Below are positions 1 to 64,000 of a stretch of 64,000 nucleotides of DNA, one piece after another. Position 1 is the first letter of the stretch. Each line of letters begins with the position of its first letter. A program made the translations under genes and the position numbers. The stretch covers positions 2,581,373 through 2,645,372 of the forward strand of contig CAJINV010000009.1 in the NCBI GenBank assembly GCA_905178155.1, in the 5' to 3' direction. This DNA is from Amoebophrya sp. A120. Taxonomy: Eukaryota; Protista; Dinoflagellata. The notes beneath the pieces were generated by a model. That model searched no databases and had not been told where the DNA came from. It worked only from the letters and a program-made list of their open reading frames with translations.

Positions 1-3000
1 TCGTCGATCAGAAATCCGAGAGGGCGGTGTCCCCTCCAGAAAACACCCCTCCTCCCCTAATTCGTCCACGAGAACCGAAGTCCTGGTGTCAGAAAAAGGA
101 GTGAAGGTTGACCTAATGGTATACCAATGTCTGATATAAATCCAGAAAACTGAAAAAATATCCAGAAATCCCAGCCGGGGCTGTAAATGAATGTATGAAC
201 GATGAATATGAACGAGACCGATCTTGCTGACGATGCTTTCACTCGAAATATTTATCCCGTAAACATAAAACTCTGTGTCTGTCATGCAAGAACTGGATGG
301 GGATTGGTTTTTTTCTGTGGATACGTTTCTCCCGGCGCAACCTCGTTCCCGTAGATGGAAAGTTTCGTCCAGTGTCGCAGATCCCGCCAGATTATAGCGC
401 TCTCAAGCGTTACACTCTCAACTGTTACATGAATATGTAATGCAAGTAGAATGGCAAAAGTGAAAGGAAAATGAAAAGGTTGCGCCTTTTGCATTACAGA
501 TTTGGAGCAGATTAAAATGCTATCTAGCGCGTCGAGAACTTGTCACGCGAAGCAGCTTCATCATCATCGTCATCATGTAGTGGACACCCGCTCCCAGCGC
601 CACAGGTCAAGGATCCCCTCCCCGGGGGGTGGGCAATTTTGCATGGCAAATTCATGTAACAGCTGAGAATGTAACGTTTGAAAACCCCATACCGATCGCG
701 TTGTGTTTCGGCGCTTCGAGCAGTTCCGCAGTAGATTCCACAATCGGAGTCGCTAGGTGGATCGGTTCAAAAAGCGCTATATTGATTAACGGCGGTGACG
801 CACACCAGTTGCAATCATGCATGACAGATCTTCTCTGTGTATCAATATCATGCATCCTAGGCTAGACAAATTTGAGCAACATCAAAATTTCCCACGCGCA
901 CTTACTGCATGCCAAAACGACCCGTTATTAACGCTAACACTTTTTGGTTCTATGATAAGGTGGATCATCAAGTCAAAATTCCCGATGTTCTTGTCTTCGT
1001 GCAGAAACTGTAAATATCCTGTGCAAAAGTGTCGCATGATTCGTATAAATGTATTACAAATTTCCCCAGCATGAGAAATAAAATTTGTAATGCGAATTTA
1101 GCTTGAGAACAAGATTTGTAATGCATGTTTGCGATTACTACGAGTACGATACCTTTGCACAGCATAGCAAGGTCCGCGCGACAATGGGGGTGGACGGCGC
1201 TAGCGGCTCCAGGATCGCGAGGACCCCGGGCTGGACATCATTTTTTCCAGCCGCATTTTCATCCTTCGAGGAAAAAATCTTCAGCGTTCGCTTCGTGTCC
1301 CGCGCTATCGCCTCTTCCCAGTCTGTATCAAAGGCAAAAATGTCTGGGTCTGGAAGAATGCACGACTTGTCATGCTGCTTTTCCATGACCCATGGGGTCT
1401 GGAATGCAGGACCTAGCATGACAGATTCTGTGCGATCTCTCTCAAGCCTATCCTGCATGAGAAAGTCCCTCCCGACTTGGTCAAAACTGGACGACTTTTG
1501 GATTTTTGCATGCTTCAGATTTAGCATGACAAGGAAGTTGCAATCTTCCAGACCCAGACATTTTTACATTTGATAGTCTGGTCTTTTTCCCAACACCTCC
1601 ATAATCTGGGGCGTACAGGGGAAGGGAAACACCGTGCCAATGTTTTCGTGGGGTTTTTTTCCGTAGTTTTTCGTATTTTCATTCGAGGAAGCTGAAGATC
1701 GAGACCCAGACGTCGCAGTTGCTGATGTGGTGTCGTAATTGCTATCGCTGGAAGATGCTATCACGATGTCGTGGTTTCCCAAAGACGTTACCACACCGTT
1801 GCACACGACAAACCTACCAGTTTCCTCCAGGATGGTTTTTGTAGAAACCCGCTCTTCGGCTTCGTCATGTTGAGCATCGGATTTCAGCGAATCCTCGCCA
1901 GCACCTTCACCTTGTGGTCGCGTATCAATGTGTTTCGCGAAGAACTCCGTTACATTCGGGAAATGGATCACGGACACTGCGCCGCGGGTTGGAGTGCTGC
2001 TGGCGCCGCTCGTCAGCATCTCGGCCTGTTCGTCGTGTCCTTCGGCGGCCGCGGCTCTGTTGTTCGACTCTAATTTGCGCAGAAACCGAGCCCAGTTCTC
2101 CGTGTTTTTCCCGACAACAAACACCAAATCTTGGTTTTTGGTGGTGTTTTGCCTCATCGTTTCTACTTTCGAGGACGCCGTGCTGGGAGAAGTGTTCTTG
2201 GTGCTACTCGTGAGGGTCGTCCACCAAGAGGAAGAGGACTCAGAGTGATCCACTTCTTGTCGTCCTTCATCTTCCCTTATCCACAGTAAATAATTTCCCG
2301 TACGCGCCGTACTGATGCGGTCCCTGCATGACAAAACGAAAACTCGGCTTCCATACTAGTTCTTTGGCATGGCAAGTGTTCCACAACTTCAAATTGGCGA
2401 ACTTTGTCTTGCATGTTGTACATGTACGGGAAATTTGTATTGCGTATCCCAATCGAGAAGTTGTACTTCCCAATTTTCGTTCCACAAGTCCGCGGAGTAC
2501 TCGGTCGCGTTGAAGATTTCCACAAAGCTGGTAACTATGACCCGCTCAGGCACTACAATCTCAAACATATACAATAGTGTCGCGCATGATCCGCATGAGA
2601 AAAATACCGAGCCTCGCGGCTTACGCAACACAAGTTTCGCGGGATTTGAGTGGGGTCTTATGTAGTTCCGGAACTTGTCATGCGCAATCCTGTTGGAGTA
2701 GTTACGCCAGATGTTGCGCAGTGGCATTTTGCAACACAAATTCACGCCTCTCTTGTTCGTAACGTTTGAGATTGTTCGTAAGTAACAGACCTGAGCACGC
2801 CATAGTAATTCCGTGCTTTTTCTCTTCCTGGATTAACGGCACAATGCCCCCGCTCAGGTGCAATTTCGGCTCGATTTTCGTGAAACTCAGCCCATTATCA
2901 AATACAAAAGTGTCTGGGTCTGGAAAAATGCAAGTTTGTCATGCTTGTCTGGCATGACTCGAGAATCTGTGTTGCATAGGCACGAAGCGGCCCTCTTACC

Positions 3001-6000
3001 TGTCATACAAAAGCGCAGTTTGCCATGCGGAATACGTAAGACATGGACGCCAGAAAATTTGCCATGCGTAGCTGCGAATTGCAGTGCGTCTATCATTCAC
3101 TTTTAGCATTACAAGTTTCCAGACCCAGCCATATTTGCCATCCATACCCATCCAAGTTCGAGTAGACCAAGGGGTGGTAGAAGTGCGTCTTTTCCGCTTG
3201 CCTGGCCACCAGCGAGTAGGTGCTCAGGGCCCGGCATGAAATGCAAAAGCATCGCACTCGTATAAATGCATTACAAATTATTTCCTCAGCATGAGAAATA
3301 AAATTTGTAATGCAGAATTACCTTAACAAATTTTTGTAATGCATGATTGCAATACAAGTTGATAACTTTTGCACAGGATACCCGGGTCGGCACGGACTGT
3401 AGGACGGTTTTCGCCGACAGCGTGTGCTGCTTCGATTTCTTGCGGTTATGAATTGCAAAAGTATCGTACTCGTAGTATTGCAATACAAATTAGCTCAGCA
3501 TGACAAAGGGAATTTGCCATGCGGATTCAGCCTAAGAAAGAGATTTGTCATGCATAAATGCAATTACTACGAGTGCGATACTTTTGCACTGGATAGCGGT
3601 CGGAATCCTGCAACTGCCTCGACTCCATTTTCGCTTCCACGTTGGTATGGAAGTGTCAGGATCGAAATCAACAAAGTTGTAATGCATAAAATGCAAGCCA
3701 CAAAGTGCCTGTCTTGCAGAGTAGGCAAGTGAGGCAGATTGTATAGCCTGTGGAGGGGTAGGAATAACGCTGCTGAAGTAGCATGACAAAAGGCGTCTTC
3801 CTTAGCCAAACAGCATGACAGACTGGATTTAGGTTCTAAGTACCCGAATTTGTCATGCTCCATTTGAAAACTGGGCGCCAACTGGTATCCGTTTTATGCA
3901 TCACAAATTACTTATTTCAACTTTGTCGATTTTGACTCTGACGCTTCCATAATTAGTGTTTTTGGTGTAAAACCCCTCGTAGATCAGTCCGTGTGCGAAA
4001 ATCAGGGGCAAAGAGGACTGGGAGAAGGCGGGCAGGAGCTGGGGAAGCAGTTTCTCCTTCAGTTTCGAGAATTGTTCTTTTGTCGATGATGTCGAATCTT
4101 TTTTGATACTGTTCTTGTTCTTCGACAACATCTCTACTGCTGCTCCACCACCAGCTGTTTTTATCGAACTTTGGTAGAAGTCGAAACCACTGTGGATAAA
4201 CCCCGCGTCAAACAGGATTTTCCGACTGCTCGGGAGCCCTGGATTTATTGCGTTGTCGTGGTCCTTGCTTCCTCCACCATGTTCAACATCTACTCCGGTT
4301 GATGCACGACTCCCACTTGCTGCACTTGCCTCCGCGGAAGCTATGGTCTCCATCAGTTTCTTTTCCACCAAACCAAGCATGCCTTTGCCGGCGTACTTGA
4401 GCTGCCTGAAAAGATTCCCCTTCGTGAAGACGGATATGGAAGTGTCAGGATCGAAATCAACAAAATCGAAATGATTTGTAATGCATAAAATCGATACCAG
4501 TTGGAGCCTCAGTTTCCAAGTAGCGCATGACAAATTTCGGGAGCACCAAAATCCACTTTGTCATGCTGTTTGGGCAAAGAGGACTGCTCCTGTCATGCTA
4601 CTCTGGCAGCACATCGTCTTCCCCGAAACAGGCTTGGAATCTGTCTCATTTGCCTGCGCCCCAACACAGACCTTGCGCGCCCTACATTTTATGCATTACA
4701 AGTTCGATTTTGTCGATTTCGATCATCCTGACACATCCATAATGGAGAGGAGCAGCTTAATTTCCTTCAGTTGATTCTTCTGCAAGATAGACTTTTCCAG
4801 CACGCTGTCCCCAATCCGCAGGCGCGGCTGCAATTCGTCCACCTCCTTCTCCATCTTGGCCAATTCCGTCCACAGCTCCCTGCTGTTCATCAAATCGGTG
4901 AGAAAAACACGCAGGATATTGCAAGGAAAGATCCCCCCTCCCCATATTGAAAAGAGCACGCCCTTCCGAAAATTTGTTATGCAGATTCGTGACCACGCAT
5001 CCTGTCTGTCTTGCCAGAAGGCAAAGCCAGAGAGTCCGCCGCGATATGCAGGCGGTTTGTAATGCTGCAAGGCCTAGAGGGCAGAGTTCTGCCATGCTAG
5101 GCCCCTACACCAAAAGGCCCCCCGTTAGGCTTGCGATCTGCGTGCAGTGCTTTTTTGCAAGACAGATGTGATTTGTGTACACAAATCCCGCATCACAGGA
5201 GATTCCCGCAGTTGTAATATGGGGAGGGGGGTGGATTTTTCATTTTGCTAGAGGAAAACGGACCGCTTCGTCGCGGAAAAATTGGAGCGGTAGCCCTTCA
5301 GCGCAGGGGGGAGCGTTGCAATGGCCTCCTCGCTAGTAGTACTCTCCTCGGCAAGACCTTTATTTTTCATCGCGACGCCGGCGCCGCGGGGAGCAGCAGC
5401 ACTTGCACTTGGTGAAGATGTAGAGTTCTTTATTTCCGACGTTTCAGGAACTACGACTGCTGGCTCCGCGTGCAGAATTTCCAGAATGCTCTGCACGTTG
5501 CGGTTCACCGAGAAGAGGTAAAATGTCCCCCGGAACGCAAGGAATTCCAAAATGGTTTTCAATTGATTTTTATCCTGCGCAAAAGTTGTATCCTGCCCGC
5601 ACTAGTTGTAGTATTCTGCATATACAAATTTCATCTTCAGCTTGATGTTGAGATGAAATGGACTTTGTGATGGTGCGTAATAATATGTACGCGTACGCCG
5701 TCGTGACTGCAATTACTACAAGTAGTACCAAGATATGGCTTTTGCAAAAATGCATAGTTTTTGTCGAAGGGGTCAAAGACCATATGAGCTGTGTTGGTCA
5801 CCGAGGACCGCCCGGTGGAGGTCGCCATTGAAGACGTCGATGCAGAAGAATTTCTACCTTTCTTTTTCTTGTTTCTGTTCTTTCGTCGGCTTCTTTTGCT
5901 CCTGTTTCTCTTCCGTCTACCGCGCTTTTTCGAAGCCACAGCCTCTTCGTCCGAGTCGTCATCCTGGTCATCTGAATATGCATTGCAATCGTAATATCGA

Positions 6001-8710
6001 GTAGTAATCCTAGCAGACATGCATAATATACAAATCGAAATCCTATTCTTAAGGTAAATCAGCCACACAAATTTTCCTTTTCACGCTGAGGAAATTTGTC
6101 ATGCGGTTTACACAACTATCACTAGTGCGATACTTTTGCAATGTATACTGAAGAGTTGTCTTCTTCATCCGAGTCCTTGCGGTCCTCTGCGTGATAGCCT
6201 ATTCTGAGTAAAAACATCCCCGCCCCAGAGTTGTCATGCAAATCTGCATGCCAAGAATGTTTCTCATGCGGAGCCCCATGCGAAGCGTTTCGCCGTCGTG
6301 TTTCGGGCTTCGTGATGCTCGAATCAGCATGGCAATATGCTAAATTTGTGTGATGCTGCTGGAGCTAGCTAAACAGGATTGCACTACGTGGCCAAATTTA
6401 TCATGCGAAACAACCAAAGCTGGCTGATTTGTCTAGCAGATTTCCCATCTTGACTCTGGTGTGGGGATCATGTTTGTACATAGGATATAGCCCCCGTCAT
6501 CCTCATTTACGTGCGACTTTTCCACAGTGGAAAGTTCATCCTGTAGAACAAGCTTCACTGTCGGCGTCAGTTTCATCTTTCCACCATGATCTGCGGGAGA
6601 AGTAGTAGTGGCTTCATGATTTATGGTGCCCTGGTGTGATGTTCTTCTACTACCGGAGTTCGTCAGCTTTTCGAACAAATGTTCGTGATCGAACTGCGCT
6701 GATTTCAACTCCGCGTCTTCCTGTCGTTTCCGGTTCTGCAGCCATTCTCTGGTCCAGTTGTTCTTGGCCATGATCTTTCTCGCGTTGTTCAACTTGTGGA
6801 GCCGGAGCAACACTTTCCGGAGAAACGAGTCATCCGGGGAATTCAGAAACGGGACCGAAATATGCTCCCCGGCGATCCAGACCAAGCTCTTCGAGGTGGG
6901 GGAAGACGTTTGTTCGCGGTGAAACTGCCGCGCCGAGTGGTCGGTTTTGCCGTCCAACGCTTTCCTGCGCGCAAGGACACCGTAATGGGGAATCTTCTGC
7001 ATAAGCTGCTCGACGTCATCAGTGTCCTCGTCGATGCCCATGGTAGAAACAGCCGCAGCATTTTTGCCCTCACCATCAGCATCAGCCCCCACAAACTGGT
7101 CCACCGTGTACTTTTCCAACCCGAGCTATGACATGATTCTCAACCGTTTTTACATTCTCAATTGTTGCACGATTTTCCATGCAGAATCATCATCAGCACA
7201 CACAACCACGATTGAATTGCTTCGCATGACAAATCGTCGAAGGGCCCAGCAGAACGATTGAAGATGATCTGTTCCAAAGTTGTAACGCGAGAGGGGGCGC
7301 AAGCTCCCCCTTTCTTCACTTTTCCTATTCTTGCGTCAACATAAATCCATGTAGCGCCAGCAGTTGAGTGTGTAACGTTTGAGAATCTTCCAACCATACG
7401 AACGTGCCGATCCCTGCCAGAGCGCCGCGGTACTGGGGGAAGTTCGAGGTCATGTTCACGAAGAGCTGCAATCTTTCGAAATCTGACAACGCTTCTTTCC
7501 TCGCCCCCCTCGCGGTTTTTATGTGGTTCACGAACCGGTAAACCAAGGCGGAAAGCTGTCTGTTCGTCAGCAGCACGTCCGCGGACCCCGGCGACACCGG
7601 GCCTGACGCATTGTCTAGCGCGTTGTCGGTGAGAAGTATCCCATAGAAAAAAACAGCCCGCCGGGCATCTTTGTCACGCAAAAACAGATTAACAGAAAAA
7701 TCTGTAGTCATGGGCGAGCCGGTAGCGCGCTGTCGAGGATATGCATGGAAATAGATATTTGAATATCATTTATTTTTACGCATACAAATATACCCGGCCT
7801 GGTGACTTTCTCCGTTGGATAGCAAGTTTATCGTACTCGGAAGATTTGGGCCGGAGTTCGACGGAGTAACCAGCAACCGGCTCGGAGAGAAGAAGGTCAT
7901 TAACGTCCTGGCCCTCGTTAATATGCTGTGTCTCATAATTATCCCCGTTCTTGCTGCCCGTCGCGCTGCTGGTGGTTGTGGTCCCCGCTCCTGTTCGTGT
8001 TCTTGCACTACCAGTCGAAGCATTCGACCGTCTGCCCACAGCTGGCTCCTTCCGTTTGATGGTCAGGTCGTCGAACAAGCGGTGCGCGCGGGCTAGCGGC
8101 TCAAAGTGCTTCTCAAAAGTAGAAACCGCGAGCTCAGGATCTTCCGACGTTTTTCTGTTTCTTGTTGTAGTGCTGGAGGCACTAGTATAATTTTTCGTGT
8201 AGTCTTGTTGTGCGAGTTGTAGTGGTTGCAGCGGCTGCAGCACCTGCTCGTGGTCCCCTTGGTGCATACTACTGCTCCTCGTTCTATCTGCTGCAAGAAA
8301 CCGGCTTTTTACACTCACAGCCACGTCGATTGCGGCCACAGGGAAGAAAAGTTCGGCGAGGCACAGAAAGTAGAGGAGTTATGCATTGCAAAAGTATCAT
8401 ACTAGTATAAAATGCATGACAAATTTGCTCACCAACAAAAATGCAATTTGTAATGCTGTTTTCCCTTAGAAAGTAGATCTGTCATGCATGACTGCAATTA
8501 GTACGAGTACGATACTTTTGCACTTGATAGGAGTTTCTTCAGGACAATGTTGTTCTTGTTGTGGCCTTTGAGGTGCTGGCTCCGGCGCCAGAACCACGTT
8601 GAACAACTTTGGTTTGGGAGATTTGGAGGAGGGGCCAAGAACGACCGTGGTGGCCCTCGTTCTCTTCCTGCTGGTTCATCTGCCGCAAGAACAACTCGAG
8701 GCATTCGCAT
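1..8710 (-). CDS. Large multi-exon hypothetical protein with an N-terminal hydrophobic anchor (gene 1); 3' end uncertain
   Basis: ORF fragments join in frame when each TIR element plus one 5-bp DR is removed, e.g. ..KKLL|YFLCLAELFFPVAAIDV.. and ..VARTL|QFLHEDKNIGNFDLMIHL|ATPIVESTAELLEAPKHNAI|WRDLRHW.. About 18 introns; no recognisable domain. Confidence 0.7.
253..323. mobile_element. Short degenerate introner, family J
   Basis: TATCCCGTAAA...TTTTCTGTGGATA; the end resembles the family J TIR at 11425; DR unclear. Confidence 0.5.
393..691. mobile_element. Introner family C
   Basis: TIR TATAGCGCTCTCAAGCGTTACA / TGTAACGTTTGAAAACCCCATA; DR CAGAT/CCGAT. Confidence 0.85.
760..957. mobile_element. 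Introner family G (degenerate left end)
   Basis: DR AGGTG on both sides; removal restores the frame (MIHL|ATPI). Confidence 0.65.
1015..1166. mobile_element. Introner family A
   Basis: TIR TATCCTGTGCAAAAG / CCTTTGCACAGCATA; imperfect DR. Confidence 0.85.
1326..1575. mobile_element. Introner family B
   Basis: TIR TATCAAAGGCAAAAATGTCTGGGTCTGGAAG; perfect DR GTCTG. Confidence 0.9.
2278..2446. mobile_element. Introner family E
   Basis: TATCCACAGTAAATAATTTCCCGTAC / GTACGGGAAATTTG; DR TCCCT/TCCCA. Confidence 0.8.
2667..2804. mobile_element. Truncated family C-like introner
   Basis: Only one TIR end is intact (..GCACGCCATA); DR GTAGT/GTAAT; removal gives KARNY|IRPH. Confidence 0.55.
2896..3146. 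mobile_element. Introner family B
   Basis: Family TIR; perfect DR CCCAT. Confidence 0.9.
3235..3380. mobile_element. Introner family A
   Basis: Family TIR; perfect DR CCCGG. Confidence 0.9.
3447..3595. mobile_element. Introner family A
   Basis: Family TIR; perfect DR GCGGT. Confidence 0.9.
3646..3951. mobile_element. Introner family D
   Basis: TIR TATGGAAGTGTCAGGATCGAAATCAACAAAG; DR GTTGG/ATTAG. Confidence 0.85.
4435..4741. mobile_element. Introner family D (opposite orientation)
   Basis: Family TIR; DR ACGGA/ATGGA. Confidence 0.85.
4917..5250. mobile_element. Introner family K (single copy)
   Basis: TIR core CCCCCCTCCCCATATT / AATATGGGGAGGGGGG; DR CAGGA/GAGGA; removal gives RSVFL|RVFLTD. 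Confidence 0.75.
5571..5756. mobile_element. Introner family A (diverged)
   Basis: TATCCTGCGCAAAAG...TTTTGCAAAAATGCATA; DR ATTTT/GTTTT. Confidence 0.75.
5977..6147. mobile_element. Introner family A (diverged)
   Basis: Perfect DR CTGAA. Confidence 0.8.
6200..6487. mobile_element. Introner family F
   Basis: TATTCTGAGTAAAAACATCCCC...TAGGATA; perfect DR TAGCC. Confidence 0.85.
7127..7398. mobile_element. Introner family C
   Basis: Family TIR; DR CGAGC/CGAAC. Confidence 0.8.
7730..7793 (-). other. Canonical GT-AG intron (64 nt)
   Basis: GTATAT...GACAG joins ORF 7776-8339 in frame to ORF 7325-7711. Confidence 0.65.
8380..8529. mobile_element. Introner family A
   Basis: Perfect DR GGAGT. Confidence 0.9.
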
Positions 8711-10125
8711 TATATAAATTTCGGTCAACATATTATGTTGACCGCTCTAAATTATGATAATTTAGAGCGGTGTCCTGCACCTCAGCGTGATTGAAAAGGT
8801 AGTCGAGTCGGAACTTCTAGTCGATTATGTGTAGATCTAGACTTAGACCACAAGAAGAAGTCTTTGATGTCGCTAACGCTACTCAACTAGTTTTCATATC
8901 TTAATCTTCCAGGAGGTTTGTTTCTTACGACCTTTGGCGCATTTATATGTGCCCTTGAAAAGTAGAACAGCATCTTGCGCAGGCATCCGGGAGGCGCCTA
9001 GTACTGTTCATATGTACTTACGATGTAGCTCCATACCATGATCTTCGAAGATCAAGAATAACAAACTACTGCAGGAGCGTCGAGAGCAAAAGCAAAACGT
9101 AAACAATGATCATCGTGGCCAATCCACCCAATGAGAAAAATGTCCTTCATATAAAATCCATCTTCCAGATGATCAGAATGGAACGACTGGAGTAAGTACC
9201 TCCAAAATCAAAAATCACGATCTTCCGTGCTGCATAAGTCGCGACGATCTTCCTACATGCTGTTGGCATCTGCTGATAGAGGACACGACTTTGTCGACAG
9301 AAAAAGCGGTCGCCCGTGCTAGATATCACGGCGAAAAGAAAACAAGAAGAACCAACCTCCGAAGTAGGATCTGGATCGCCATATCCTACACATAAGTCAC
9401 ACCGCCCGTCATGCGGCGCTCTCGTGGGGACATCTAGATGCGGCGGATGTCCGCAAAAACAAATAAAAACAAAAGTGCTATGGAAATTCGAGCTTGAGCT
9501 ACTGGATGTTGAACCACAAAGACACAACAAGGGTACCGCGCCTACTAAAAAATTCTGCGAGAGAACAAGATCTTCCAGCGTCCAGTTACTTTAGCTTTGA
9601 TTTGGTGAGTAAAGGTAGGCACAACATCATCCTCAAAAAGGAACAGGAACCGCTCTTCCCGCCACTTCTCCTTCTCGTTCCGTCCTCTGCTTCTAACTTC
9701 GCAAGCACGGTCGGAAGAACACATCAGAACAACTTTGAAAATCTGAGATGAAAACGAAAACGCGCAACCACATAAGGGTTCATCTCCAAGCGCCTGAAAA
9801 AGAAAACTCCTGGTAGGTGAAGGCGAGGTCGTGTCGTAATTGGTTGAGATTGCTATTGCAGCTTCTGCTTCTGGGGTCTTCCTGAGTCATATGATACAGC
9901 AAGAGTTTATATCTCTAGGCATGATCAAGAAATACGATGTAAATCGATCTTGACAACCAACCCGCCTACAATATCAAATTTACAGCCAACAGTAGATTTT
10001 GGAACCGCGCTGCGCGGTCATTTGTAATTGTATTTACAGTCTTCTTGTATAATCGCTATCGCTTCATAACCAAAACCACTCCCCGGCGGATTTCGTCGCC
10101 CTGGTGTCGGCAGGTCGGCATCGAC

Positions 10126-12194
10126 GTTAGATATCGGTCACGGAATATGCATTGCAAAAATGTCTGGGTGGTCTGGAAGATTTCGACACTTGTCATGCAC
10201 GCTTTGCATGAGCCATGATGTCTGTGATGGATGCCCTAGCATCACAGACGTTTTTCGGGAATCTTGATGCCTGTTCCGCATGACAAATGCCCTCTCCGCG
10301 TAGCAAAAATCGCATTCCCTTTCGTGCTCATGCAATACAGATATTTTTGGAATCCACATGCAGCATCACAAGTTCAAGTTGCATTCTTCCAGACCCAGAC
10401 ATTTTTACATTTGATACGGAATGTGATACGTCCATTCTACCGTACCACTCGTCTATGGCGTTCTCAACTGCTAATACCTTCTCAACTGTTCTTGCATATT
10501 AAGCTTGTGATGCAAGACCTGGAAAAGTGAAAGGGGGAAGGTTCTTGCACCTGTAGCATTACAAGTTTCGCACAGATTTAGGCGAGGTTAAGGTTATTTA
10601 GGCCTTCGCAAATTTGTTATGCGGACGAGCAGCTTGATCGTGAGGATGCTAATGGTGCTTTTGCGTGACAAATCCATGTAAGAACAGTTGAGAATGTAAC
10701 AGTTGAGAATCCCATATCGTCCACACGCAGCATTTGAGTGTCTCCGTCGTCGTAGGACCAATATGTTCCTATAGAGGGAATGAAGCGAGTGACTTTATTA
10801 TAGGGAGTGCGGGACCAAACGGTTAAAGAAGCTAAAAAAAGCTCACTCGCCGTCCCCTCCCATACAGAATTACGATGGTGTTTATTTGCACTGCAAATAA
10901 AAAAAGAAGGCCTAGTGAACTCAGCTCTACGCAATCAGGTGTGATTCTTGGTAGCTGCTTCGCAATCGCATCTTCACAATAAGAGCTGCACATTATTTGG
11001 GCCTTTCCTTATCATCTTTTGTTATGAATAGAAGGTCGTCTTTTACATCTACTACTAGTAGAGGCCAGCAGCATCTTTCGGGAACGTCACTCGTTTCATG
11101 ATCCCCTCCATTATCAAATGCAAATATGTCTGGGTCTGAAAGAACAGAGATTTTTGTCATGCTGTTTTTGCATGACGCAGAAGGTCTGGCATGGACGCCC
11201 TAGCATGATCACAGGTCTCGAGACGGTTCCGCGATGCCTAATCCGCATGACAAGTCTCCCATTTTGGTTACAGGAAGTGGGCGTCTTTTTCTGCGGCCTA
11301 TGCATGAGAGATTTGTGTGTGTTATGAAATGCGCATTACAAGTTCGAATCCTTCCAGACCTAGACAGATTTGCATTTGATATCCATAGGCTCACCACTCC
11401 ATCGCAACCGCCTTGATCTACCTTTATCCACAGAAAAAAACCCATCCACATCCATTTTTTCTTTTTGCATGACAAACACAAGGAAGGATTTTATGTAGGT
11501 TTTGCATGGCAAATTGGATGCGGATGGGTGTTTTTTCCTGGATAGCCTTATGGCATATCACACGGAAAAGGACAACAAGGAGTACACCAATACGACCAAA
11601 AGCAAAAATATCATCTGCTGAATTGGCGCAGTTTTTTATAAATATCAATTGCTCTTTTCCTCATTTCTTTTTCTTGAGCTTCATCAGGCTCTGGCTCAGC
11701 ATTACAAAACTGCGCGGTACTTTGACGACTATGATCTTCCCTTTTCGGAATTACGAATCTCCCTTCTGCATGGCATGTGTTCGTGCAGTCCGCTCTTATT
11801 GCGGAGCAGCATCACAATGTTTTTTGTGCCACAGAATTTCGAACAATTCATTTTCTTTCTTGCAAGGGTGTACTACTTACCTACTTGTTTTCCCTACGGT
11901 ACCTTCGCACTTAAGCTTGTCGTTAAAGCATTCGTGCCAGTATCCATGAGGCAGGGTGCGCTTGCATGTGACGGCCGCCTTCTTCGTCCCCTCTTCCAGG
12001 AAGGCACTGGGATCGTCCGGCTGGACGAGAACATCATTTTCGCTTTCTTTATCTGCTTCCAGCGAAGCATGCGTAGATTTTTCACTCGCAGGCTGGGTAG
12101 TTGTCGCCCCCGCGTTCATCACGTTTTCCGCAAGTAAAATCAGGCTGGCGGGGGACGAGCCAGCAGCGACTTGCGTCAGCACGAGCTTCCTCAT
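10126..12194 (-). CDS. Possible multi-exon hypothetical gene (gene 2); model unresolved
   Basis: Four introners cluster here; the 3' part splices to GTYWSYDDGDTQMLRVDE|WYGRMDVSHS|VTDI*; upstream exons could not be joined cleanly. Confidence 0.35.
10146..10416. mobile_element. Introner family B
   Basis: Perfect DR CGGAA. Confidence 0.9.
10454..10716. mobile_element. Introner family C
   Basis: Perfect DR TCGTC. Confidence 0.9.
11112..11381. mobile_element. Introner family B
   Basis: Perfect DR TCCAT. Confidence 0.9.
11425..11544. mobile_element. Introner family J
   Basis: TIR TATCCACAGAAAAAAACCCATCCACATCC / GGATGCGGATGGGTGTTTTTTCCTGGATA; DR ACCTT/GCCTT. Confidence 0.85.
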
Positions 12195-14960
12195 TCTTTT
12201 TCTTTGCGGTTTTCGTTGCTGCCGAAGGAGGAACGTTGTGGGGAAGAACTACCCACGTCCGACATTTTTACAAGAAACTACTTATACTTTCTTACAGCAC
12301 TGCTTCACAAGAAGCTCTCTCACAGTAAGAAAACTCGCACAAATCTCTCGGTGTGAAAATTGTGCCAAGGCGTACAAATAGTGCAAGTACTTCCGACGAC
12401 GTACTAGCGAATGCTCTTGTCTCTCTCTACTTCTGCCCTGCAGTGTCTCTGGAGAAAGTGCCCCGGATTCTTACGAATCTTGTAGAGAAGGAAGAAGCTG
12501 CACTCTGATGAATGAAGAGTTTGAGCTTCCGATGAATTCGAGTGACAATGCTTTTTGTCTTTTACACACGACCCGGCAAGCTTGTTTGCGACGGAGCTTT
12601 CCGAGGACCTGAAGCTGCACCTCCCCCCACATCAAGGGCCGCTGCTGCTGGCCAGACGAGGTCGCCCGGCGTCGGCGTGTACTTTGTGTTTTTGATTTTT
12701 TTGCTCCAAAAATTCCAACAAAAGTATAGTAGTCGTGTTGTGGTAGCGGTCTGAGAATTCGTTCGTAAGCATCGTAACTAGAGTAGAAGTTTTTTTGATG
12801 TAGTAAGCCATTTCCTCCACAGCCGTCCTGATTCCTGTAGCAGCTGCCGCTATGCGTATGGTACATGAGCGTCTACCCCAAATTGAACGCTACATAAAGA
12901 TAAAACTGAAATCAGCCCTGTGGTGCAAGCACTGGAATTTAGAAGATGACGGAGGTGGCACAACTACAACAACAAAATCATACTATAAGCACAGTCAGTT
13001 TTCTGCAATTTTGCTTCATCACTCCACCGCCTGTGGAGGTTGATGTGACCAACTACGCAAGTACCAGTCTTTTTCTCTTACTCTTACTCTTGTGCCACCT
13101 GCTCCACTCGGAGTAATATTAAGCTAAAACTGTCACGACACACACACACAACTGTATGTGTATGCAGCGACAAGATAAACACCTGCTCGTAAGCTGACAA
13201 CAAAAGTGTTTCAAAACTGCGCACGGGATGCTGCTGTTGGCAACTTCAGAAAGCAAAACACTAAAAAAGGTGTGCGTAGTTGTATATTAGCGTCGCCTCG
13301 CCTCTAGTTGTGTCACTTACTTATCTTCACACACGCACTCTATTATATTTGTTGAAATTTTAACGGGGTAGGCTGGAGCGGTTTTTTGTGAAATAAAACT
13401 GTATTTTTTAGCAGTTGTAGGGGCAGGGGGTGAAGCTAGGGGTTGTGGTCAAGATGAAAATCTATGAGGATTCAAGTCCATCAGGATGAATAATAAAGTC
13501 CATGATCGGGATGAAAATCTTCCACCAGGACAAAAATCCATGAGGATGAAAATCGAAATCCAGCAGGATAAAACAAATACGTCAGGACCACGACCGTTGG
13601 TCGTGTGGAAAATGAAAATGAACAAGACGGAGCCTAAGTGTTGTTTATGTTTTTCTTGTCGTGTGGCCTCCAGCAACAGAAAAAGAAGTAGCAGTCGTCT
13701 CATCCTCATGCTCGTCACTTTGTAAAAATTGCAAGGAAAATTCTTACACTGATGACCGCTTTTGCGGCAGCTTGATGTAAGAACTTGTTCTATCAGGGAA
13801 TGGAGTGAAAGGCTATGACATAATGATCATGGTAAGTGAATTACTATCCTAGTCGAAAAGCGACTTGCTCTTGTTCCACCAAGCGACCTCCAGAAGAAAC
13901 TACATAAGTACCGAGAAGGTACCTACTAGAATCATCCAGCACACTTATACTCAAGTCGAGACGCCGGCGCAGTCGCAGATCGAGGTCCAGATGGTGAAAA
14001 TAAACGCCTCACGCTAGCCGTACCTGAAGAAGCTGCCCTTAGCTCTACATGATATCCCTTCTAAAACAACCTCACAGCTGCCAACAGATGGAGGCCTGCG
14101 ACTTTAATACTCCTCTTGCTTGAAGATGTCTAGCTTCGTCGAGTCAGGGGATACCCGAGCGGTGCTGACAAGTAGTTAGAACAAACTACCACAACAGCTC
14201 CACCTGCGACTACATTACTGACGTTCTTGAGAAGTGCGAAGGTGAATATGAATTCAATAGGCGGGCTACGCAGTAGTGCCTGGGTAGAGTTAGAAAATGG
14301 CTGCTGCTGTTGGTGTTTGTAAGTATTTTTTTGTGTTTTTCGAATATCTATTTTTTTGCGTTTTTGTTTTTGTAACATGTATTTTTCTGCGGAAATAACT
14401 ACCTCAGCAGCTCCGCCTACGCTACAATTCCAGTTGCAAAAAAAAATCAAAACAGGGAAATTTATAATTGGAATGGGTTTAATAAATTAACAAAATTGAA
14501 GTGGATCTTCTGGACTTCTCCTCGTCCACCTTAATGCTGCTGAGCGATGCTGCCGGAAGATCCTGACAGCTGTACATCAAAGTTTGTTTGTAGTTTGTTG
14601 AGGATGTAGTAATATTTCTATTTGGATAATTGTTATGCGTGTTGTGTAAAACCTCAAACGAATGAGGATCAGCTTGCTTCAAAAACGAGTCATGTTTCAC
14701 AGAGTGGTGGAGGTAGATTTTGTTATCTGGCTGGACGGAACTTACAGGTGTAACAAGAAAGGTGAAGGAAAGAAACAAAATTTTCGAAATGATGAAGGCA
14801 CAATCTCTGCCTCTCGACAAAGAACAAGAAGTGTAACATCGACTGCAATTATATTCGTACACATATGCTTTGCGTCCTGTGGACAGCTGGTCTCTCACAG
14901 TGAGAGCCTTCTGCCAACAGGTGAGAGCACTTTTTCCGTAGTTATACTTGCATACTAGGA

Positions 14961-15344
14961 TTAACGCGCAACCCCATTTTGACTGTTCATGTAGGGAATC
15001 ATAGCGGCGGCGGCGTTGGTTGTGGGAGCAGATGTGGCCTCCGCCTCCCACTCGCAGCAACCTTCCGTGTTGAAATTTTCGTTGCAATCCACTTCCCCGA
15101 AGTCACCGCACTGGACTTCGTTACACGGCTTTGGTAAATATTCCAAAAAACTTCCGCCAGCCGCGGACTGCAAGAAGGAAGAGGAAGGCGAAGGGGTCGA
15201 GTGAGCCTTTTTCGGCGAAGGGGTCGAGGGAGCCTTTTTCGAATAAGTGTCGTCTATGGAAGGAAAAGCGCCAACTGTTGCATTCACTGTATCTACATGA
15301 AGTGCTAGTAGCAAGCACGGGCGCCCGGCCATCCCCGCATGCAT
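14961..15344 (-). CDS. Possible small secreted Cys-containing protein
   Basis: Single ORF with a hydrophobic N-terminus, a KKA(P/H)STPSP tandem repeat (15187-15243) and C-x4-C-x6-C-x8-CC. Confidence 0.4.
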   Translation of the reverse strand: MHAGMAGRPCLLLALHVDTVNATVGAFPSIDDTYSKKAPSTPSPKKAHSTPSPSSSFLQSAAGGSFLEYLPKPCNEVQCGDFGEVDCNENFNTEGCCEWEAEATSAPTTNAAAAMIPYMNSQNGVAR

Positions 15345-15921
15345 GGCGCGCCATTTTATCGCCAAAATATTATGAATGTCTAGCACGACGCCCCGGACGT
15401 GCTAAAAGTTCACAGAACGCGCCAGGCTGGGATCACGAGACCGACACCGAATTCAGTGTTTGATATTGGTCGTCGCGGTATGATTTTCGTTGCATACATA
15501 CAACTACGCACTATACATTAGCACACGACGGACACGGGCAATGTCTGTGCTATTGGTTTAATTAGTAATTGACTTTCGAGGCCTTCGGCTGCATAGACCA
15601 ACTGACTCTAGTTGTTCAGCTGGTTCAATTGGAGCCGATTACTTGAGATGAAACGAAAAACAGGTATGGAGATTTCACAGTCGACATTTCGCATTCGGAA
15701 CTTCAGATCTGGAAGCTCGAATCTCAAATCTCGAGTGACTCGAGTCCTCGACTATATTGTGCCGGCAGCTTCTTGCTCAGAAAGTCAAAGCTGCAAAACA
15801 TTCGCGAAAGTCTATCTAAATTCAAACTCATCGTCGCGCCGGGCGTGCTTGTAATAACTACGGTCGCCGACCGTGCTTGCTACCGCTTTGGTATTCATTG
15901 TACGAATGAAACAGCTGCATA

Positions 15922-16140
15922 CTACTTTCCATGCATATTTTCTGACCGTTGGCACGTGCGCGTGTCGGGGCAGAAATTCAAGTTTTCGACGAAGGCAGTC
16001 GGCCCCGCGTTTTCACTTCCTTCCCACGCGTGCGTAGAACCAGTCGCAGCAGACTTCTTCGCCTTCTTCATCTTCGCGGCGGACGCGCCTCCCGCGGAAA
16101 GGGTGGCGGCCGAGCCGGTGACTTTCACGAACTTCCGCAT
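15922..16140 (-). CDS. Possible short hypothetical exon/ORF
   Basis: GC-richer, coding-like ORF MRKFVKVTGSAATLSAGGASAAKMKKAKK.. Confidence 0.25.
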   Translation of the reverse strand: MRKFVKVTGSAATLSAGGASAAKMKKAKKSAATGSTHAWEGSENAGPTAFVENLNFCPDTRTCQRSENMHGK

Positions 16141-18339
16141 TCTTTTTGCTTGTGGTTGTAGGTGGGGTTCTTGCAAAAGGAGGTTTATCTACAACTTCCG
16201 ACGGAGTCGAAAGTCTTACTTTTGCACGAGGCCTTGCCTTTGTTTTACTCCAATTCAGGACGAGCAGATGATGCTCTTTGTCCTTACGACGGTAGTTGTG
16301 GGAGAAAAAAAACTGTGCTCGTCTGGAGAAATTCAAACTCGCGAAGTTGTGTTGGAATGGCAATGCTTTTCCTCTTTGCTCAATGAAAACTTGGCACGTT
16401 GATGTTAATCCGTTTCTTATTCTTTTGCTTTTGCACGAAGATGATCATGCACTTCTACAACGATGAAGACTGGCGCGACATTGAACGAAAAGGGTCCTAC
16501 GACTTGGACGACGCTCGGATACTACACGACGAACGATGCGTTTAGTGTTGTTCTAGCGTAAGTAAGTTGTACCACGACGCGATCACGTTTACGATACGAC
16601 CCACATCAAACGATAACGATACTTATTAACGAATGCGAATCAATGTAGTTTTCAGCTTGATGTTGATCAGATAATTTGCTGGGCATTAATATACACACGC
16701 ACGATGATGTTGAACGATGGTGCCAACTTTGACTCTACTTTCTGCTGAACGATGAGGAACAGCCCTACTTTTTCTCGGGCCATCTCTCCACCACGCACAG
16801 TCCTCACGAAGTACCCTGACGGTTAATATCTTGTTCAAACAGGACGAGAACACAGTAGAAACTACCGCGGACCACTTTATTCCATGCAAATACATTTACA
16901 TGGAAAACAAGCAAGCTTCTAGGGCTTGGCACTAGACACCAGAAATGAAACACAATGTCAGATTCATTTTTTCAAAAAAGCAAGAGTTGTTCGTCTTCGT
17001 CATCTCGGTAGGTGCAACTTATAAGTTTTTGCCATGTGATATATTGATATTTGATTTCAGATTTCTTCGAAAAAAATGAAAGCTAGCCCTAGCTGTTGAC
17101 CACATCATCGCACAGTCCAAGAGCCCGGCGCGAGGACGAGAAGATAATTCTTAGAGAAAACGTTGCCGGTCGGGATGAGTCGTCGGCATGCAGCGAGCTG
17201 TCGATAGATTTTTTTTTTTGTAAACTATAACGAGCAGGAGGAGCTGGAGGAGCAACCCCTGCTCCTGGCTCCTGAAACTGTCGTGAAAGTAGAAATGCAA
17301 CAAATTCAAAGATACTGAAAAAGTGTGATGTCCAAATGAGCCCGAGGATACTCTGCTGCACCAGCACATCTTCCGCAGTTCACTTCCGTATGATCTGCTT
17401 TCTATGCATCTGACAAGGACTACAAATAGCATATATTTTGTCTTGTAAGAAAGTAATTGAGAAAGAATATTTTCATTTTAAACATAGCTGACATGTGTCC
17501 CTGATCATCGGGAACGTAGATGCTACATCATTTTCTTCCCTGCTTCTGCAAGGTGTCCACCAGAAAATCGATTCATTTGAAACACGGCATCAAATGTGAT
17601 CCTGCATAACAAACAATTCTGTGCTAGTACCTTTTTACCTAGTCAAAACATCTATTTTCCTCTCGATGATTTCCCAATTTTATGTTGAAATTCGTTTTGA
17701 AGCATTGTCATTTAAATGTGAGATCGTGTTAGCTGATAACAAGGGTATAAAAGTAGAAAACGAAAAGAAAAGCTAAATAGAAATCCATCCGAAATTCAAG
17801 CACGAAACTTGGTTGCGATGTAAAATTTGATAAAATTATAGAAAAATTATAGAAACAATTCAGAAACAGTGGAGAACTAACTTAAGTAAACATGTTGTAT
17901 TTATGCCGCCACCCTTTCGCTTTTGTCTCCTTCAGTATAACTGTTCAACATGGTTGCGCCCTGTATTAAAATAAGAGGAGTGGATACAGACACTGTATTC
18001 CCGAACAGAAACATTTCGTATAAAAAATCAGATCGAAAATAAGAGATCGTGTAGCATATTTGTAGGAAGTAACAGAAGCCAGCACTAGCTGGTTGCCTCT
18101 GAAACTCGGGGTGCAAAGACACAGAAAAAATTGTCATGGAAACGACCTAAAGCTAAAGCGGTGATTTATTTTCTCTCATGCAATGCTAACATAAACGACA
18201 AAGCAAGTTGTTGTAAATGTGTTGCATCGTTTTACGCGAGCATGTCACCAGTGCGCTACTAAAAGGATACTGTCATTAATTTTTTTCTTCGCGTAGGGGT
18301 CGCAAAGTAGGAGATTTGGAACAAGCTTTTACGAACACA

Positions 18340-21300
18340 CTACATGATCGCACACTCCCCATCTTTGCCTCCCGGCGGCATCTTTCCGTATCCGTTCTTA
18401 CCGCGAAATATGAGAGTACACAAATCCCCACCCGCAATCGTGACGCATGGGGAGCAAGAGAAGCGCCCGCACAGAAGCACGACCTCTTGCATGACAAGAA
18501 ATGAGCACAGGACCACTCTGGTCCTACAAATTTGGGCATTGCTGGAACCTGTCATACAAACACCATCGAGAAGAGGGAGCCAGAGAGAAAAAGAGACTGA
18601 GCTTGGTGTGGTGCATGACAAAGGAAGTAGGGGGAGGGTAAGGTGTGTGTTCTCATAGTGAACTGTCGACCGTTGCTCGTCGGATTAGAGGTGGATACCC
18701 GCTTCACTCCGACTGGGCTTCCGCCAGCAGTAGCACCATCACCTTCAGCGCCGCACTCCCGCGGACTCGCGGTATGAAATGCAAAAGCATCGTACTAGTG
18801 TACATTCCATTACAAGAAATTGGCTTTAGCATTATAATGCGGATTTGCCTTCAAAAAAAAATTTGTAAATGCATAAACGCAATCAGCACGAGTACGATAC
18901 TTGTGCACAGGATACGCGATCGGGCTGGGCAAATCGGCGGGGACCGGTAACTATCCATTGCAAAAGCATCGTATCTATTTGGGAGGAAGAATCGCGGGAC
19001 ACAAAAAAATTTGAATTTCAACTGTGTGCTCGCTTCTTTAGGCGAGCGAGTGACTGTTGTACGTGCTAATTGAGTTCCTGAGAGTAAGTGGCAGGCAAGC
19101 TGTGTTTCAACAATTTGCCACCAGAACTTGACTAAAAAAAACACCCGCTTTGATGTCGAACAGCCAAGACTGGGGAGTTGCCTCAGAAAAATCGCACCGG
19201 GATGCTCTTAGTCCTTGGCTTCAGGCGGGACTAGCACTACCTCCTCATCCGTGCTAGCCCTACCAACCTCCGCGCAGCCACGAGGTCCAAAACAAGCCGC
19301 CTCTGCTTGCCCTTCCTCGTGTCCAACAGGATCCTCAATGCTGGCAGGTCCTAAGAGAGCCTCCTCTGCTCTCCCTTCCCGTCAACATCACCGTAGCCGA
19401 GGCTTAAGCGATGGCACGCAAACGCCACCAGGAGACACTGGAAAACACGAAGTTACACCCAGCATCGCCCAGTTGCCTTGCCCCTAAACCCTTCCTAACC
19501 CTATTAACCCTTTCTTATTGCTCATCCTTGCGGATTTGTCGCAGAGCTTTCTTTATTTTATTTTGCGATCTTTATTTTTTTTTTTTCCGATTCAAACAAA
19601 TTTGCCTTCAGGGGACCATGGTAATGCCGGTGGGTGTGGATCTGGTACAGCTGTTCTCGCCTTGTGAAAGATGGGGATCTGGTTCGTGATCTTGTATAGA
19701 ATTTTGTTACCGCAGATGAACATCGTCTGCCTTCATCCGCCACTGCAACTAACTGGCGCTCTAGCTGTATCAGCTGTCGTTTCGCACGGATCCAGCTTGC
19801 AACTGGGTCTTGTTCTTCGGACAGAAGTGTAGCGCAGGGTAACTGGTATCCAGATCTTTGACACGGTAGGAGAAGAAGTTAGCACAGATCTTCAGACGGT
19901 AGTGTGGAGCAGAAAAAAAAAAAAAACTATTACTCTGATCTTCAGCACGGAACCGTGAGAATATCGACCGAGGAAGCTACAACCCCCCTCCACCTTATCC
20001 ACCTACTTCTTCCGCGCCTTGCGTGTCCAGTTTCCTTCTCTTTACCGCCTCCTTCGCATCTCGCAGCCACTGTTCTGGAATAGTAGCAGCTTCCTCCTCC
20101 CGTGTGGGTTTGTCGCTTATCGCACTGTAGGGCCACCCGTGACCCAAATCTATTTTCTCCTCTGGCTTCTGGATGGCGTCCATCAGCCTATTTCAAGATA
20201 GTCCAAAAATTTGAATTTCAAGATAGAAAAAATGAAACTACTAAAGCTCGCACACACGCAGGTTCTGGGTTAGGTCAAAAAAAGATGCCGAATCTGTCAT
20301 GTCAGTGTACAATTCGACGTACCAATACGATACTTGTCTATTTGCAGTGGATAGCAACTTCGCGGCGGCCGGACTCAGACCCGCGACGGAGCTGCAGGCC
20401 ACGATATGGATGTGTCAGGATCGAAATCGACAAAATTGAAAAATTTGTGATGCATAAAATGCAGGGCACTGGAGGCCTGTATTGGGGAGCAGGCAAATGA
20501 GGCCGATTGCAAGCCTGTTTAGGGGAATGCAATGCCAATGCGCTGCCAGAGTAGCATGACAGGAGCAGTCTTCTTGTTTGCCCAAACAGCGCGATAGACT
20601 GGATTTGGGTGCTCCCGAAATTTGTCATGCGCCACTTGGAAACTGAGGCCCGAACTGACATCGATTTTGTGCATCAAAAATTTTTCGACTTTGTCAATTT
20701 CGATTCTGACACTTCCATACACGACGGGAGAATCGTCGGACTGGACCGGGAGGACTGAAATTATGTGCAAATATGTCTCGGTCTGAAATTGAAAAGTTGA
20801 AACTTGTTGTAATGCTAGCGCTACATTCCAGGGAACTCTGTAAGTATTGCCAAACAGACTGCGCTACCGAAGATAGTTCTGTAAATGATTGGGAAACGCG
20901 GCCGCTTCATCTTGCTACATCAATGCTATACCGTCTTCTCCCACAAGAGCGCAGAAGCCACCCCCTATCCTGAACAAAAAGAACGTCGCCAGCACCCCAG
21001 GGTTGTCAAGATGGGACTTTGGCAACACAAATCAACAAGTTTTGTAACTGCTACTGGTACTGTTACGCATTACAAGTTTGGGGTGGTCGGAGTCGTGCGC
21101 ATTTGCATGACAACTTCTGGGTCGTGGGGGCCACGCTTTTACACAGGATACCTCCGCTCGCCGAATCATGCCCGTTCTCAAACAGGACGTTGCATATGGC
21201 ACTCTCAAACGTTACACTCTGAGCTGTTACATGATTTGTCATGCGAATTTACCACCAAGATCGCCACGGTTAAGCTGCTTGGCATGACAAATCTCGGAAG

Positions 21301-24300
21301 GGCTGAACAGCATTTAAATCTACTTTTTACACCAAATCTGTAATGCAAAAGGCGCAATCTTCCGCGTTTCACTTTTGCCATTCTGATTCTTGCATCACAA
21401 ACCCATGCAACAGCTGAGAATGGAACAGTTGAGAGCGCCATATTGCACTTGGCTGGCTTGTATGCACTGCAAATACGTCGTCTGGGTCTGGAACAAGAAT
21501 GAAAGGTTTCGCATGGTGCATACCTTGCGAGCTCTAGCATCCCATTTTTTTTGAAAAAGAAGGGTCCGCAAAAATATTGATTATGCCTATAATCCGGCAT
21601 AGATCCACGAGCGCTTCCTTCGTAATATGTCCAAAAGTGGGTAGGGTGCCTTTTTGTGGTGCTGTTAAGAGCAATACAGATTCAGATTTTGGCGAGGACA
21701 CTCAGACGTCGCATGACATTAAACTCGGACTCTTATCTTCCAGACCCAATCCTCATATTCGCGGTTGATAGCTCGCCGACCATCGGTGAGTCTGGGTTTT
21801 TATCCTGTGCAGAAGTATCGTACTCGTAGTAATCGCAATCATTGCATTACAAATCTACATCCCAAGGCGAATCAGCATGACAAATTCCGTTTCTCATGCT
21901 TAGCTAATTTGTAATGCGATTCATACTAGTACGATACTTTTGCAATGCATAATTTTCCACTGGGTTTTCCAACAGCCAGAGTTTCTATGCCAGTGCACAA
22001 CTCGAACTTCACCCCGTCCGCAACGTTTGCGATGCAAACTTACAAGAATCCGCCGAGCCAGCATTGCCTTGCAGTTTAATAGAACTCCTGACTTCGACTT
22101 GCATCACATGCTCCACCAGCACTTCCAACCATACTAGATTCCGTGTCTTGATGATTTGTCATGCATACCCTGCTACATTTCTCATTCTTTTGTGATAAGT
22201 AGTTTCTGATGCTGTTCCTGCTTGTCCTGCTATACAAACTTCGAGGGAGCAGGGAGTAGTTGCTCTCGTGCGCTCTCATAGTTTCCAGGTTCCGTCAGCC
22301 AACTGACGCTGCGTCATGTCGGAGGGAAACTGTTTCACCTAGCGGTAGTGAGTGATGTCGTGTAGTATGTTTTGTCATTACAACGTAATACAACGTGTTA
22401 CAACGTAAAACCCGCATGCGCATGACAGGTGTCTGTGTCTCGGTCTCCTTGTCTTGACGTTGCATGACAAACGAAACCATTTTACCAATTTCCACAACGG
22501 CACCCGGCCGATCTCCTTCCAGGCAGATTTCACATCGTGGTCTTTGCACACACGATCCAAGACCGCCTCCTCTAACTCGTACTTGCAAAAGTAGTTCAAA
22601 ATCGCCTTCTTCAGACTCTGCATGCACTCTTCCTTCGGCCGCGGCGGCTGCTTCGGGAGCTGCAGCGATTCGTTCTTTGTCCTGTGCAAAAGCGCATCGC
22701 ACGAGCACGTGGAATTTTTTTTTGGGGGCCAGGTATGCTCGCGCATGACAGTAGATCTACTCCTGCTTTGCCTTCTTCCTTCGTCTTCAATATGGCTACA
22801 TCTACATCAACGACAAAATTTATTATTTCCCCTTGGAAAAAATTGATGTTGGCCATGCAATTGCAAGAATTCCTACCAGGACTGCGATAGTGCTTTTGCA
22901 ATGCATAATCTTACCCGGCGTCGCAGACAGACTCATGTTCATGGAAGAATTGTTCAGAGCTTCGGAGGTGGAGGTACGCGACAAATTGCTGCTGTTGTAA
23001 AACGGAATCTGCGGGGACTCACCTTTTTTATTTTTGTTATAATTCGATCATAGTCTTCGATTCTCCTTCATCAGATCATGCTGAAATTACTTCGCGATCG
23101 CGCTACAACTTCTAGGGTATCAAAATTCTATACCGGTCAAGTTCACAATCCGCTGTTGGTTCATGGTCGTCAGATCCGGCGACCCAAACGGCGCCCGGTT
23201 ATGGAAGTGGCAGGATTGAAATCGTCAAGGTTGAAATAATGATTTGTCATGCAAAGAATGCAGCCGACAAAGTGCCTGTCTTGCAGAGTAGGCAAGTGAC
23301 GCAGATTGTAAGCCTGTTGAGGCGGGGTAGCAACTGAGCTGCTAAAATAGCATGACAGGAGCAGTCTTCTTTGCCGAAACAGCATGACAAACTGGATTTC
23401 GGCTCTACCCAAATTTGTCATGCGCCACCTGGAAACTGGGTTACAACTGGCATCCATTTTATGCATGACAAAGCAGTTCAACTTTGTCGATTTCAAACGA
23501 CCTGACGCTTCCATACCGGTGCGACCGTCCGTACGGGTGGGCCGTGTATCCTGAGTAAAAACGTACCCACGCCAGAGTTGTAATGCAGATTTGCAAAGAC
23601 AGGAAGACTTGTAATGCGCATCCCCATGAGAGCCATTTTCAGTCGTGTTTTGGAATTTGTGATGCTGTGAACAGGATGAGCAGATGAATCTGTGACGCAG
23701 CTGCACTTGCTAACCTGCACTACACTGCATAAGTGCAACTTGTCATGCGTGACTCACAAAACTCCTAGGCTTGTGTTGCAAAATCCCCATCCTGACTCTG
23801 GTGTGGGTACGTTTTTACTCAGGATACCGTGTCCAGGGTGGTCACACCGGGATCGGTGAAGGTACGCTGCAGGAGTGTTTTCGTCTTCTTGTTGTGCATT
23901 GTGATCTGCTGGCAGCTCTTACCGATGGATTCCTCGAACAAGTTGTTGCCGTGCAGAAAGGATCCGCTCGCGTTGGGATTGGAGGGTCCTCCAGCAACGT
24001 AGGTTCCGGTGTTCAAGTTTCCGCTCGACGCTTTTAGCAGATTGTTCTTCTCGGCGTGGTTAAAACTGGAATACACTGAGTTGTTGCTCACGCCAGCCCC
24101 ATATGCGATTGCAAAACCAAAAGTATCGCGATTGCAGTCCTGCATATACAAATCTTGATTTTCTTATTTTTCGTAAACGTAAAGGAGCATTACAAAAAAT
24201 TCCATTGCTTATGCTCAGGAAATTTGGAATGCGAATACTACAAATAATCGTACGATAATTTATTTGCAATGCATACCCCAGCACTGGCAACGACCTCTGG

Positions 24301-27300
24301 TAAGACCACGCCCTTCATCGCAGTCAGTTGCTTGGAGACGTTTGTTATCCACCAAAAATATTTCAGGGTCTGGAAAGTTGTGATGCAAGTCTGCGATGGA
24401 TTAGTGCACTTGAAAGAATAGATGGGAGCCCCGCATGACAAGAAACTTCTAAGCTCCTCCTATGTGCTTCGTATTCCGTGTGGTGAATTACGGTTTTGAA
24501 TATTGACAGGCAAGAGCAGAGCATCTAGCTCGCGCACATGCATCACAGACCTCAGAGTCATGCCAGACATGCATGACAAGTCTTTAGCAAGTCTTGCATT
24601 CTTGTTCCAGACCCAGAGTGACATATTTGCATTATGCATATTTGTAACTCCGCCGATGGTGATGGACTTTGGTAAGTCGGGGTGGTGTTGTTCGTGCGCG
24701 AAAGCAGGTATCCCGTGTAAAAACGTCACCACCCCAGAGTCAACCTGGGGGTTTTGCAACACAAACCTAGAAATTATCATTATGGGGGTCACGCATGACA
24801 AGTTGCGGGCTGTACTGTAGTGCAGCATATTAGCAAGAGAATTCGTATAACAAATCCGTCTCTTTATCCTGTTTCCAGCATTACAAGTTCCAAAACACGA
24901 TGGGAATTGCCTCTCATGGATATGCGCATTACAAATGCTCTTGTGCTTGTAAATATGCATGAGAACTCCGGGGTGGAGATGTTTGTACGTAGGATAGCAG
25001 ATCGGTTTTCCTCTCGATCGAGAGAACGACCAGATGCAGAGTCAAAAACGGCTGGGGCGTTGTGGTCGCTTGGGGTTCCGTCCTCCATCCCCGGCGGCGG
25101 GCGGTAGGCCTTCATGGTCCCGTTCCGCTTTCCAGATTTTTCGTCTTTTTGCTCCTGCAGCTGATGTTCTTCACCGGCGGAGGTCGACGGCACAACCGCC
25201 CGACCCCCCGGACCCTTTTTACCGGCTAACACGCCGGTCGTAGTTCCTGCTGCTAAACCAGAAATCGGCCCTTTCCCACCGGTAGAAGTAGAAGCGGCCG
25301 CACCAGAAGCAGCTCCTTGATCGGCTAAAGACGAGCCGAATTTCTTTCCTTTCAACACATTTGACGTACCTCCGGCAGTGGAGCTTTTGATGGTTGTCGC
25401 AACGTCCTGATTTTTGGTGTTGGAGTCGGAAGTGGAAAAACCGCTGTTGTTTGCCAGCTTCGAAGATGAGCCGCTTGTTCCTTTCTTCCCGCCAACATGT
25501 TGACCGTCATTGCTCTTTCCCACCTGCTGTTCCTTTTTCAGCCCGGCCGCACCACCCTTCCCGCCTTTTCCCTTCCCTTTGTTGCCAGCACTGCCCTTAG
25601 TGTATGAACTGCAAAAGTATCGTACTCGTATAAATGCATGACAAATTCCCTCAGCATGAGAAATAACATTTGTAAATGCGGATTTACCTTAAAAAGAAGA
25701 TTTGTATATGCATTACTGCAATACGAGTACGATACTTTTGCACAGGATATGGTGCTGTGATCCGGCTTTCCTTTCTCCTCTCCGACCTTGATCCCCCCGA
25801 GCAGGTTGGTATCTTTCTCTAACATGAGCTCAAACGAATCCTGTTCCCGATAGTTGTCCTCTCCTTCCTCATCCACAGGGGAGTGGGTTTCGGGGTCAAA
25901 CATCGCCTCCATGTTGGTAAACGAGTTACTAGCAGCTTTCAAATTGTTGCAGCTCAACATCCCGGCTACTGGTACTGTCCCCGCGGCGTGAGCAGAAGAT
26001 GTTGATGCTTGCAAGTGGGAGGTGGTAATGTGCTGCGCATTCCCCGGGACGAAGTTGTAGCCAGTTGCGCTCACTACAGCCGTCGCTGCCGTGGCGGCGG
26101 ATGCCGCGTTTTGGTTTTGCATCTGGTGCATTTGGTGCAGAAATTGCTGTTGCTGCTGATGGTGATGGCCGCCTTGATGTTGGTCTTCGCTGCCAGCGAT
26201 TTGCCCGTACAGGACCCGTTGCTGGAAAGAAGTTGTAGGCTTGTTATCAAATGCAAAAGTGTCTGGGTCTGGAAGGTTACTCATGCATATTTTGCATGAC
26301 TCTGGATGTCTGTAATGCATGATCTAGCATCGCATATTTTTGGAGGCCTTCCTGATCCCTATCCCGCATGACAAATGCCCTCCCCCCGCAGCACAAACTG
26401 GGCTCCTCTTGCTGGTCACGCAATACAAATCTTTTTAGAGTCCAAAGTTAGCATCACAAGTTCCAACCTTCCAGACCCAGACATATTTGCAATGCATACT
26501 TGTTGGACGGCTGCAACTTCGTTTGATCTTGTTTGCTTGTTGTTCCCAGCAAGTTGAGTCCGTGCTTGTTGTTGTTCCCGCCCGTCATTGCTCCGACGTA
26601 CTTGTCGGTCGTTCCAGTTGATGCACCAACACCTCCTTCTGTATTGCTCTGCGCCCCTTGGATCTGTCTCGACGCGTGGTCAGCAGGCGCGAGTGGGTCG
26701 TGGTTGTTGTAGTACTGTACCAGTTGCTCGCTAGTCATCACTATCCTGTGCAAAAGTATCGTACTCGTATTGCAGTCATGCGTTACAAATCATCTTGTTA
26801 AGGCAAATCAGCATTACAAATTTTCTTTGTCATGCTGAAGAAATTTGCAATGCATTTATACGAGTACGATACTTTTGCAATGCATAATCACCACATCCGG
26901 GCTGCGGTACTTCATTTCGTAATCCCAATACTGCTCGCACATATGCGGATCGATCACGTCGCAGTGTGCCGCGAGAAGCAGGCTGTGCATCGACTGTTTC
27001 GTCTCCCCGGCGGAAAACAGGCGGTACCTGAGACGATATAATTATAAGGAAAAACCATTTACTTGCCGTGCGTAGCAGACACCACGTGGCGCACATCATG
27101 TCATGCTGCAGGCTTAACAAGTTTTTTAACAGCAGACAGAGCAAGCTACAGTCATTTTTGCTATGATCCTAAGATCTTTTATACTTCTCCGGATCCTGGA
27201 TTCTCTTCGTGTTGAGCAATTTTTCCCGAGTCTCCACGGTTAGCAAATCCTTCGAAAAGTCGATGAGGTCGTGGTCGAACAGCTTGTGGCACAGCATAAT

Positions 27301-29558
27301 CTTCTGCAGCCGATCTGTGCAATGCAAAAGCATCGCACTCGTCGTGGTATTGGTAAGCGCAGTCACGCAAGATAAATTTCCTTCCCAAGCTAAATCAGCA
27401 TGACAAATGGAAGCTGTCATGCTGAGCGAATTTGTATTGGAATCACTACTAGTACGATTTACTTTTGCAATGCATACGATCTACGCCGCACCCATACACT
27501 TGGAAGCACTGCTCGGTCAGGACTTCCCGATCCTGGAAATTCAGGGTTTGAAAGTACTGCGGGGACTCGAGCAATTTCCAGAAGTCCTGGCGTTCGAAGA
27601 TGTTGGAACCGACCGGAATTTTGCTCGTTTGTTGTTGATTGTTGTTCGCTGTCGTGCCAGCACCTCCAGTCGTTCCCATGTCTACATCGCCGGTAGTACT
27701 ATTGTTCCCTCCTGCGCCGGTCATCAGTCCGTAGTTGTACTGATGATTGTAGTTGTACGGCCCCGATGTGAGGTTTGTGCTGCCGTCCGCAACAGCTGTT
27801 TCAAAAGCCGCACGCCCAGCACCGTGGGTTGATGTACCGTGGTAGGGTCCGCCCATCGGCAATAAGCTCGCTTGATTTTTCACCGTCGCAGAAGCGGTAG
27901 TACCATCGAGCACCACCATGCCCGGTTTCTTCATGATCTTCGCACCAGCAGTAGCAGTAGTAGTACTAGTGTGACGATCCACACCGCTGCGGGTGCTGCC
28001 CACTTTCTGACTGCCGTTGTGCATGCTGCCCGGGGGAGAGATTTCCGGGTCGTTCGGGTTGGTCACGGACCCGTGCACTTGCTATGAAGCTCTCAAGCGT
28101 TAGTACACCCTCAACCGTCACGCGATTTATTGTCATGCAAAACGCACACCAGCAACAGCATCCACTTCCACACGATGAAGAAGCTACCTCGCATGACAAA
28201 TTGAAATTTTTGCAGGGCTTCTAAACAGCAATAAAATCTGTGCCAAGAAGTTTGCAATGCGAGAGGTGCAGGCTTCTTTTGCTTTTCCTATTCTTGCATG
28301 CCAAATTCATGCAACGGTTGAGAATGTAACATTAAAGAACGCCATATTTGCTGCTGTTGCAACAACACCTGCGCCGGCACCGGGATGCCATCGACGACGT
28401 CCGCAATGCCGTTTTCTTTCGCGTGCTGGTCGCTTGTATGCATTGCAAATGTGTCTGGGTCTGGAAATAACTTGTGATGCAAGGAAGGGAATACTATTGA
28501 GCACACTGCAATGCGCTCCCCAGCATGACAAGTTTTTCCGTGGTTCAGAGTTGCGCACTGCGCATGAGAAACTGCGTTTTTGCATGACAGACAAGAGGAC
28601 CGCTTCGGGGGCACGCAGTACAGAGTTCAGCGTCATGCCAGACTAGCATGACAAATCTCGCAAGCTCCCAGACGTCCAGGGATGTTTGCAGTTTATAGCT
28701 TGTTCCGTTGTACACATCCTGGGCGGGGGCCCCCGCACCGCGGACGCCGGAATTAGAGGTGTTGTAGTACGTCACGCCGCCGGCCTGGGTCGCCAGGATT
28801 ATGCAAGAAAAAAAGTGTGTAAGTGTAAATTTGTCTTGCAGATGCTGCAATACAGTTACACTTGTCATTCTGGATGTACATCAGAGGCTATTTTCATTAT
28901 ACGTGTTTTCGCGAGTACGCATGACAGGTTTTCTCTGTCATGCAAAACAAATCTGTGATGCTGTTCCTGCAAAAAAGCTACACTAACACACTTTTTTTCT
29001 TGGATAAGGATCGGGCCGTGCTGCAGGGTGTAATGATTTTCATGTTGTTGTTGACCATAATCTTCGTCGACTTGCAGCTGCAGCTGTTGATCTTCTTCGT
29101 GTAGTTCTTGCTGCATTTTTTCCATTTGATGCGGTTGGTGACCAAGACGAACAGCACCAGCAGCGACCTGGAGGTTGTAGCTGCTTTGCACCGCTGTTGT
29201 AGCAGAGGAACTGTGGTCTTGCAGAAAATGCTGCGCTATCAACTGCAAAAATGTCTGGGTCTGGAAGAGTCGGGGCTTGTCATGCAAATTTTGCATGATC
29301 TGTGAGATCTGTGACGCTGGTGCTAGCATCACAGATTTTTTGAGAGCTTCTTGATGCTACACACGCATGAGAAATGCCCTCTCCGCGTGCCAAGCACTGA
29401 CTCCTCTTGCTGCTCATGCAGCACAGATATTTTCAGAATCCGCAGCCAGCATTACAAGTTCCATTCTTCCAGACCCAGACATATTTGCAATCCATATGCA
29501 CGTCCGGGTGGTTTTGCACGGGTTGGAGGTAAACTGGCACCTCGTCACACTGGGTCAT
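18340..29558 (-). CDS. Large Q/S/G-rich hypothetical protein with a C-terminal CaaX motif (CAIM) (gene 3)
   Basis: About 28 introns; spliced product runs from MTQCDEVPVYLQ.. through ..KEIGRVPLWKL|VKQFPSDMTQRQLADGTWK|LWLLENPVEN|PDSPMVGE|PAKCN|VLFENGHD.. to ..GKMPPGGKDGECAIM*. It could be two genes if the join near 23.1 kb is wrong. Confidence 0.65.
18409..18657. mobile_element. Introner family L
   Basis: TIR TATGAGAGTACAC / GTGTGTTCTCATA. Confidence 0.8.
18773..18914. mobile_element. Introner family A
   Basis: DR CGCGG/CGCGA. Confidence 0.85.
18952..20353. mobile_element. 1.4-kb family-A-ended introner with unrelated internal cargo
   Basis: TATCCATTGCAAAAGCATCGTAT...ATACGATACTTGTCTATTTGCAGTGGATA; DR GTAAC/GCAAC; removal gives SPAAAKL|PVPADLPSP in frame. 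Confidence 0.75.
20405..20719. mobile_element. Introner family D
   Basis: Perfect DR CACGA. Confidence 0.9.
20755..20931 (-). other. GT-AG intron containing a decayed family B end
   Basis: GTATAG...TTTCAG restores ALVGED|VLPVQSDD; family B remnant at 20762-20790. Confidence 0.6.
20966..21150. mobile_element. Introner family F
   Basis: DR CCCCC/CCTCC. Confidence 0.8.
21195..21442. mobile_element. Introner family C
   Basis: Perfect DR TTGCA. Confidence 0.9.
21461..21770. mobile_element. Introner family B (diverged)
   Basis: DR GCTTG/GCTCG. Confidence 0.8.
21801..21951. mobile_element. Introner family A
   Basis: DR GTTTT/ATTTT. Confidence 0.85.
21986..22280. mobile_element. Introner family L
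   Basis: Perfect DR GTTTC. Confidence 0.8.
22339..22485 (-). other. Canonical GT-AG intron with introner-type internal motifs
   Basis: GTAAAA...CGCTAG; joins PLWKL|VKQFP. Confidence 0.65.
22678..22906. mobile_element. Introner family A (diverged)
   Basis: DR TTCTT/ATCTT; removal gives TPGK|NESLQ. Confidence 0.75.
23200..23515. mobile_element. Introner family D
   Basis: Perfect DR CCGGT. Confidence 0.9.
23547..23826. mobile_element. Introner family F
   Basis: TIR TATCCTGAGTAAAAACGTACCCAC; perfect DR CCGTG. Confidence 0.9.
24102..24275. mobile_element. Introner family A (diverged)
   Basis: Perfect DR CCCCA. Confidence 0.8.
24346..24640. mobile_element. Introner family B (diverged)
   Basis: Perfect DR TTTGT. 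Confidence 0.8.
24709..24996. mobile_element. Introner family F
   Basis: DR GCAGG/GCAGA. Confidence 0.85.
25603..25749. mobile_element. Introner family A
   Basis: DR TAGTG/TGGTG. Confidence 0.9.
26245..26498. mobile_element. Introner family B
   Basis: Perfect DR CTTGT. Confidence 0.9.
26742..26886. mobile_element. Introner family A
   Basis: Perfect DR ATCAC. Confidence 0.9.
27316..27476. mobile_element. Introner family A
   Basis: Perfect DR CGATC; removal gives GCGVDR|LQKIM. Confidence 0.85.
28083..28346. mobile_element. Introner family C
   Basis: DR CTTGC/TTTGC. Confidence 0.85.
28437..28697. mobile_element. Introner family B
   Basis: Perfect DR GCTTG. Confidence 0.85.
28800..29006. 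mobile_element. Introner family G
   Basis: TATGCAAGAAAAAAAGTGTG / CACACTTTTTTTCTTGGATA; perfect DR AGGAT. Confidence 0.9.
29237..29496. mobile_element. Introner family B
   Basis: DR TGCGC/TGCAC. Confidence 0.9.
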
Positions 29559-30774
29559 TTTTGTTTTCCACCTGCTTCCACCGATGATACTGCTCGCCCG
29601 GGAAAACGATATCGTCGCGTCGCTGCTTGCTTTTTGCTCTGTCTTTACGACTTGGATTTCCTTCTAATTGTAGTTGCACTCACGAAAAATAACAATAACT
29701 GTTTCTCAACGAATAAAAACAACGAACCAGTCGTAGAAATCGGGCAAAGTTGTTCCCATAGCAGCTTTGTGTTTTCTTCGCTCTACCAACCTCTTGCACT
29801 TTTGCATAGTTCGCGTTCCTCTTTTTACGTTTAGAATAGGTATGATCCTTCACACCATTCCTTCCGCTCAATCGTATCATGGCTTTTGCTGATGAAAGCG
29901 ACAAGGAGTTCTTCGCTCGTCGTGCTTCTGCTAACTTTAATATCTCCGCTTTTGATCATCATCATGCGTCTACTTGGCGTCTCTCCTAAGAAGTGTAGCA
30001 CTTTTTGTTTTTTGTTGCCTTTTGCCATTAGGTAGCTCGGCTACCGCCAAGTCAATGGGGAGCACCTGCAGCTTTCTTTGAAGATGCTAAGTACTTCACG
30101 ATCAAACGCAAACACAGACACGAAAACAATATCATAAAGATCGGCACCGATCGACCGACAGAGTGCGTGGCATACCACTACCGCCATAATGCTAGCGACA
30201 TATTACAATTTAAAGTTATTCATTCGTCGAAACATGGTTCGTTTCTGAAGATTCCGCCAATTATACAGGATGATCTAGTACTACTCTATAAATTCGAAAT
30301 CATGATGCTCTTAAAAAAAAGAGTGCGTCGTGCGGGTGCAGGACGAGCAGGAGCAAATTACATTTTGCCATATCGTTATCGTCCAAATCCAAACTCAAAC
30401 ATTAGCAAATCGATACGTTCGTGTAAGTAACTGGTGCAAGCGACGAGCTTATAATCGTGTCATTGTGATCAGGAACGGCCGGAGGTTGTGAAACGCACTT
30501 GCTTCTATCTATATGCGTAATGATAAAACTTTTGAACGGATAAGGGGCACAAGACCCCCCGTTTTAGTTATCCAAAAACTTAGTTCTTGTGATTTAGGTT
30601 TAAACTAGAATGTGAAAAATGAAAACGAGTACAACGCGATGGACTCGTCATAGTACTATTGTTAATAGTTGCGCCAGCCATAGTGACCGTCTGTTCTCAA
30701 CCAAACACAACAAGTTCCCGTTCACCCCTATCATGTATAATGAGTGCCGTTATTAAAATAGCACCTCCTCCTCA

Positions 30775-33700
30775 TCACGACAAATACCGCAACAATTGCG
30801 ACGTCTTTCTCTGTTGCTCCCGGAGCTCCGCTAGCGAACTCCTTTCCACCGCCTCCTCTGCCTCCAAGGCCCGTCTACTCGATGGCTATGAGAGTGGGCA
30901 ACTAACCACTTCTCCTCGACGCCCTCGCTTGTGTTTGTCATGCACGATGATCACCAATGAATCCATTTTCTTTTTCTGCCTCGTGGCACTGTTTGCATGA
31001 CCAATTGCGGAAGTAGCCCAAACTACAGAACCACTACACTTGACCCCAGAAGAACTTGTTATGCACAGGCCCCATCATGTCGATGTGTGCTGCTCCTGTC
31101 TGTATTGCTGCTTACTACGAGAGGGAAAGTTGTGCACTACTCTCATAAAGGCGACGGCGTGGGCACGACCTTGTACGGCGCAAAAGTCCTACTGGAGCTT
31201 CCCACCGGGATGGTGCCCGTACTGGTCTTGCTGCTGCTATTGGGGAGCACCGGCACGATTCGGTGACTATTGATGGACGTAGTTGCCGGCTCTGCTGCTC
31301 GTTGATGTGGATCTGGCGCTGGAATCCGATTTATGGAAATCGTTGGCGCAGAAGTAGGCACGAGAGCGGACTGCTGCTCAAACGCCAGATGATTTCGCTC
31401 CAGGTTGTTCCGCATTTTCCGCAAGTAGACGTCCTCATTGCGCCAGGCGGAATTCTCCTGCTCGCTCCGCTGCAGCAGCCTCTGCGTCCGGTCCAGCATC
31501 CCTGCGTCCTGCGCGATTTGGCGTTGGATTATCATACGGAAAACCTCTACTCTACAAACCCCGCCAAGACCCGACACAATGAATCAAAAGCCTACGATCG
31601 CATGGCGTGTAACTACCGACCGACGGAATTGGAAGCACTATGATCGCGACGAGTTACCAAATCCGCGAAATTTTAAAATTTTATTTTTATGAAGACGGCA
31701 AATCCGCGAAATTTTAAAATTTCATTTTTATCAACAGTAAAACTGAATGAATGAGCCAAAGACGGACACTCTGTGTCTGTGATCGCTCAGATGTATTTGG
31801 TGTTTTCTCCAAATAACGCGACAAATCCGCGACTTTCCAAAATTTTATTTTTATTAACACAAAGACTCCGCGAATTTTCAAAGTTTTATTTTTATTGTGA
31901 TGCAAAGTTCGTACATATTAACTGTACACTCATCAAACTGTTTCGCGAAATCCGGCTCTTCATCATTCCCATGACTGTTGCACTAAAAATCACTTCCACA
32001 TAGGAGTGGCAAACAGGCTTCTCCTGTGGAGCCGCGTCAGAGGGTGGTGGTCGGGTCAGTGTGAAAAATGCAAATCGACGCACTTAGACTTACACGAAGA
32101 CACGGGGCTTGGGCGGGGGGGGTGGGTACGTTTTCACTCAGGTTAAGAAGTAAGGAAACTTCGTCGTCTATCCAAGAAAAAAAAGTGTTACACTTAGACA
32201 CGACGTCATGCGATTTCAGCATCACAAACTTGCACGGTATGGCAGACAAAACTTGTCTTAATGCAGCGGTCACAAGGGTGAACACAAAGTACTATGAACT
32301 AACTGGGTGGACCCTGTGACTGTGTGTGCAGATCCTGCATGACAGAGCGCGTCTCTCTTGCTTAGTCTGCAGCAGCCCAATGCGTCACTGTAACAGTTTT
32401 TTCTTGGCATATTTTCTCGGGTAGAGAGTTCCTGCTGCAGCCGCTGGATCTCTGCTTTCTGCATGGAATTGGAGCGGTATGAAAGTGCCACAGCTTCCCC
32501 CTGCTCGTCTCCCTCATTTGTCGTGCAGAATGGTAAACGCAGATGGTGCTGCGGCTGACTTGTGGCACTGTTTGTGTTTGCATGACAAATTTACTCGAAG
32601 CTGTCAAACGGTACCTCTACAGTGCGCAGCACGAACTTGTCATGCGCAGGCACAACAGGCTCAATCTATTTACTCACTACTTCTTACGTGTAGTCTCTAG
32701 TGATGCATATGCCTTTGGTTACCAGATGATGGGGAGAGAAGCTATACACTCTCATACGCGGTCCGTGACCTCGAACTCAACAAGCTTTTGCCGGGCCTGG
32801 GGTAAAATTTTAACGTAGCAGCTGGAAAGATCTCCGTTGAAAAAATGTGCTGAAATTGACTTGAAGCAGCAGGAGCATCACAAAATCGGTTACTCTAGCA
32901 GGATTTGCATTTGCGTAAGAACAATTCTTTCACTAGATTAATACCTCTGATATCCATTTTGTCTTCGCGTCCACCTCCTGCATCAGCTGTCGTTTCTCCT
33001 CTGCACACCGCCCGTAGTCTATTTCTATGGCGCCTTAGCAGATGGGACAAGCTCAACTGGAACTATAATGCGTGTGAAGTAAAAAACATACATGTGAATT
33101 GTCTGGTTATGTTGATGGTGAAGTCTAGAATGAGACACCCTTAGCAATGCTCTGCCAAACCGCATCGACTAAATCCGGACAAAATTATTTGTCGTGCAAG
33201 GTCGAAGCACGCAGATCATACTCGTGCAGCTACCTGTGCTGTTTATTGAGCAAGACAGATAATTTCGACTCTCACTCTACTACCTTGATGTTGTTCCAGT
33301 TGAGATTCGTTCTCCATTTGAAGAGCAGGGCATAATTTTCACCTCTTGCCTCTGCTTCTCCGCGTTTTCGACCTGTTTCTTCATGTTTTCCATCTCTTCC
33401 GAGTCCCGAACTTGCCTCCTCCGCAAGTTTTATCAACTGGAAAAGTGTCTGGGTCTGGAAGAGTGCAACTTGTCATGCTAAATCTGAAGCATGCAAAATA
33501 ATTCTGTGTTGCATCATTACCAAAAGCTGTCAACTTTTGACGTGATCGAGAGGCAGTTTCTCATGCAGGATAGACATGATAGAACTCTCACAGAGTCTGT
33601 CATTCTATGTCCTACATCTACATGCCAGACCTCATGGGTCATGGAAAACCTGCATGACAAGTCTGGAACTCTTCCGGACCCAGACATTTTTACATTTGAT

Positions 33701-36700
33701 ATGTTTATGGACATTGCAAAAGAAGTCGTATGAGCGACGCACCACAGCGTTCTAGTTCTAAGTTCTAGCAGATGCAAATGACTTCTTCAGGAACTTCTAC
33801 AGAAGCCGAGTCTTTTGTCATGCAGAATCAGGAGTAACATACAACAGCAAATCTGTCACACCAACCATTTTTGTAATCGCCGTCTGCATGCAAACGTGCA
33901 ATACAACCACAACACAACATCTTTTGGGCAGGATAATGTCGGCCAAGCGATCCTCTACCGCGGCTTTTTCCTCTTTCATTTCCAAGTATCGCCAGAAAAA
34001 ACTGCTTCACTGTACACTTGTAATGCAGAAAATGTATTTCACAAGTGTTTGTCTTCCTACACATGCAAGACAGTGGATTTTTAGCTGTGTTTTCCCTTAG
34101 GAACCTTGCATGGCAAATTTTCTCTGTCATGTAGAAAAACTTGTGATGCAAAACCTGCAAAATCCTTACAGTGAAACACTTTTTTCGTACGATACCAACA
34201 GCTTCTCGTTCGCGTCGTGTAGCGTGACCAATTCCCGCCTAATGCGTATCCTCAGTAAAAACTACCTATACAATTCCCCCTCACGTGGTGAGTGTCGGTG
34301 TCATGCAAATTTGCATGCTCGGCGGGATCCTCTTCCTCGTGCGGCTTTCGCTTTCCAGGAGAGGCATAATTGTTCACTAGTCACTGTTCTAGTACTTCCT
34401 TCGGGATCGGGATTTGTTATTGTCAACATGCTAACAAGTCTGGAAGGGTTCCTCATCCCATCTTAACTATGGGCGGCCCCGTTCGTGGGTCGACGTGTGG
34501 AATAAACGTTTTTACTGAGCGGATAACATGCGCCAGCTGATCCTCGAGGACTAGTCGTTCCTGTTTCTCCTTTTGAAAAGCTTCCTCGGAGAGCTGGTTC
34601 TCCTTCTCCAGTTTCTCTATCCGGAGGGATTGTCTTTCACAGTCTTCGTTCAGAATCAGCGACTTGTGGGCCATATGCACTGCAAAAGTATCGTACTCGT
34701 ACTGATTGAGATTGCATTTATGCATTACAAATTCTTCTCTTAAGGCAAATCAGCATTACAAATTCAATTTGTTATGCTAAGTCAATTTGTCATGCAATTT
34801 GTAGATACTGGTGCGATACTTTTACAGTTCATATGCCAGCTTGTCCTTGTCCAGTTTTGTGTTGGAGTGCAGTTCGTGGAGTTTTTGCAGCTCCCTTTCC
34901 AGGTCGATTTCTCTGGCGAGTTTCAGCTCGGTTTCGCGGAGGCTGGTGATAGTTTTTCGTTATTTTTGGTTTGACAAATTTCGCGTGAAGTTGAAATTGA
35001 TGAAGCTCATGGAATTCATTTCAACATGATCTGTTTGTGGTCCCAGTGCTCTGTATGACATTCATAGAGGTAAAGAAAGAGTGCTCTGGATGTTGTTCCG
35101 TTGCGATACTGTCGTAGTTTTATTCCGCATGGTAATGCATGAGCATGCTCGTGCGCGATAAAATGGTGGTTCAGGATACAAGCTAAAGTACTACCTAACA
35201 TTTAACTTCGCGATTTTGTCTTCTCGTTGGATGGCTTCCATTGCCAATTTTTCTCCCTTATTCACCGCGTTTTTCAATTCTTCCTGTAATTTTCGCATAT
35301 CCTGTGCAAAAGTATAATCGCACTCGTAGTAATCGCAGTCATGCATTACAAATCTCAATCCCAAGGCAAAACAGCATGACAAATTCCATTTGTCACGCTG
35401 AGCCAATTTGTCATGCGAGTACTACAGGTAGTGCGATACTTTTGCACTGCATAGCGCACCAGCTCCTGCAACTCCTTCACGAATTCCTTGGTCGTGCTCA
35501 GCTCTTCATTCTTCTCGTAAATCTTCCGTTCGATCAGAATGCACTGCTCCTCAAAGTGTTTCGCCTTCTTCGCGTTCAAACTACATTGCTTTGACACCTC
35601 GTCGAACGCGTGTAGCTGCTTTTCGTTGTTTTCCTCGCTGTTCTTCCACATTTGCTTGAAGTACTCCACCTCTAGGAAAAGTATGCAGTGCAAAAGTTAA
35701 AGTATCGCACTGGTAGTGGTATAAATGCATTTCCTCAGCATGAGAAACAAAATTTGTAATGCTGATTTACCTTAAGACTTGTAATGCATGACTGCCATAC
35801 GAGTGCGATACTTTTGCACAGGATAAGAAGCTTTTTCTGCTCGGAGTCAAACTTATTCTTATCTCGTTCGTACCGATCGAGGATATGCAACACAAATCTC
35901 CCGTACATGTACAAGCTGCATCGCAAATTTCATCAATTTGGCGTGCTGTGTTGAGGACGCTTGTCATGCTAAAAGAGGATCGGAGCCAAGTTTTGTCATG
36001 CAGAGACCGCAGCTGTACGTGAATGCACGGGAGATTTTTACTCTGGGTAGAGAATGGTCTCCTTCTCCAGTTGCAGCTGTTCCAATTTCGACAGATACAC
36101 CTCTTCGTTGGTGTTTTCCTTCTTTTGCAGCTGACTTCGCAGCCGTTCGATTTCTTCCTTCAGAATCAAAATTTGCTTCTTCTGCGTCTCTTTCAATTCG
36201 AAGAACTCCGCTTCTAATATCAAGGAAAAAAGTGTTAACGTTAACGGTTTTGCTTTTGGGGCATTGCAGTCATGGATGGCAAATCTGCGCTAGCATGCAT
36301 GCTATGCAATACAAGTTTGGGCATCGTCTCTTTTTCTCGTGCATTCCTGCATGCCAAATTCCGTTAACGTTAACTCTTTTTGGTGTGAGATCTAAAGCGC
36401 GGTTTCGGGATTCGAGTATGCTGTTCTGCCGATTCTTCGACATCAACTCTTCGCCCTTGGGTATCCTGGGTAAAAACGTCCCCACACCAGAGCTGTCATG
36501 CAAATGCGCAATGACAGGAACATTTGTAATGCGCACAGCTCCATGAGAGGAATTTCCAATCGTGTCTTGGAATCTGTAATGCTGTAGACAGGATGCGAAA
36601 GTGGGTTTCTCATGCGGCTTCTCTTGCCAATCAGCGCTACACTGCAGAGGGAAACTTGTCATGCACAGCTCCCAAAACTTGGAGATTTGTGTTGCTAGGT

Positions 36701-37997
36701 TCCGAACTTGACTGTGGGGTGGGGACGTCGTTTTTGCAAATGATACTGGATTCAATCGTCTCGTGGAGTTTATTCAGTTGGTGCCTCAAGTCGTTTACCT
36801 CCTCCAAAGTCTGTTTCAGTTCCTTTTCCACTATGCAATAGAAATTTCCTGTACATGTACAAAATGCATGACAAATTTCGCTAACTTGCAGTGTCCAACT
36901 TGTCATGCTGGACTAGGATTGAAGGCAAGTTTTGTCATGCAGCGACTGCATTTGTACGTGTACTACGGGAAATTTACTGTGGATATCCACCTGCTCTGCG
37001 AGGGTCTTGCGGACAAACTGCTCGGACGAGCTGCTTATGAACTGCAAAAGTATCGTACTCGTACTAATTGCGTTTATGCATTACAAATCTCTTTACTAAG
37101 GCAAATCCGCATTACAGATTTGATTTGTAAAAACGCTAAGTGAATTTGTAATGCAATTTATACTAGTACGATGCTTTTGCATTTCATGCTGCTCACCGGC
37201 ACGTGGTTAGGAGGAAGCCGGTCCACTTGTTGGGGCGGTGGTCCTCCGATCATGCCAGTTGATATGACACCCTCAGAATGGAAATCCTCAAAGTGGAAAT
37301 AATTTGTGATGCATGGAATGCGACACCAAAAAGACTGTGTTGCAGCGAACGCAATGGAAGCCGACTATTGTGCTTCTACGGGTTAAGGATTGGAGTGCTG
37401 AGTAGCATGACAGAAACGCACCCCTTTGCCTCACTAGCATGACAGACACGTTTTGAGTGCAGCCCGGGAAATTTGTCATGCGCCGACTATAAATGGTGCT
37501 TCAACTGGAGTCGTTTTTTTTTGCATTACAAATTATTTTCACTTTGAGGATTTCCAACCTGAGGCTTTCATAGTTGATGTGCCTACCGCTCCGCGTTGTA
37601 GCGGCCTTGATGGTTCTCCTGCGCCTGACATGCTGCTGGTGTTCAACACTTCGTTTTGTTCTTGGTCGTAATTCAGGGAGGTGGAGTTTACCCGTGGCCG
37701 GAATGATGAATTATTTGCGTTGTTTGACGTCATCATGTTGCCCACATTGGCTGTGCTTGAGGAAGATTTCCCAGTCGCTCCCGCTGCGGCGGACGCAACA
37801 AAGGGTGCCTGCGGAAGTGGTCTGCTCTTCGGCATGAAGTCGAGATGACCATCATCGGAGGAGGAGATGTTATGTTGTGGTTTATTCGTCGTAGTCACTG
37901 CTCCTTTGGGCCTGCTTGACGTCTTCGAGTGGTTGTGCGCGAAATCCAGGTGCCCATCGTCCGAGGAAGAAATACCGGCCGAACCTGAGGCCATCAT
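30775..37997 (-). CDS. Multi-exon coiled-coil protein (gene 4)
   Basis: Starts MMASGSAGISSSDDGHLDF (motif present twice); E/K/Q/L-rich heptad exons; spliced ..ELSTRE|NEVSLL|LGMMK|IQRQIAQD..; ends ..QLLRYLS*. Confidence 0.7.
30887..31147. mobile_element. Introner family L
   Basis: TATGAGAGTGGGCAAC / GTTGTGCACTACTCTCATA; DR ATGGC/AAGGC. Confidence 0.8.
31530..31952. mobile_element. 423-bp atypical intron carrying four 33-bp direct repeats
   Basis: Starts TATCATACGGAAAA; DR TGGAT/CGGCT; removal of the element plus 5 bp restores the frame. Confidence 0.55.
31658..31895 (+). repeat. Four ~33-bp repeats CAAATCCGCGAAATTTTAAAATTTTATTTTTAT
   Basis: Copies start at about 31658, 31699, 31822 and 31864. 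Confidence 0.9.
31976..32145. mobile_element. Degenerate introner, family F
   Basis: Right end GTGGGTACGTTTTCACTCAGGTTA; frame restored by removing the element plus 5 bp. Confidence 0.6.
32169..32411. mobile_element. Introner family G
   Basis: TATCCAAGAAAAAAAAGTGTTAC / GTAACAGTTTTTTCTTGGCATA. Confidence 0.8.
32478..32756. mobile_element. Introner family L
   Basis: DR AGCGG/CGCGG. Confidence 0.8.
33431..33701. mobile_element. Introner family B (reverse orientation relative to the 1326 copy)
   Basis: DR AGTTT/TGTTT. Confidence 0.9.
33987..34194. mobile_element. Introner family H
   Basis: TATCGCCAGAAAAAACTG / CACTTTTTTCGTACGATA; DR CCAAG/CCAAC; close match to the 50027 copy. Confidence 0.85.
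34247..34525. mobile_element. Introner family F (diverged)
   Basis: TATCCTCAGTAAAAAC / GTTTTTACTGAGCGGATA. Confidence 0.65.
34674..34833. mobile_element. Introner family A
   Basis: DR GGCCA/TGCCA. Confidence 0.85.
35298..35453. mobile_element. Introner family A
   Basis: DR TCGCA/GCGCA. Confidence 0.85.
35682..35825. mobile_element. Introner family A
   Basis: DR AAAAG/AGAAG. Confidence 0.85.
35884..36049. mobile_element. Introner family E
   Basis: DR GAGGA/GAGAA. Confidence 0.8.
36218..36390. mobile_element. Introner family G
   Basis: TIR core GTTAACGTTAACGG; perfect DR TCTAA. Confidence 0.85.
36462..36745. mobile_element. Introner family F
   Basis: DR TTGGG/CTGGA. Confidence 0.85.
36832..36985. 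mobile_element. Introner family E
   Basis: Perfect DR TCCAC. Confidence 0.85.
37036..37188. mobile_element. Introner family A
   Basis: Perfect DR CTGCT. Confidence 0.85.
37263..37572. mobile_element. Introner family M (D-related)
   Basis: TIR TATGACACCTCAGAATGGAAATCCTCAAAGTG; perfect DR GTTGA. Confidence 0.85.
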
Positions 37998-38609
37998 GGA
38001 CGATTCAGATAGGTACCTCCAGGGTCGCGGTCGGGGGTGCTTATAGTTGCACGGAGGATTCGCTCAGAGGTTCAAGTTCAGCCATGAATACTCTTCCTAC
38101 GCCATGACACTACAAATGATCCTCGTCGTAAGGACTTTTCAGCGCTGGAGCTGTCGTCCTCTCGTTTGATGTTCTCTCGTGAACTCATCAGCTTCAGCTT
38201 CAGGGCTTTCGTCATATTCATACTCGTCCTCACGCTCGCTGCTCTCATGAAGATGACTCTCAGAATTATGCTTCTGATCGCTGTGCAGAATCTATCACCA
38301 GCCAGCCACCGCGCGACAGCAGCCGCACGCGCACGCGCAAGAACCAAAAGCACTTCTGCTTCAGCCTCTCGTTCTCTTTGGATAGGGAACAAGACGCCTT
38401 CAAGGTTGTACTTTCAGAAATTCAGATCTCTTTCCCACAGGGAATGAAAAACGAAACAGGGAGATCTCGGAGTTTTTTTCTCGCGAACGCTTCGAAACCA
38501 AAGACACATCTTCATCATGAACATGACACTGGACGATCTGGAGCAGCGCCTCGCCCTCTTGTCTTTCGCCGCATCACAGATCGCACGAGACTACGGGAGC
38601 GCTTCTTCT

Positions 38610-40982
38610 TCACCGACCATCACTTCCAACCTTCCTCACAAACCACGCCACCCCGACGACTCCAAACAGCAAAACCAAAATCGACAGGACTCGCGCCGTA
38701 TGCAGTGCAAAAGTATCGCACTCGCAGTAATTGCAGTCATGCATTACAAACTTTTTCCCAAAGGTAAGTCTGCACGGCAAGTTTTATTTTTCACGCTGAG
38801 GAAATTTGTAATGCATTTATACGAGTACGATACTTTTTCACCAATGCGTACGCCGTCACCTCTACCGCCTCCGCGTCGGAGGGCGCAACGGAACTGCCTT
38901 CAAATATGGTGTTCTCAACTGTTACATTCTCAGCTGTTGCATACATTTGTGACGCAGGAATGGCAAAACTGAAGGGGGGAAGGTTGCGCCTTTTGCATGA
39001 CAGATTTGGCACAGATCCTCAGCCTTTTTGGGCCTTCCAGAATTTGTCATGCGCAGCAGCTTGATCGCGTCGCATCTGAGTGGAGTTTTGCATGACAAAT
39101 TCATTTTCATGTAACAGTTGAGAATGTAACGTTTGAGAACGCCATATCAAACGACCGAACTTCCGCGCCCTTCTTCACCCGAAGTTCCTCGGCGATCGCC
39201 CACACGGCCCAAAAAAAGACAAACGGGTACACTAAATTCTTCGTCCGCACCAAAACCGCCATGTAGATCCCGGCGGCGATGAGGAGCATGATGATCGCCC
39301 ATATATGTTGCGGAATGCCGAGAACGCAAAGCGTGATTTTCCCGTAGTTGTTGTTCCCCTGAGTTGCTGCGGAAGACGGTGCGATTGTTAGAGGAGAGGA
39401 AGACGATGAGAGCTCTACCGAGTTGTCGTGGTCCTCATCTTTCGTTGTGGAAAGAAGTGCATCGGATCCGATGGTCGCGCAGCTGACATTGATGATCGCT
39501 GCGGCAGTGGTCCAACCGAAATAGATATCCGAGAAAAAAACGCTGTTGGTGTAAATTTGTGATGCGCAAAATGCAAGATGATTGCGTCTGTCATGCTTGG
39601 CATGCATCGTAGGGCCCATCAACGGGCGTTTTCACGTACTATCTGCGCATGACAGGTTTTTGCTGTCATGCCAGACAAATTTGTAATGCTGTTCCTCCAA
39701 AACAGTTACACCTACAATGTTTTTTTCTTGGATAATAGATGGAAAACGGAATGTCCAATACCAGGAGCTCGTAGAGTGGCGGGCGGAATAAAGAGGGGGC
39801 GCGACCACTTTTGGCGTTCTTTCCTCGAGAGTCACTTTGTATTCCACCGTTAGAAGCGATGCTGTGGGAAGACGCTGCAACTCTTCCGCTCCTCTCCTCG
39901 TGCTCCCGTACTGGGGTTCTGCGCCGTGCGGTTGCGTCTTCTCCAAATTGCGCAGCTTCTTGATGTTGATGTTCTGTATCGGTTCCGGAGTTTCTAGCTT
40001 GCATTCCCAATTCCTCATCTTCCACACCCACGGCTGAGCTGGGAAAAGGATTTGTTGAGTTTTTACCACGACCGGTGTAGTTTGTAATAAAGCGTCGTGA
40101 TCCAGCACCGAAAAGCGACGGCATTGCACTTTCGCTTTCCTCCTCAGCGTCACTGCTGTCAATGAACCGTCGAAACATCCGCACCCTCACCGAAATCACC
40201 GCTAAACAGGCGACCAGGGATAGCAGTGCTAGTGCGGACAGCCAAATCCACACAACTGGTCTGCCCTGGCACCACAGACAAATCCAAGTCGCGTTCAGGA
40301 AGTTGCAGAGGGTGAAAAGCCAGCCGATTTGGTCGCAGAGAAGCCGGTGGTAATACTCTACCGAGGATTTCTGAGATGATGGTGTTGGAGTGATGTCAGC
40401 ATCATTAGTTGCAGCTCTTTCGTCATCAGGAGGAGTTACGGGCGCCGATGCCCCTGGTCCGTGGGTTATTGTTCCTCTTGTGCTATCAGTCGCGAGGTAG
40501 TTTGCAGGTAACCCTTCTACAGCGGTCGCGCCTTGCTGCGAAGATGATGGTCCTCTTTCATTTCCGTTAAACATGTCATCCCCTCCTCCGCGACTTCTCC
40601 ACTCGCGCTCGGTGGATGAACTGGATCCAAGCAGTCCACCAGCACTACCACGACCGTCGTTAGATTTATTCGGCACAACAACCGCCCAGAACTGCCACAC
40701 GCAGAAGGCAATCAGCCCGAGGTAGATGATGCCCCAGATGGCAAAAGCCCACCCCTTTGGGGAGAGCAAAACCGTGTAAAGCTCCGAAACCTCGCCGATC
40801 GAGAGGTCGCTGAAGAGTTTTCTGCCGGCTCCGTAGTTGAAAAAGAGGCAGAGGGCGAAGGAGGCCGCGTTGGCGATGGCGAAGGTTTGCGGAGAGACAT
40901 CGGAAAGGAAGGATGGCGACCCTGCCGTCGTAATCGGAGACGCAGATACAGTCGCGGAGGTTGTCCTTGTTGGCGATGCCAT
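38610..40982 (-). CDS. TspO/MBR-like (tryptophan-rich sensory) multi-pass membrane protein, 4 exons (gene 5)
   Basis: Motifs SIGEVSELYTVLLSPKGWAFAIWGIIY, NFLNATWI and FSIY|FGWTTAAAIIN (restored by introner removal) plus VFFWAVWAIA are typical of TspO-related proteins. Confidence 0.75.
38699..38850. mobile_element. Introner family A
   Basis: Perfect DR CGCCG. Confidence 0.85.
38905..39146. mobile_element. Introner family C
   Basis: Perfect DR TCAAA. Confidence 0.9.
39526..39734. mobile_element. Introner family G-like
   Basis: Perfect DR ATAGA; interrupts the conserved FSIYFGW motif. Confidence 0.9.
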
Positions 40983-41549
40983 GTTGCCGAGTCTGTCACT
41001 AGTTCCGACCGTCCACTACTGTGGGGCAGAGTTCTGAAATAGAAGAGACAGAGCAATCAGGAGGATTCCATGCCTCGCCCTATTTCTCTTTGTGTGTGCG
41101 GGTCTGTCCCTGTCGAGAAACAAATGTCGACTCTCACCCAAAAAAAGTCGCCATGTGCTTTAGTTTCATTCTTATTTTGGGTTTAACACTACCAAGATCT
41201 TCTTCAAGTGGGATTGAATCTAGAGCCAAGCAACGCCCGAGCGGCCGGGCCGCGACCAGGACTGCTCCCGCCTCTCATAGTGGCGGCTTTGGTCATTGAT
41301 TAACAACAGCGAGGAGTGCTTACACCTCACACGCCTTCATTTCTTGACTGTGTGCACTGTCTCTCGGAAAGGTATGTGCATCTTCACTTCCTTGCATACG
41401 TAAACTCTTGCATGGGTTCGCGTGACTCTCACTCATCGTCTGCTTGGAAGAAAAACACGCCTCGTCCCATCTTGTCTCTGTTTCCGATGCAGCGGAGTGG
41501 ACACGAAAGCGCTCCAGAATATACAGAAGTCACAACCAGCGGTCACTAG

Positions 41550-43090
41550 CAAGAGGCGGGCCAACCGCCTGCTGATACCGACTTAGCCCCCAGAACGTGC
41601 TCGAGAATGACGCGCATACAGAATGAACGTGCTCGAGGGTGATTCGCCGTCGCCTCCCAGCCTCGCCCCCCACAAGCATCGCCAACAAACATAGCGATCA
41701 AGCAAGCCTGCATCTTCAGACTGACAAGAAGGGCGGCCGGCCCGCGCCCGCGCTCGGTGGACCTCGCAAGCAGCCGGCGCCACAACCAGGGTGGAATGGG
41801 CATCCACATTCATAGATACCCCGGGCGAAGCCACTTCATGCTCCACAGAGAGACTAACAAAGAAACGGGCGGGCCGGGAGGCAGGCGCGCCAGGCCGAGC
41901 GCTCGGCGGCCCACGCGCGTGCGGTGCGATGCGACCGGCCGGCACGCGCCAACCTGGAAACGACGACGCGCCCGCGCGCAACCACCCGGTGAAGCAGGGG
42001 GCCCGGGCGCGCACGCGGGCGGCGCGCGCGGGGCGGCGGCCCTGCCTGGCCCTTGCCCGTGGCCCGGGGGGCGCTAGGAAGGGGGCGCAGGGCGGCAAGC
42101 AGAAGAGGCGGAGGCAGGGGCTACGGGCTCCGGCGCCTATACGCTTATAGACTTAGGCCCATGCTATAGACTTCTTACAGTGCTTGCAGATCTTAGCCCT
42201 TAGAGACTTCTTATAGTTACGCAACACCATTAGCCACGGCGCCACCACGCGGCGGGGGGGCCCTGTCGTACTTCTCAGGCCGACACAACCAACCAAAGGG
42301 CCCAAAATGAGAAAGGGCCGGCTGCCGCGGGCGGTGGGAGGCAGGGGGCCAGCCGGCGCGGCCGCTTGGTACGTTTGCCCCAGGCGAGCCCCGAAGAGCA
42401 TGGCGCGCCCGCCCAGGCAGGCCGGCAAAATACGGCCCGCCTTGCTTGGCGGGCAAAATAAGGGCCCGAGAGAATGGAATGCCGCGCGCGCTAAAGATCT
42501 GGCCGGCCCCACGGGTCCATAGGAAGGAAAACCACGGGGGGGCATCTCGCTCCCTGATGCGCGACGCAAGTGCCTCCATGTCTTTGTGCACGGCGAAGCC
42601 TTCTTCTGCGTTGGGTTTGTTTTTGCAGAACGAACAGGCTTTACTACTGCTAGCACACGAAACAGGTCGGCCAGGAACGAAAGCGCTACACTGTCGCGCT
42701 GGTACTTGTGCGGCCAGAGGAAGCCCATGCGCCCCGCGACCGATACTGTCATAAGCGGCGCGCGCCCTCCCGGGTTCTAGCCAGGTCCCGGCCCTGCTGA
42801 GGCGCGTTCCCTTCGGGCCAGAGGGCCGCCGCAGCGTTTCAGCTGCAAGGGACGAAGAGCCCCCGGCGCCGGCGGCTTCTGCGCCAACCCCAGAAATGGC
42901 GCCGGGCTCTGTCCTTGAGGCGGAACGTGTCGGCTGCAAAAGCGCGCCCCGCTGGGTCCGCTTCAAGACCGCCAAAGGTGAGCGAGCTGCTAACCTTCCC
43001 CGCGCGGCTGAGTTAGTGAGTCAATAGGCGCGCTCCTGAATAGGCGCGCCCGTGAATCGGTTGCACGGTGACCAGATCGCTCGCCCCCTC
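41550..43090. other. GC-rich intergenic block
   Basis: Abrupt rise in GC/CpG; only Arg/Pro/Gly/Ala-rich spurious ORFs; AT-richer centre with TAGACTT repeats (42140-42215). Confidence 0.7.
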
Positions 43091-43133
43091 TCGTGCACAG
43101 GTGTCGAACAATTCTTCTTTTTCAGCGTGTTAC

Positions 43134-44582
43134 CTACTGCCCGGCAACACTGCGCACGGCAAAGCTATCAACAAGCTCACTGCTGATAGAGCTGACAGAT
43201 ATCGGCATCGCGCTTTTCCTTTTCGGTAAATTCTCTGCTGAAGCAGCTTCTTCTATCACTAACACATACGGCCTTGCTAAAAACCACACCGAGTAAAACC
43301 CGGCGGACCAACACCACACAGAGCAGGCTTCCAACGTTTGCCCAAACACTACCCACGAGCTGGAAAAAGTTACGAAGCCTGCGAGGAGGAACACAAGCAT
43401 CTCTCTCGTAGCTTCTTTGCCCCGTTTCTTCATGGGTTGAATCGCGGCGGCGAGCACTGCGACGTAAATCAAACAAGTCAACGTACAGAAATTCCAGACA
43501 GACATGTCCTCTGGTACCGTCGGTGAAGTAGATGCAGCAGGCGCTCCGGCACCGGGATCGAGCTGCGCACCGGAAGAAGCAGTAGACGCAGCTTCTCTCG
43601 TCTTCCCGAAAAAATTCCGCATTTTCGTCTCCCCGAACGCGTGCAAAGCCGCGCTGCACGGCCAAATCTGGTGGCCGTTTTTGCCGATTTGCGTCATGTA
43701 CAGGTTGAAGGCGAGCATCAGTGTCAAAACAAAGACCGCCTGAAGGAAGAAGTAGGTTTTGAAAGCGAAAAGCCGGGATGAAAGTCTGCTTTCTCTTGAC
43801 CTCCAACTTCTACGTGTGCAGTTCATCATCAGTCCCCCACCGTTAGAAGTATAGAGAGGAACGTACTGCTGTCGGAGCTGCGAAGATGACAATGTCGATG
43901 TAGTCGTGTCAGGACCCTCTGCGCCCCCGTCGTTATTTTCTCCGCTGACAACTTCTACTCCCCCATGCGCACCGGCGGAAGTTTCACCATGATTCGTGAG
44001 GTTGTGCGACCCTACTCTTGGTACTCCATCGAGACCCGGAAGGTCATGAATTGCATCTAGGCTATCAAGTTCCACACTCCGATGTGCTGAACGAGGGCCC
44101 TGCGCCGCCTTATTTGCACTTGTTGCTATTGTGCCCTCCTCCTCGTCTGCCGCAAAATCACACACCGCCCAGGGTATCAAAATCCATGCCGCAGCCCAGA
44201 TCCCGATCGAAAGCGCCACATTGGTTATTGAAGATGAAGAAGCTACCCCGGTGCTCCTGTCGTCTGCTCCGTATTGCTGTTCACCATGGGCGTGACTGTC
44301 GGTATTGGGGCGCTGTACTCCACCTTCGGTTTCTACCCTGTGGCTTTGTCCTTGTGAAAGCGCTGACAGCCCATAGTTTATTGGGCCAAAGATCTTATCC
44401 CGTTCAAAATCTAAGGCGAAAAACCACAGCAAACCCTGCAACGCTTCCATGACACCAATCGACATCAAAAACCAAGCGTAGCGCAGTTCCCGCTGGTCGC
44501 GTTTTCGGTAGAATGCCAGGTAGCTGGCAACAGCAAACTCCCAGGAGGAGAACGCAAGAGACACTTCCCAACGCCAACACAT
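43134..44582 (-). CDS. Intronless multi-pass membrane protein with MCW...EALQ...HQIW...SVWCW motifs (DUF5765-like) (gene 6)
   Basis: 482-aa single ORF with several transmembrane segments; family assignment is from remembered motifs. Confidence 0.75.
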   Translation of the reverse strand: MCWRWEVSLAFSSWEFAVASYLAFYRKRDQRELRYAWFLMSIGVMEALQGLLWFFALDFERDKIFGPINYGLSALSQGQSHRVETEGGVQRPNTDSHAHGEQQYGADDRSTGVASSSSITNVALSIGIWAAAWILIPWAVCDFAADEEEGTIATSANKAAQGPRSAHRSVELDSLDAIHDLPGLDGVPRVGSHNLTNHGETSAGAHGGVEVVSGENNDGGAEGPDTTTSTLSSSQLRQQYVPLYTSNGGGLMMNCTRRSWRSRESRLSSRLFAFKTYFFLQAVFVLTLMLAFNLYMTQIGKNGHQIWPCSAALHAFGETKMRNFFGKTREAASTASSGAQLDPGAGAPAASTSPTVPEDMSVWNFCTLTCLIYVAVLAAAIQPMKKRGKEATREMLVFLLAGFVTFSSSWVVFGQTLEACSVWCWSAGFYSVWFLARPYVLVIEEAASAENLPKRKSAMPISVSSISSELVDSFAVRSVAGQ

Positions 44583-45501
44583 AGCTGTATTTCCGATGCG
44601 GTTGCTACAGAGGCCAAAATGACGAGTGTACTAGCAAGTCGCATGTAGTAGACTGAAGAAGCAAGTAAGAGCCGACACTTTATGTTCAAGAGCAGCATCG
44701 GTGGGAGTATCGATACGTTTACGTTTACATTCATGTATGACTTGTCGACAGAAAAAAATGAACCGTGCCATGGCGTGCCCCCGATTCAGATCTTGAAAGA
44801 ATAGCTCGTCGTCAAAAATCAGGCCGACGTCGTGACTTCTTGACGCATTACTAGCTAGCAACATGCATTGCTGTACTCGGACGCAGACTTCTCCCCAACA
44901 ACTTCTTTGGCTCCACGAGCACAACGGATCCTCAAGACCCTTCCTCGCGTTCTTGCTGTCCACAAGAAATCTCCTGAGCGGAGGACGTCTTTGCTCTTAT
45001 CCCTTTTCATTGTCGATTTTCATTTTACGAATGCAGCGAAAAATCGTCCACATCATACATGGAATCTATTGCCCAATTATACAGTCACTACGATTTTTCA
45101 ACTTTTTTCCTCAGCGAGGTGATGTCGTCTGACAGTCATCCGCTGAGACTCGTGTCGTCTTGTGTGACTCCTTCTTCGTGACGATATCCCTAATTATACC
45201 ATGTATACCCTCGTTGGATGTTTGCGTTGAATAGTACTATCGAAGGTAGTGATACATGTGAAACATAATTCGAAATAAAGCAAAGTCATTAATTCATTTT
45301 TATGATCATGGTGTACCATTCGTATGATCAACAATATTGTGCGAGTCATTTTTTTGTCTAGTATCCTTGTCCCATTTCTTTTCTGATTCTACAAGAACTC
45401 TCCTGGGGCATTTGCCTAAAAGCGTCTTTAGTAAAGATCGTAGTGGGCCGCGGTCCAACTCCTGCGATCTGCTCTCAAGGAGCATCGCGAAACTCCACAT
45501 G

Positions 45502-48500
45502 TCACTCCACCAAAAGCCCTCCACTTTCGTAGAAGCCGCCGTGTTGGTGTAGTTGTTCCCTGCTGCCATACTCATAGTATTCCCCTCCTTCCTCGTCACT
45601 GTAGTTTACCATTTCCGGAGGCAGAACCCCCACAGGATGCTGCTGGGACGCCGTGATGAACTCGCGCTGGTGTTTTTCGGGGTAGGAGAAGTAGACATGA
45701 TTATCGTCTCCCTCACGATCACCTCCACAGCTTCCGACGTAGTTGCTCGCGTGGTCCTGCATTTTTATGTTCTCCAGCTGCTCCCGATACTGCAGATTTT
45801 TTCCAAACACTTGCTCCTTGTTCAAAAACCACTTCTCCAATTCTTCCTGTTCAAATTTTTCCACAAATTGCTCGAACGGTAAAAACCCGCCGCCCACACG
45901 GAAGACCGGCTTCTCGTTGTTGATCTGCACGTTGACCTGCCGTTTTCCAAACAAGTAAACTCCCTGCTGGACGCGGAAAAACGGGACCGCCGGCTCGAAG
46001 CCCTGGATCCACTTCGCGAGCGTTTGGTCGATAATGTCGTGCGGGTGGGGTGTGTATTTGGTCGAGACGAGGTGTTGGACCTAATAAGTAGTTTTTTGAT
46101 GTTCGTAGGCAAAGAAAAGGGAAGGAGAAGACTTCTGCGGCAGGGGGTATCTATCGACGATGAAACCATAAACAAAGTCCAAAACAACTATATGCAATCT
46201 CAGACAACAAAGGATGGCGGCACGTATCAATCTGCACCTTCGCCATGCTCCGCTGCAATTTGTCTTCCAAATCCGCACACTTCAAGCCGATTTCACTGCA
46301 ATTCCCGTCCTTCTCCCGCAATTCGACAGCGAATTTCTTCCTATCGCACTCCAACTCCGTCTGAAGTTCGTCGTTTTTCGCATTTGAGTCCCTGAGTTTC
46401 TTCACTAATTCGTCCGAGTAGCTCTGCGAAAATTGCAACTGGTTCTTCAAGTCGATGAGCTTTTTCTGCAAGTCGGGGAGTTGCTGCTTCTTCACCACCT
46501 CGTTGAACTCCGATTCTAGTTTTTCCAAATTAATGTTCGTTTCTCTTTATGCATCGCAAAAATATCGTGCCTAGCTACTGCTACTCGTAGTAATTGCAAT
46601 CATGCATGACAAATGCAACTCTCTACCTGGACTAGCATGACAAATTGCTTTTTTGTCCTTCAGAACATCTGTAATGCGTATGCGGTTCCTGCCTAGTACG
46701 ATACCTTTGCGCTGCATACTCTTAATCTCAGTAGTTCCGTATCTTTCTCCTTCGCGGTTTTCTCTGTCTCCTTCGCCTTTTTCTCGTTCTCTTCCTGCTT
46801 CTCAACCGTCTTCGCCAGGAAGGACTTGTGCTCGGTGAGCAGGAGGTCAAATTGCTGTTTTAGCAAGCTGTTCTCCGCTTCCAATTCCGTTGTAGCGTTC
46901 TCAAATGTTACATTCTCAACTCTTACATGATTTCTTCTTGCCATGCAAAATTACAAGCCGAATCGACGTGATCAGGCGGCTTCGCAAGACAAATTCTAGG
47001 AAAGCCAATAAACAGGCTGAGAATGTCATTCTCATAAAACACGTCACAGATCATTATGATCTGTGCCGAATCTGTCATGCGAGACGTGCAAGGTCACCCC
47101 CTTCACTTTTGCCATTCCTGCATCACAAATTTATGTAAAAGTTTAGAATGTAACTACAGTTGAGAGCGCCATATCCGCTACGTACTCGTTCGAAACCTTG
47201 TTCCACTGCGATTGGTATCCTGTGCAAAAGTATCGCACTCGGACTCGTGTAAATGCAAGTCTTGCATTACAAATCTTTTTCTTGAGGTAAATCCGCATCA
47301 CAAATTTTATTTCTCATGCTGCGAAAATTTGCAATGCATTTATACGAATACGATACTTTTGCACAGGATAATTGGTGCTGGTCCAGGGCGGAGGCTGGTA
47401 AATCCAAAAATTATAATTGTGATCGTCCAATAGATACAACACTCGCGGCGGCATCGGGATAGACTTGTACAGAGGTACGCATGAGAAAAGCTATAGCAAA
47501 AGTAGATCATCCTAAGTTGTAAATACTTAAATTACTCATTTCCTCCTTCGCCCTGCCCGCGTCTAAACCCCTTTCCCTCTGTCTATACTGCTCGTTATCT
47601 GCTTCCAGTTTCCTTATCGACAGCTCCAGGATAGACTGCTGTTTCTCCAAGGCGAGAATCGATTCCTCTTTCGCATCCACTTCTTCCGCCTTCCCCGCTA
47701 ACAGTCCCCGCAACTTCTCCACCTCCAAAACCGTGTTCGCTGCAATGGTTCGCTGCGCTTCTTTTTCCGCTTCCAGCTCTAAATTGCGCTGCCGCGTGAA
47801 GTGGAGCTGTTGGTACAAGTTTTTTAGGCTTTTTCTACCTTGAAGTTGGTATTACTATTAGCACCGTGGCAACGTAGGATAAAAACAAACATTGCAAAAA
47901 GTGCAGGAAGAACATCAGAGGCACAGAGGTCATTGTACTTCTCGCATTACAGTATCCATGCTTACTGTGCTGTCGTGCTCGTTCCTACTGTTTTTCAATC
48001 AACGTAGATACCTCGCTCTCCACATCCGTCAGTTCCTTTTTCGCCGCCTCGCTTTTTATTTTTTCCTCTTTCAGCAGATGTTTCAACTCGAGCAAGTTTG
48101 TGTTAAAGTTCTGCTTTTCCAGGAAAAATTCCTTCTCCTTCAGCGAAATCTCGTCCAGCAGATTCTGATTTTTCCCCACCAGCTCGCCGCACTTTATCAC
48201 AGGAAAAAGTGTTGACGTATGACGGAATTTGTCATGCAGTAATGCATCACAAAGCGCGTTCAAGTTTGTCATGCATAGAATGCATACTAGGCAGAATTTG
48301 TCATGCATATTTGCAATATAACGTTAACACTTTTTTGTTTGATACACTTCTCGTTTGTTTCATCCACGAACTTCCGGAAACTTATGATCTTCTTCTGGTT
48401 CTCCTCATTTTCGAGTCTCATCTGCTTCACTTGGTTGTCATTCGTGAAGGACTTGTGAGTTTTGTTCTCCTCCTGGAGAATCCGGATCTTCTCCTCTAAT

Positions 48501-51240
48501 CCGGGGATGGTTTCCGTTAGCAGATTATTCTCTTGCTCCTTCATATGCATTGCAAAAGTATTGCGGTAGCAGGAATTGCATGACAAATTTTCTCCAGAAC
48601 GAATCTGCAACTTGTCATGCTTTCGGAGGTAGCAAATTCCATTTGTCATGCATTGCTGCAAATACTGCGAGCGCAACACTTTTACAATGCATACTTCATC
48701 GTTTGGACCACGTTCTCCTCCAGGTCTTTGATCACGAAATTTTTCTCCAGATATGGGGTTCTCAAACGTTACGCTCTCAACTGTTACATGAATTTGTGAT
48801 GCAAGAACAGCGAAAGTGAAAGGAAGCATCTATTCAGCTTTTGCATTACAGATTTGGCACAGACCCAGATGCTGTTTAGCCCTTCGAGAATTTGTCATGC
48901 GCAGCCGCTTGGCCGTGTGGTTGCTTATGGTATTTTTGCATGACAAATCCATGCAACAGTTGAGAACGTAACGTTTGAGAACGTCATACCAGAATGGTTT
49001 TCGTTTGGGACTCGATGATGACTTTGCTGTTACTGGTCTCATATGCATTGCAAAAGTATCGTACAACGTAGAAATTGCATGACAAATTTTTGTAGAAGCA
49101 AAAATGCAATTTGTCATGCTGTTTTACCTTCGGAAGGAGGTTTGTCATGCATGATTGGAATTAGTACGAGTGCGATACTTTTGCGCAGGATATCTCAAAG
49201 TCGAGCTGTTGGTTCAAGTCCTGAATCTGCTGCACTAAATCTTGGTTTTGATACCCCGCTTCGAGAAGAGCCGCCCGGTGTTTCTGCACCTCGGCCTCTA
49301 GCTGCTGGATTGCGGCTTCGCTTTGCTGTTCTGACGCCAGTATGGTCGTAGACTTAACATTTGCCCCCGTCGTGATTGACTTCTGCGACTGCGACCTCTG
49401 CACGAAGTAGGAGCTGCTGTTGATGTTGTGTTTCGGTGTGGCGTTCCTCGAGACACCGTATCAAATGTAAAAATGTCTGGGTCTGGAAGAATGCAACTTG
49501 TGATGCGTGTTGCGGATCATACAAAAATCTGTGTTGCATGACTTGCAAAAGGTCCCCACTTCTGGCCATGTTGAGAGGGCATTTCTCATGCAGAATAGGC
49601 ATCACCAAGGGGCTGCAGAACCTGTGATGCTAGGCCCTGCATTCCAGACCTGGCGGAGCTTGAAAAACTGCATGACAAATCTCGGAATCTTCCAGACCCA
49701 GACATTTTTGCATTTGATACACCGGCAGCTACACCTAAACCTGCCCTCGACTTCGCTGCATGGTTACTCGGACTCGCGTTTCTGGAAGCGTTTCTTGATG
49801 ATGATGGTATAGCGTTTGCTGTGCCAGATGGTTTGCCGGTCGTCGTCCCCGGAAGTGGGAGGAGCTTTGTCGGCTTTATTTGCAGATGCTGTGCCTGTGC
49901 CCCGCCCGAATAGGCTTTCGTGACCGCGTTTGCCTCGACATCATCCATCGCAGAAAGATACTGGTCGTAGGACGGCGAGCTGACCGGATTCGTGTCTTTG
50001 GACACCAAACTCGAGGCGGGTACGTCTATCGCAAGAAAAAACTTTTTCACTGTGAACTTGTGATGCAGAAAATGCATCAGTGAACTCTTTGTCTTGCTAC
50101 ACATGCAAGACAAGCGATTTTCAGCGATGTTTTCCCTTAGGATCCTTGCATGGCAAGTTTTCTTTGTAATGTGTAGCGAACTTGTAAATGCAAAACAACT
50201 TGCAACATCCTTACAGTGAAACAGTTTTTTCTTACGATAACGTCCGTGCTGACTTTACTCGCAGCGATGGTGGAAGCAATTTTGGCGGAGAGCGAGGTTG
50301 TAGAAGTTGCGGCACCATTTGATGTTCTAGCAGTTGACGAGGAGAATGTTCCACGACCAGATGATCCACCGCCGCCAGTGGTCGTTACTTTTTCCCGGAA
50401 ATGTTTCCTCAATTCCTCCAAGGTTCGTTCAAAACTTGTCGCGTTGATAGAAGAAGTAGTACTTGTACTACTCCCCGGCGCCGTCCCAATGTTGTTGCCA
50501 ACAAGATTTCCTGCGCTAAACCCTATAACCGTGTTTCTGTATTCCGAAATGTAGTCCCTCGGGAGATATTGGATGACCAATTGCAGCGATCTGGATGAAC
50601 AAGTACTAGACGCTCCTCCACCTTTTGACGTTGAAAATGCTCCACCACCACCCGATGTTGAGTTCGTTGTTTCTAACTGGTAATCGACTCTCCAAATATC
50701 CACCGGCTTGTCCGTGATGCAGCGCAGCGGAAGGGTCAAATGCCCAATCACTGCGCCGTCATTGTCTTCTGTGCTTTGGTCGTCGTGCACGGTGAATTTC
50801 AAAACATCCTGCTCTGGGTTGTGGATGCGGAACTGCAGGATTTTGGTGCTTGGGATCAACGTCGACTGAATCATATCAAATGCAAAAGCATCGTACCCGT
50901 ACTAATCGCGGATACGCATGACAAATCTGGTTCTCAAGGCAAATCAGCATGACAAATTCCATTTTCCATTCGGGGGAAATTTGTCTTCACGAGATTTATG
51001 CATATACTAGGTAGTCCGATACCTTTGCAATGCATAAATCACGTCGCCGAGCAACTGAGCACGGACGTACGGGACCAGTGCGGGAGAGTTGTGTGTGGTG
51101 CTGAAGGAGCCTGCTGTAGCTCGGTTGGCACAAGCGGTCGTATTCAGTTTGGAGGAGGAACTGGATGGAGTCGACGCGTTGTGACCAGCAACTTCGGTCT
51201 TCAACTCCTCCACGTGGAGGAAGAGGTAGCAGGAGGTCAT
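45502..51240 (-). CDS. C2 domain + long coiled coil + C-terminal GAS2/GAR domain protein (gene 7)
   Basis: C2-like PYVRAQL...LQFRIHNPEQDVLKFTVHD...VIGHLTLPL; GAS2 signature DIIDQTLAKWI...FFRVQQGVYLFGKRQVNVQINNEKPVFRVGGGFLPFEQFVEK; GT-AG intron at about 46081-46237. Confidence 0.8.
46548..46718. mobile_element. Introner family A
   Basis: Perfect DR CTCTT. Confidence 0.85.
46891..47173. mobile_element. Introner family C
   Basis: DR TCCGT/TCCGC. Confidence 0.85.
47216..47370. mobile_element. Introner family A
   Basis: Near-perfect TIR; perfect DR ATTGG. Confidence 0.9.
48195..48344. mobile_element. Introner family G
   Basis: Perfect DR CACTT. Confidence 0.85.
48544..48693. mobile_element. 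Introner family A
   Basis: Perfect DR CTTCA. Confidence 0.9.
48752..48988. mobile_element. Introner family C
   Basis: Perfect DR CCAGA. Confidence 0.9.
49042..49192. mobile_element. Introner family A
   Basis: Perfect DR TCTCA. Confidence 0.9.
49459..49719. mobile_element. Introner family B
   Basis: Perfect DR CACCG. Confidence 0.9.
50027..50239. mobile_element. Introner family H
   Basis: Perfect DR ACGTC. Confidence 0.9.
50874..51036. mobile_element. Introner family A
   Basis: Perfect DR AATCA; splits the C2 domain (GDVI|QSTL). Confidence 0.9.
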
Positions 51241-51519
51241 GGCTTTGTGCTCTGGGTTCTTGTACGGTTGCGCCAATGTTGTGCCGGCTTGCGCAACGTG
51301 TGTGCGAGAAAATCTTTCTGTCTGCTGTTCTTGTTTCTCTCTGGTTGGTTGCAACGTAAGTAAAAGTGCTTAGTGCTTGCCGGTGTAAAAGCTCCTCTTC
51401 CTTCATTCCCCCTCTTCGTTCTCGCTCTCGTGGCGCTAAGTAGTACAACTACAACTGCAGGACGAAATGAAACTCCACGACAACGCTTCATCGGGTGGAA
51501 CAGAACGCGACGCCTGCAC

Positions 51520-54090
51520 ACATTAGGCAGGAGGGGGCGGAGCGGAAGCTAGCGCGCAGCGCTCTCGGTAGAGACAACTGACGTAGCACTTACTAGCGGT
51601 GGCAGCTCCTCTCTCTTTCATCTGAATCTGCTGAAAGATGGACGCGGGCCAAGCGCTGGACCTTTGGCAAAGACACACCCCCGGAGCCCAAGCCAAGCGA
51701 CAGACTCCGGGCTCATCAACGGGATCGGGCCCAAGTGGGCTCGGAAATAAAAAAATCATGAATCCCAAAAGAAAAACGAAAAAAAAAAAATTTCTGCACT
51801 GCCGCCCTATTGTGCCAAACCACTCCGCCGGGGCTCGCTCGATGGGAAATCTGCAGGCCCTAAAATAGCGCCGGGGCTCTGCCAGCAAGCTGCGGACCGG
51901 TGGGCTCCGGGGTTTTCCAAGAACTTCGACGCATGAAATCGAGCACGCAACATTTGTTCGGGCGCACACAATTTCGGCGAAAAAACAGAAAAACACCGAA
52001 TAAATTTGCGCCAAAAAAAATTTTTTGCGCGACACGAGTGCGACACGGGTGCGACACGGGTGCGACAGCCGTGCGACATTTTTCGGCTTCTTACTGAAAT
52101 CCCCAAGAAAAATCACAACACCGCCGAAAGTCGATTTTTTTTAATTATTTCAGATTTTTTGTCGCAACAAAGTCGATTTTTTGTCGCAAAATCAATTGCC
52201 CACTCGCCCACCCAAAACTTGCCCACCCGAAACCCCTATCCCATCCCGAAACACACACCGACAATATGGGCTCCCTCTGCCGGCCCCACTTCAATCCCTT
52301 GCGCCCGCGCCTGCTTTTCTCGCCCAACCCACAAACCCAAGACACACAACCAGAAAAAGAAAACACGCCAGCGAGCGGCTGCAAGAACTGAAAAAACCGC
52401 GAGAAAATTTAAAAGCGCGAAAATTTTCCGGCTTTTGTGATTTTTTTGCTTTTCTGACTACTGGGGCCCGATCCCGTTGAGGCTCACGGTGGCGGCCGGC
52501 CGGCGGGCCTGAAAGTGGCAGCAACTGGGCAACAGGAATCACAGAAGGAACGAGACGGCGGCGGCGCAGCTCATGCATAGGGTGAGCGCGCGCCTGCGCC
52601 CCGCGCGCGCCCGGTGGTGTCGCCTGCGGGTACACGAAAAAATGCGCAGGCACACGGCCAGGCCGGGCCTGTGCTTCTTTCTCTGGCAGGCTCACCGACC
52701 TGGAGCATGCCGAGAGGCAGGTGGATCGATGGCACACAGGGGGGGCGGCAGGGCGGGCGGCGGACGGGCGCCCCGGGGGCGGGGCACGCGAACCAGCAAG
52801 CGCGCCCAAATCAAAGCAGGCCGGCGCGCGCACAGAAGCGGCCCGAGGCCGCCCGCCATCTAACTAGCGCGGCCCCACCGGCGAGGTTGATAGCGCGGGG
52901 GCCGGCGGCGACAAGAATGGGCCACCCCCCTCTTCGGAGGGCGTGGCAGAGGATCGGGGGCCGGCGGCATCGCTTGAAATTAATGCGGTCGCCGCTCGGC
53001 TTCGCGGGCCCGCCGAGGTCGCGTCTACGGTTTCAACGAACCTCGAGCGACTCCGGCGCCGCGCCCTCCTCCACCTGAGAAAAACTCCCTGTCCGATTGC
53101 TGTGCGGCAGCCGCCCCACCGGGGCGGGCGCTGCGCCGGCTGGGCCGGCGGGCGGTTTGACTGCCAACCCAAGCAAGGACGCAGGCAACTGGCCCGCCCG
53201 GGCGGGCGGCAATGGCCGCGGCGCCATGCTCCACACGGGGGGGCCAGCGCGCTGCCGGCGCCCACAGAAAATAGCGCCCGGCGCCACCGAAGCCCGCGGG
53301 CAGCCCAACGAACTAGGGCCGCACCCAGGGCGCGCTGGCTGTTCGTTGGCCTCGGCCCGCTATCGCTCGGACTACCACCATGCCGGCGCGCCACGCGGGA
53401 CCCCAAAACCACGCGCCACACCCTGTCCGCCTGCTTGGATCGTCCTCGAACTAGTTCCGCCCTGAGAATCGGGGCGCCATTGCCTTCGAACATTCTCAAG
53501 ATTTCTTCACTGTCGAGCGAATTCCCCGACTGTTTTGCCAGCGATTTAAATTTTTTCGATGCCTGCGCGCTCGCTGCCGCGCGGCCACGGCGCGCGCCCG
53601 CCGGGCGATCGGCACGGCGGCGCCCGGGTCCGTCTACTTGCTTGGGCGGCCAGCTCGGCGGGGGGTCCCCTCCCTGCGATGCATCTATCGGCCGGGGTCG
53701 CGGGCCCCGGCGCTTTCCTGCCCTCCTGCTACACCTCGCACAGCGCCCCCGCCCGGTGCTCCCGCCGGCCCGGCCCGGGCCGGCGCGTCCCAACACTCTC
53801 GCGCCCGTCGGGCCTGTAGGTCGGGCATACTTTCTGCCGCTTCTTCGACGCTGGCAGCGCTTGCGTTGCCTGGCGGCGCGCCGAGTCCAGCGACTACGCC
53901 GCCCGGCACCTGCGCCGCTCGGAACCTGCACTGTTTCGGCGAAACTGTGGAAAAACAACAGCCAGCGGCTTGCTCAGATGCGCGCCCCAATGAGGGCCAT
54001 GCAAGTGGCTCCACACGACATAAACGCGTGGCTTTTCTGACTCCAACGAACACAAATTCCAGCAACATCTGGCGCGAGAAGCAGAATTAG
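51520..54090. other. GC-rich intergenic block with A/T tracts
   Basis: Very high GC/CpG, low-complexity ORFs on all frames, interspersed poly-A/T tracts. Confidence 0.7.
52028..52079 (+). repeat. Tandem 11-bp repeat GTGCGACACGG, about 5 copies
   Basis: gcgacacgagt gcgacacgggt gcgacacgggt gcgacagccgt gcgaca. Confidence 0.9.
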
Positions 54091-54844
54091 GGTTCAAGGC
54101 TGGCCAGATGGATAAACAATGCCAACTGCAAAGCTGTTGCAGTTGTACAGTCGGTTTCTACAACTCTTTGCGTTTGCAAAAGCAAAAGCATAAACCTCTC
54201 AAAACAAGCAACGTTCAGGCGAATACTCTTCATCAACTGATGTCTTTCAGCTTTCACTTCTGGTTTTCAAAGAATCTTGTCTAGGTCTTCTTGTTCTTGC
54301 GCACTCACTGCACAAAAAAGAGAGCTTGAGCTTTGACCCGAAAGGGCCTACGCACAAAAACCGCAAGAAACCTTGAATGCAGGCATTTTTTCTATTGCTA
54401 CTTCCTAGAAGTTCTGTCTTCATCCGCTCACCTTCAGATAAAATCGAGAAAAACGCTTCTTGAATCTGAAAGTCTACACGTATAAATGGTATGTCCACCT
54501 CTAGTCCTCTACTGTGTCTTTGTCATACAATACCACAATCGATGCATTTTTCCCCTAGTGTCGCTATTAAGACGCGTTGTATATCATCATCATACATGGA
54601 TGGGCTGCTGCTGCACGTTAACCTTCATTGCAAAAGCTTCGCTTATAATCGGTTCAAAAAAATAAAAAACGATTTATTTCCCCACTGACGTCCCCACTGA
54701 CAAATCGATGTTTTACGTCTTTAATTACCTCAGCCTCACTAACATCTCAGGTTGAAAACTAAAGTGCATGCTCGAGCTCGACCAGCAAGGTGCAGCTGCG
54801 CCCGATATTTATAACAATCACAAATGACTTGATCGGCTATCCAT

Positions 54845-57313
54845 CTATTCCCGCACTGGCTCTTGCGCCTGTAGTTGTTCCCAATCTACATCCTGCTCAC
54901 CACCGTCCGTCTGTTTTTCCAAACGTAGCGCCTCCCTCTTCGCCCGCTTTCTTTCTCGCTGCAATGCCCTCTTCTTCTGGCGGGCGGGACTTGGCACGTG
55001 GAATGGGCCGCCACTGTGTTGTTGATCATGCCCATGTACTGCTCCAGCGGTAGCATCTCTTTCCCGCGCGGATGATGTAGTGTTGCTGTCAGCTCCTGAC
55101 GACGCAGAATTCGTTGCGCTCCGTCCAACATCATGATCGCGACCTTCGGCTCCAACAACATCGAAATCCTGAGAAGTCGGAGTCCCTTGCTCGTCAAACA
55201 GTAGCTCCTCCGCACTTGCAGTAGAGACTAGTGCCTCTGCTGCAGTTGATGCTGACGAAAAGGAGCCTGCAGACCCAGACGACGTAGTAGAGATTCTTCG
55301 GATCATCGTTTGGCTCTCGGTTTGCCTGTGCGTGCTTGCGCTCGCTTCACATTCGGGAGGAGTCCTTTGCGCGTCATCTTCCTTGCTGCTGTTTCTAGTG
55401 CGAGACCTCCACGCGAAGTCGTTGCGTGGTTTGTCGCGTTTAATACTACTTGTTCTCTTTGATGACAACCTCGACGGCAAGACTACACCGGAGGAAGTAC
55501 TAGAAGCCGGACTAGTTGTGCCACGTTGCTTTGTGATATTTACATTTTCGTTTGCGGCAGCGGGGCGACCCATGTAAGCATGTGTTTCTAGTTCCTGACC
55601 TTGCGCCATCACCCACCGATTTTCGAATGATTGCGGCCACCAGAGGCGCCCTCCATCGGTTGTGTGGTCTAGTGCTGTTGTTTCACTAGGAACTACCGCC
55701 CAATCTCCCGGCGCCGCCGCGCAGGACATCATATCGGCGGACTCGCAGTAAAACACCATCGGCACGGCGGTGGCCATCCCAAGATTTGCTGGATCCCCGA
55801 CGCAGATATAGGGTGTCGAAGATGATGAACAAAGGGCTGCGAAGTGATGCTGATGCATTTCAGATGCAACTTGATTTGCATCTTGCTGCCACTGATGACT
55901 ACGGTAGGGAAAACTGTCCCCACTACCCCGGTTTTCCCCAAAGACAATTTTTTTTTTTCGATCCAATTGTAAGCAGGGCGGGCCCTTCGCAAGCGACCTG
56001 CGCCGCGAATGGCCAGACCGAAGCCCGCTCCCCCAGGTGTGTTGCTGGACTCAAAGACACTGCACGCCTTGCCCGGCTTTTTGGGGCGCAAGCAGCTCGG
56101 GGCCCGCGAGGCAGCGCCCTGGGCAAGGCGCCCATGCCAGACCCGCCCCCCGGCCACCTAAGGCTGAACGCAATGCCCCTTGCCGCGGACCTGTCTTCTC
56201 CGCTTGAGGCTGGCCGGCACCGTTTCCCTGAGTGCATGTTCGGACACGCTGGCGAGAAAAAAAACGTATGCTGGGGATTTCGGCCCTAAGCAGCTATCTA
56301 CGCACTTTCGGCCACCAAAACGAGCACCAGAAACCTCCCGAAAAGGTACGCATGCACGACCCCCAGGGAAACGGTGAGGCCGGAGCCTCAGAAGTTGGGC
56401 GCGGCCAGTGTGGCGGGGCCGCGTTGCAGTAGCCCACGCGCGGATGGGGCCGAAGTAGCTACACACATCCACAAAGCTTGCTGCCCCGTCAGCTCATGCG
56501 CCGACTTTTGCGCGCCGCTATCCCGCTTGCTCCATTGCATACGTAACAGCCTCAGAAAGTATCCGTGAAGAAGATCCACTAGCGGACACTATCCGGGCGG
56601 GCTGCGCGGCCGGTGGCCGTGTTGTTGCATCAGTTCATAAAAAAATTTTTGATTTGGGGAAAACCGGGGTAGTGGGGACAGTTTTCTCTAACGTAATGAC
56701 CATGAAAATTCTCTCCTGTAACTGGCGCCGACGTGGTCGCTGGGTCGTGTGTGCTGTAGTTGTTGTGCCAGCAATACGCATTCGGATTCGCCCAATTGTC
56801 GTCGCTCAACATCCACCCGATGTGTTGTTGACCACTTCTTTGGCCATCGTCAGTCCTCGGCGATGTTGTTGCATCATCCGGCGCACTAAGCCCTCCAGCA
56901 GCCGGCTCATCGTCCTGCTCATCCTCCGAGACGAAGTCTGCCCAGCGACTTGTTCTCGTCGCCCCGTGTGAAGCTGCGCCGGTAGGCGATGAATGTTCTT
57001 GCACCGTGCCGACATCTGCCGACACGAGCTCTTCGGCTGCACCATCAGGCTCTTGTGCGGCGTGATCCTGGTCTGTGGTGAGAACCGGATGAAAAGAATC
57101 CGCGGAAATATCTTCTGTCGTTGACGTTCTTAATCGTATGCCAGCACAGATGCTGACGCTGCTTATCAGACAAGCGAAGGAAAAAATCTCCCTGCAGTGC
57201 TGCATTCTGGATGATAGGCTCCTGATGGTACTAGTTGTAGACCCCGGGCGTGTAGTTCTTGCTGTTGTCCTTGTCATGGTGTCTCGGCGTGATGAAACAG
57301 GATTATACTTCAT
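54845..57313 (-). CDS. Two-exon hypothetical protein with a hydrophobic N-terminal segment (gene 8)
   Basis: ORFs 56630-57367 and 54845-55966 join in frame (GENFHGH|QWQQDAN) on removal of the 796-bp element plus ATGAC. Confidence 0.7.
55900..56695. mobile_element. 796-bp TIR element / long introner with a GC-rich interior
   Basis: 43-bp TIR TACG(G/T)TAG(G/A)GAAAACTGTCCCCACTACCCCGGTTTTCCCCAAA with 2 mismatches; perfect DR ATGAC. Confidence 0.9.
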
Positions 57314-58376
57314 GTCTGATGAAGTTGAAGAAGATGATGAGCCACTTGTTGACAACATCACAAACACAAACTCCGTTCAAAAGTAAATTAATTAAATTTT
57401 TATTTCACCATCATCTGATGCATATGCAAGTCCTCGTTGAGGAAAGAAAACCAAAAGCACAACTAAGCCTTAGCGGAAATGTCATCGAAAAACAAGAGCG
57501 AGAAGTCCAAGAGCCTATCATTATGCCTGTCGTGATGTCGGAGTGTTCAGTTGGCAAACACGTTTAATAATAGCACTTCATCATCGAACCCCGCGAACAA
57601 GTCAAAGTAGAGCTTTTTCAGTTTTTGATCGAATGTAACAAACACAGCAAACAAGTTACAGTTAGTATGTAAGTACTTATTCTCCATTGTATCTCCGTCG
57701 AGTATGACTAGAAGCACTTCTCCGGCTTGTACTAGAAGATCTTCTTCATCGCTTGATCATCACAAAGGTAGAGCCTGCACATTGCGGCGTGCATGGACGA
57801 TCCACCACCACCAGAAAAACCACATCACAACTTCTACTTCTACTTGTGAAGATCGCCGAAACAACATCAGAACAAGGCCAGGAGCGCGATCGCTTTTCAT
57901 ATTCTCCTTCTATCCAGCCGCCGCCGTATTACAACTTCTTCTATCCGGCCGCCGTATTACGCTTTGTAGTTACGCAGTATCAGTAACACTCGGCTTCGTG
58001 GCAGTTTCGTTCTTTCAAGGATATTAGTGAGACGCCACTCGCAGGATTCTTCTCAATTAGAAAGGATAAGGAATCAAGCTACGTTCTTGTGGCCATAAAC
58101 TACTTCCATGATGATCAAGATCAACAGGGAGCAGCGTCGCTTTCATGTCCGACGAGATGTCTTCAAAACACAGCATAGGTACGGTGTCGTGCGCTGTTGC
58201 TTTCTGTCGAAGAGCGAATTTGTTACGCATAGGTTGCTCTTGCGATGTCGAAGATAATATTTCTTTTTCTATCCGTAGAGCTAGAAAGTGGAGATAACTA
58301 TTGAGTTTGATGAATTGAAGTTCTAGAATCATAAGCATGACGATTGTAAAGAGGTCGAGCACTTGTTTCATAATAA

Positions 58377-61300
58377 TCAGGCTTCTTCAGGCGGCAGGCG
58401 CAGTGCCGAAAGTGGATCGTAAAACTTTTCTTGCGCGGCCCGAGGAACCACACCAGGTATCAACACCTTACCATCGTGCTGCTCTTCTTCATTTACAATG
58501 GGCGGCAGTGCAGGACCTGCCGGTGACCACAACTCCTGCTGCTGCGCATAATCTACTTGCTCCCCACCGGCCAGCGCGACGCAGGCCCCATGATCATCCG
58601 CCAACATCTTCATTCTGCTTTCGTTGTAACACCGGTCGAGAACTTTCTTGAATTCCAAAAACATCGCGTCCATTCTTGCCTCGTATGTCGCGGCCAGCGA
58701 GTCCGGCAGTTTTTTCGTCGGTCTTCGGCCGCAGTACTTCGATTCATTCCAGTAAACGTGCGTGGCGGTGACCGTGACAAAAAACAACCCGCTCTGCGGC
58801 TTATGCATTGCAAACTTATCGTACCTAGCATGCGATTGCATCACAAATTTTTTCATCACAATTTTATCAAGGAAGAAAATGCAATTTGTAATGCGAATTC
58901 AAATTGCATTTCCATTTGTCATGTATAACTGCAATTTCTATTGCAGATACGATACTTTTTCTTTTGCGATGCATACGGCTCCATAAACACCCACCCCGGC
59001 ATGTCCGGGTCGCCTTTCTCCAGAATTGGGGCCTTATTGGGGCCGATAAGCAGGTTGTTGCTACTCGAGTGATGTGTTGCGCTTGCACCAACACCAGCTG
59101 CGGGAGAATTATTCGGGGATAAGTCCCCGGTTTTGGACCGGTCATCATAGAAGGAGCCTCTAGCTGCAGTTGCGCTGTGCTGATGTTCCCGGGTGCGTCC
59201 TCGAGAATTATAGATGCCGGAAGTGATTTGCTGCTTGGAATTGCTCGTGGCAGAGCGGAAGGGCACAAGCAAATCCGGCGTTTGCTGCGGTATAGCTGAG
59301 TGGTACAACTTTTGGTCCAAAAGCTGTTCTTCGCTGTTTGTCTGAAGATTCTGTAACAACCCCGCTGTGGTCGCACCAATGGTGCTGCTGTTCGCTGAAG
59401 AGGTGTTGCCGCCAATCGTATTAAGTAGCGGGGGAAACAATCCATCGTGGTCGAGCTGCTGGATGTTTGCGTTCGTCCGCGTGTTATGAATTGCAAAAAT
59501 GTCTGGATCAGCAAAGTTAGAGCTTGTAATGCTGGTCTTACATTCCTGTGAGATCTGTATTGCATGACCAACAACAGTCGCAGCCTCTCTCGTCACACAA
59601 AAACGCAGTTTCTCATGCGGAGTGCGTATGAGGAAGCGTTCTGCAAACTTGTCATGCTCTCCTCCATGAGGGACCGTTTTCGTCATGAACATTTTACCAT
59701 CACAAATTTCCAGACCCAAACATATTTGCAATGGATACGTGTCTAGATTCAGTGACATCACCGTGCTGTCATTCGGGGTAACGACTTCCTTGGAGTTCGA
59801 TCCAGAAGCACTGACATTACCGGTGGAGTACTGGTCCTGCAAATCTTGCTCGAGAAGTTGGGCTGGGAGTTGTAAGGCATTATTTTGTGCTGACACTGAC
59901 TCGTCGTCCGGACGCGAGATGATTGGATCGTCCTCGACCCCTCTCCCGACGCTAGCAGGAGGACCAGCAACTGGAGCCGCAGAAGGTCCTCCAGAATCTA
60001 CCAATCCAGGTTCTTGTGCGGGAGGCGTAGAAGTCGTGTTTATCAAATCCACACCCTGAACAATTATCCCTCCGTCTGTCAAATGCTGGTTTTGCCGAAT
60101 GGCCTCAAACACTGGTGTGGCTTGCGTCCCTCTTGGTGCTGGGGTGGTAAGCTGTCGCAGGTCCAATCCACCGAGCATGGGCACGGCGTTGTCGAAGTCA
60201 AAGAGGTTATCTTGTTCTCGTGCAGGAGATGTAGTTGATCGGCCAGCAGTTTCTGTTTCTCCCCCGGAAGCTACAAGAGGAACATCAGGGGCTCCAGCAG
60301 ATCCAGCTACACCAGCCTGCGCGACAACCGTCTCCCGTCCCCTCGCGCCGATCATATCAACACCGCCATATTGGTTTGTATCCGTGTCGATTACTTCCAA
60401 AGTTTCTCTTGCTGTCACAAGGTCGTCCTGCTGGTCGTTGATGTTGAGATCTACTCGCTCTCCGTATGATACAGGTTGTACCACCGAGGATGTCCCTCGC
60501 AGCACACCAGCGACACCAGTAATGCTGGTCGTCGGGAGACCGCTTCGAGACCTACTTTGCGATAGCAGGTCGCCACCCGTCTTCGAAGAAGTAGCAGATG
60601 GCAACAAGGCTGCCTTTGCAGATTTTCCGCTCCCGCTCTTAGAAGAACTACTTGTCGCCCCATAGTTGTAAATCAACAGTAGATTCAGTGGTGGCGACAA
60701 CAACATTTCCACTAGCGCTGCGTACCCGATCCTCTCCGGATATGGGGTTCTCAAACGTTTACACTCTCAGCTATTACATGATTTGTCATGCAAAACTGCC
60801 ATAAGCAGCCGCACCATCAAGGTGTTCTCGAATGACAAATTCTCCAATGGCTAAACAGCACGGTACTACGTTCTAGATTTGCAATGCAAAACGCGCAATA
60901 TTCCCGCTTTCGCTTTTGCTGTTTTAGCATCACAAATCCATGTAACAGTTGAGAATTATTTAACATTTGAGAACGCCATACCGGAATCCGCATCCCCAAC
61001 CTGTGGAAAAAGGGCGGTCTTTTGTAAACCAAATCTTCCACCTGCTTCTGCATGTAGTTCCGCAACAAATAGAACGAGGATTTCGAGGTGAAGAGGAATT
61101 GCATCACTTCCATATTCGCTAACTCCTGTTCGTGCTCGTCCCTTTGCTGTTTCAGTTTTATCAGTTCTAAATGTTCCTCCGTTCCGTATTTCAGCTTGTT
61201 CAGCTGCTTGAAAAACTTCTCCGCACACCGCTGGCTCGGCTGCTATGGCGTTCTCAACTGTTACATGGTTTGCCATGCAAATTTACCACCAAGATCGCAA

Positions 61301-64000
61301 CAATTAAGCTGCTTCGCATGACAAATATCCGAAGGGCTAAGCAGCATCTAAATCTGTGGCAAATCTGTAATGCAAAATGCGCGATCTTTCCCCTTTCACT
61401 GTCGCCATCTTGCATTGCAAATTCATCTTCATGTAGCAGCTGAGAGTGTGACAGTTGAGAACGCCATAGCTGCGGGAAAACTTGGGAGTGCGGGACGGTT
61501 TGGAGGAGGAAGCCGTTTTCTGATATGGATGTGTCAGGATCGAAATCGTCAAAGTCTACATAATTTGTAATGCATAAAATGCATGACGCGAGGCGCGTGC
61601 ATTGCAGAGCAGGCAAGTGAGGCCGATTGTAAGCCTGCTTGGGGCTAGAGCTCGAGCTGCTAAAGTAGCATGAGAAAATCAGTCTTCTTTGCCTAAGCAG
61701 CATGACAAACTGGATTTAGGGACCGCCAAAATTTGTCATACGCCATTTGGAAACTGGGTTCCAACTGGCATCCATCTATATGCATGACAAACTAGTATTT
61801 CAACTTTGACGATTTCGATCCTGACACTCTCATATCTGAGGCGGAGTTGACCAAAAACAGCGTGAATTTCGCTGCGCAGATGTTGCTGCAGAGGATCCAT
61901 TCTAGGGACAAGTGAAATGGATTGTCCGGGTGGTAGTGGGAGTCGAGCTGCAGTTGGATCCACTCGTTTGTAGTAGACGCTGGCTGTTTATGCATTGCAA
62001 ATATGTGTGGGTCTGGAAGCATGCGAACTTGTGATGCGCATTTCACACCACAGATAAATCTCTCATGCATAGGCAGCAAAAGGCGCCCGCTTCCTGTCAC
62101 CAAAATGGGGGATTTGTCATACGGATTAAGCAGTGCGGAAGCTTCTCGAAATCTGTGATGCTAGGGCTTCCATGACAGACATTTTGTGTCATGCAAAAAC
62201 AGCATGACAAAAATCTGCACTCTTCCAGACCCAGACACTTTTGCATTTAATACTGTTTTCGTGGGACTGGTCGGGTTGATGCTGGAACACCGTTGTTCGC
62301 CGCGCTTGCCGCAGCAAAAGCACCACGCTGATGCGTAGTTCCAGTCGCCGCACCACCGGGAACATATCGACCGGAGGCGGCGCCACCAGTGCTCGAATGT
62401 AAAGACGCCGTGGGGGAAGTTTGCCCCTGAAGATTTGGGTCTCCAACACCCCCAGCTGCACGATGTTGATCCCTAGAAGTTGTTGTAGTTGTCCCTTGAG
62501 GATGACCTCCTCCCTTTGCAGCAGTAGAACTCACCTGGATATTGTGCCACGTTCGCATCCACCGAACCGGAATCTTCGCAGTCTGTCTTGTAATCTTCGA
62601 AGATTTCGTACTGTAGCCGATTCTGTATATCGTTTGTGGTTTGCCCTTCTCAAATTCTTCCTCCTCCTCATCGCTCCTCAGCACGGTCGTGCTGCCAATC
62701 GTGCCTTCCGTGCCCGTCGTCGCTGACCGGAGACGGTTCTCGGTTAGGGGAGGGTGGGTCGGAGGAACTATTGTTCCAGAAGATCGTACACCTCCTGCGG
62801 CGGACGAGTCTTGCTTGTGCTGTTCCTGGTGATCGAAAGCTTCATCATCTTCCGCAGTAAAATGAAAAATCGCTTCATCCTCATCATACACCTTCGGCAC
62901 AGAAATCGGCAACGAATACCGACTTTCCTCTTCCCTCAAAGCCGGATTCGACGCGGCGAGGATTGACGGTTTCTTCTTCGTATGCAGTGCAAAAGTATCG
63001 CGCTCGTACTACTTAACTGCACTAATGCATTAGATATTCCGCATCGCAAATCTAATCTGTAACGCTGAGCCAAGTTGCATTGCACGTTTATACTAGTACG
63101 ATACTTTTGCAATTCATACTTCGGCGCATTTGCGTACAAATAGTGCTCGACTTGCTTCTTCCACGAATCAAACTTCCGGATCAACCGCTTCCTCCTTTTG
63201 TACTCTTGAACGGCCGCGGGAATCGACTTCGTCTGGGGGTAGTTGCTGTGGAGAGAGTAGGCGTCGTCGACGAGTTTAGTAGAATTTTGATGCGTCTTGA
63301 TGTTCTGGTGGCCTTCTTGCTCTTGAAATTTATTGGTATTTTTACCACCCCCGTCAGCTCCACCTGATGTTGTTGACACAGACGCTGCGAACGGCCACTC
63401 CCCCACGGTTAACTTCTTTTTCACTTTTCGCTGCTCCAGCTTGTCTTTTTCGTTTATCGGGACAAGGACAAAAACAATCGACCGGAGCACCGAGCGGAGT
63501 CGATACCAGGGAAAATTCTGCTCGGTGGCTTTCTTACTGGCAAGGGACAAGCTGGAGGCAACAGCACGCGACGTAGCACCCTCTCCAAGTAGGTCGCCGT
63601 CACTGCCGACGAAATTCTTTTCATACAAAAACGCCGGCGTCGCTGCTGGCATATGGGGTTCTCAAACGTTCCATTCTCAACTGTTGCATGAATTTGTCAT
63701 GCAAAAATACCATTATCATCCACAAGACCAAGCCGCCTCGCATGACAAATTTGCGAAGGGCTACTAGGCAGCACCTAAATCTGTTCGGGATTTGTGATGC
63801 TACAGGCGCAACCTTCCCCCTTTCACTTTTGCCATTCTTGCATCACAAATCCATGTAATCGGTGAGAATGTAACAGTTGAGAACGCCATATGGCAAAGGG
63901 TGTGCTTGGGACACGATTTGGTCCACTGTGTTCCACGGGATGACGTCCGGTTGGCAGAAAGTCAAATGCAAATGTGTCTGGGTCTGGAAAGTTGGAACTT
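58377..64000 (-). CDS. Probable DEPDC5/IML1-like (GATOR1) protein, C-terminal part; 5' end outside the window (gene 9)
   Basis: Spliced EWIQLQLDSHYHPDNPFHLSLEWILCSNICAAKFTLFLVNSASE|NGFLLQTVP and GWVFMEP|QSGLFFVTV..HVYWN resemble the DEPDC5/Iml1 C-terminal domain (from memory). Confidence 0.55.
58802..58975. mobile_element. Introner family A
   Basis: Perfect DR CGGCT. Confidence 0.85.
59485..59737. mobile_element. Introner family B (in frame, stop-free)
   Basis: Perfect DR CGTGT. Confidence 0.85.
60741..60980. mobile_element. Introner family C
   Basis: Perfect DR CCGGA. Confidence 0.9.
61244..61468. mobile_element. Introner family C
   Basis: Perfect DR GCTGC. Confidence 0.9.
61524..61834. 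mobile_element. Introner family D
   Basis: Perfect DR TCTGA. Confidence 0.9.
61989..62252. mobile_element. Introner family B
   Basis: Perfect DR CTGTT. Confidence 0.9.
62981..63118. mobile_element. Introner family A
   Basis: Perfect DR CTTCG. Confidence 0.9.
63652..63890. mobile_element. Introner family C
   Basis: Perfect DR TGGCA. Confidence 0.9.
63961..64000. mobile_element. Introner family B, left end only (cut by the window edge)
   Basis: TCAAATGCAAATGTGTCTGGGTCTGGAA. Confidence 0.75.

Follow-up and report, generated by a model that had tools for sequence, protein, structure and literature searches.

Introner elements in a 64-kb window of Amoebophrya sp. A120 leave transcripts as element plus five nucleotides, likely at a single cut register

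Inverted-repeat elements in minus-strand genes

The window, i.e., the whole analyzed stretch of 64,000 nucleotides from Amoebophrya sp. A120 (CAJINV010000009.1:2581373-2645372), hosts minus-strand genes interrupted by TAT…ATA elements with 5-bp direct repeats, and this observation was confirmed as real. Scanning the window automatically for TAT…ATA ends accompanied by a 5-bp repeat left 64 candidates that do not overlap; the randomized controls, order-3 Markov copies of the window (n = 5), gave 0, 0, 1, 2, and 1 raw matches. Three candidates were removed as doubtful (2728, 15613, and 44736) and 22 elements were added by eye, two of which lacked a repeat and were later removed (253-323 and 18409-18657). 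The left coordinate 253 of the first-pass annotation was accordingly given up as a decayed element without a good repeat. The final catalogue comprises 81 elements covering 19,636 bp (31% of the window), with lengths from 120 to 1402 bp (median 239, n = 81). An internal motif flags ~10 further decayed copies in the window and, therefore, the "about 85" elements counted initially are a fair figure.

Catalogued elements with 5-bp target-site duplications, 393..63890, minus strand:
18952..20353 (minus): 1402-bp element, ends as in the commonest family, interior non-coding
38613..40982 (minus): gene of a TspO-like membrane protein (P0001, 584 aa), interrupted by three elements
39526..39734 (minus): element in the FSIY|FGW motif of this protein, skip 214
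50874..51036 (minus): element in a weakly supported C2 domain (frame and Pfam)
Elements (minus): 393-691, 1015-1166, 1326-1575, 2278-2446, 2536-2804, 2896-3146, 3235-3380, 3447-3595
Elements (minus): 3646-3951, 4435-4741, 4917-5250, 5571-5756, 5977-6147, 6200-6487, 7127-7398, 7637-7821
Elements (minus): 8380-8529, 10146-10416, 10454-10716, 11112-11381, 11425-11544, 18773-18914, 20405-20719, 20966-21150
Elements (minus): 21195-21442, 21461-21770, 21801-21951, 21986-22280, 22678-22907, 23200-23515, 23547-23826, 24102-24275
Elements (minus): 24346-24640, 24709-24996, 26245-26498, 26742-26886, 27316-27476, 28437-28697, 28800-29006, 29237-29496
Elements (minus): 38699-38850, 38905-39146, 46548-46718, 46891-47173, 47216-47370, 48195-48344, 48544-48693, 48752-48988
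Elements (minus): 49042-49192, 49459-49719, 50027-50239, 58802-58975, 59485-59737, 60741-60980, 61244-61468
Elements (minus): 61524-61834, 61989-62252, 62981-63118, 63652-63890

Identity between the two repeat copies amounts to 68-77/81 at repeat positions 1-5 and falls to 14-25/81 just outside, which sets the repeat length to 5. The repeats are perfect in 46/81 elements and represent 78 different 5-mers, including GTCTG, CCCAT, GCGGT, and TAGCC, in line with the arbitrary sequence claimed for them at first. Nearly all elements carry TAT…ATA, and 60/81 have TAT-N7-AAA at one or both ends, supporting the initial description of inverted repeats often reading TAT-N7-AAAA. Clustering at 60% coverage yielded 8 multi-copy clusters plus 20 singletons; the earlier figure of at least 12 families is thus reached only by counting singletons. 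Family members occur in both orientations (106 vs 105).

Being short, non-coding, present in many copies, and bounded by terminal inverted repeats and a target duplication of fixed length, the elements correspond to MITEs or non-autonomous TIR transposons. The element class itself is already published, the window elements being members of the A120 introners described by Farhat 2021 (PMC7789003), of which 29,850 copies are reported. Genome, TAT-N7-AAA inverted repeats, direct repeats of 3-5 nt, a size of about 240 nt, family structure, and RNA-supported removal at non-GT-AG ends all agree, and the identity with Amoebophrya introners proposed beforehand was right. Gozashti 2025 (PMC12130899) reports 58 A120 introner families, mostly of TIR DNA type with mostly non-canonical ends and GT at about 26-28% of the 5′ ends in large families. 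Its automated duplication lengths vary from 2 to 5 with inconsistent "carry/co-opt" calls, in contrast to the 5 bp found here; its family 38 contains integrase-like ORFs, whereas nothing coding was found in the window elements. Four interior ORFs tested of the 1402-bp element gave no Pfam match.

Removal of element plus 5 nt opens minus-strand ORFs of 1399, 1245, 674, 660, 603, and 595 aa spanning 3-16 elements. The claim that deleting the element with one repeat copy restores the frames holds, but deleting +2 or +8 nt opens them equally; therefore, frames alone do not fix the 5, the RNA joints do. The spliced protein computed for the TspO-like gene is identical over 584/584 residues to P0001, a public protein that NCBI assigns to Amoebophrya sp. 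A120. The FSIY|FGW motif also occurs in TspO-like homologues, so that its proposed restoration at 39526..39734 is borne out; at register 1 (defined below) the cut falls within the Tyr codon. The C2 domain suggested at 50874 fared less well: Pfam C2 positions 54-94 match downstream at E = 0.0012, below the curated cut-off, and no Pfam C2 match was found upstream.

Transcript junctions and the cut register

All 18 scripted transcript-contig junctions skip exactly element + 5, as had been predicted. Thirteen element joints (14 elements) and one GT-AG joint were each present in all 4 runs of one sample, with 12/14 element borders of this set predicted exactly before the RNA joints were seen; 5 further two-sided junctions lie outside the 13-joint set. 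The RNA contigs derive from one sample of one study, and all RNA-tested window genes are located on one strand; the raw-read runs X9 and X10 gave no coverage at the exons. A canonical GT-AG intron of the same transcript is absent from the contigs, an internal control demonstrating that the runs represent spliced RNA and that the gene lies on the minus strand. Contigs of the DNA run X5 are gap-free across 8 elements, leaving them intact. Both element orientations are spliced, and some elements are kept in low-depth contigs (depth 6.5 vs 186 and 19.5 vs 32.5, X1).

The register of the cut, i.e., the number of repeat nucleotides leaving at the 5′ end, is readable where the two repeat copies differ, since the mRNA shows which copy's base stays.

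25603..25749 (minus): element, TAGTG/TGGTG; joint 25597|25750, skip 152 = 147 + 5; mRNA retains the right copy at position 2, register ≤1
28083..28346 (minus): element, CTTGC/TTTGC; hand-read, piece ends at 28078 with 0 other letters, one junction side seen; mRNA retains the left copy at position 1, register ≥1
30887..31147 (minus): element, ATGGC/AAGGC; joint 30881|31148, skip 266, register ≤1; intact within a DNA contig (X5 piece 29472-31687)
31530..32145 (minus): 616-bp element, TGGAT/AGAAG (2/5 alike); RNA joint, register 1-2
32169..32411 (minus): element after an 18-nt micro-exon, TCGTC/TTTTC; RNA joint, register ≤1
33026..33334 (minus): element, skip 314 = 309 + 5; right end placed after the RNA joint was seen
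33431..33701 (minus): inner element A, sitting within the 3′ tail of element B
33706..33935 (minus): outer element B; joint 33424|33936
33987..34194 (minus): element, RNA joint, skip 213
34247..34525 (minus): element, ATGCG/ACATG (2/5 alike); skip 284 = 279 + 5, register ≤1
34674..34833 (minus): element, GGCCA/TGCCA; RNA joint, skip 165, register ≥1
34943..35194 (minus): canonical GT-AG intron, same transcript; joint 34942|35195
35298..35453 (minus): element, TCGCA/GCGCA; RNA joint, skip 161, register ≥1
35682..35825 (minus): element in opposite orientation to 35298, AAAAG/AGAAG; skip 149, register ≤1
35884..36049 (minus): element with a +4 variant (TAC); RNA joint, skip 171
36218..36390 (minus): element, sole +3 variant of 316, ends in AG; skip 178
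36462..36745 (minus): element, TTGGG/CTGGA; RNA joint, skip 289, register 1-4
36832..36985 (minus): element, RNA joint, skip 159
37036..37188 (minus): element, sole +2 variant of 316, intron starts GC; skip 158
37263..37572 (minus): element, RNA joint, skip 315

Register 1 is the sole value permitted by all 18 scripted junctions, giving an intron N·TAT…ATA·NNNN with 1 nt of repeat at the 5′ end and 4 nt at the 3′ end; on the mRNA, we infer that it runs from (element end + 1) down to (element start − 4). Six elements need a register of ≥1 and six of ≤1, two of these twelve being hand-read, and the chance of such agreement under a random uniform register is 7e-5. The best single element permits registers 1-2 and none alone fixes 1, so that a mixture of 0, 1, and 2 would strictly also fit. 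All 8/8 informative mismatches at repeat positions 2-4 retain the same-side copy. Orientations are balanced at 106:105, yet the same-side copy is always kept; hence, the asymmetry follows transcription and not the element. Removal likely always takes place at one register, N·UAU…AUA·NNNN. Identity of the repeats is dispensable, with 31530..32145 and 34247..34525 cut at element + 5 despite 2/5 matching bases. The initially postulated removal of element plus 5 nt was correct in length and not symmetric, the data fitting 1 nt 5′ and 4 nt 3′.

The combined skip of the nested pair is 511 = (271 + 5) + (230 + 5). Taking A out first and then B, each at register 1, reproduces the mRNA at 33424|33936 (worked by hand), and a single low-depth contig lacking A alone (33426|33703, X4, depth 3) fits this ordered removal. 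In stwintrons (PMC8469720), an inner intron likewise interrupts the signal of the outer one and must leave first, as for 33431 in 33706; those are canonical U2 introns without target-site duplications, unlike this pair.

Conserved bases and terminal pairing

Base conservation was followed in the window and in a second set of 235 strand-called elements from a second assembly (strands by codon model, 119/354 uncalled), in total 316. Given the inferred register, U at +2 and a purine at +3 are each found in 315/316 elements, as is A−7, which is more conserved than its inverted-repeat partner and a candidate branch point. Deviations at +2, +3, and −7 number 0, 0, and 1 in the second set vs 9, 4, and 3 at the partners −5, −6, and +4 (p = 2.7e-4), and 1, 1, and 0 vs 1, 3, and 5 in the window. 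End conservation is thereby asymmetric with the direction of transcription. All 17/17 substitutions in the pairs +3/−6 and +4/−7 break pairing, 15 of them striking the partner rather than A+3 or A−7. The +2/−5 asymmetry is explicable by pairing alone, because 7/10 changes at −5 preserve a U·G pair. Three exceptions stand beside canonical features (one intron starting GC, one ending in AG, and one with GT and an in-frame AG, L056:1598-1850) and are anecdotal.

Folding is strong (median z −4.6, 56/79 elements below −3). TAT:ATA pairing, however, is predicted in only 50-53/79 elements and is near zero in several spliced ones, and inverted-repeat position 4 pairs in only 147/316. Of the machinery proposed at the outset, recognizing paired termini and removing element + 5, the exact length stands at 18/18 junctions and the pairing is doubtful.

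Spliceosomes normally contact G+1 and the 3′ AG; the elements show no preference for either, even among diverged repeats. GT-AG ends occur in 0/81 window elements at any register, confirming the non-GT-AG junctions noted earlier and dismissing canonical U2 introns, and in 6/235 elements of the second set at register 1, about chance. A YAG within 10 nt is left unused in 10/19 RNA-supported elements, e.g., an in-frame TAG lying 3 nt before the 3′ cut of 33026..33334 and a pyrimidine-tract plus CAG acceptor 8 nt upstream of that of 35298..35453. U12 (minor) introns are characterized by an extended ATATCCTT/GTATCCTT-type donor, a U12 branch box, and minor snRNAs. Some element ends read ATATCC or GTATCC, but +5 is G about half of the time; no G excess on the 5′ side was detected at +5 (158 G, 148 C). 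Minor snRNAs are reported absent in A120 (PMC7789003).

Several known systems share part of these properties. The TIR introns of Fritillaria borealis (bioRxiv 2025.08.15.670264, PMC13326754, PMC11282704) are likewise MITE-derived and non-GT-AG; they occur genome-wide and need the U2 spliceosome. They prefer AG-AC and AG-AT ends with U1 intact (PMC13326754, PMC11282704), whereas the A120 elements leave the first base and the final four unconstrained, and U1 was not found. Introns of Giardia, Trichomonas, and Spironucleus with fused branch-point/3′ site (PMC6679479) keep the spacing between branch A and 3′ site short and constant and have a donor VTATGTT with free first base and TAT at +2 to +4; unlike the elements, they end in AG, show conservation of the branch motif, occur in small numbers, and do not derive from transposons. 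In euglenid nonconventional introns (PMC11282704), as in the elements, inverted repeats lie at a fixed offset from both ends, the flanks are repeat-like, and GT-AG is lacking; these introns are excised as circles, and their CAG/CTG at +4..6/−8..6 with offset 3/5 does not correspond to TAT/ATA with 1/4.

Candidate mechanisms of removal

We favor, at a probability of roughly 60%, a major spliceosome that has become less strict about the first and last bases, acting on a built-in donor and on A−7 as the branch point that fixes the 3′ cut. Such a spliceosome would no longer need G+1 or a final AG. Each terminus reads N-U-A-U-G/C on RNA in either orientation and would thereby resemble a 5′ splice site whose first base is free. 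The branch adenosine, A−7, with a U-tract upstream, would come from the terminus at the other side. The 3′ cut would fall a fixed 6 nt after A−7, as in the fused introns, so that exactly one repeat's worth would leave and the frame would be restored. The hairpin would help to join the ends without defining the cut. The sequence preceding A−7 does not fit the usual U2-pairing consensus. For A120, U2, U4, U5, and U6 snRNAs plus 83/89 spliceosomal proteins are reported, and U1 was not found (PMC7789003).

The missing U1 would suit a spliceosome-independent nuclease-ligase, or a second divergent RNP, recognizing the terminal stem and cutting 1 nt before and 4 nt after it, a scheme of which an outline has been proposed for the euglenid nonconventional introns. 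Strong folding, fully free end bases, and the euglenid introns, which exit as circles at a fixed offset by an unknown route (PMC11282704), point in the same direction, and the order of A before B suits any ruler mechanism. We nevertheless regard it as doubtful, as conservation is asymmetric, concentrates at U+2, A+3, and a single A close to the 3′ end, and runs counter to pairing at 2/3 positions, and as 8 RNA-verified elements have a predicted terminal pairing of ≤0.12; decayed elements that apparently became GTAT…AG introns also suggest a single machine. That the length is exact while the cut varies within the repeat per element, the single register being a small-sample effect, appears improbable. 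No more than 12 elements limit the register at position 1 or 2, none fixing it alone, the figure legend in Farhat 2021 (PMC7789003) calls the sites variable, and automated calls vary from family to family (Dataset S7, 20 A120 rows, PMC12130899). Against this, all informative junctions agree on register 1 (p ≈ 7e-5 under a uniform register), the nine commonest A120 non-canonical motifs in Table S4 are all NT-NN (the nine A25 motifs all TT-NN; PMC7789003), and published borders probably stem from aligners unable to place a cut inside a perfect repeat.

Excision from DNA before transcription, be it IES-like as in ciliates or by transposase, or joined forms representing empty-site alleles, is very improbable. 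Because spliced junctions and empty sites are identical in sequence, the one contig without A could be an allele, and the X5 joints examined are 15 of about 1850; however, the X5 contigs run gap-free through 8 elements, the assembly itself contains the elements, register and conservation follow transcription, and the GT-AG intron is missing from the same contigs. Template switching of reverse transcriptase across hairpins between direct repeats is hardly credible, even though all RNA evidence is cDNA and a hairpin with short direct repeats is the classic setting for this artefact. Reading frames require the removal, the joined form predominates among the contigs, and cutting extends to weakly folded elements and to the two elements with repeats matching at 2/5 bases.

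With respect to their origin, insertion would likely be due to an integrase-type DDE transposase, judged from the 5-bp duplication and TGT-like ends. Ginger2/TDD transposons (PMC2836005) share the 5-bp duplication in TDD-4 and TDD-5 and have TGT-type ends one base from TAT, and 3 window elements show a TGT end. The link is only a lead, because the consensus ends are TAT and not TGTNR and because neither the window nor 403 kb of loci yielded a transposase, no ORF of the long elements exceeding 159 aa.

The sections of Farhat 2021 (PMC7789003) considered here state no fixed register, reporting no clear end signature and a border that is variable or unknown, and contain neither the U+2/A+3/A−7 asymmetry nor the nested pair or the shared internal motif; likewise, Dataset S7 of Gozashti 2025 (PMC12130899) holds no common register among 22/58 A120 rows. 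The likely fixed register of the window elements differs from both.

32797..32944 (minus): canonical intron, GTAT…AG, −7 being A, internal motif of the elements present; contig loose end
27028..27184 (minus): putative canonical intron, GTAT…AG, carrying the internal motif; length calculated by contig arithmetic

The elements are non-coding, likely transposon-derived sequences leaving transcripts as introns. The canonical intron 32797..32944 is likely a decayed element, and decayed elements appear to turn into GTAT…AG introns, which suggests one machine for both kinds.

Catalogue and origin of the elements

A strict scan of the window for TAT…ATA ends combined with a perfect 5-bp repeat and a good inverted repeat returned 38 pairs compared with 0-2 in 20 randomised windows, while a looser scan retained 64 candidates against 0-2 raw matches in five controls. 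After removal of three doubtful candidates and addition of 22 elements found by eye, two of which were later withdrawn, the catalogue comprised 81 elements totalling 19,636 bp (31% of the window), with approximately ten decayed copies lying outside it. The direct repeat is 5 nt long, recognized by identity of the two copies in 68-77 of 81 elements at the inside positions versus 14-25 of 81 outside; it is perfect in 46 elements, and 78 different 5-mers occur. BLAST clustering of the 81 elements yielded eight multi-copy families (26, 10, 8, 6, 4, 3, 2, and 2 members) and 20 singletons. Family members are found in both orientations (106 vs 105). The elements belong to the already known introner class of Amoebophrya sp. 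A120, for which the text of Farhat et al. (2021; PMC7789003) gives 29,850 copies, TAT-N7-AAA inverted repeats and 3-5 nt direct repeats. That text describes ends lacking a clear signature, gives U1 snRNA as missing, and calls the border "variable" or says that it "remains unknown". Every long spliced ORF spanning elements lies on the minus strand, forming a unidirectional gene cluster. Further features of the window are:

47875-47991, 22367-22480, 770-957, 253-323, and 18409-18657: decayed element-like stretches, inverted ends without a good direct repeat
32147-32164: micro-exon of 18 nt between adjacent elements, RNA-supported
21444-21456: micro-exon of 13 nt between adjacent elements, predicted
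11545-18408, 39735-46547, and 51037-58801: stretches of 7-8 kb without catalogued element, the first AT-richer and without long ORF
52000-54000: 65% GC, low-complexity ORFs on both strands
45505-46080: GAS2 match, the sole Pfam/Rfam identity within the element-free stretches

A second set of 153 loci (403 kb), collected by pattern scan from one other assembly of the same or a different strain, carries the same families and shows no overlap with the unique sequence of the window. Our caller, recovering 71 of the 81 window elements without extras, found 356 distinct elements in these loci.

The elements are MITE-like, i.e., short, non-coding, and bounded by terminal inverted repeats and a 5-bp duplication. 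Duplications of this length, together with TGT-type ends, are described for TDD-4/5 (in the text of PMC2836005), and an integrase-like ORF is mentioned for one A120 family (in the text of Gozashti et al. 2025, PMC12130899). No coding partner was found in the window or the second-set loci, none of 46 window ORFs matched a transposase or integrase in Pfam, Rfam gave no match in the window, and the element pattern was absent from viral contigs. Some elements with ordinary ends and non-coding interiors reach 753-1402 bp (window 18952-20353; second-set loci L023:4524-5338, L042:1355-2502, and L069:1561-2313); L004 contains a portion of the L042 interior at 87%, pointing to a second repeat nested inside. 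Common to otherwise unrelated families is an internal 8-mer, TGT[ACG]ATGC or its complement, present in several copies per element. It occurs in 74 of the 81 window elements, with 9.6 copies per kb inside versus 0.34 outside (~28-fold), and in 399 of 410 element calls of the second set, in which overlapping loci are counted twice. Given its strand symmetry (398 vs 377), it is more likely to be a transposase site than a splice signal, and as a branch site it was rejected on this symmetry and on its varied distances of at least 40 nt from the 3′ end. The motif is useful for finding decayed elements.

Transcript junctions and position of the cut

Four contig sets of one sample, which were guessed to be RNA and behave accordingly (a GT-AG intron is missing from the contigs), were aligned to 32850-37700 at 99% likeness. 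This revealed 14 joints, each in four of four runs, one of them a minus-strand GT-AG intron and the other 13 covering 14 elements. At every joint over elements the skip equals the element plus 5 nt, amounting to 511 nt (276 + 235) for a nested pair; 12 of the 14 element borders had been catalogued exactly before RNA alignment, one was displaced by a 2-base indexing error, and the right end 33334 was set after the joint was seen. Alignment on 20300-40200 contributed five more two-sided junctions. The gap length predicted by the first-pass annotation is thereby confirmed at the transcript junctions, which speaks against retention of the elements in mRNAs and against use of nearby GT-AG sites: 10 of the 19 RNA-supported elements have a YAG at most 10 nt before the 3′ cut that is skipped, and GT-AG ends are absent from all 81 elements at any register. 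Some elements are retained in low-depth contigs. In the 20300-40200 alignment, DNA contigs are gap-free across eight elements; excision at the DNA level is considered very improbable, and an origin of the joints as cDNA artefacts slightly more so. Two raw-read runs gave no junctions, their matches being confined to element-like stretches from other loci. These reads carry the same species label, and at 37263-37376 and 25724-25755 they match only element ends, which continue into unrelated sequence; a related strain thus appears to harbour these families at different positions.

On protein level, removal of element plus 5 nt was said to restore reading frames. Indeed, it produces long minus-strand ORFs, the longest (1399 aa) spanning 16 elements, but the same holds for +2 and +8, and the window ORFs do not distinguish +5 from either. 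For the FSIY|FGW example the match is exact, as the protein obtained after splicing is identical to a public TspO-like protein of strain A120 (P0001) with a motif common to TspO-like homologues; a C2 domain proposed to be restored likewise is matched by Pfam only below threshold and on one side of the element.

Where the two repeat copies mismatch, the mRNA reveals which base was kept, setting bounds on the register k (number of repeat bases contributed by the left copy, plus strand). We evaluated 18 junctions by script and two (28083 and 33706, named by start coordinate) by hand reading. Six elements require k≥1 (28083, 31530, 33431, 34674, 35298, and 36462) and six k≤1 (25603, 30887, 32169, 33706, 34247, and 35682). 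Although no single element fixes k, the sole value fitting all is 1, with a probability of 7e-5 under a uniform random register, and a register varying among elements is improbable. In the mRNA, four repeat bases thus remain with the upstream exon and the fifth opens the downstream exon, the intron being N·TAT…ATA·NNNN. At all eight informative mismatches (positions 2-4) the same-side copy is kept although the elements lie both ways, showing that the asymmetry of the cut follows transcription. Two elements with repeats alike at only two of five bases are still cut at +5, hence repeat identity is not the guide. The k=1 cut agrees with Table S4 of Farhat et al. (PMC7789003), where the nine commonest non-canonical motifs are all NT-NN in A120 and all TT-NN in A25.

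The nested pair consists of:

33431-33701: element A, inserted in the 4-nt 3′ tail of B
33706-33935: element B

The mRNA is obtained if A is removed first and B second, both at k=1. In one contig (depth 3), 33426 is joined directly to 33703 while B is still present, which fits an ordered intermediate; an allele without A would look identical.

Conserved bases and the machinery of removal

A signal acting purely at DNA level or purely by pairing would be expected to conserve both ends equally. Strand was called for 235 of the 354 second-set elements with enough flank, using a codon model trained on the window. Numbered as intron positions at k=1, deviations in these 235 elements amount to 0, 0, and 1 at +2, +3, and −7 versus 9, 4, and 3 at the partners −5, −6, and +4 (p=2.7e-4, an optimistic value since the window (A−7) and the tested second set both contributed to the choice of grouping). 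The asymmetry is stable under stricter strand thresholds, and the window gives 1, 1, and 0 versus 1, 3, and 5. At −5, seven of ten changes keep a U·G pair, rendering the asymmetry at that position ambiguous; at the other two pairs, 17 of 17 changes break pairing and 15 of these spare the A. No base preference is seen at +1, −1, or −2, nor do diverged repeats show selection for G+1 or for AG at the end. The elements fold strongly (median z −4.6), but pairing of the terminal three positions is predicted for only some two thirds of them, and for eight verified elements the prediction is close to zero.

What the active site of a spliceosome reads is U at +2, a purine at +3, and, close to the 3′ end, a single invariant A. 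We favour, with a probability of roughly 0.6, removal by a relaxed major spliceosome, which would read U+2/A+3 and then a putative branch A seven bases from the intron end, the 3′ cut being placed by a ruler; the candidate branch point is A−7. Several lines of evidence argue for it besides these three bases. The terminal N-U-A-U-G/C resembles the Giardia donor VTATGTT, and a fixed branch-to-3′ distance is described for introns of Giardia, Trichomonas, and Spironucleus (in the text of PMC6679479). TIR introns of Fritillaria are stated to require the U2 spliceosome (bioRxiv 2025.08.15.670264; PMC13326754), and A120 is listed as retaining U2, U4, U5, U6, and most spliceosomal proteins (PMC7789003). 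Furthermore, two canonical window introns, 32797-32944 and 27028-27184 (minus strand), combine a GTAT start with the internal motif of the elements, suggesting that decayed elements pass into GT-AG introns. The sole strand-called element without A−7, L056:1598-1850 (minus strand), starts with GT and has gained an in-frame YAG, located three bases upstream of the usual 3′ cut; it may have switched to canonical splicing.

Against the spliceosome stand the fully free first and last bases, the lack of a recognisable U2-pairing sequence in the elements, and the missing U1 reported for A120 (PMC7789003). Removal by a nuclease-ligase, as suspected for euglenid nonconventional introns (in the text of PMC11282704), is a less likely alternative. 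A tRNA-type bulge-helix-bulge was rejected by reasoning, as the repeats cannot pair with each other. For the spliceosome, the wider claim is somewhat better than an even bet: that of A120 would need neither G+1 nor a terminal AG, reading only U+2/A+3 and the branch A seven bases from the end before a ruler-set 3′ cut. A TAT…ATA transposon with its 5-bp duplication would then be a perfect intron in either orientation and wherever it lands in an exon, and this would account for the invasion by ~30,000 elements.

Implications for Amoebophrya genes

A literature search covering text rather than figures found no stated register or branch point for Amoebophrya, and the fixed register, three-base asymmetry, nested order, and shared motif are absent from the Farhat text and 22 Gozashti dataset rows; part of the rule may already be shown elsewhere, e.g., in the Farhat figures. 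With the elements themselves known, the rule bears on how two thirds of A120 introns are removed and offers a simple route to correct annotation of gene borders. An intron N·UAU…AUA·NNNN constrained at U+2, A+3, and A−7 allows predictions at the level of single bases: the lariat should form at A−7, plus-strand genes should show the mirrored register, and mutating these three bases, but not the repeats, should abolish splicing. G+1 and the 3′ AG are usually treated as structural needs of the spliceosome active site. If the spliceosome removes the elements, a living eukaryote would be able to dispense with both, and the end of a transposon could act as a complete two-way splice signal.

What the first reader, a model, noticed from the sequence alone, without database searches (positions are those of the whole stretch)
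1015..63890. Same element families sit in both orientations within same-strand genes: symmetric excision, possibly at DNA level
Seen: the family B copy at 1326-1575 (TTTTCCATGACCCATGGGGTCTGG) is roughly the reverse complement of 33431-33701 (CCAGACCTCATGGGTCATGGAAAA). Family E 2278 vs 36832, family D 4435 vs 3646/20405 and family C 393 vs 60741 are also inverted. All host genes are on the minus strand. Established: spliceosomal introns are directional (5' site, branch point, 3' site). Inference: removal depends on the terminal stem. It could be an RNA hairpin-guided cut and ligation, or precise DNA excision leaving one DR, analogous to ciliate IES removal by domesticated transposases.
Basis: partly seen in the sequence, partly recalled or inferred. 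Interest (0 to 1): 0.85.

Follow-up and report, generated by a model that had tools for sequence, protein, structure and literature searches.

The report
Two-way transposon introns of Amoebophrya
These are the known transposon-derived introns of the marine parasite Amoebophrya A120: they sit either way round in genes, stay in the DNA and are missing from RNA-like contigs, and their identical ends are likely read directionally, one likely as the splice start and the other possibly as the branch site.

Summary
Observation confirmed; interpretation only partly. The window encodes proteins 100% identical to Amoebophrya sp. A120 gene models. The elements are its published introner elements (PMC7789003): TAT…ATA inverted ends with 5-bp duplications. 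All five quoted pairs are inverted. Families lie near 50:50 to host strand in 314 elements from the window and a second assembly. DNA excision is not supported: DNA contigs run exon-element-exon at background depth, while RNA-like contigs lack element+5 nt exactly, including a family D pair in opposite orientations. Removal is not symmetric. All informative junctions fit one register, N-TAT…ATA-NNNN in transcript sense. The third inverted-repeat base is mutated 12 times at 5' ends and 0 times at 3' ends (n=273), equally in both orientations. There is no G·U excess in the stem. Orientation is free because both ends carry the same sequence, as in Polarella introners. Likely mechanism: a relaxed spliceosome using 5' N|TA and an A at −7 (inferred, about 50%); stem-guided cut-and-ligation is the rival. 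The scan's notes held only a different MITE-intron case, in another genome.

The parts
324..8746 (-). Host gene 1 (A120 model P0001, residues 1-1101 in the window; the C-terminal part with a Glyco_transf_24 domain lies beyond the left edge)
   Evidence: 1399-aa frame over 885-8746 after removing 16 elements+5 nt
393..691 (.). Family C element, orientation 1; imperfect duplication, needs at least 4 upstream bases kept
760..957 (.). Element with altered transcript-3' end (ATC), perfect duplication
1015..1166 (.). Family A element, orientation 1
1326..1575 (.). Family B element, orientation 1; absent from RNA-like contig (piece edge at 1575)
2278..2446 (.). Family E element, orientation 1; transcript-5' end TAC
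2536..2804 (.). Singleton element; wholly inside a DNA contig at depth 45.5, inside the exact 1320-nt RNA gap
2896..3146 (.). Family B, divergent subgroup
3235..3595 (.). Two family A elements (3235-3380, 3447-3595), orientation 1
3646..3951 (.). Family D element, orientation 1; RNA-like contig resumes at 3953, so 2 to 4 upstream duplication bases are kept
4435..4741 (.). Family D element, orientation 2 (inverted to 3646), same gene and same RNA-like contig; at least 4 upstream bases kept
5977..6147 (.). Family A element, orientation 2, same gene as the orientation-1 copies
7127..7398 (.). Family C element, orientation 2, same gene as 393
10146..10716 (.). Elements B 10146-10416 and C 10454-10716; RNA-like contig length 423 equals removal of both+5 nt
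11617..11902 (-). Canonical GT-AG intron (3' end approximate), also skipped in the RNA-like run
20405..20719 (.). Family D element, orientation 1
30882..37997 (-). Host gene (A120 model P0003): 13 single elements, 2 canonical introns, one merged double, two unresolved junctions
32478..32756 (.). Element whose gene model allows at most 4 upstream duplication bases
33431..33701 (.). Family B element, orientation 2 (inverted to 1326); removed in the gene model as part of a 511-nt intron with its neighbour 33712-33935
34943..35194 (-). Canonical GT-AG intron between elements of the same gene
36462..36745 (.). Family F element; gene model allows at most 4 upstream bases
36832..36985 (.). Family E element, orientation 2 (inverted to 2278), removed +5 in the gene model
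59102..63388 (-). Host gene (A120 model P0002) with 6 elements, all removed +5 nt
60741..60980 (.). Family C element, orientation 2 (inverted to 393)
253..63890 (.). Whole set: 82 listed elements, about 18 kb (one, 253-323, is probably only one end of a longer element)

Best explanation
The elements are Amoebophrya A120 introners, non-autonomous DNA transposons with TAT…ATA inverted ends and 5-bp duplications, that stay in the DNA, are missing from RNA-like contigs, and are likely cut out of the pre-mRNA by a relaxed spliceosome that would read the 5' end as N|TA and likely use the A seven bases before the 3' cut as branch nucleotide. Shown: both orientations occur in the same genes; element+5 nt is what is lost; the DNA keeps them. 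Inferred from seven junctions: the removed piece is N-TAT…ATA-NNNN in transcript sense, starting one base before the 5' repeat and ending four bases after the 3' repeat, whichever way the element faces. Inferred: orientation is free because both ends carry the same repeat, so the transcript always presents N-TAT first and ATA-NNNN last; the end-to-end stem would hold the two sites together and replace GT-AG recognition by geometry. Confidence by step: RNA-level removal about 0.95; transcript-directional recognition about 0.85; spliceosome with the −7 A as branch about 0.5.
For: DNA keeps the elements: eight listed contigs of uniform-depth run X1 cross exon-element junctions at depth 40.0-47.8, four of them spanning whole elements, against 44.1 for a 7.3-kb mostly element-free contig. 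RNA-like run X3 (0-0.45 depth over 13341-16675, and skipping a GT-AG intron): record 9 has 360 letters where the genome has 1680, exactly six elements+5 nt; piece edges show B 1326 and D 4435 absent too; record 12 is 423 nt, exactly two elements+5 removed. Gene models: 35 of 40 junction rows are single elements+5 nt, 2 canonical, 1 merged pair, 2 unresolved. Register: at least 4 upstream bases kept at 393, 4435, 35682 and 34247; at most 4 at 36462 and 32478 and 3646; none conflicts with 4. All nine most frequent A120 non-canonical sites in Table S4 of PMC7789003 have T as second base, as N|TAT predicts. Directional conservation in 273 filtered elements: repeat position 3 altered 12 times at 5' and 0 times at 3' (p=0.0005); positions 1-2 altered 2 and 10 times; Fisher p=7e-5; 6:0 in each orientation; 8:0 in the second assembly alone; control T sites 184 of 1353 against 189 of 1355. 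Precedent: Giardia 5' site VTATGTT with a fixed branch-to-3' distance and long-range pairing (PMC6679479, passages). A120 keeps 83 of 89 spliceosome proteins and U2, U4, U5, U6 (PMC7789003 section 10).
Against: No lariat, branch or inhibition data. No GT or AG preference at the inferred cuts: 107 of 316 start GT and 24 of 316 end AG. No directional conservation around the −7 A (repeat positions 4-24), so no U2-type branch motif. Predicted canonical introns show no significant A at −7 (6 of 20) or −8 (10 of 20) against a 39% background. U1 snRNA was not detected in A120. The register rests on 7 junctions, and both gene-model upper bounds start with GT, which a predictor may favour. X3 is RNA by guess, and contigs drop rare variants; 1697 joints were not shown. 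The directional signal rests on 24 altered elements, and host strand for 59 of the 273 was carried over from neighbours (direct calls alone: 10 vs 0 of 214).
Confidence: 0.5

Rival explanations
1. A spliceosome-independent RNA pathway: a nuclease recognises the end of the stem with 1-nt 5' and 4-nt 3' overhangs, cuts, and a ligase joins the exons, as suspected for euglenid nonconventional introns. It would still be directional.
For: No GT/AG preference and no branch motif; ends predicted to pair in both orientations in 11 of 11 folded elements (expected pairs 8.4-13.6 of the first 15 nt in sense); U1 not detected; euglenid introns have offset stems (+4..+6 with −8..−6) and leave as circles (PMC11282704 section 6).
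Against: No G·U over A·C excess in the stem in transcript sense (234 vs 227, 95% interval 0.46-0.55), though long stems may hide such selection. The terminal changes run against pairing: A-to-G at −7, which would keep a wobble pair, was seen 0 times, while T-to-C/G/A at its partner was seen 12 times. The two most conserved 5' bases match the spliceosomal +2 U and +3 A.
Confidence: 0.33
2. Spliceosomal removal, but the −7 A is not the branch; it is a protein- or snRNA-contact base, and branching is elsewhere or heterogeneous.
For: No motif flanks the −7 A; −7 is very close to the 3' cut; canonical introns show no such A.
Against: No other transcript-directional conserved base was found in the first 24 positions of either end; short fixed branch distances exist in diplomonads.
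Confidence: 0.14
3. Programmed DNA excision before transcription, as for ciliate internal eliminated sequences.
For: Transposon-like ends and loss of one repeat copy resemble it. A staggered DNA cut centred in the 5-bp duplication could also give the observed register. Only one deep DNA run was laid, and its life stage is unknown.
Against: DNA contigs hold the elements at background depth; a second DNA assembly also holds them in place (236 of 314 elements overall have perfect duplications); end conservation follows transcript direction, which a symmetric transposase-type cut does not predict; GT-AG introns sit in the same genes; the published study validated these introns by RNA-seq on the genome. 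No germline-soma nuclear split is known to me for Amoebophrya (recalled).
Confidence: 0.03

Closest known systems
Amoebophrya A120 introner elements (Farhat et al. 2021, PMC7789003)
   Same: Same strain by protein identity; inverted repeat starting TAT, about seven looser bases, then a run of A; 3-5 nt direct repeats; hairpin proposed; 29,850 elements reported, RNA-seq supported.
   Different: The text and supplement text I searched say nothing of element orientation, a fixed register, a branch point or directional conservation, and call the splice position variable or unknown; figures were not visible to me.
Polarella glacialis and Aureococcus introner-like elements (10.1101/2020.10.14.339549; passages)
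   Same: Inverted-repeat transposons that make introns in either orientation, with splice sites in the duplication or the element end.
   Different: They recruit G(T/C/A)-AG sites and have biased target sequences and orientation; here there is no GT or AG preference and most families are unbiased.
Euglenid nonconventional introns (PMC11282704, section 6)
   Same: Non-canonical borders, terminal stem offset from the cuts, duplication-like repeats, likely MITE origin, mechanism unknown.
   Different: Stem at +4..+6/−8..−6 with pyrimidine|purine borders, against +2..+4/−7..−5 and no border preference here; circular products are shown there and untested here.
Fritillaria borealis non-canonical introns (PMC11282704 section 6; 10.1101/2025.08.15.670264 passages)
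   Same: Transposon-derived non-GT/AG introns handled by a modified U2 spliceosome.
   Different: They have preferred borders (AG-AC, AG-AT); here the first and last bases are free.
Giardia/Trichomonas spliceosomal introns (PMC6679479; passages)
   Same: 5' site VTATGTT with a relaxed first base, fixed branch-to-3' distance, long-range pairing.
   Different: A conserved branch motif and terminal AG, both absent here; not described as transposon-derived in the passages read.
Ciliate internal eliminated sequences (recalled)
   Same: Transposon-like ends; one repeat copy left.
   Different: Removed from DNA of a separate somatic nucleus; here the DNA retains the elements.

Membership tests
Amoebophrya A120 introner elements | Organism is Amoebophrya A120 | tested here: met
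   3 of 3 protein searches gave one hit each, 100% identical, named Amoebophrya sp. A120
Amoebophrya A120 introner elements | Inverted repeat beginning TAT, then looser bases and an A run | tested here: met
   end consensus of families A, B, F, G; families C and D share TAT but lack the A run
Amoebophrya A120 introner elements | 3-5 nt direct repeat at the borders | tested here: met
   perfect 5-bp duplication in 236 of 314 (the boundary search favoured matches)
Amoebophrya A120 introner elements | Repeated in families | tested here: met
Amoebophrya A120 introner elements | Absent from mature RNA, non-GT-AG borders | tested here: met
U2 spliceosomal introns | GT/GC-AG borders | tested here: not met
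   107 of 316 start GT, 1 GC; 24 of 316 end AG
U2 spliceosomal introns | Directional signals: +2 U, +3 A, a conserved A near the 3' end | tested here: met
   (12 vs 0; 2 vs 10); reading the A as a branch point is inference
U2 spliceosomal introns | Branch motif that pairs with U2 | tested here: inconclusive
   no directional conservation at positions 4-24; canonical comparison not significant
U2 spliceosomal introns | Lariat product, spliceosome dependence | not testable with these tools
   needs branch mapping or inhibition
Euglenid-type stem-guided introns | Terminal stem in the transcript | tested here: met
   predicted for 11 of 11 folded elements
Euglenid-type stem-guided introns | Selection on RNA pairing (G·U excess) | tested here: inconclusive
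   234 G·U vs 227 A·C; no signal, but redundancy may mask it
Euglenid-type stem-guided introns | Full-length circular product | not testable with these tools
   needs RNase R sequencing
Programmed DNA elimination (IES-like) | Element-free genomic DNA | tested here: not met
   DNA contigs at depth 40-48 across junctions; one deep sample, rare or stage-specific excision not excluded

The most novel reading that the evidence does not exclude
Amoebophrya A120 removes tens of thousands of transposon introns by a second, spliceosome-independent RNA pathway that recognises a stem end with a 1-nt and a 4-nt overhang, two bases at the 5' end and one A at −7, making any insertion in either orientation and any target sequence harmless.
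Probability: 0.3. Interest if true: 0.85.

Novelty: already known. Interest (0 to 1): 0.42.

Why it matters
The elements and the hairpin idea were published in 2021, but how they are spliced is still open. This analysis turns that question into sharp predictions: one cut register in both orientations, conserved 5' TA and a conserved A at −7, which branch mapping can confirm or reject in one experiment. Either outcome matters: a spliceosome that needs neither GT nor AG, or a second splicing pathway in a dinoflagellate. It also removes the case for ciliate-like DNA excision.

Tried and rejected
DNA excision: rejected on depth, with the limits stated. Symmetric removal: rejected. G·U wobble test for stem selection: null. 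GT/AG drift in the duplications: none. Branch position from predicted canonical introns: 87 candidates, many of them mis-bounded or uncatalogued elements; 20 kept by filter, not significant. Synonymy of duplication mismatches (20 of 45 against 24% expected) and a stop-codon test gave no register information. Dropped rows: 5 near-duplicate loci and all loci under 2 kb of the 136 held; 20 of 388 elements with duplication match under 3, and those without a host strand; 2 of 316 (one duplicate, and 253-323), then 41 of 314 by end-quality and duplication filters. No RNA holder was on record for the stretch; the raw-read RNA run X9 gave only 55 partial reads, mostly on repeats, and run X5 was shallow. 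No whole genome was held. Viral contigs: 0 matches. No Rfam match; raw exons gave only weak Pfam hits in 3 of 27. The second assembly shares no unique sequence with the window, so presence/absence could not be compared. The Aureococcus paper was not held. No mention of orientation, register or branch point for these elements was found in literature searches or in term look-ups; subscription papers, figures and bioRxiv supplements were not visible and may hold it.
Full report
What is there. The window is packed with 120-330 nt elements that begin TAT, end ATA, carry inverted terminal repeats and are flanked by 5-bp duplications. I listed 77 by hand and five more from later steps, about 18 kb in all. 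Three exons searched as proteins each gave a single hit, 100% identical and named Amoebophrya sp. A120. The elements fit the introner elements of Farhat et al. 2021 (PMC7789003; I read the abstract, sections 10, 11, 12 and 32, passages and supplement text, not the figures): repeats starting TAT, short direct repeats, a proposed hairpin, RNA-seq-supported junctions, splice position called variable.

Orientation. The five quoted pairs are inverted well above shuffles even with the ends trimmed. Window families hold both orientations, except G (4/0). Host genes are on the minus strand (55 of 56 calls, 20 uncalled; gene models). Removing element+5 nt opens a 1399-aa minus-strand frame over 16 elements; removing 2 or 8 extra bases also keeps the frame, so the frame fixes the number only modulo 3, and the value 5 comes from the duplications, the gene models and the contig lengths. 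A pattern scan found the same families in a second assembly (contigs JACKZZ01, 136 loci held, 491 kb). Orientation to host strand over 314 elements: A 36/40, F 17/15, G 9/10, C 8/9, D 7/4, B 70/45 (p=0.025 uncorrected; B was the search family).

DNA or RNA. In one search, run X1 has depth near 50 across non-genic DNA. Its eight listed contigs cross exon-element junctions at depth 40.0-47.8; four span whole elements, and a mostly element-free 7.3-kb contig has 44.1. A large element-free fraction would lower or break these. Run X3 is RNA by guess; it has almost no depth over 13341-16675 and skips a GT-AG intron at about 11617-11902. Its record 9 has 360 letters where the genome has 1680, exactly six elements+5 nt, and its piece edges show B 1326 and D 4435 absent; so D 3646 and D 4435, inverted to each other, are both missing from one contig. 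Record 12 is 423 nt, exactly two elements+5 removed. In the A120 gene models, 35 of 40 junction rows are a single element+5 nt, 2 are canonical, 1 merges two neighbours and 2 were unresolved; both members of the E, C and D 3646/4435 pairs are removed. Limits: contigs drop rare variants, 1697 joints were not shown, and one deep DNA run of unknown life stage was examined.

The cut is not symmetric. Where the two duplication copies differ, the kept base bounds the cut. At least 4 upstream bases are kept at 393, 4435, 35682 and 34247; at most 4 at 36462, 32478 and 3646. If there is one register, the intron is N-TAT…ATA-NNNN. This agrees with Table S4 of PMC7789003, where all nine top A120 non-canonical sites have T as second base. 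The register alone cannot exclude a staggered DNA cut, but end conservation follows transcription. In 273 filtered elements, repeat position 3 is altered 12 times at the 5' end and never at the 3' end, where it is the A at −7; positions 1-2 are altered 2 times at 5' and 10 times at 3' (Fisher p=7e-5). The pattern is 6:0 in each orientation, 8:0 in the second assembly, and absent at control T and A sites. Before filtering the count was 16 vs 2 of 316. Pairing alone predicts the opposite tolerance at that position, and G·U pairs are not favoured over A·C (234 vs 227), although ends are predicted to pair in both orientations.

Mechanism. Both-orientation introners are described in Polarella and Aureococcus (10.1101/2020.10.14.339549, passages), and opposite-orientation copies were allowed for in a broad survey (PMC9860276, passages); a later survey lists A120 introners without discussing their orientation in the passages read (PMC12130899). 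I favour a relaxed spliceosome (about 0.5): 5' T and A match +2 and +3, the invariant A could branch, and Giardia offers a precedent of VTATGTT, fixed branch spacing and long-range pairing (PMC6679479, passages). A U1-70K homologue is reported in strain A25 (PMC12787238, passage). Against it: no GT or AG preference, no branch motif, no matching signal in 20 predicted canonical introns, and U1 snRNA not detected. A directional stem-guided nuclease and ligase, as suspected in euglenids (PMC11282704, section 6), stays at about 0.33; a spliceosome branching elsewhere at 0.14; DNA excision at 0.03. Tunicate introners show that a spliceosome can adapt (10.1101/2025.08.15.670264, passages).

Verdict. 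The system is already known in this strain. I found no statement of two-way insertion, a fixed register or directional conservation for it in the searches made or the term look-ups; figures and subscription papers were out of view. These additions make an open question testable, hence interest 0.42. The scan's notes held nothing on this genome or sequence and one different MITE-intron case in another genome.

Noticed in passing
window 33702-33711: Two elements (33712-33935 and 33431-33701) are 10 nt apart. The general rule predicts a 5-nt micro-exon; the gene model instead has one 511-nt intron, two codons shorter and also in frame.
   Followed up: partly
all element families, window and loci: A 9-nt motif (GCATGACAA-like) recurs inside families with different terminal repeats, in both directions: 12.3 per kb inside against 0.33 per kb outside (motif chosen after seeing it). 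Possible shared binding site for a transposase or splicing factor.
   Followed up: partly
window 37036-37188: The one filtered element whose 5' T is lost (CAT) is preceded by G, giving a GC start in the inferred register; a single case.
   Followed up: no
window 253-323: Looks like one end of an element; the gene model's next exon is not in 1-252, so the intron probably runs past the window edge.
   Followed up: partly
window 39735-46547 and 51037-57515: Long stretches with few or no elements, partly 56-65% GC, with raw frames of 369-498 aa; a GAS2 domain hit at 45505-46080.
   Followed up: no
window about 18953, 20762, 32146: Lone or decayed element ends without a clear partner.
   Followed up: no
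family B, window and loci L001-L079: Orientation skew 70/45 (p=0.025 uncorrected), possibly from the search pattern; insertion phase within codons is also uneven, 59/73/110.
   Followed up: no
predicted GT-AG introns, window and loci: In a noisy list of 86 candidates, 41 start GTA and 18 of those GTAT, the same letters as the elements' N-TAT start.
   Followed up: partly

Follow-up and report, generated by a model that had tools for sequence, protein, structure and literature searches.

A recurrent, paired motif in introners of Amoebophrya sp. A120 as the probable DNA site of a common mobilization protein

The elements that interrupt genes in a 64,000-nt stretch of Amoebophrya DNA (the window) share a short internal motif, GCAT[G/T/C]ACAAA, which is more conserved than its surroundings and recurs in pairs of fixed spacing. 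The evidence favours a double-stranded DNA site over an RNA signal, because the motif lacks a coding-strand bias, opposite copies do not change in a compensatory manner, and a 796-bp element that lacks the motif is spliced exactly. The motif probably provides the sites of one mobilization protein common to all element families.

The window contains 81 elements of 120–796 bp, which have TAT..ATA ends (in one case TAC..GTA), are flanked by 5-bp target-site duplications (TSDs), and are inserted in both orientations within minus-strand genes. The TSD copies match in 5/5 positions for 48 elements, in 4/5 for 26, and in 3/5 or less for seven; 74 elements thus reach 4/5 or better. The termini, whose profile was derived from 54 seeds, follow the grammar of A120 introners (TAT, seven variable nucleotides, at least three A). 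Among 385 elements detected in 617 kb of a related assembly (loci L001–L149), 374 have TAT..ATA ends. Fam5–7 represent a variant with CAA/CAG at positions 11–13. The inner part of the terminal inverted repeat (TIR; positions 15–28) appears free in sequence between families and co-varies between left and right. Targets display no base specificity and a mild lean towards G+C. Family lengths are weakly phased at 10.1 bp (R 0.61, p=0.048); within families, no length periodicity at 10–11 bp was detected except for two Fam0 modes, 252 and 262.

By TIR grammar and family sizes, the elements match the published A120 introners (PMC7789003). In the description by Farhat et al. (2021), these begin with TAT-start inverted repeats containing seven variable bases and at least three A, carry direct repeats of 3–5 nt, and are removed non-canonically. 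Terminal grammar, direct repeats, and non-GT-AG removal are common to the window elements, whereas the latter are flanked by a clean duplication of 5 bp that lies beyond the TIR, in place of the published 3–5-nt repeat of variable position. The family lengths match those in the dataset of Gozashti et al. 2025 (about 106, 149, 160, 209, 234, 252–260, 278, 305–321, and 808 bp; PMC12130899), where fam38 is annotated with "5-bp TSD, TA/TA termini". The introner descriptions in PMC7789003 and PMC12130899 contain neither the common internal motif nor its spacing. Representative elements and controls are listed in Table 1.

Table 1. Positions of elements, motif sites, and control introns in the window.
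Feature	Positions	Strand	Remarks
Element set	393..63890		n=81; TAT..ATA/TAC..GTA ends and 5-bp TSD
Fam1 (150-bp family), example of the initial annotation	3447..3595		exact sites 3498 (+), 3544 (-); TSD GCGGT
Fam1, example of the initial annotation	26742..26886		exact sites 26811 (+), 26826 (-)
Fam6 (310-bp family), example of the initial annotation	61524..61834		exact sites 61564 (-), 61700 (+), 61782 (+)
Fam0 (260-bp family; GTCTGG twice in TIR)	49459..49719		6 PWM sites; spliced out with one TSD copy
Fam5 (240-bp family; TATGGCGTTCTCAA-type ends)	48752..48988		4 PWM sites; spliced out with one TSD copy
Fam2 (210-bp family)	50027..50239		4 PWM sites, 0 exact; spliced out with one TSD copy
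Fam3 (280-bp family)	23547..23826		six sites, single orientation; transcript contig piece ends at boundary 23827
Fam3 copy, reverse orientation	24709..24996		five sites, all +; missing from the transcript contig of 23547..23826 (record coordinates)
Fam4 (320-bp family)	4917..5250		interior homologous to Fam6; TIR different
Fam10 (150-170-bp family; GTTAAC twice in TIR)	48195..48344		4 exact sites; missing from transcript
Fam8 (110-120-bp family, smallest)	11425..11544		one 32-bp pair in consensus
TAC..GTA element, 796 bp	55900..56695		TSD ATGAC; 64-bp TIR; no site (best 5.6 bits)
Example motif pair	21844..21884	+	two same-orientation sites, 31 bp apart
Canonical GT-AG intron, control	47395..47535	-	1 PWM site, no exact 10-mer
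Canonical GT-AG intron, control	47807..48011	-	0 sites
Canonical GT-AG intron, control	46081..46237	-	0 sites

On both strands of the window, 109 exact copies of the motif were found (middle base G in 65, T in 28, and C in 16), compared to a mean of 0.85 and a maximum of 4 in shuffled sequences. Elements account for 18,724 bp (29% of the window) and contain 106 of these copies; the remaining 45,276 bp contain three, which corresponds to a density contrast of about 85-fold. No exact 10-mer was found in 8,197 bp of transcript-supported exon. A subset of 58 candidates chosen blind to the motif, via TIR and TSD, holds 82 of the 109 copies in 13,058 bp, and in the 617 kb of the related assembly the motif is present in 381 of the 385 elements, which were likewise found blind to it. 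The initial annotation had described the motif as recurrent within elements in both orientations and as rare in exons and intergenic DNA, and these counts agree with it. In 146 kb of coding frames, the motif was found 13 times (about 6 expected), i.e., avoidance was not seen.

The further statement that the motif occurs several times per element is correct for its degenerate form, GCAT(G>T>C)ACA(A>G)(A>G)T, but not for the exact 10-mer. With a PWM threshold of 8 bits, elements contain a median of 4 sites, 78 of the 81 have at least one, and both orientations are present in 64. Exact copies are absent from 22 elements, single in 29, and number two or more in 30. The three examples chosen by the initial annotation contain two, two, and three exact copies, in both orientations. 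In most copies, the first site typically lies 29–50 bp from either element end.

The motif is under additional constraint. Identity in its core is 0.81–0.95, compared to 0.69–0.87 in the other interior columns; it is higher in all 12 families, with p<0.001 in ten. For nearest neighbours, the substitution ratio of motif to other columns is 0.36–0.53, which is close to that of TIR to other columns (0.44–0.54), and it is still 0.53 in the closest pairs (under 8% divergence). Across copies, the motif diverges about half as much as other columns (slope 0.50, CI 0.33–0.70). The conservation in the closest pairs would also fit post-insertion selection for a host role. An underpowered comparison by TSD age (80 versus 329 copies) gave a difference in other columns of 0.013 with a CI spanning 0.

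Sites are also regularly spaced. The 12 family consensuses contain 23 site pairs that are 31–33 bp apart, distributed over 11 of them, whereas the null model yielded a mean of 5.2 and a maximum of 14 (p=0.0002; this spacing window was picked after inspection of the data). The same peak recurs in the loci alone. Exact pairs like the one given in Table 1 occur nine times in the window, with 0 expected, and the six sites of the Fam3 consensus are separated by about 31/49/33/48/31 bp. The spacer sequence within pairs differs from family to family, and the spacers show fewer changes in length per bp (0.38 vs 0.62 %/bp, p=0.0025). Other spacings were weak (18–19 bp, p=0.013) or not significant (13–14, 48–52, and 80–84 bp, p at least 0.10). 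Part of the common spacing may be inherited, since the families are not fully independent. With motifs masked, the interiors of 6 of 66 family pairs (Fam4-6, 3-9, 2-9, 4-10, 1-10, and 3-7) align better than all of 100 shuffles. The description of the families as otherwise unrelated is therefore only partly correct, with no further homology above shuffles in 60 pairs. The result that the initial annotation had named as its own refutation was obtained by half, in that some families align beyond the motif but the motif nonetheless keeps its extra conservation.

With respect to the coding strand, 166 of 423 sites are sense, 168 antisense, and 89 unassigned. Families with sites in one orientation insert both ways, namely Fam3, with six same-direction sites, at a ratio of 11:7 and Fam8 at 6:2. 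Opposite motif copies showed no compensatory change (242 double changes versus 295 expected), whereas TIR positions 15–28, which served as the positive control, did co-vary (131 versus 65 expected); positions 4–10 had failed as a control in the two largest families. The internal hairpins proposed by the initial annotation are possible in sequence, but the substitutions give no sign of them. Its proposal of a shared protein-binding site is strengthened: extra conservation, fixed spacing, and strand independence point to a site in double-stranded DNA.

Transcript contigs omit elements together with one TSD copy exactly. The runs are inferred to be RNA, which is supported by the skipping of three GT-AG introns. 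Among the joints listed, 12 of 15 skip an element plus one TSD copy at non-GT-AG junctions, and 13 of 14 TIR-type introns with transcript joints carry 2–6 sites. The motif-free 796-bp element was removed exactly in contigs of runs X1–X4 (four runs, one sample). The initial annotation had left a choice between a transposase site and an excision-factor site; because this element is removed as exactly as the others, mobilization is favoured over an excision factor. This is a single clear instance, and the TIR of the element is exceptionally long. All elements across 44998–51037 are missing from a single 3,852-nt transcript contig, and a frame becomes open in 188 of 326 cases when the element is taken out together with 5 nt, compared to 108–118 for out-of-frame removals. 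Reverse-transcriptase template switching was judged an unlikely source of the joints because of this element-free contig and the opened frames. Stage-specific DNA excision may lie behind the joints. The raw-read RNA runs X9 and X10 gave only partial paralogous matches (90–99% identity) and no junctions.

We propose that the motif is likely bound, as double-stranded DNA, by a single protein on which every family depends for copying to new places. Two units of this protein would occupy the same side of the helix at a distance of three turns and would assist in joining both TAT-N7-AAA ends of a 110–320-bp element; integrase-type cutting and joining would then leave the 5-bp duplication. Removal from RNA would be guided by the direct repeats and the terminal stem instead of the motif. 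The protein might correspond to the DNA-binding portion of a transposase common to the families, an identification that is tentative; it is less likely a host architectural cofactor that acts like a recombination enhancer. In the bacterial serine-invertase system Hin, such an enhancer consists of two Fis-bound sites with a fixed helical spacing of about 48 bp and works independently of orientation and distance. The site pairs resemble it in fixed spacing and orientation independence, and we use it as a working analogy only. A single motif with fixed helical spacing across differing ends implies one common trans-acting factor, and such a protein would explain how families with different inner TIRs move when no transposase has been reported.

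Amoebophrya harbours tens of thousands of non-canonical introners, on whose movement and removal the motif bears. The motif pair offers a defined bait for the mobilizer with built-in controls (re-spacing, strand, RNA versus DNA) and a signature by which an autonomous element could be sought and decayed introners annotated. Within the element, it further distinguishes the segments that probably serve mobility (TAT-N7-AAA together with the motif pairs) from those that probably serve splicing (the stem of the inner TIR and the direct repeats).

The spacing, the strand distribution, and the missing covariation would fit equally well if a host DNA-binding protein on the site pairs recruited the removal machinery, or caused polymerase skipping, so that introns are defined on the DNA in either orientation. 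Such a role is unlikely. It would agree with motif conservation that lasts in the closest pairs and tracks the TIR, with the slower divergence of the motif relative to other columns (slope 0.50), with the 2–6 sites in nearly all TIR-type introns with joints, and with the lack of a detected U1 snRNA in the genus (PMC7789003). However, the site-free element at 55900–56695 is removed exactly, the motif is not avoided in coding frames, and the ratio of motif to other divergence is equal (0.28–0.32) whether or not the junction is spanned by an open frame, the closed class comprising only 12 copies. A combination, in which a pair-binding protein loops the elements, mobilizes hundreds of families without a common inner TIR, and directs orientation-blind removal of introns marked on the DNA, appears quite improbable. 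The protein would then be a transposon-end-binding factor turned intron-definition factor, in an organism in which U1 snRNA was not found.

It is very unlikely that the sites merely position chromatin, i.e., nucleosomes or dinoflagellate nucleoprotein, or recruit silencing. Helical-phase spacing and the weak phasing of family lengths are compatible with this role, but it does not explain the distance of the first sites from the ends and gives multiplying lineages no reason to retain a silencing mark. An RNA signal or hairpin part of non-spliceosomal splicing seems similarly improbable. Elements with both orientations present a copy on either strand, and the interiors of Fam0, Fam4, and Fam6 fold with z values of about −3 to −4 (35 nt trimmed per end). 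In contrast, the other six families tested reach −0.4 to −2.2, opposite copies do not compensate, one-orientation families insert both ways, a motif-free element is spliced, and Rfam gave 0 matches in the window. Shared ancestry alone, with families derived from a small number of modules rich in the motif (possibly a part of a terminus that was duplicated) and nothing binding now, has the least to recommend it. It accounts for the family pairs that align outside the motif and for the Fam1 terminus, which reaches 12 bits when scored as a motif. However, motif columns evolve, at every depth, at a third to half of their neighbours' rate, the spacing persists although the spacer sequence varies, and most family pairs lack further homology above shuffles. 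Given the extra conservation, ancestry alone appears largely refuted, unless neighbouring columns are hypermutable or poorly aligned.

The search for the proposed mobilizer covered about 0.7 Mb of DNA. None of 100 ORFs, 20 from the window and the others the 80 longest among 159 long ORFs of the loci, contained a transposase domain in Pfam, of the hAT type or otherwise; the Pfam matches were host domains only. Likewise, the introner description of Farhat et al. reports no transposase in A120 and holds general transposase-mediated mobilization to be ruled out (PMC7789003). The 617 kb and the window contained no autonomous TIR/TSD element of 420–15,000 bp with a coding frame. Long TIR/TSD elements resemble nested or chimeric insertions. 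The frames of the 796-bp element gave no Pfam match, and its 120-aa frame has no homologue; an integrase-like frame was not found here. With regard to a viral source, two TIR patterns matched 0 IMG/VR contigs; the motif-pair pattern matched 12 contigs, each of them rich in AT and without relation to the elements.

Among known systems, the subterminal repeats of hAT elements are comparable. In Hermes they are bound by the BED domain, occur in both orientations, and are asymmetric between the ends (PMC10368747). Short conserved repeats near both ends, both orientations, and end asymmetry are shared with the window elements, as is the overlap of one copy with the TIR in some families; the 5-bp TSD is common to the hAT5 lineage (PMC12730594). 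However, the Hermes sites are irregular 4-mers in one element, whereas a 10–11-mer in 31–33-bp pairs is found here in at least 12 families. IS3EU/GingerRoot elements (PMC10045372, PMC6839031) have TA..TA termini (TAYGG..CCRTA in fungal IS3EU; PMC12730594) and lack a base-specific target, like the window elements. Their TSD is usually 6 bp, whereas it is 5 bp here, and 5 nt are lost from transcripts along with the element; GingerRoot TIRs comprise 100–150 bp instead of about 30 bp, and the element descriptions in PMC10045372 and PMC6839031 make no mention of subterminal repeats. Euglenid nonconventional introns, as described in PMC11282704, have a different terminal consensus and no common internal motif, but they too possess a TIR stem that joins the intron ends and TSD-like junction repeats, and a MITE origin has been proposed for them.

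An element search for TAT..ATA inverted repeats, which was blind to the motif GCAT(G/T/C)ACAAA, yielded 58 candidates. Those at 2728, 15613, 19573 and 44736 were removed as low-complexity or mis-paired. Another 27 elements were added on the basis of homology, a terminal profile or a look at motif clusters still unaccounted for; the final list of 81 is therefore partly motif-guided. Over both strands of the window there are 109 copies of the three exact 10-mers, compared to 0.85 in shuffles. The 81 elements (18,724 bp) contain 106 of these copies, and the 58 motif-blind candidates (13,058 bp) already contain 82. The other three lie at 11699, 22462 and 32875, and 8,197 bp of RNA-supported exon within the window contain none, which bears out the initial annotation's view that the motif is rare outside elements. 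In coding frames, no avoidance of the motif was seen. Written out in full, the motif is GCAT(G>T>C)ACA(A>G)(A>G)T. Scored with a weight matrix built from the window elements themselves, elements have a median of four sites, and the three canonical GT-AG introns have 0, 1 and 0. Clusters of degenerate sites at 22300-22910, 18050-18300 and 20760-20890, where paired ends are not clear, are probably decayed introners.

Introner elements of the window (positions in the window)
Start	End
393	691
760	957
1015	1166
1326	1575
2278	2446
2536	2804
2896	3146
3235	3380
3447	3595
3646	3951
4435	4741
4917	5250
5977	6147
6200	6487
7127	7398
7637	7821
8380	8529
10146	10416
10454	10716
11112	11381
11425	11544
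18409	18657
18773	18914
20405	20719
20966	21150
21195	21442
21461	21770
21801	21951
21986	22280
23200	23515
23547	23826
24102	24275
24346	24640
24709	24996
25603	25749
26245	26498
26742	26886
27316	27476
28083	28346
28437	28697
28800	29006
29237	29496
30887	31147
32169	32411
32478	32756
33026	33334
33431	33701
33706	33935
33987	34194
34247	34525
34674	34833
35298	35453
35682	35825
35884	36049
36218	36390
36462	36745
36832	36985
37036	37188
37263	37572
38699	38850
38905	39146
39526	39734
46548	46718
46891	47173
47216	47370
48195	48344
48544	48693
48752	48988
49042	49192
49459	49719
50027	50239
50874	51036
55900	56695
58802	58975
59485	59737
60741	60980
61244	61468
61524	61834
61989	62252
62981	63118
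63652	63890

With one terminal pattern, at least 149 loci (617 kb, non-redundant) were retrieved from metagenome contigs (160 of about 600 stretches), and elements in them reach 94% identity to copies in the window. A search blind to the motif, which found no element in 300 kb of shuffled DNA, yielded 385 elements in these loci, 381 of them with at least one site. Locus and window copies cluster into 15 families of at least two members and 33 singletons, the search pattern having skewed the locus set to Fam0 (191 members). The families had been called otherwise unrelated; with motifs masked, this holds for 60 of 66 family pairs, and the other six still align. Fam4 and Fam6, for example, have a common interior and different terminal inverted repeats (TIRs). 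In many cases the ends of one family are attached to the interior of another, and the long elements L015:290-840, L019:505-1608, L054:571-1051 and L070:9769-10799 resemble known families with inserts. These sequence arrangements suggest nesting and module swapping.

In all 12 families, the columns of the motif core show higher conservation than the rest of the interior (p<0.001 in ten, short of significance in Fam8 and Fam10; families of more than 60 members subsampled to 60); sites defined on a consensus are somewhat biased towards conserved columns. When disjoint nearest-neighbour pairs are binned by distance, the ratio of motif to other substitutions is, from near to far, 0.53, 0.46, 0.36 and 0.40; the corresponding values for the TIR are 0.50, 0.54, 0.44 and 0.44.

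In most copies, 29-50 bp separate the element end from the first site, which faces inward or outward depending on the family. Eleven of 12 consensuses contain site pairs at 31-33 bp, a distance of three turns of B-DNA, and the two sites of a pair usually point the same way. Such pairs numbered 23, compared to a mean of 5.2 when positions were shuffled (5,000 shuffles, maximum 14), for an interval picked post hoc and with an effective number reduced by family kinship. With one copy per family, the window gave 6.8 versus 1.4 families, and the peak is also present in the loci taken alone. The spacers are dissimilar between families and, per base, their lengths have changed less often than those of other intervals (p=0.0025; intervals overlap).

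We consider it reasonably probable that a single protein would bind double-stranded DNA at the paired sites and would be needed for mobilization, either as a shared transposase or as a host cofactor. The Hin/Fis enhancer can serve as a working analogy for such paired sites. A host cofactor would bend or loop elements too short to join their own ends unaided; the site-free state of the long 796-bp TAC..GTA element at 55900-56695 fits this looping idea as a single case. The strongest rival, in which this factor, bound to DNA, guides removal of the element from the transcript, appears unlikely; the results on selection after insertion fit either reading. Removal itself is seen in transcript contigs of runs X1-X4 (one sample, presumed to be RNA by a guess at its type): among the joints listed, 12 of 15 omit an element plus one duplicate, two further element skips were deduced from contig piece coordinates, and the three GT-AG introns are omitted as well. 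The 796-bp element contains no site, yet it is removed exactly in four of four runs; the motif is therefore not strictly needed for removal.

Relative to the coding strand, 166 elements are sense and 168 antisense (89 of 423 unassigned); for Fam3, whose six sites all point in one direction, the ratio is 11:7. Between opposite motif copies, double changes are not in excess (242 versus 295; close pairs, 59 versus 55). At TIR positions 15-28, double changes numbered 131 versus 65, of which 83 were complementary, and the fold strength of the elements derives mostly from their ends.

No transposase was found by TIR and target-duplication element searches of window and loci or by ORF searches, which covered 20 ORFs of the window and the 80 longest of 159 long ones in the loci. 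In the accessible parts of the sources, IS3EU/GingerRoot (PMC10045372, PMC6839031, PMC12730594) has TA..TA ends and a 6-bp instead of a 5-bp duplication, whereas hAT5 (PMC12730594) shares the 5-bp duplication; the elements were therefore assigned to neither. According to excerpts of PMC10368747, the motif resembles subterminal binding repeats in its working, but differs in being common to families with different TIRs. The elements match the A120 introners in the portions available of Farhat et al. (PMC7789003), and family sizes agree with those in part of the Gozashti et al. dataset (PMC12130899). GCATGAC and GTCATGC had no match in the supplement text of PMC7789003 (a search of text, outside the logos of Fig. 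3 and Figs S19-S25), nor had the 10-mer in 12 of 14 supplements of PMC12130899. A whole-word literature search, outside subscription papers and theses, returned unrelated papers only. The accessible sections of PMC7789003, PMC12130899, PMC10045372, PMC12730594, PMC6839031, PMC10368747, PMC11282704 and PMC11453091 contain no description of a common motif with this spacing. Thus, the elements are already known, and the common motif and three-turn spacing appear to be new. With them, the nature of the factor that mobilizes or excises the elements becomes open to direct test.

Element ends read TAT-N7-AAA, the target duplication is 5 bp with no base preference, and the inner TIR (positions 15-30) differs by family. 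In seven of 12 family consensuses it carries a tandem 5-6-bp unit from position 16-19 (e.g. window 1342-1353), such as GTCTGG, CCCCA or GTTAAC, each twice; Fam5 and Fam6 have a repeat of 15-bp period in its place. This unit may serve as another binding site, specific to each family. End positions 4-10 alternate among few words (CAAATGC, GCATTGC, CCTGTGC, GAACTGC), which in Fam0 and Fam1 assort independently between left and right ends; the outer stem is therefore often mismatched. Modal family lengths (109-322 bp) show weak phasing at about 10.1 bp (R 0.61, p=0.048, periods scanned), and the lengths of Fam0 have modes at both 252 and 262. The TIR of the 796-bp element shares a GTCCCCAC box with Fam3. 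This element has no relatives in the 149 loci; in the accessible part of PMC12130899, fam38 and fam196 (about 810 bp) are similar in length, TA..TA ends and 5-bp duplication.

The minus-strand gene at 44998-51600 has at least 13 introns (10 introners and three GT-AG). Its product contains a C-terminal GAS2 domain, coiled-coil-like stretches and a C2-like domain below the Pfam cut-off. The GC-rich (55-70%) intergenic stretches at about 41580-43110 and 51480-54100 have little or no transcript cover, and contain no exact motif, no Pfam match and no match in the loci. They are possibly other transposons; the second has 61-bp inverted arms (51698-51758 and 52438-52498).
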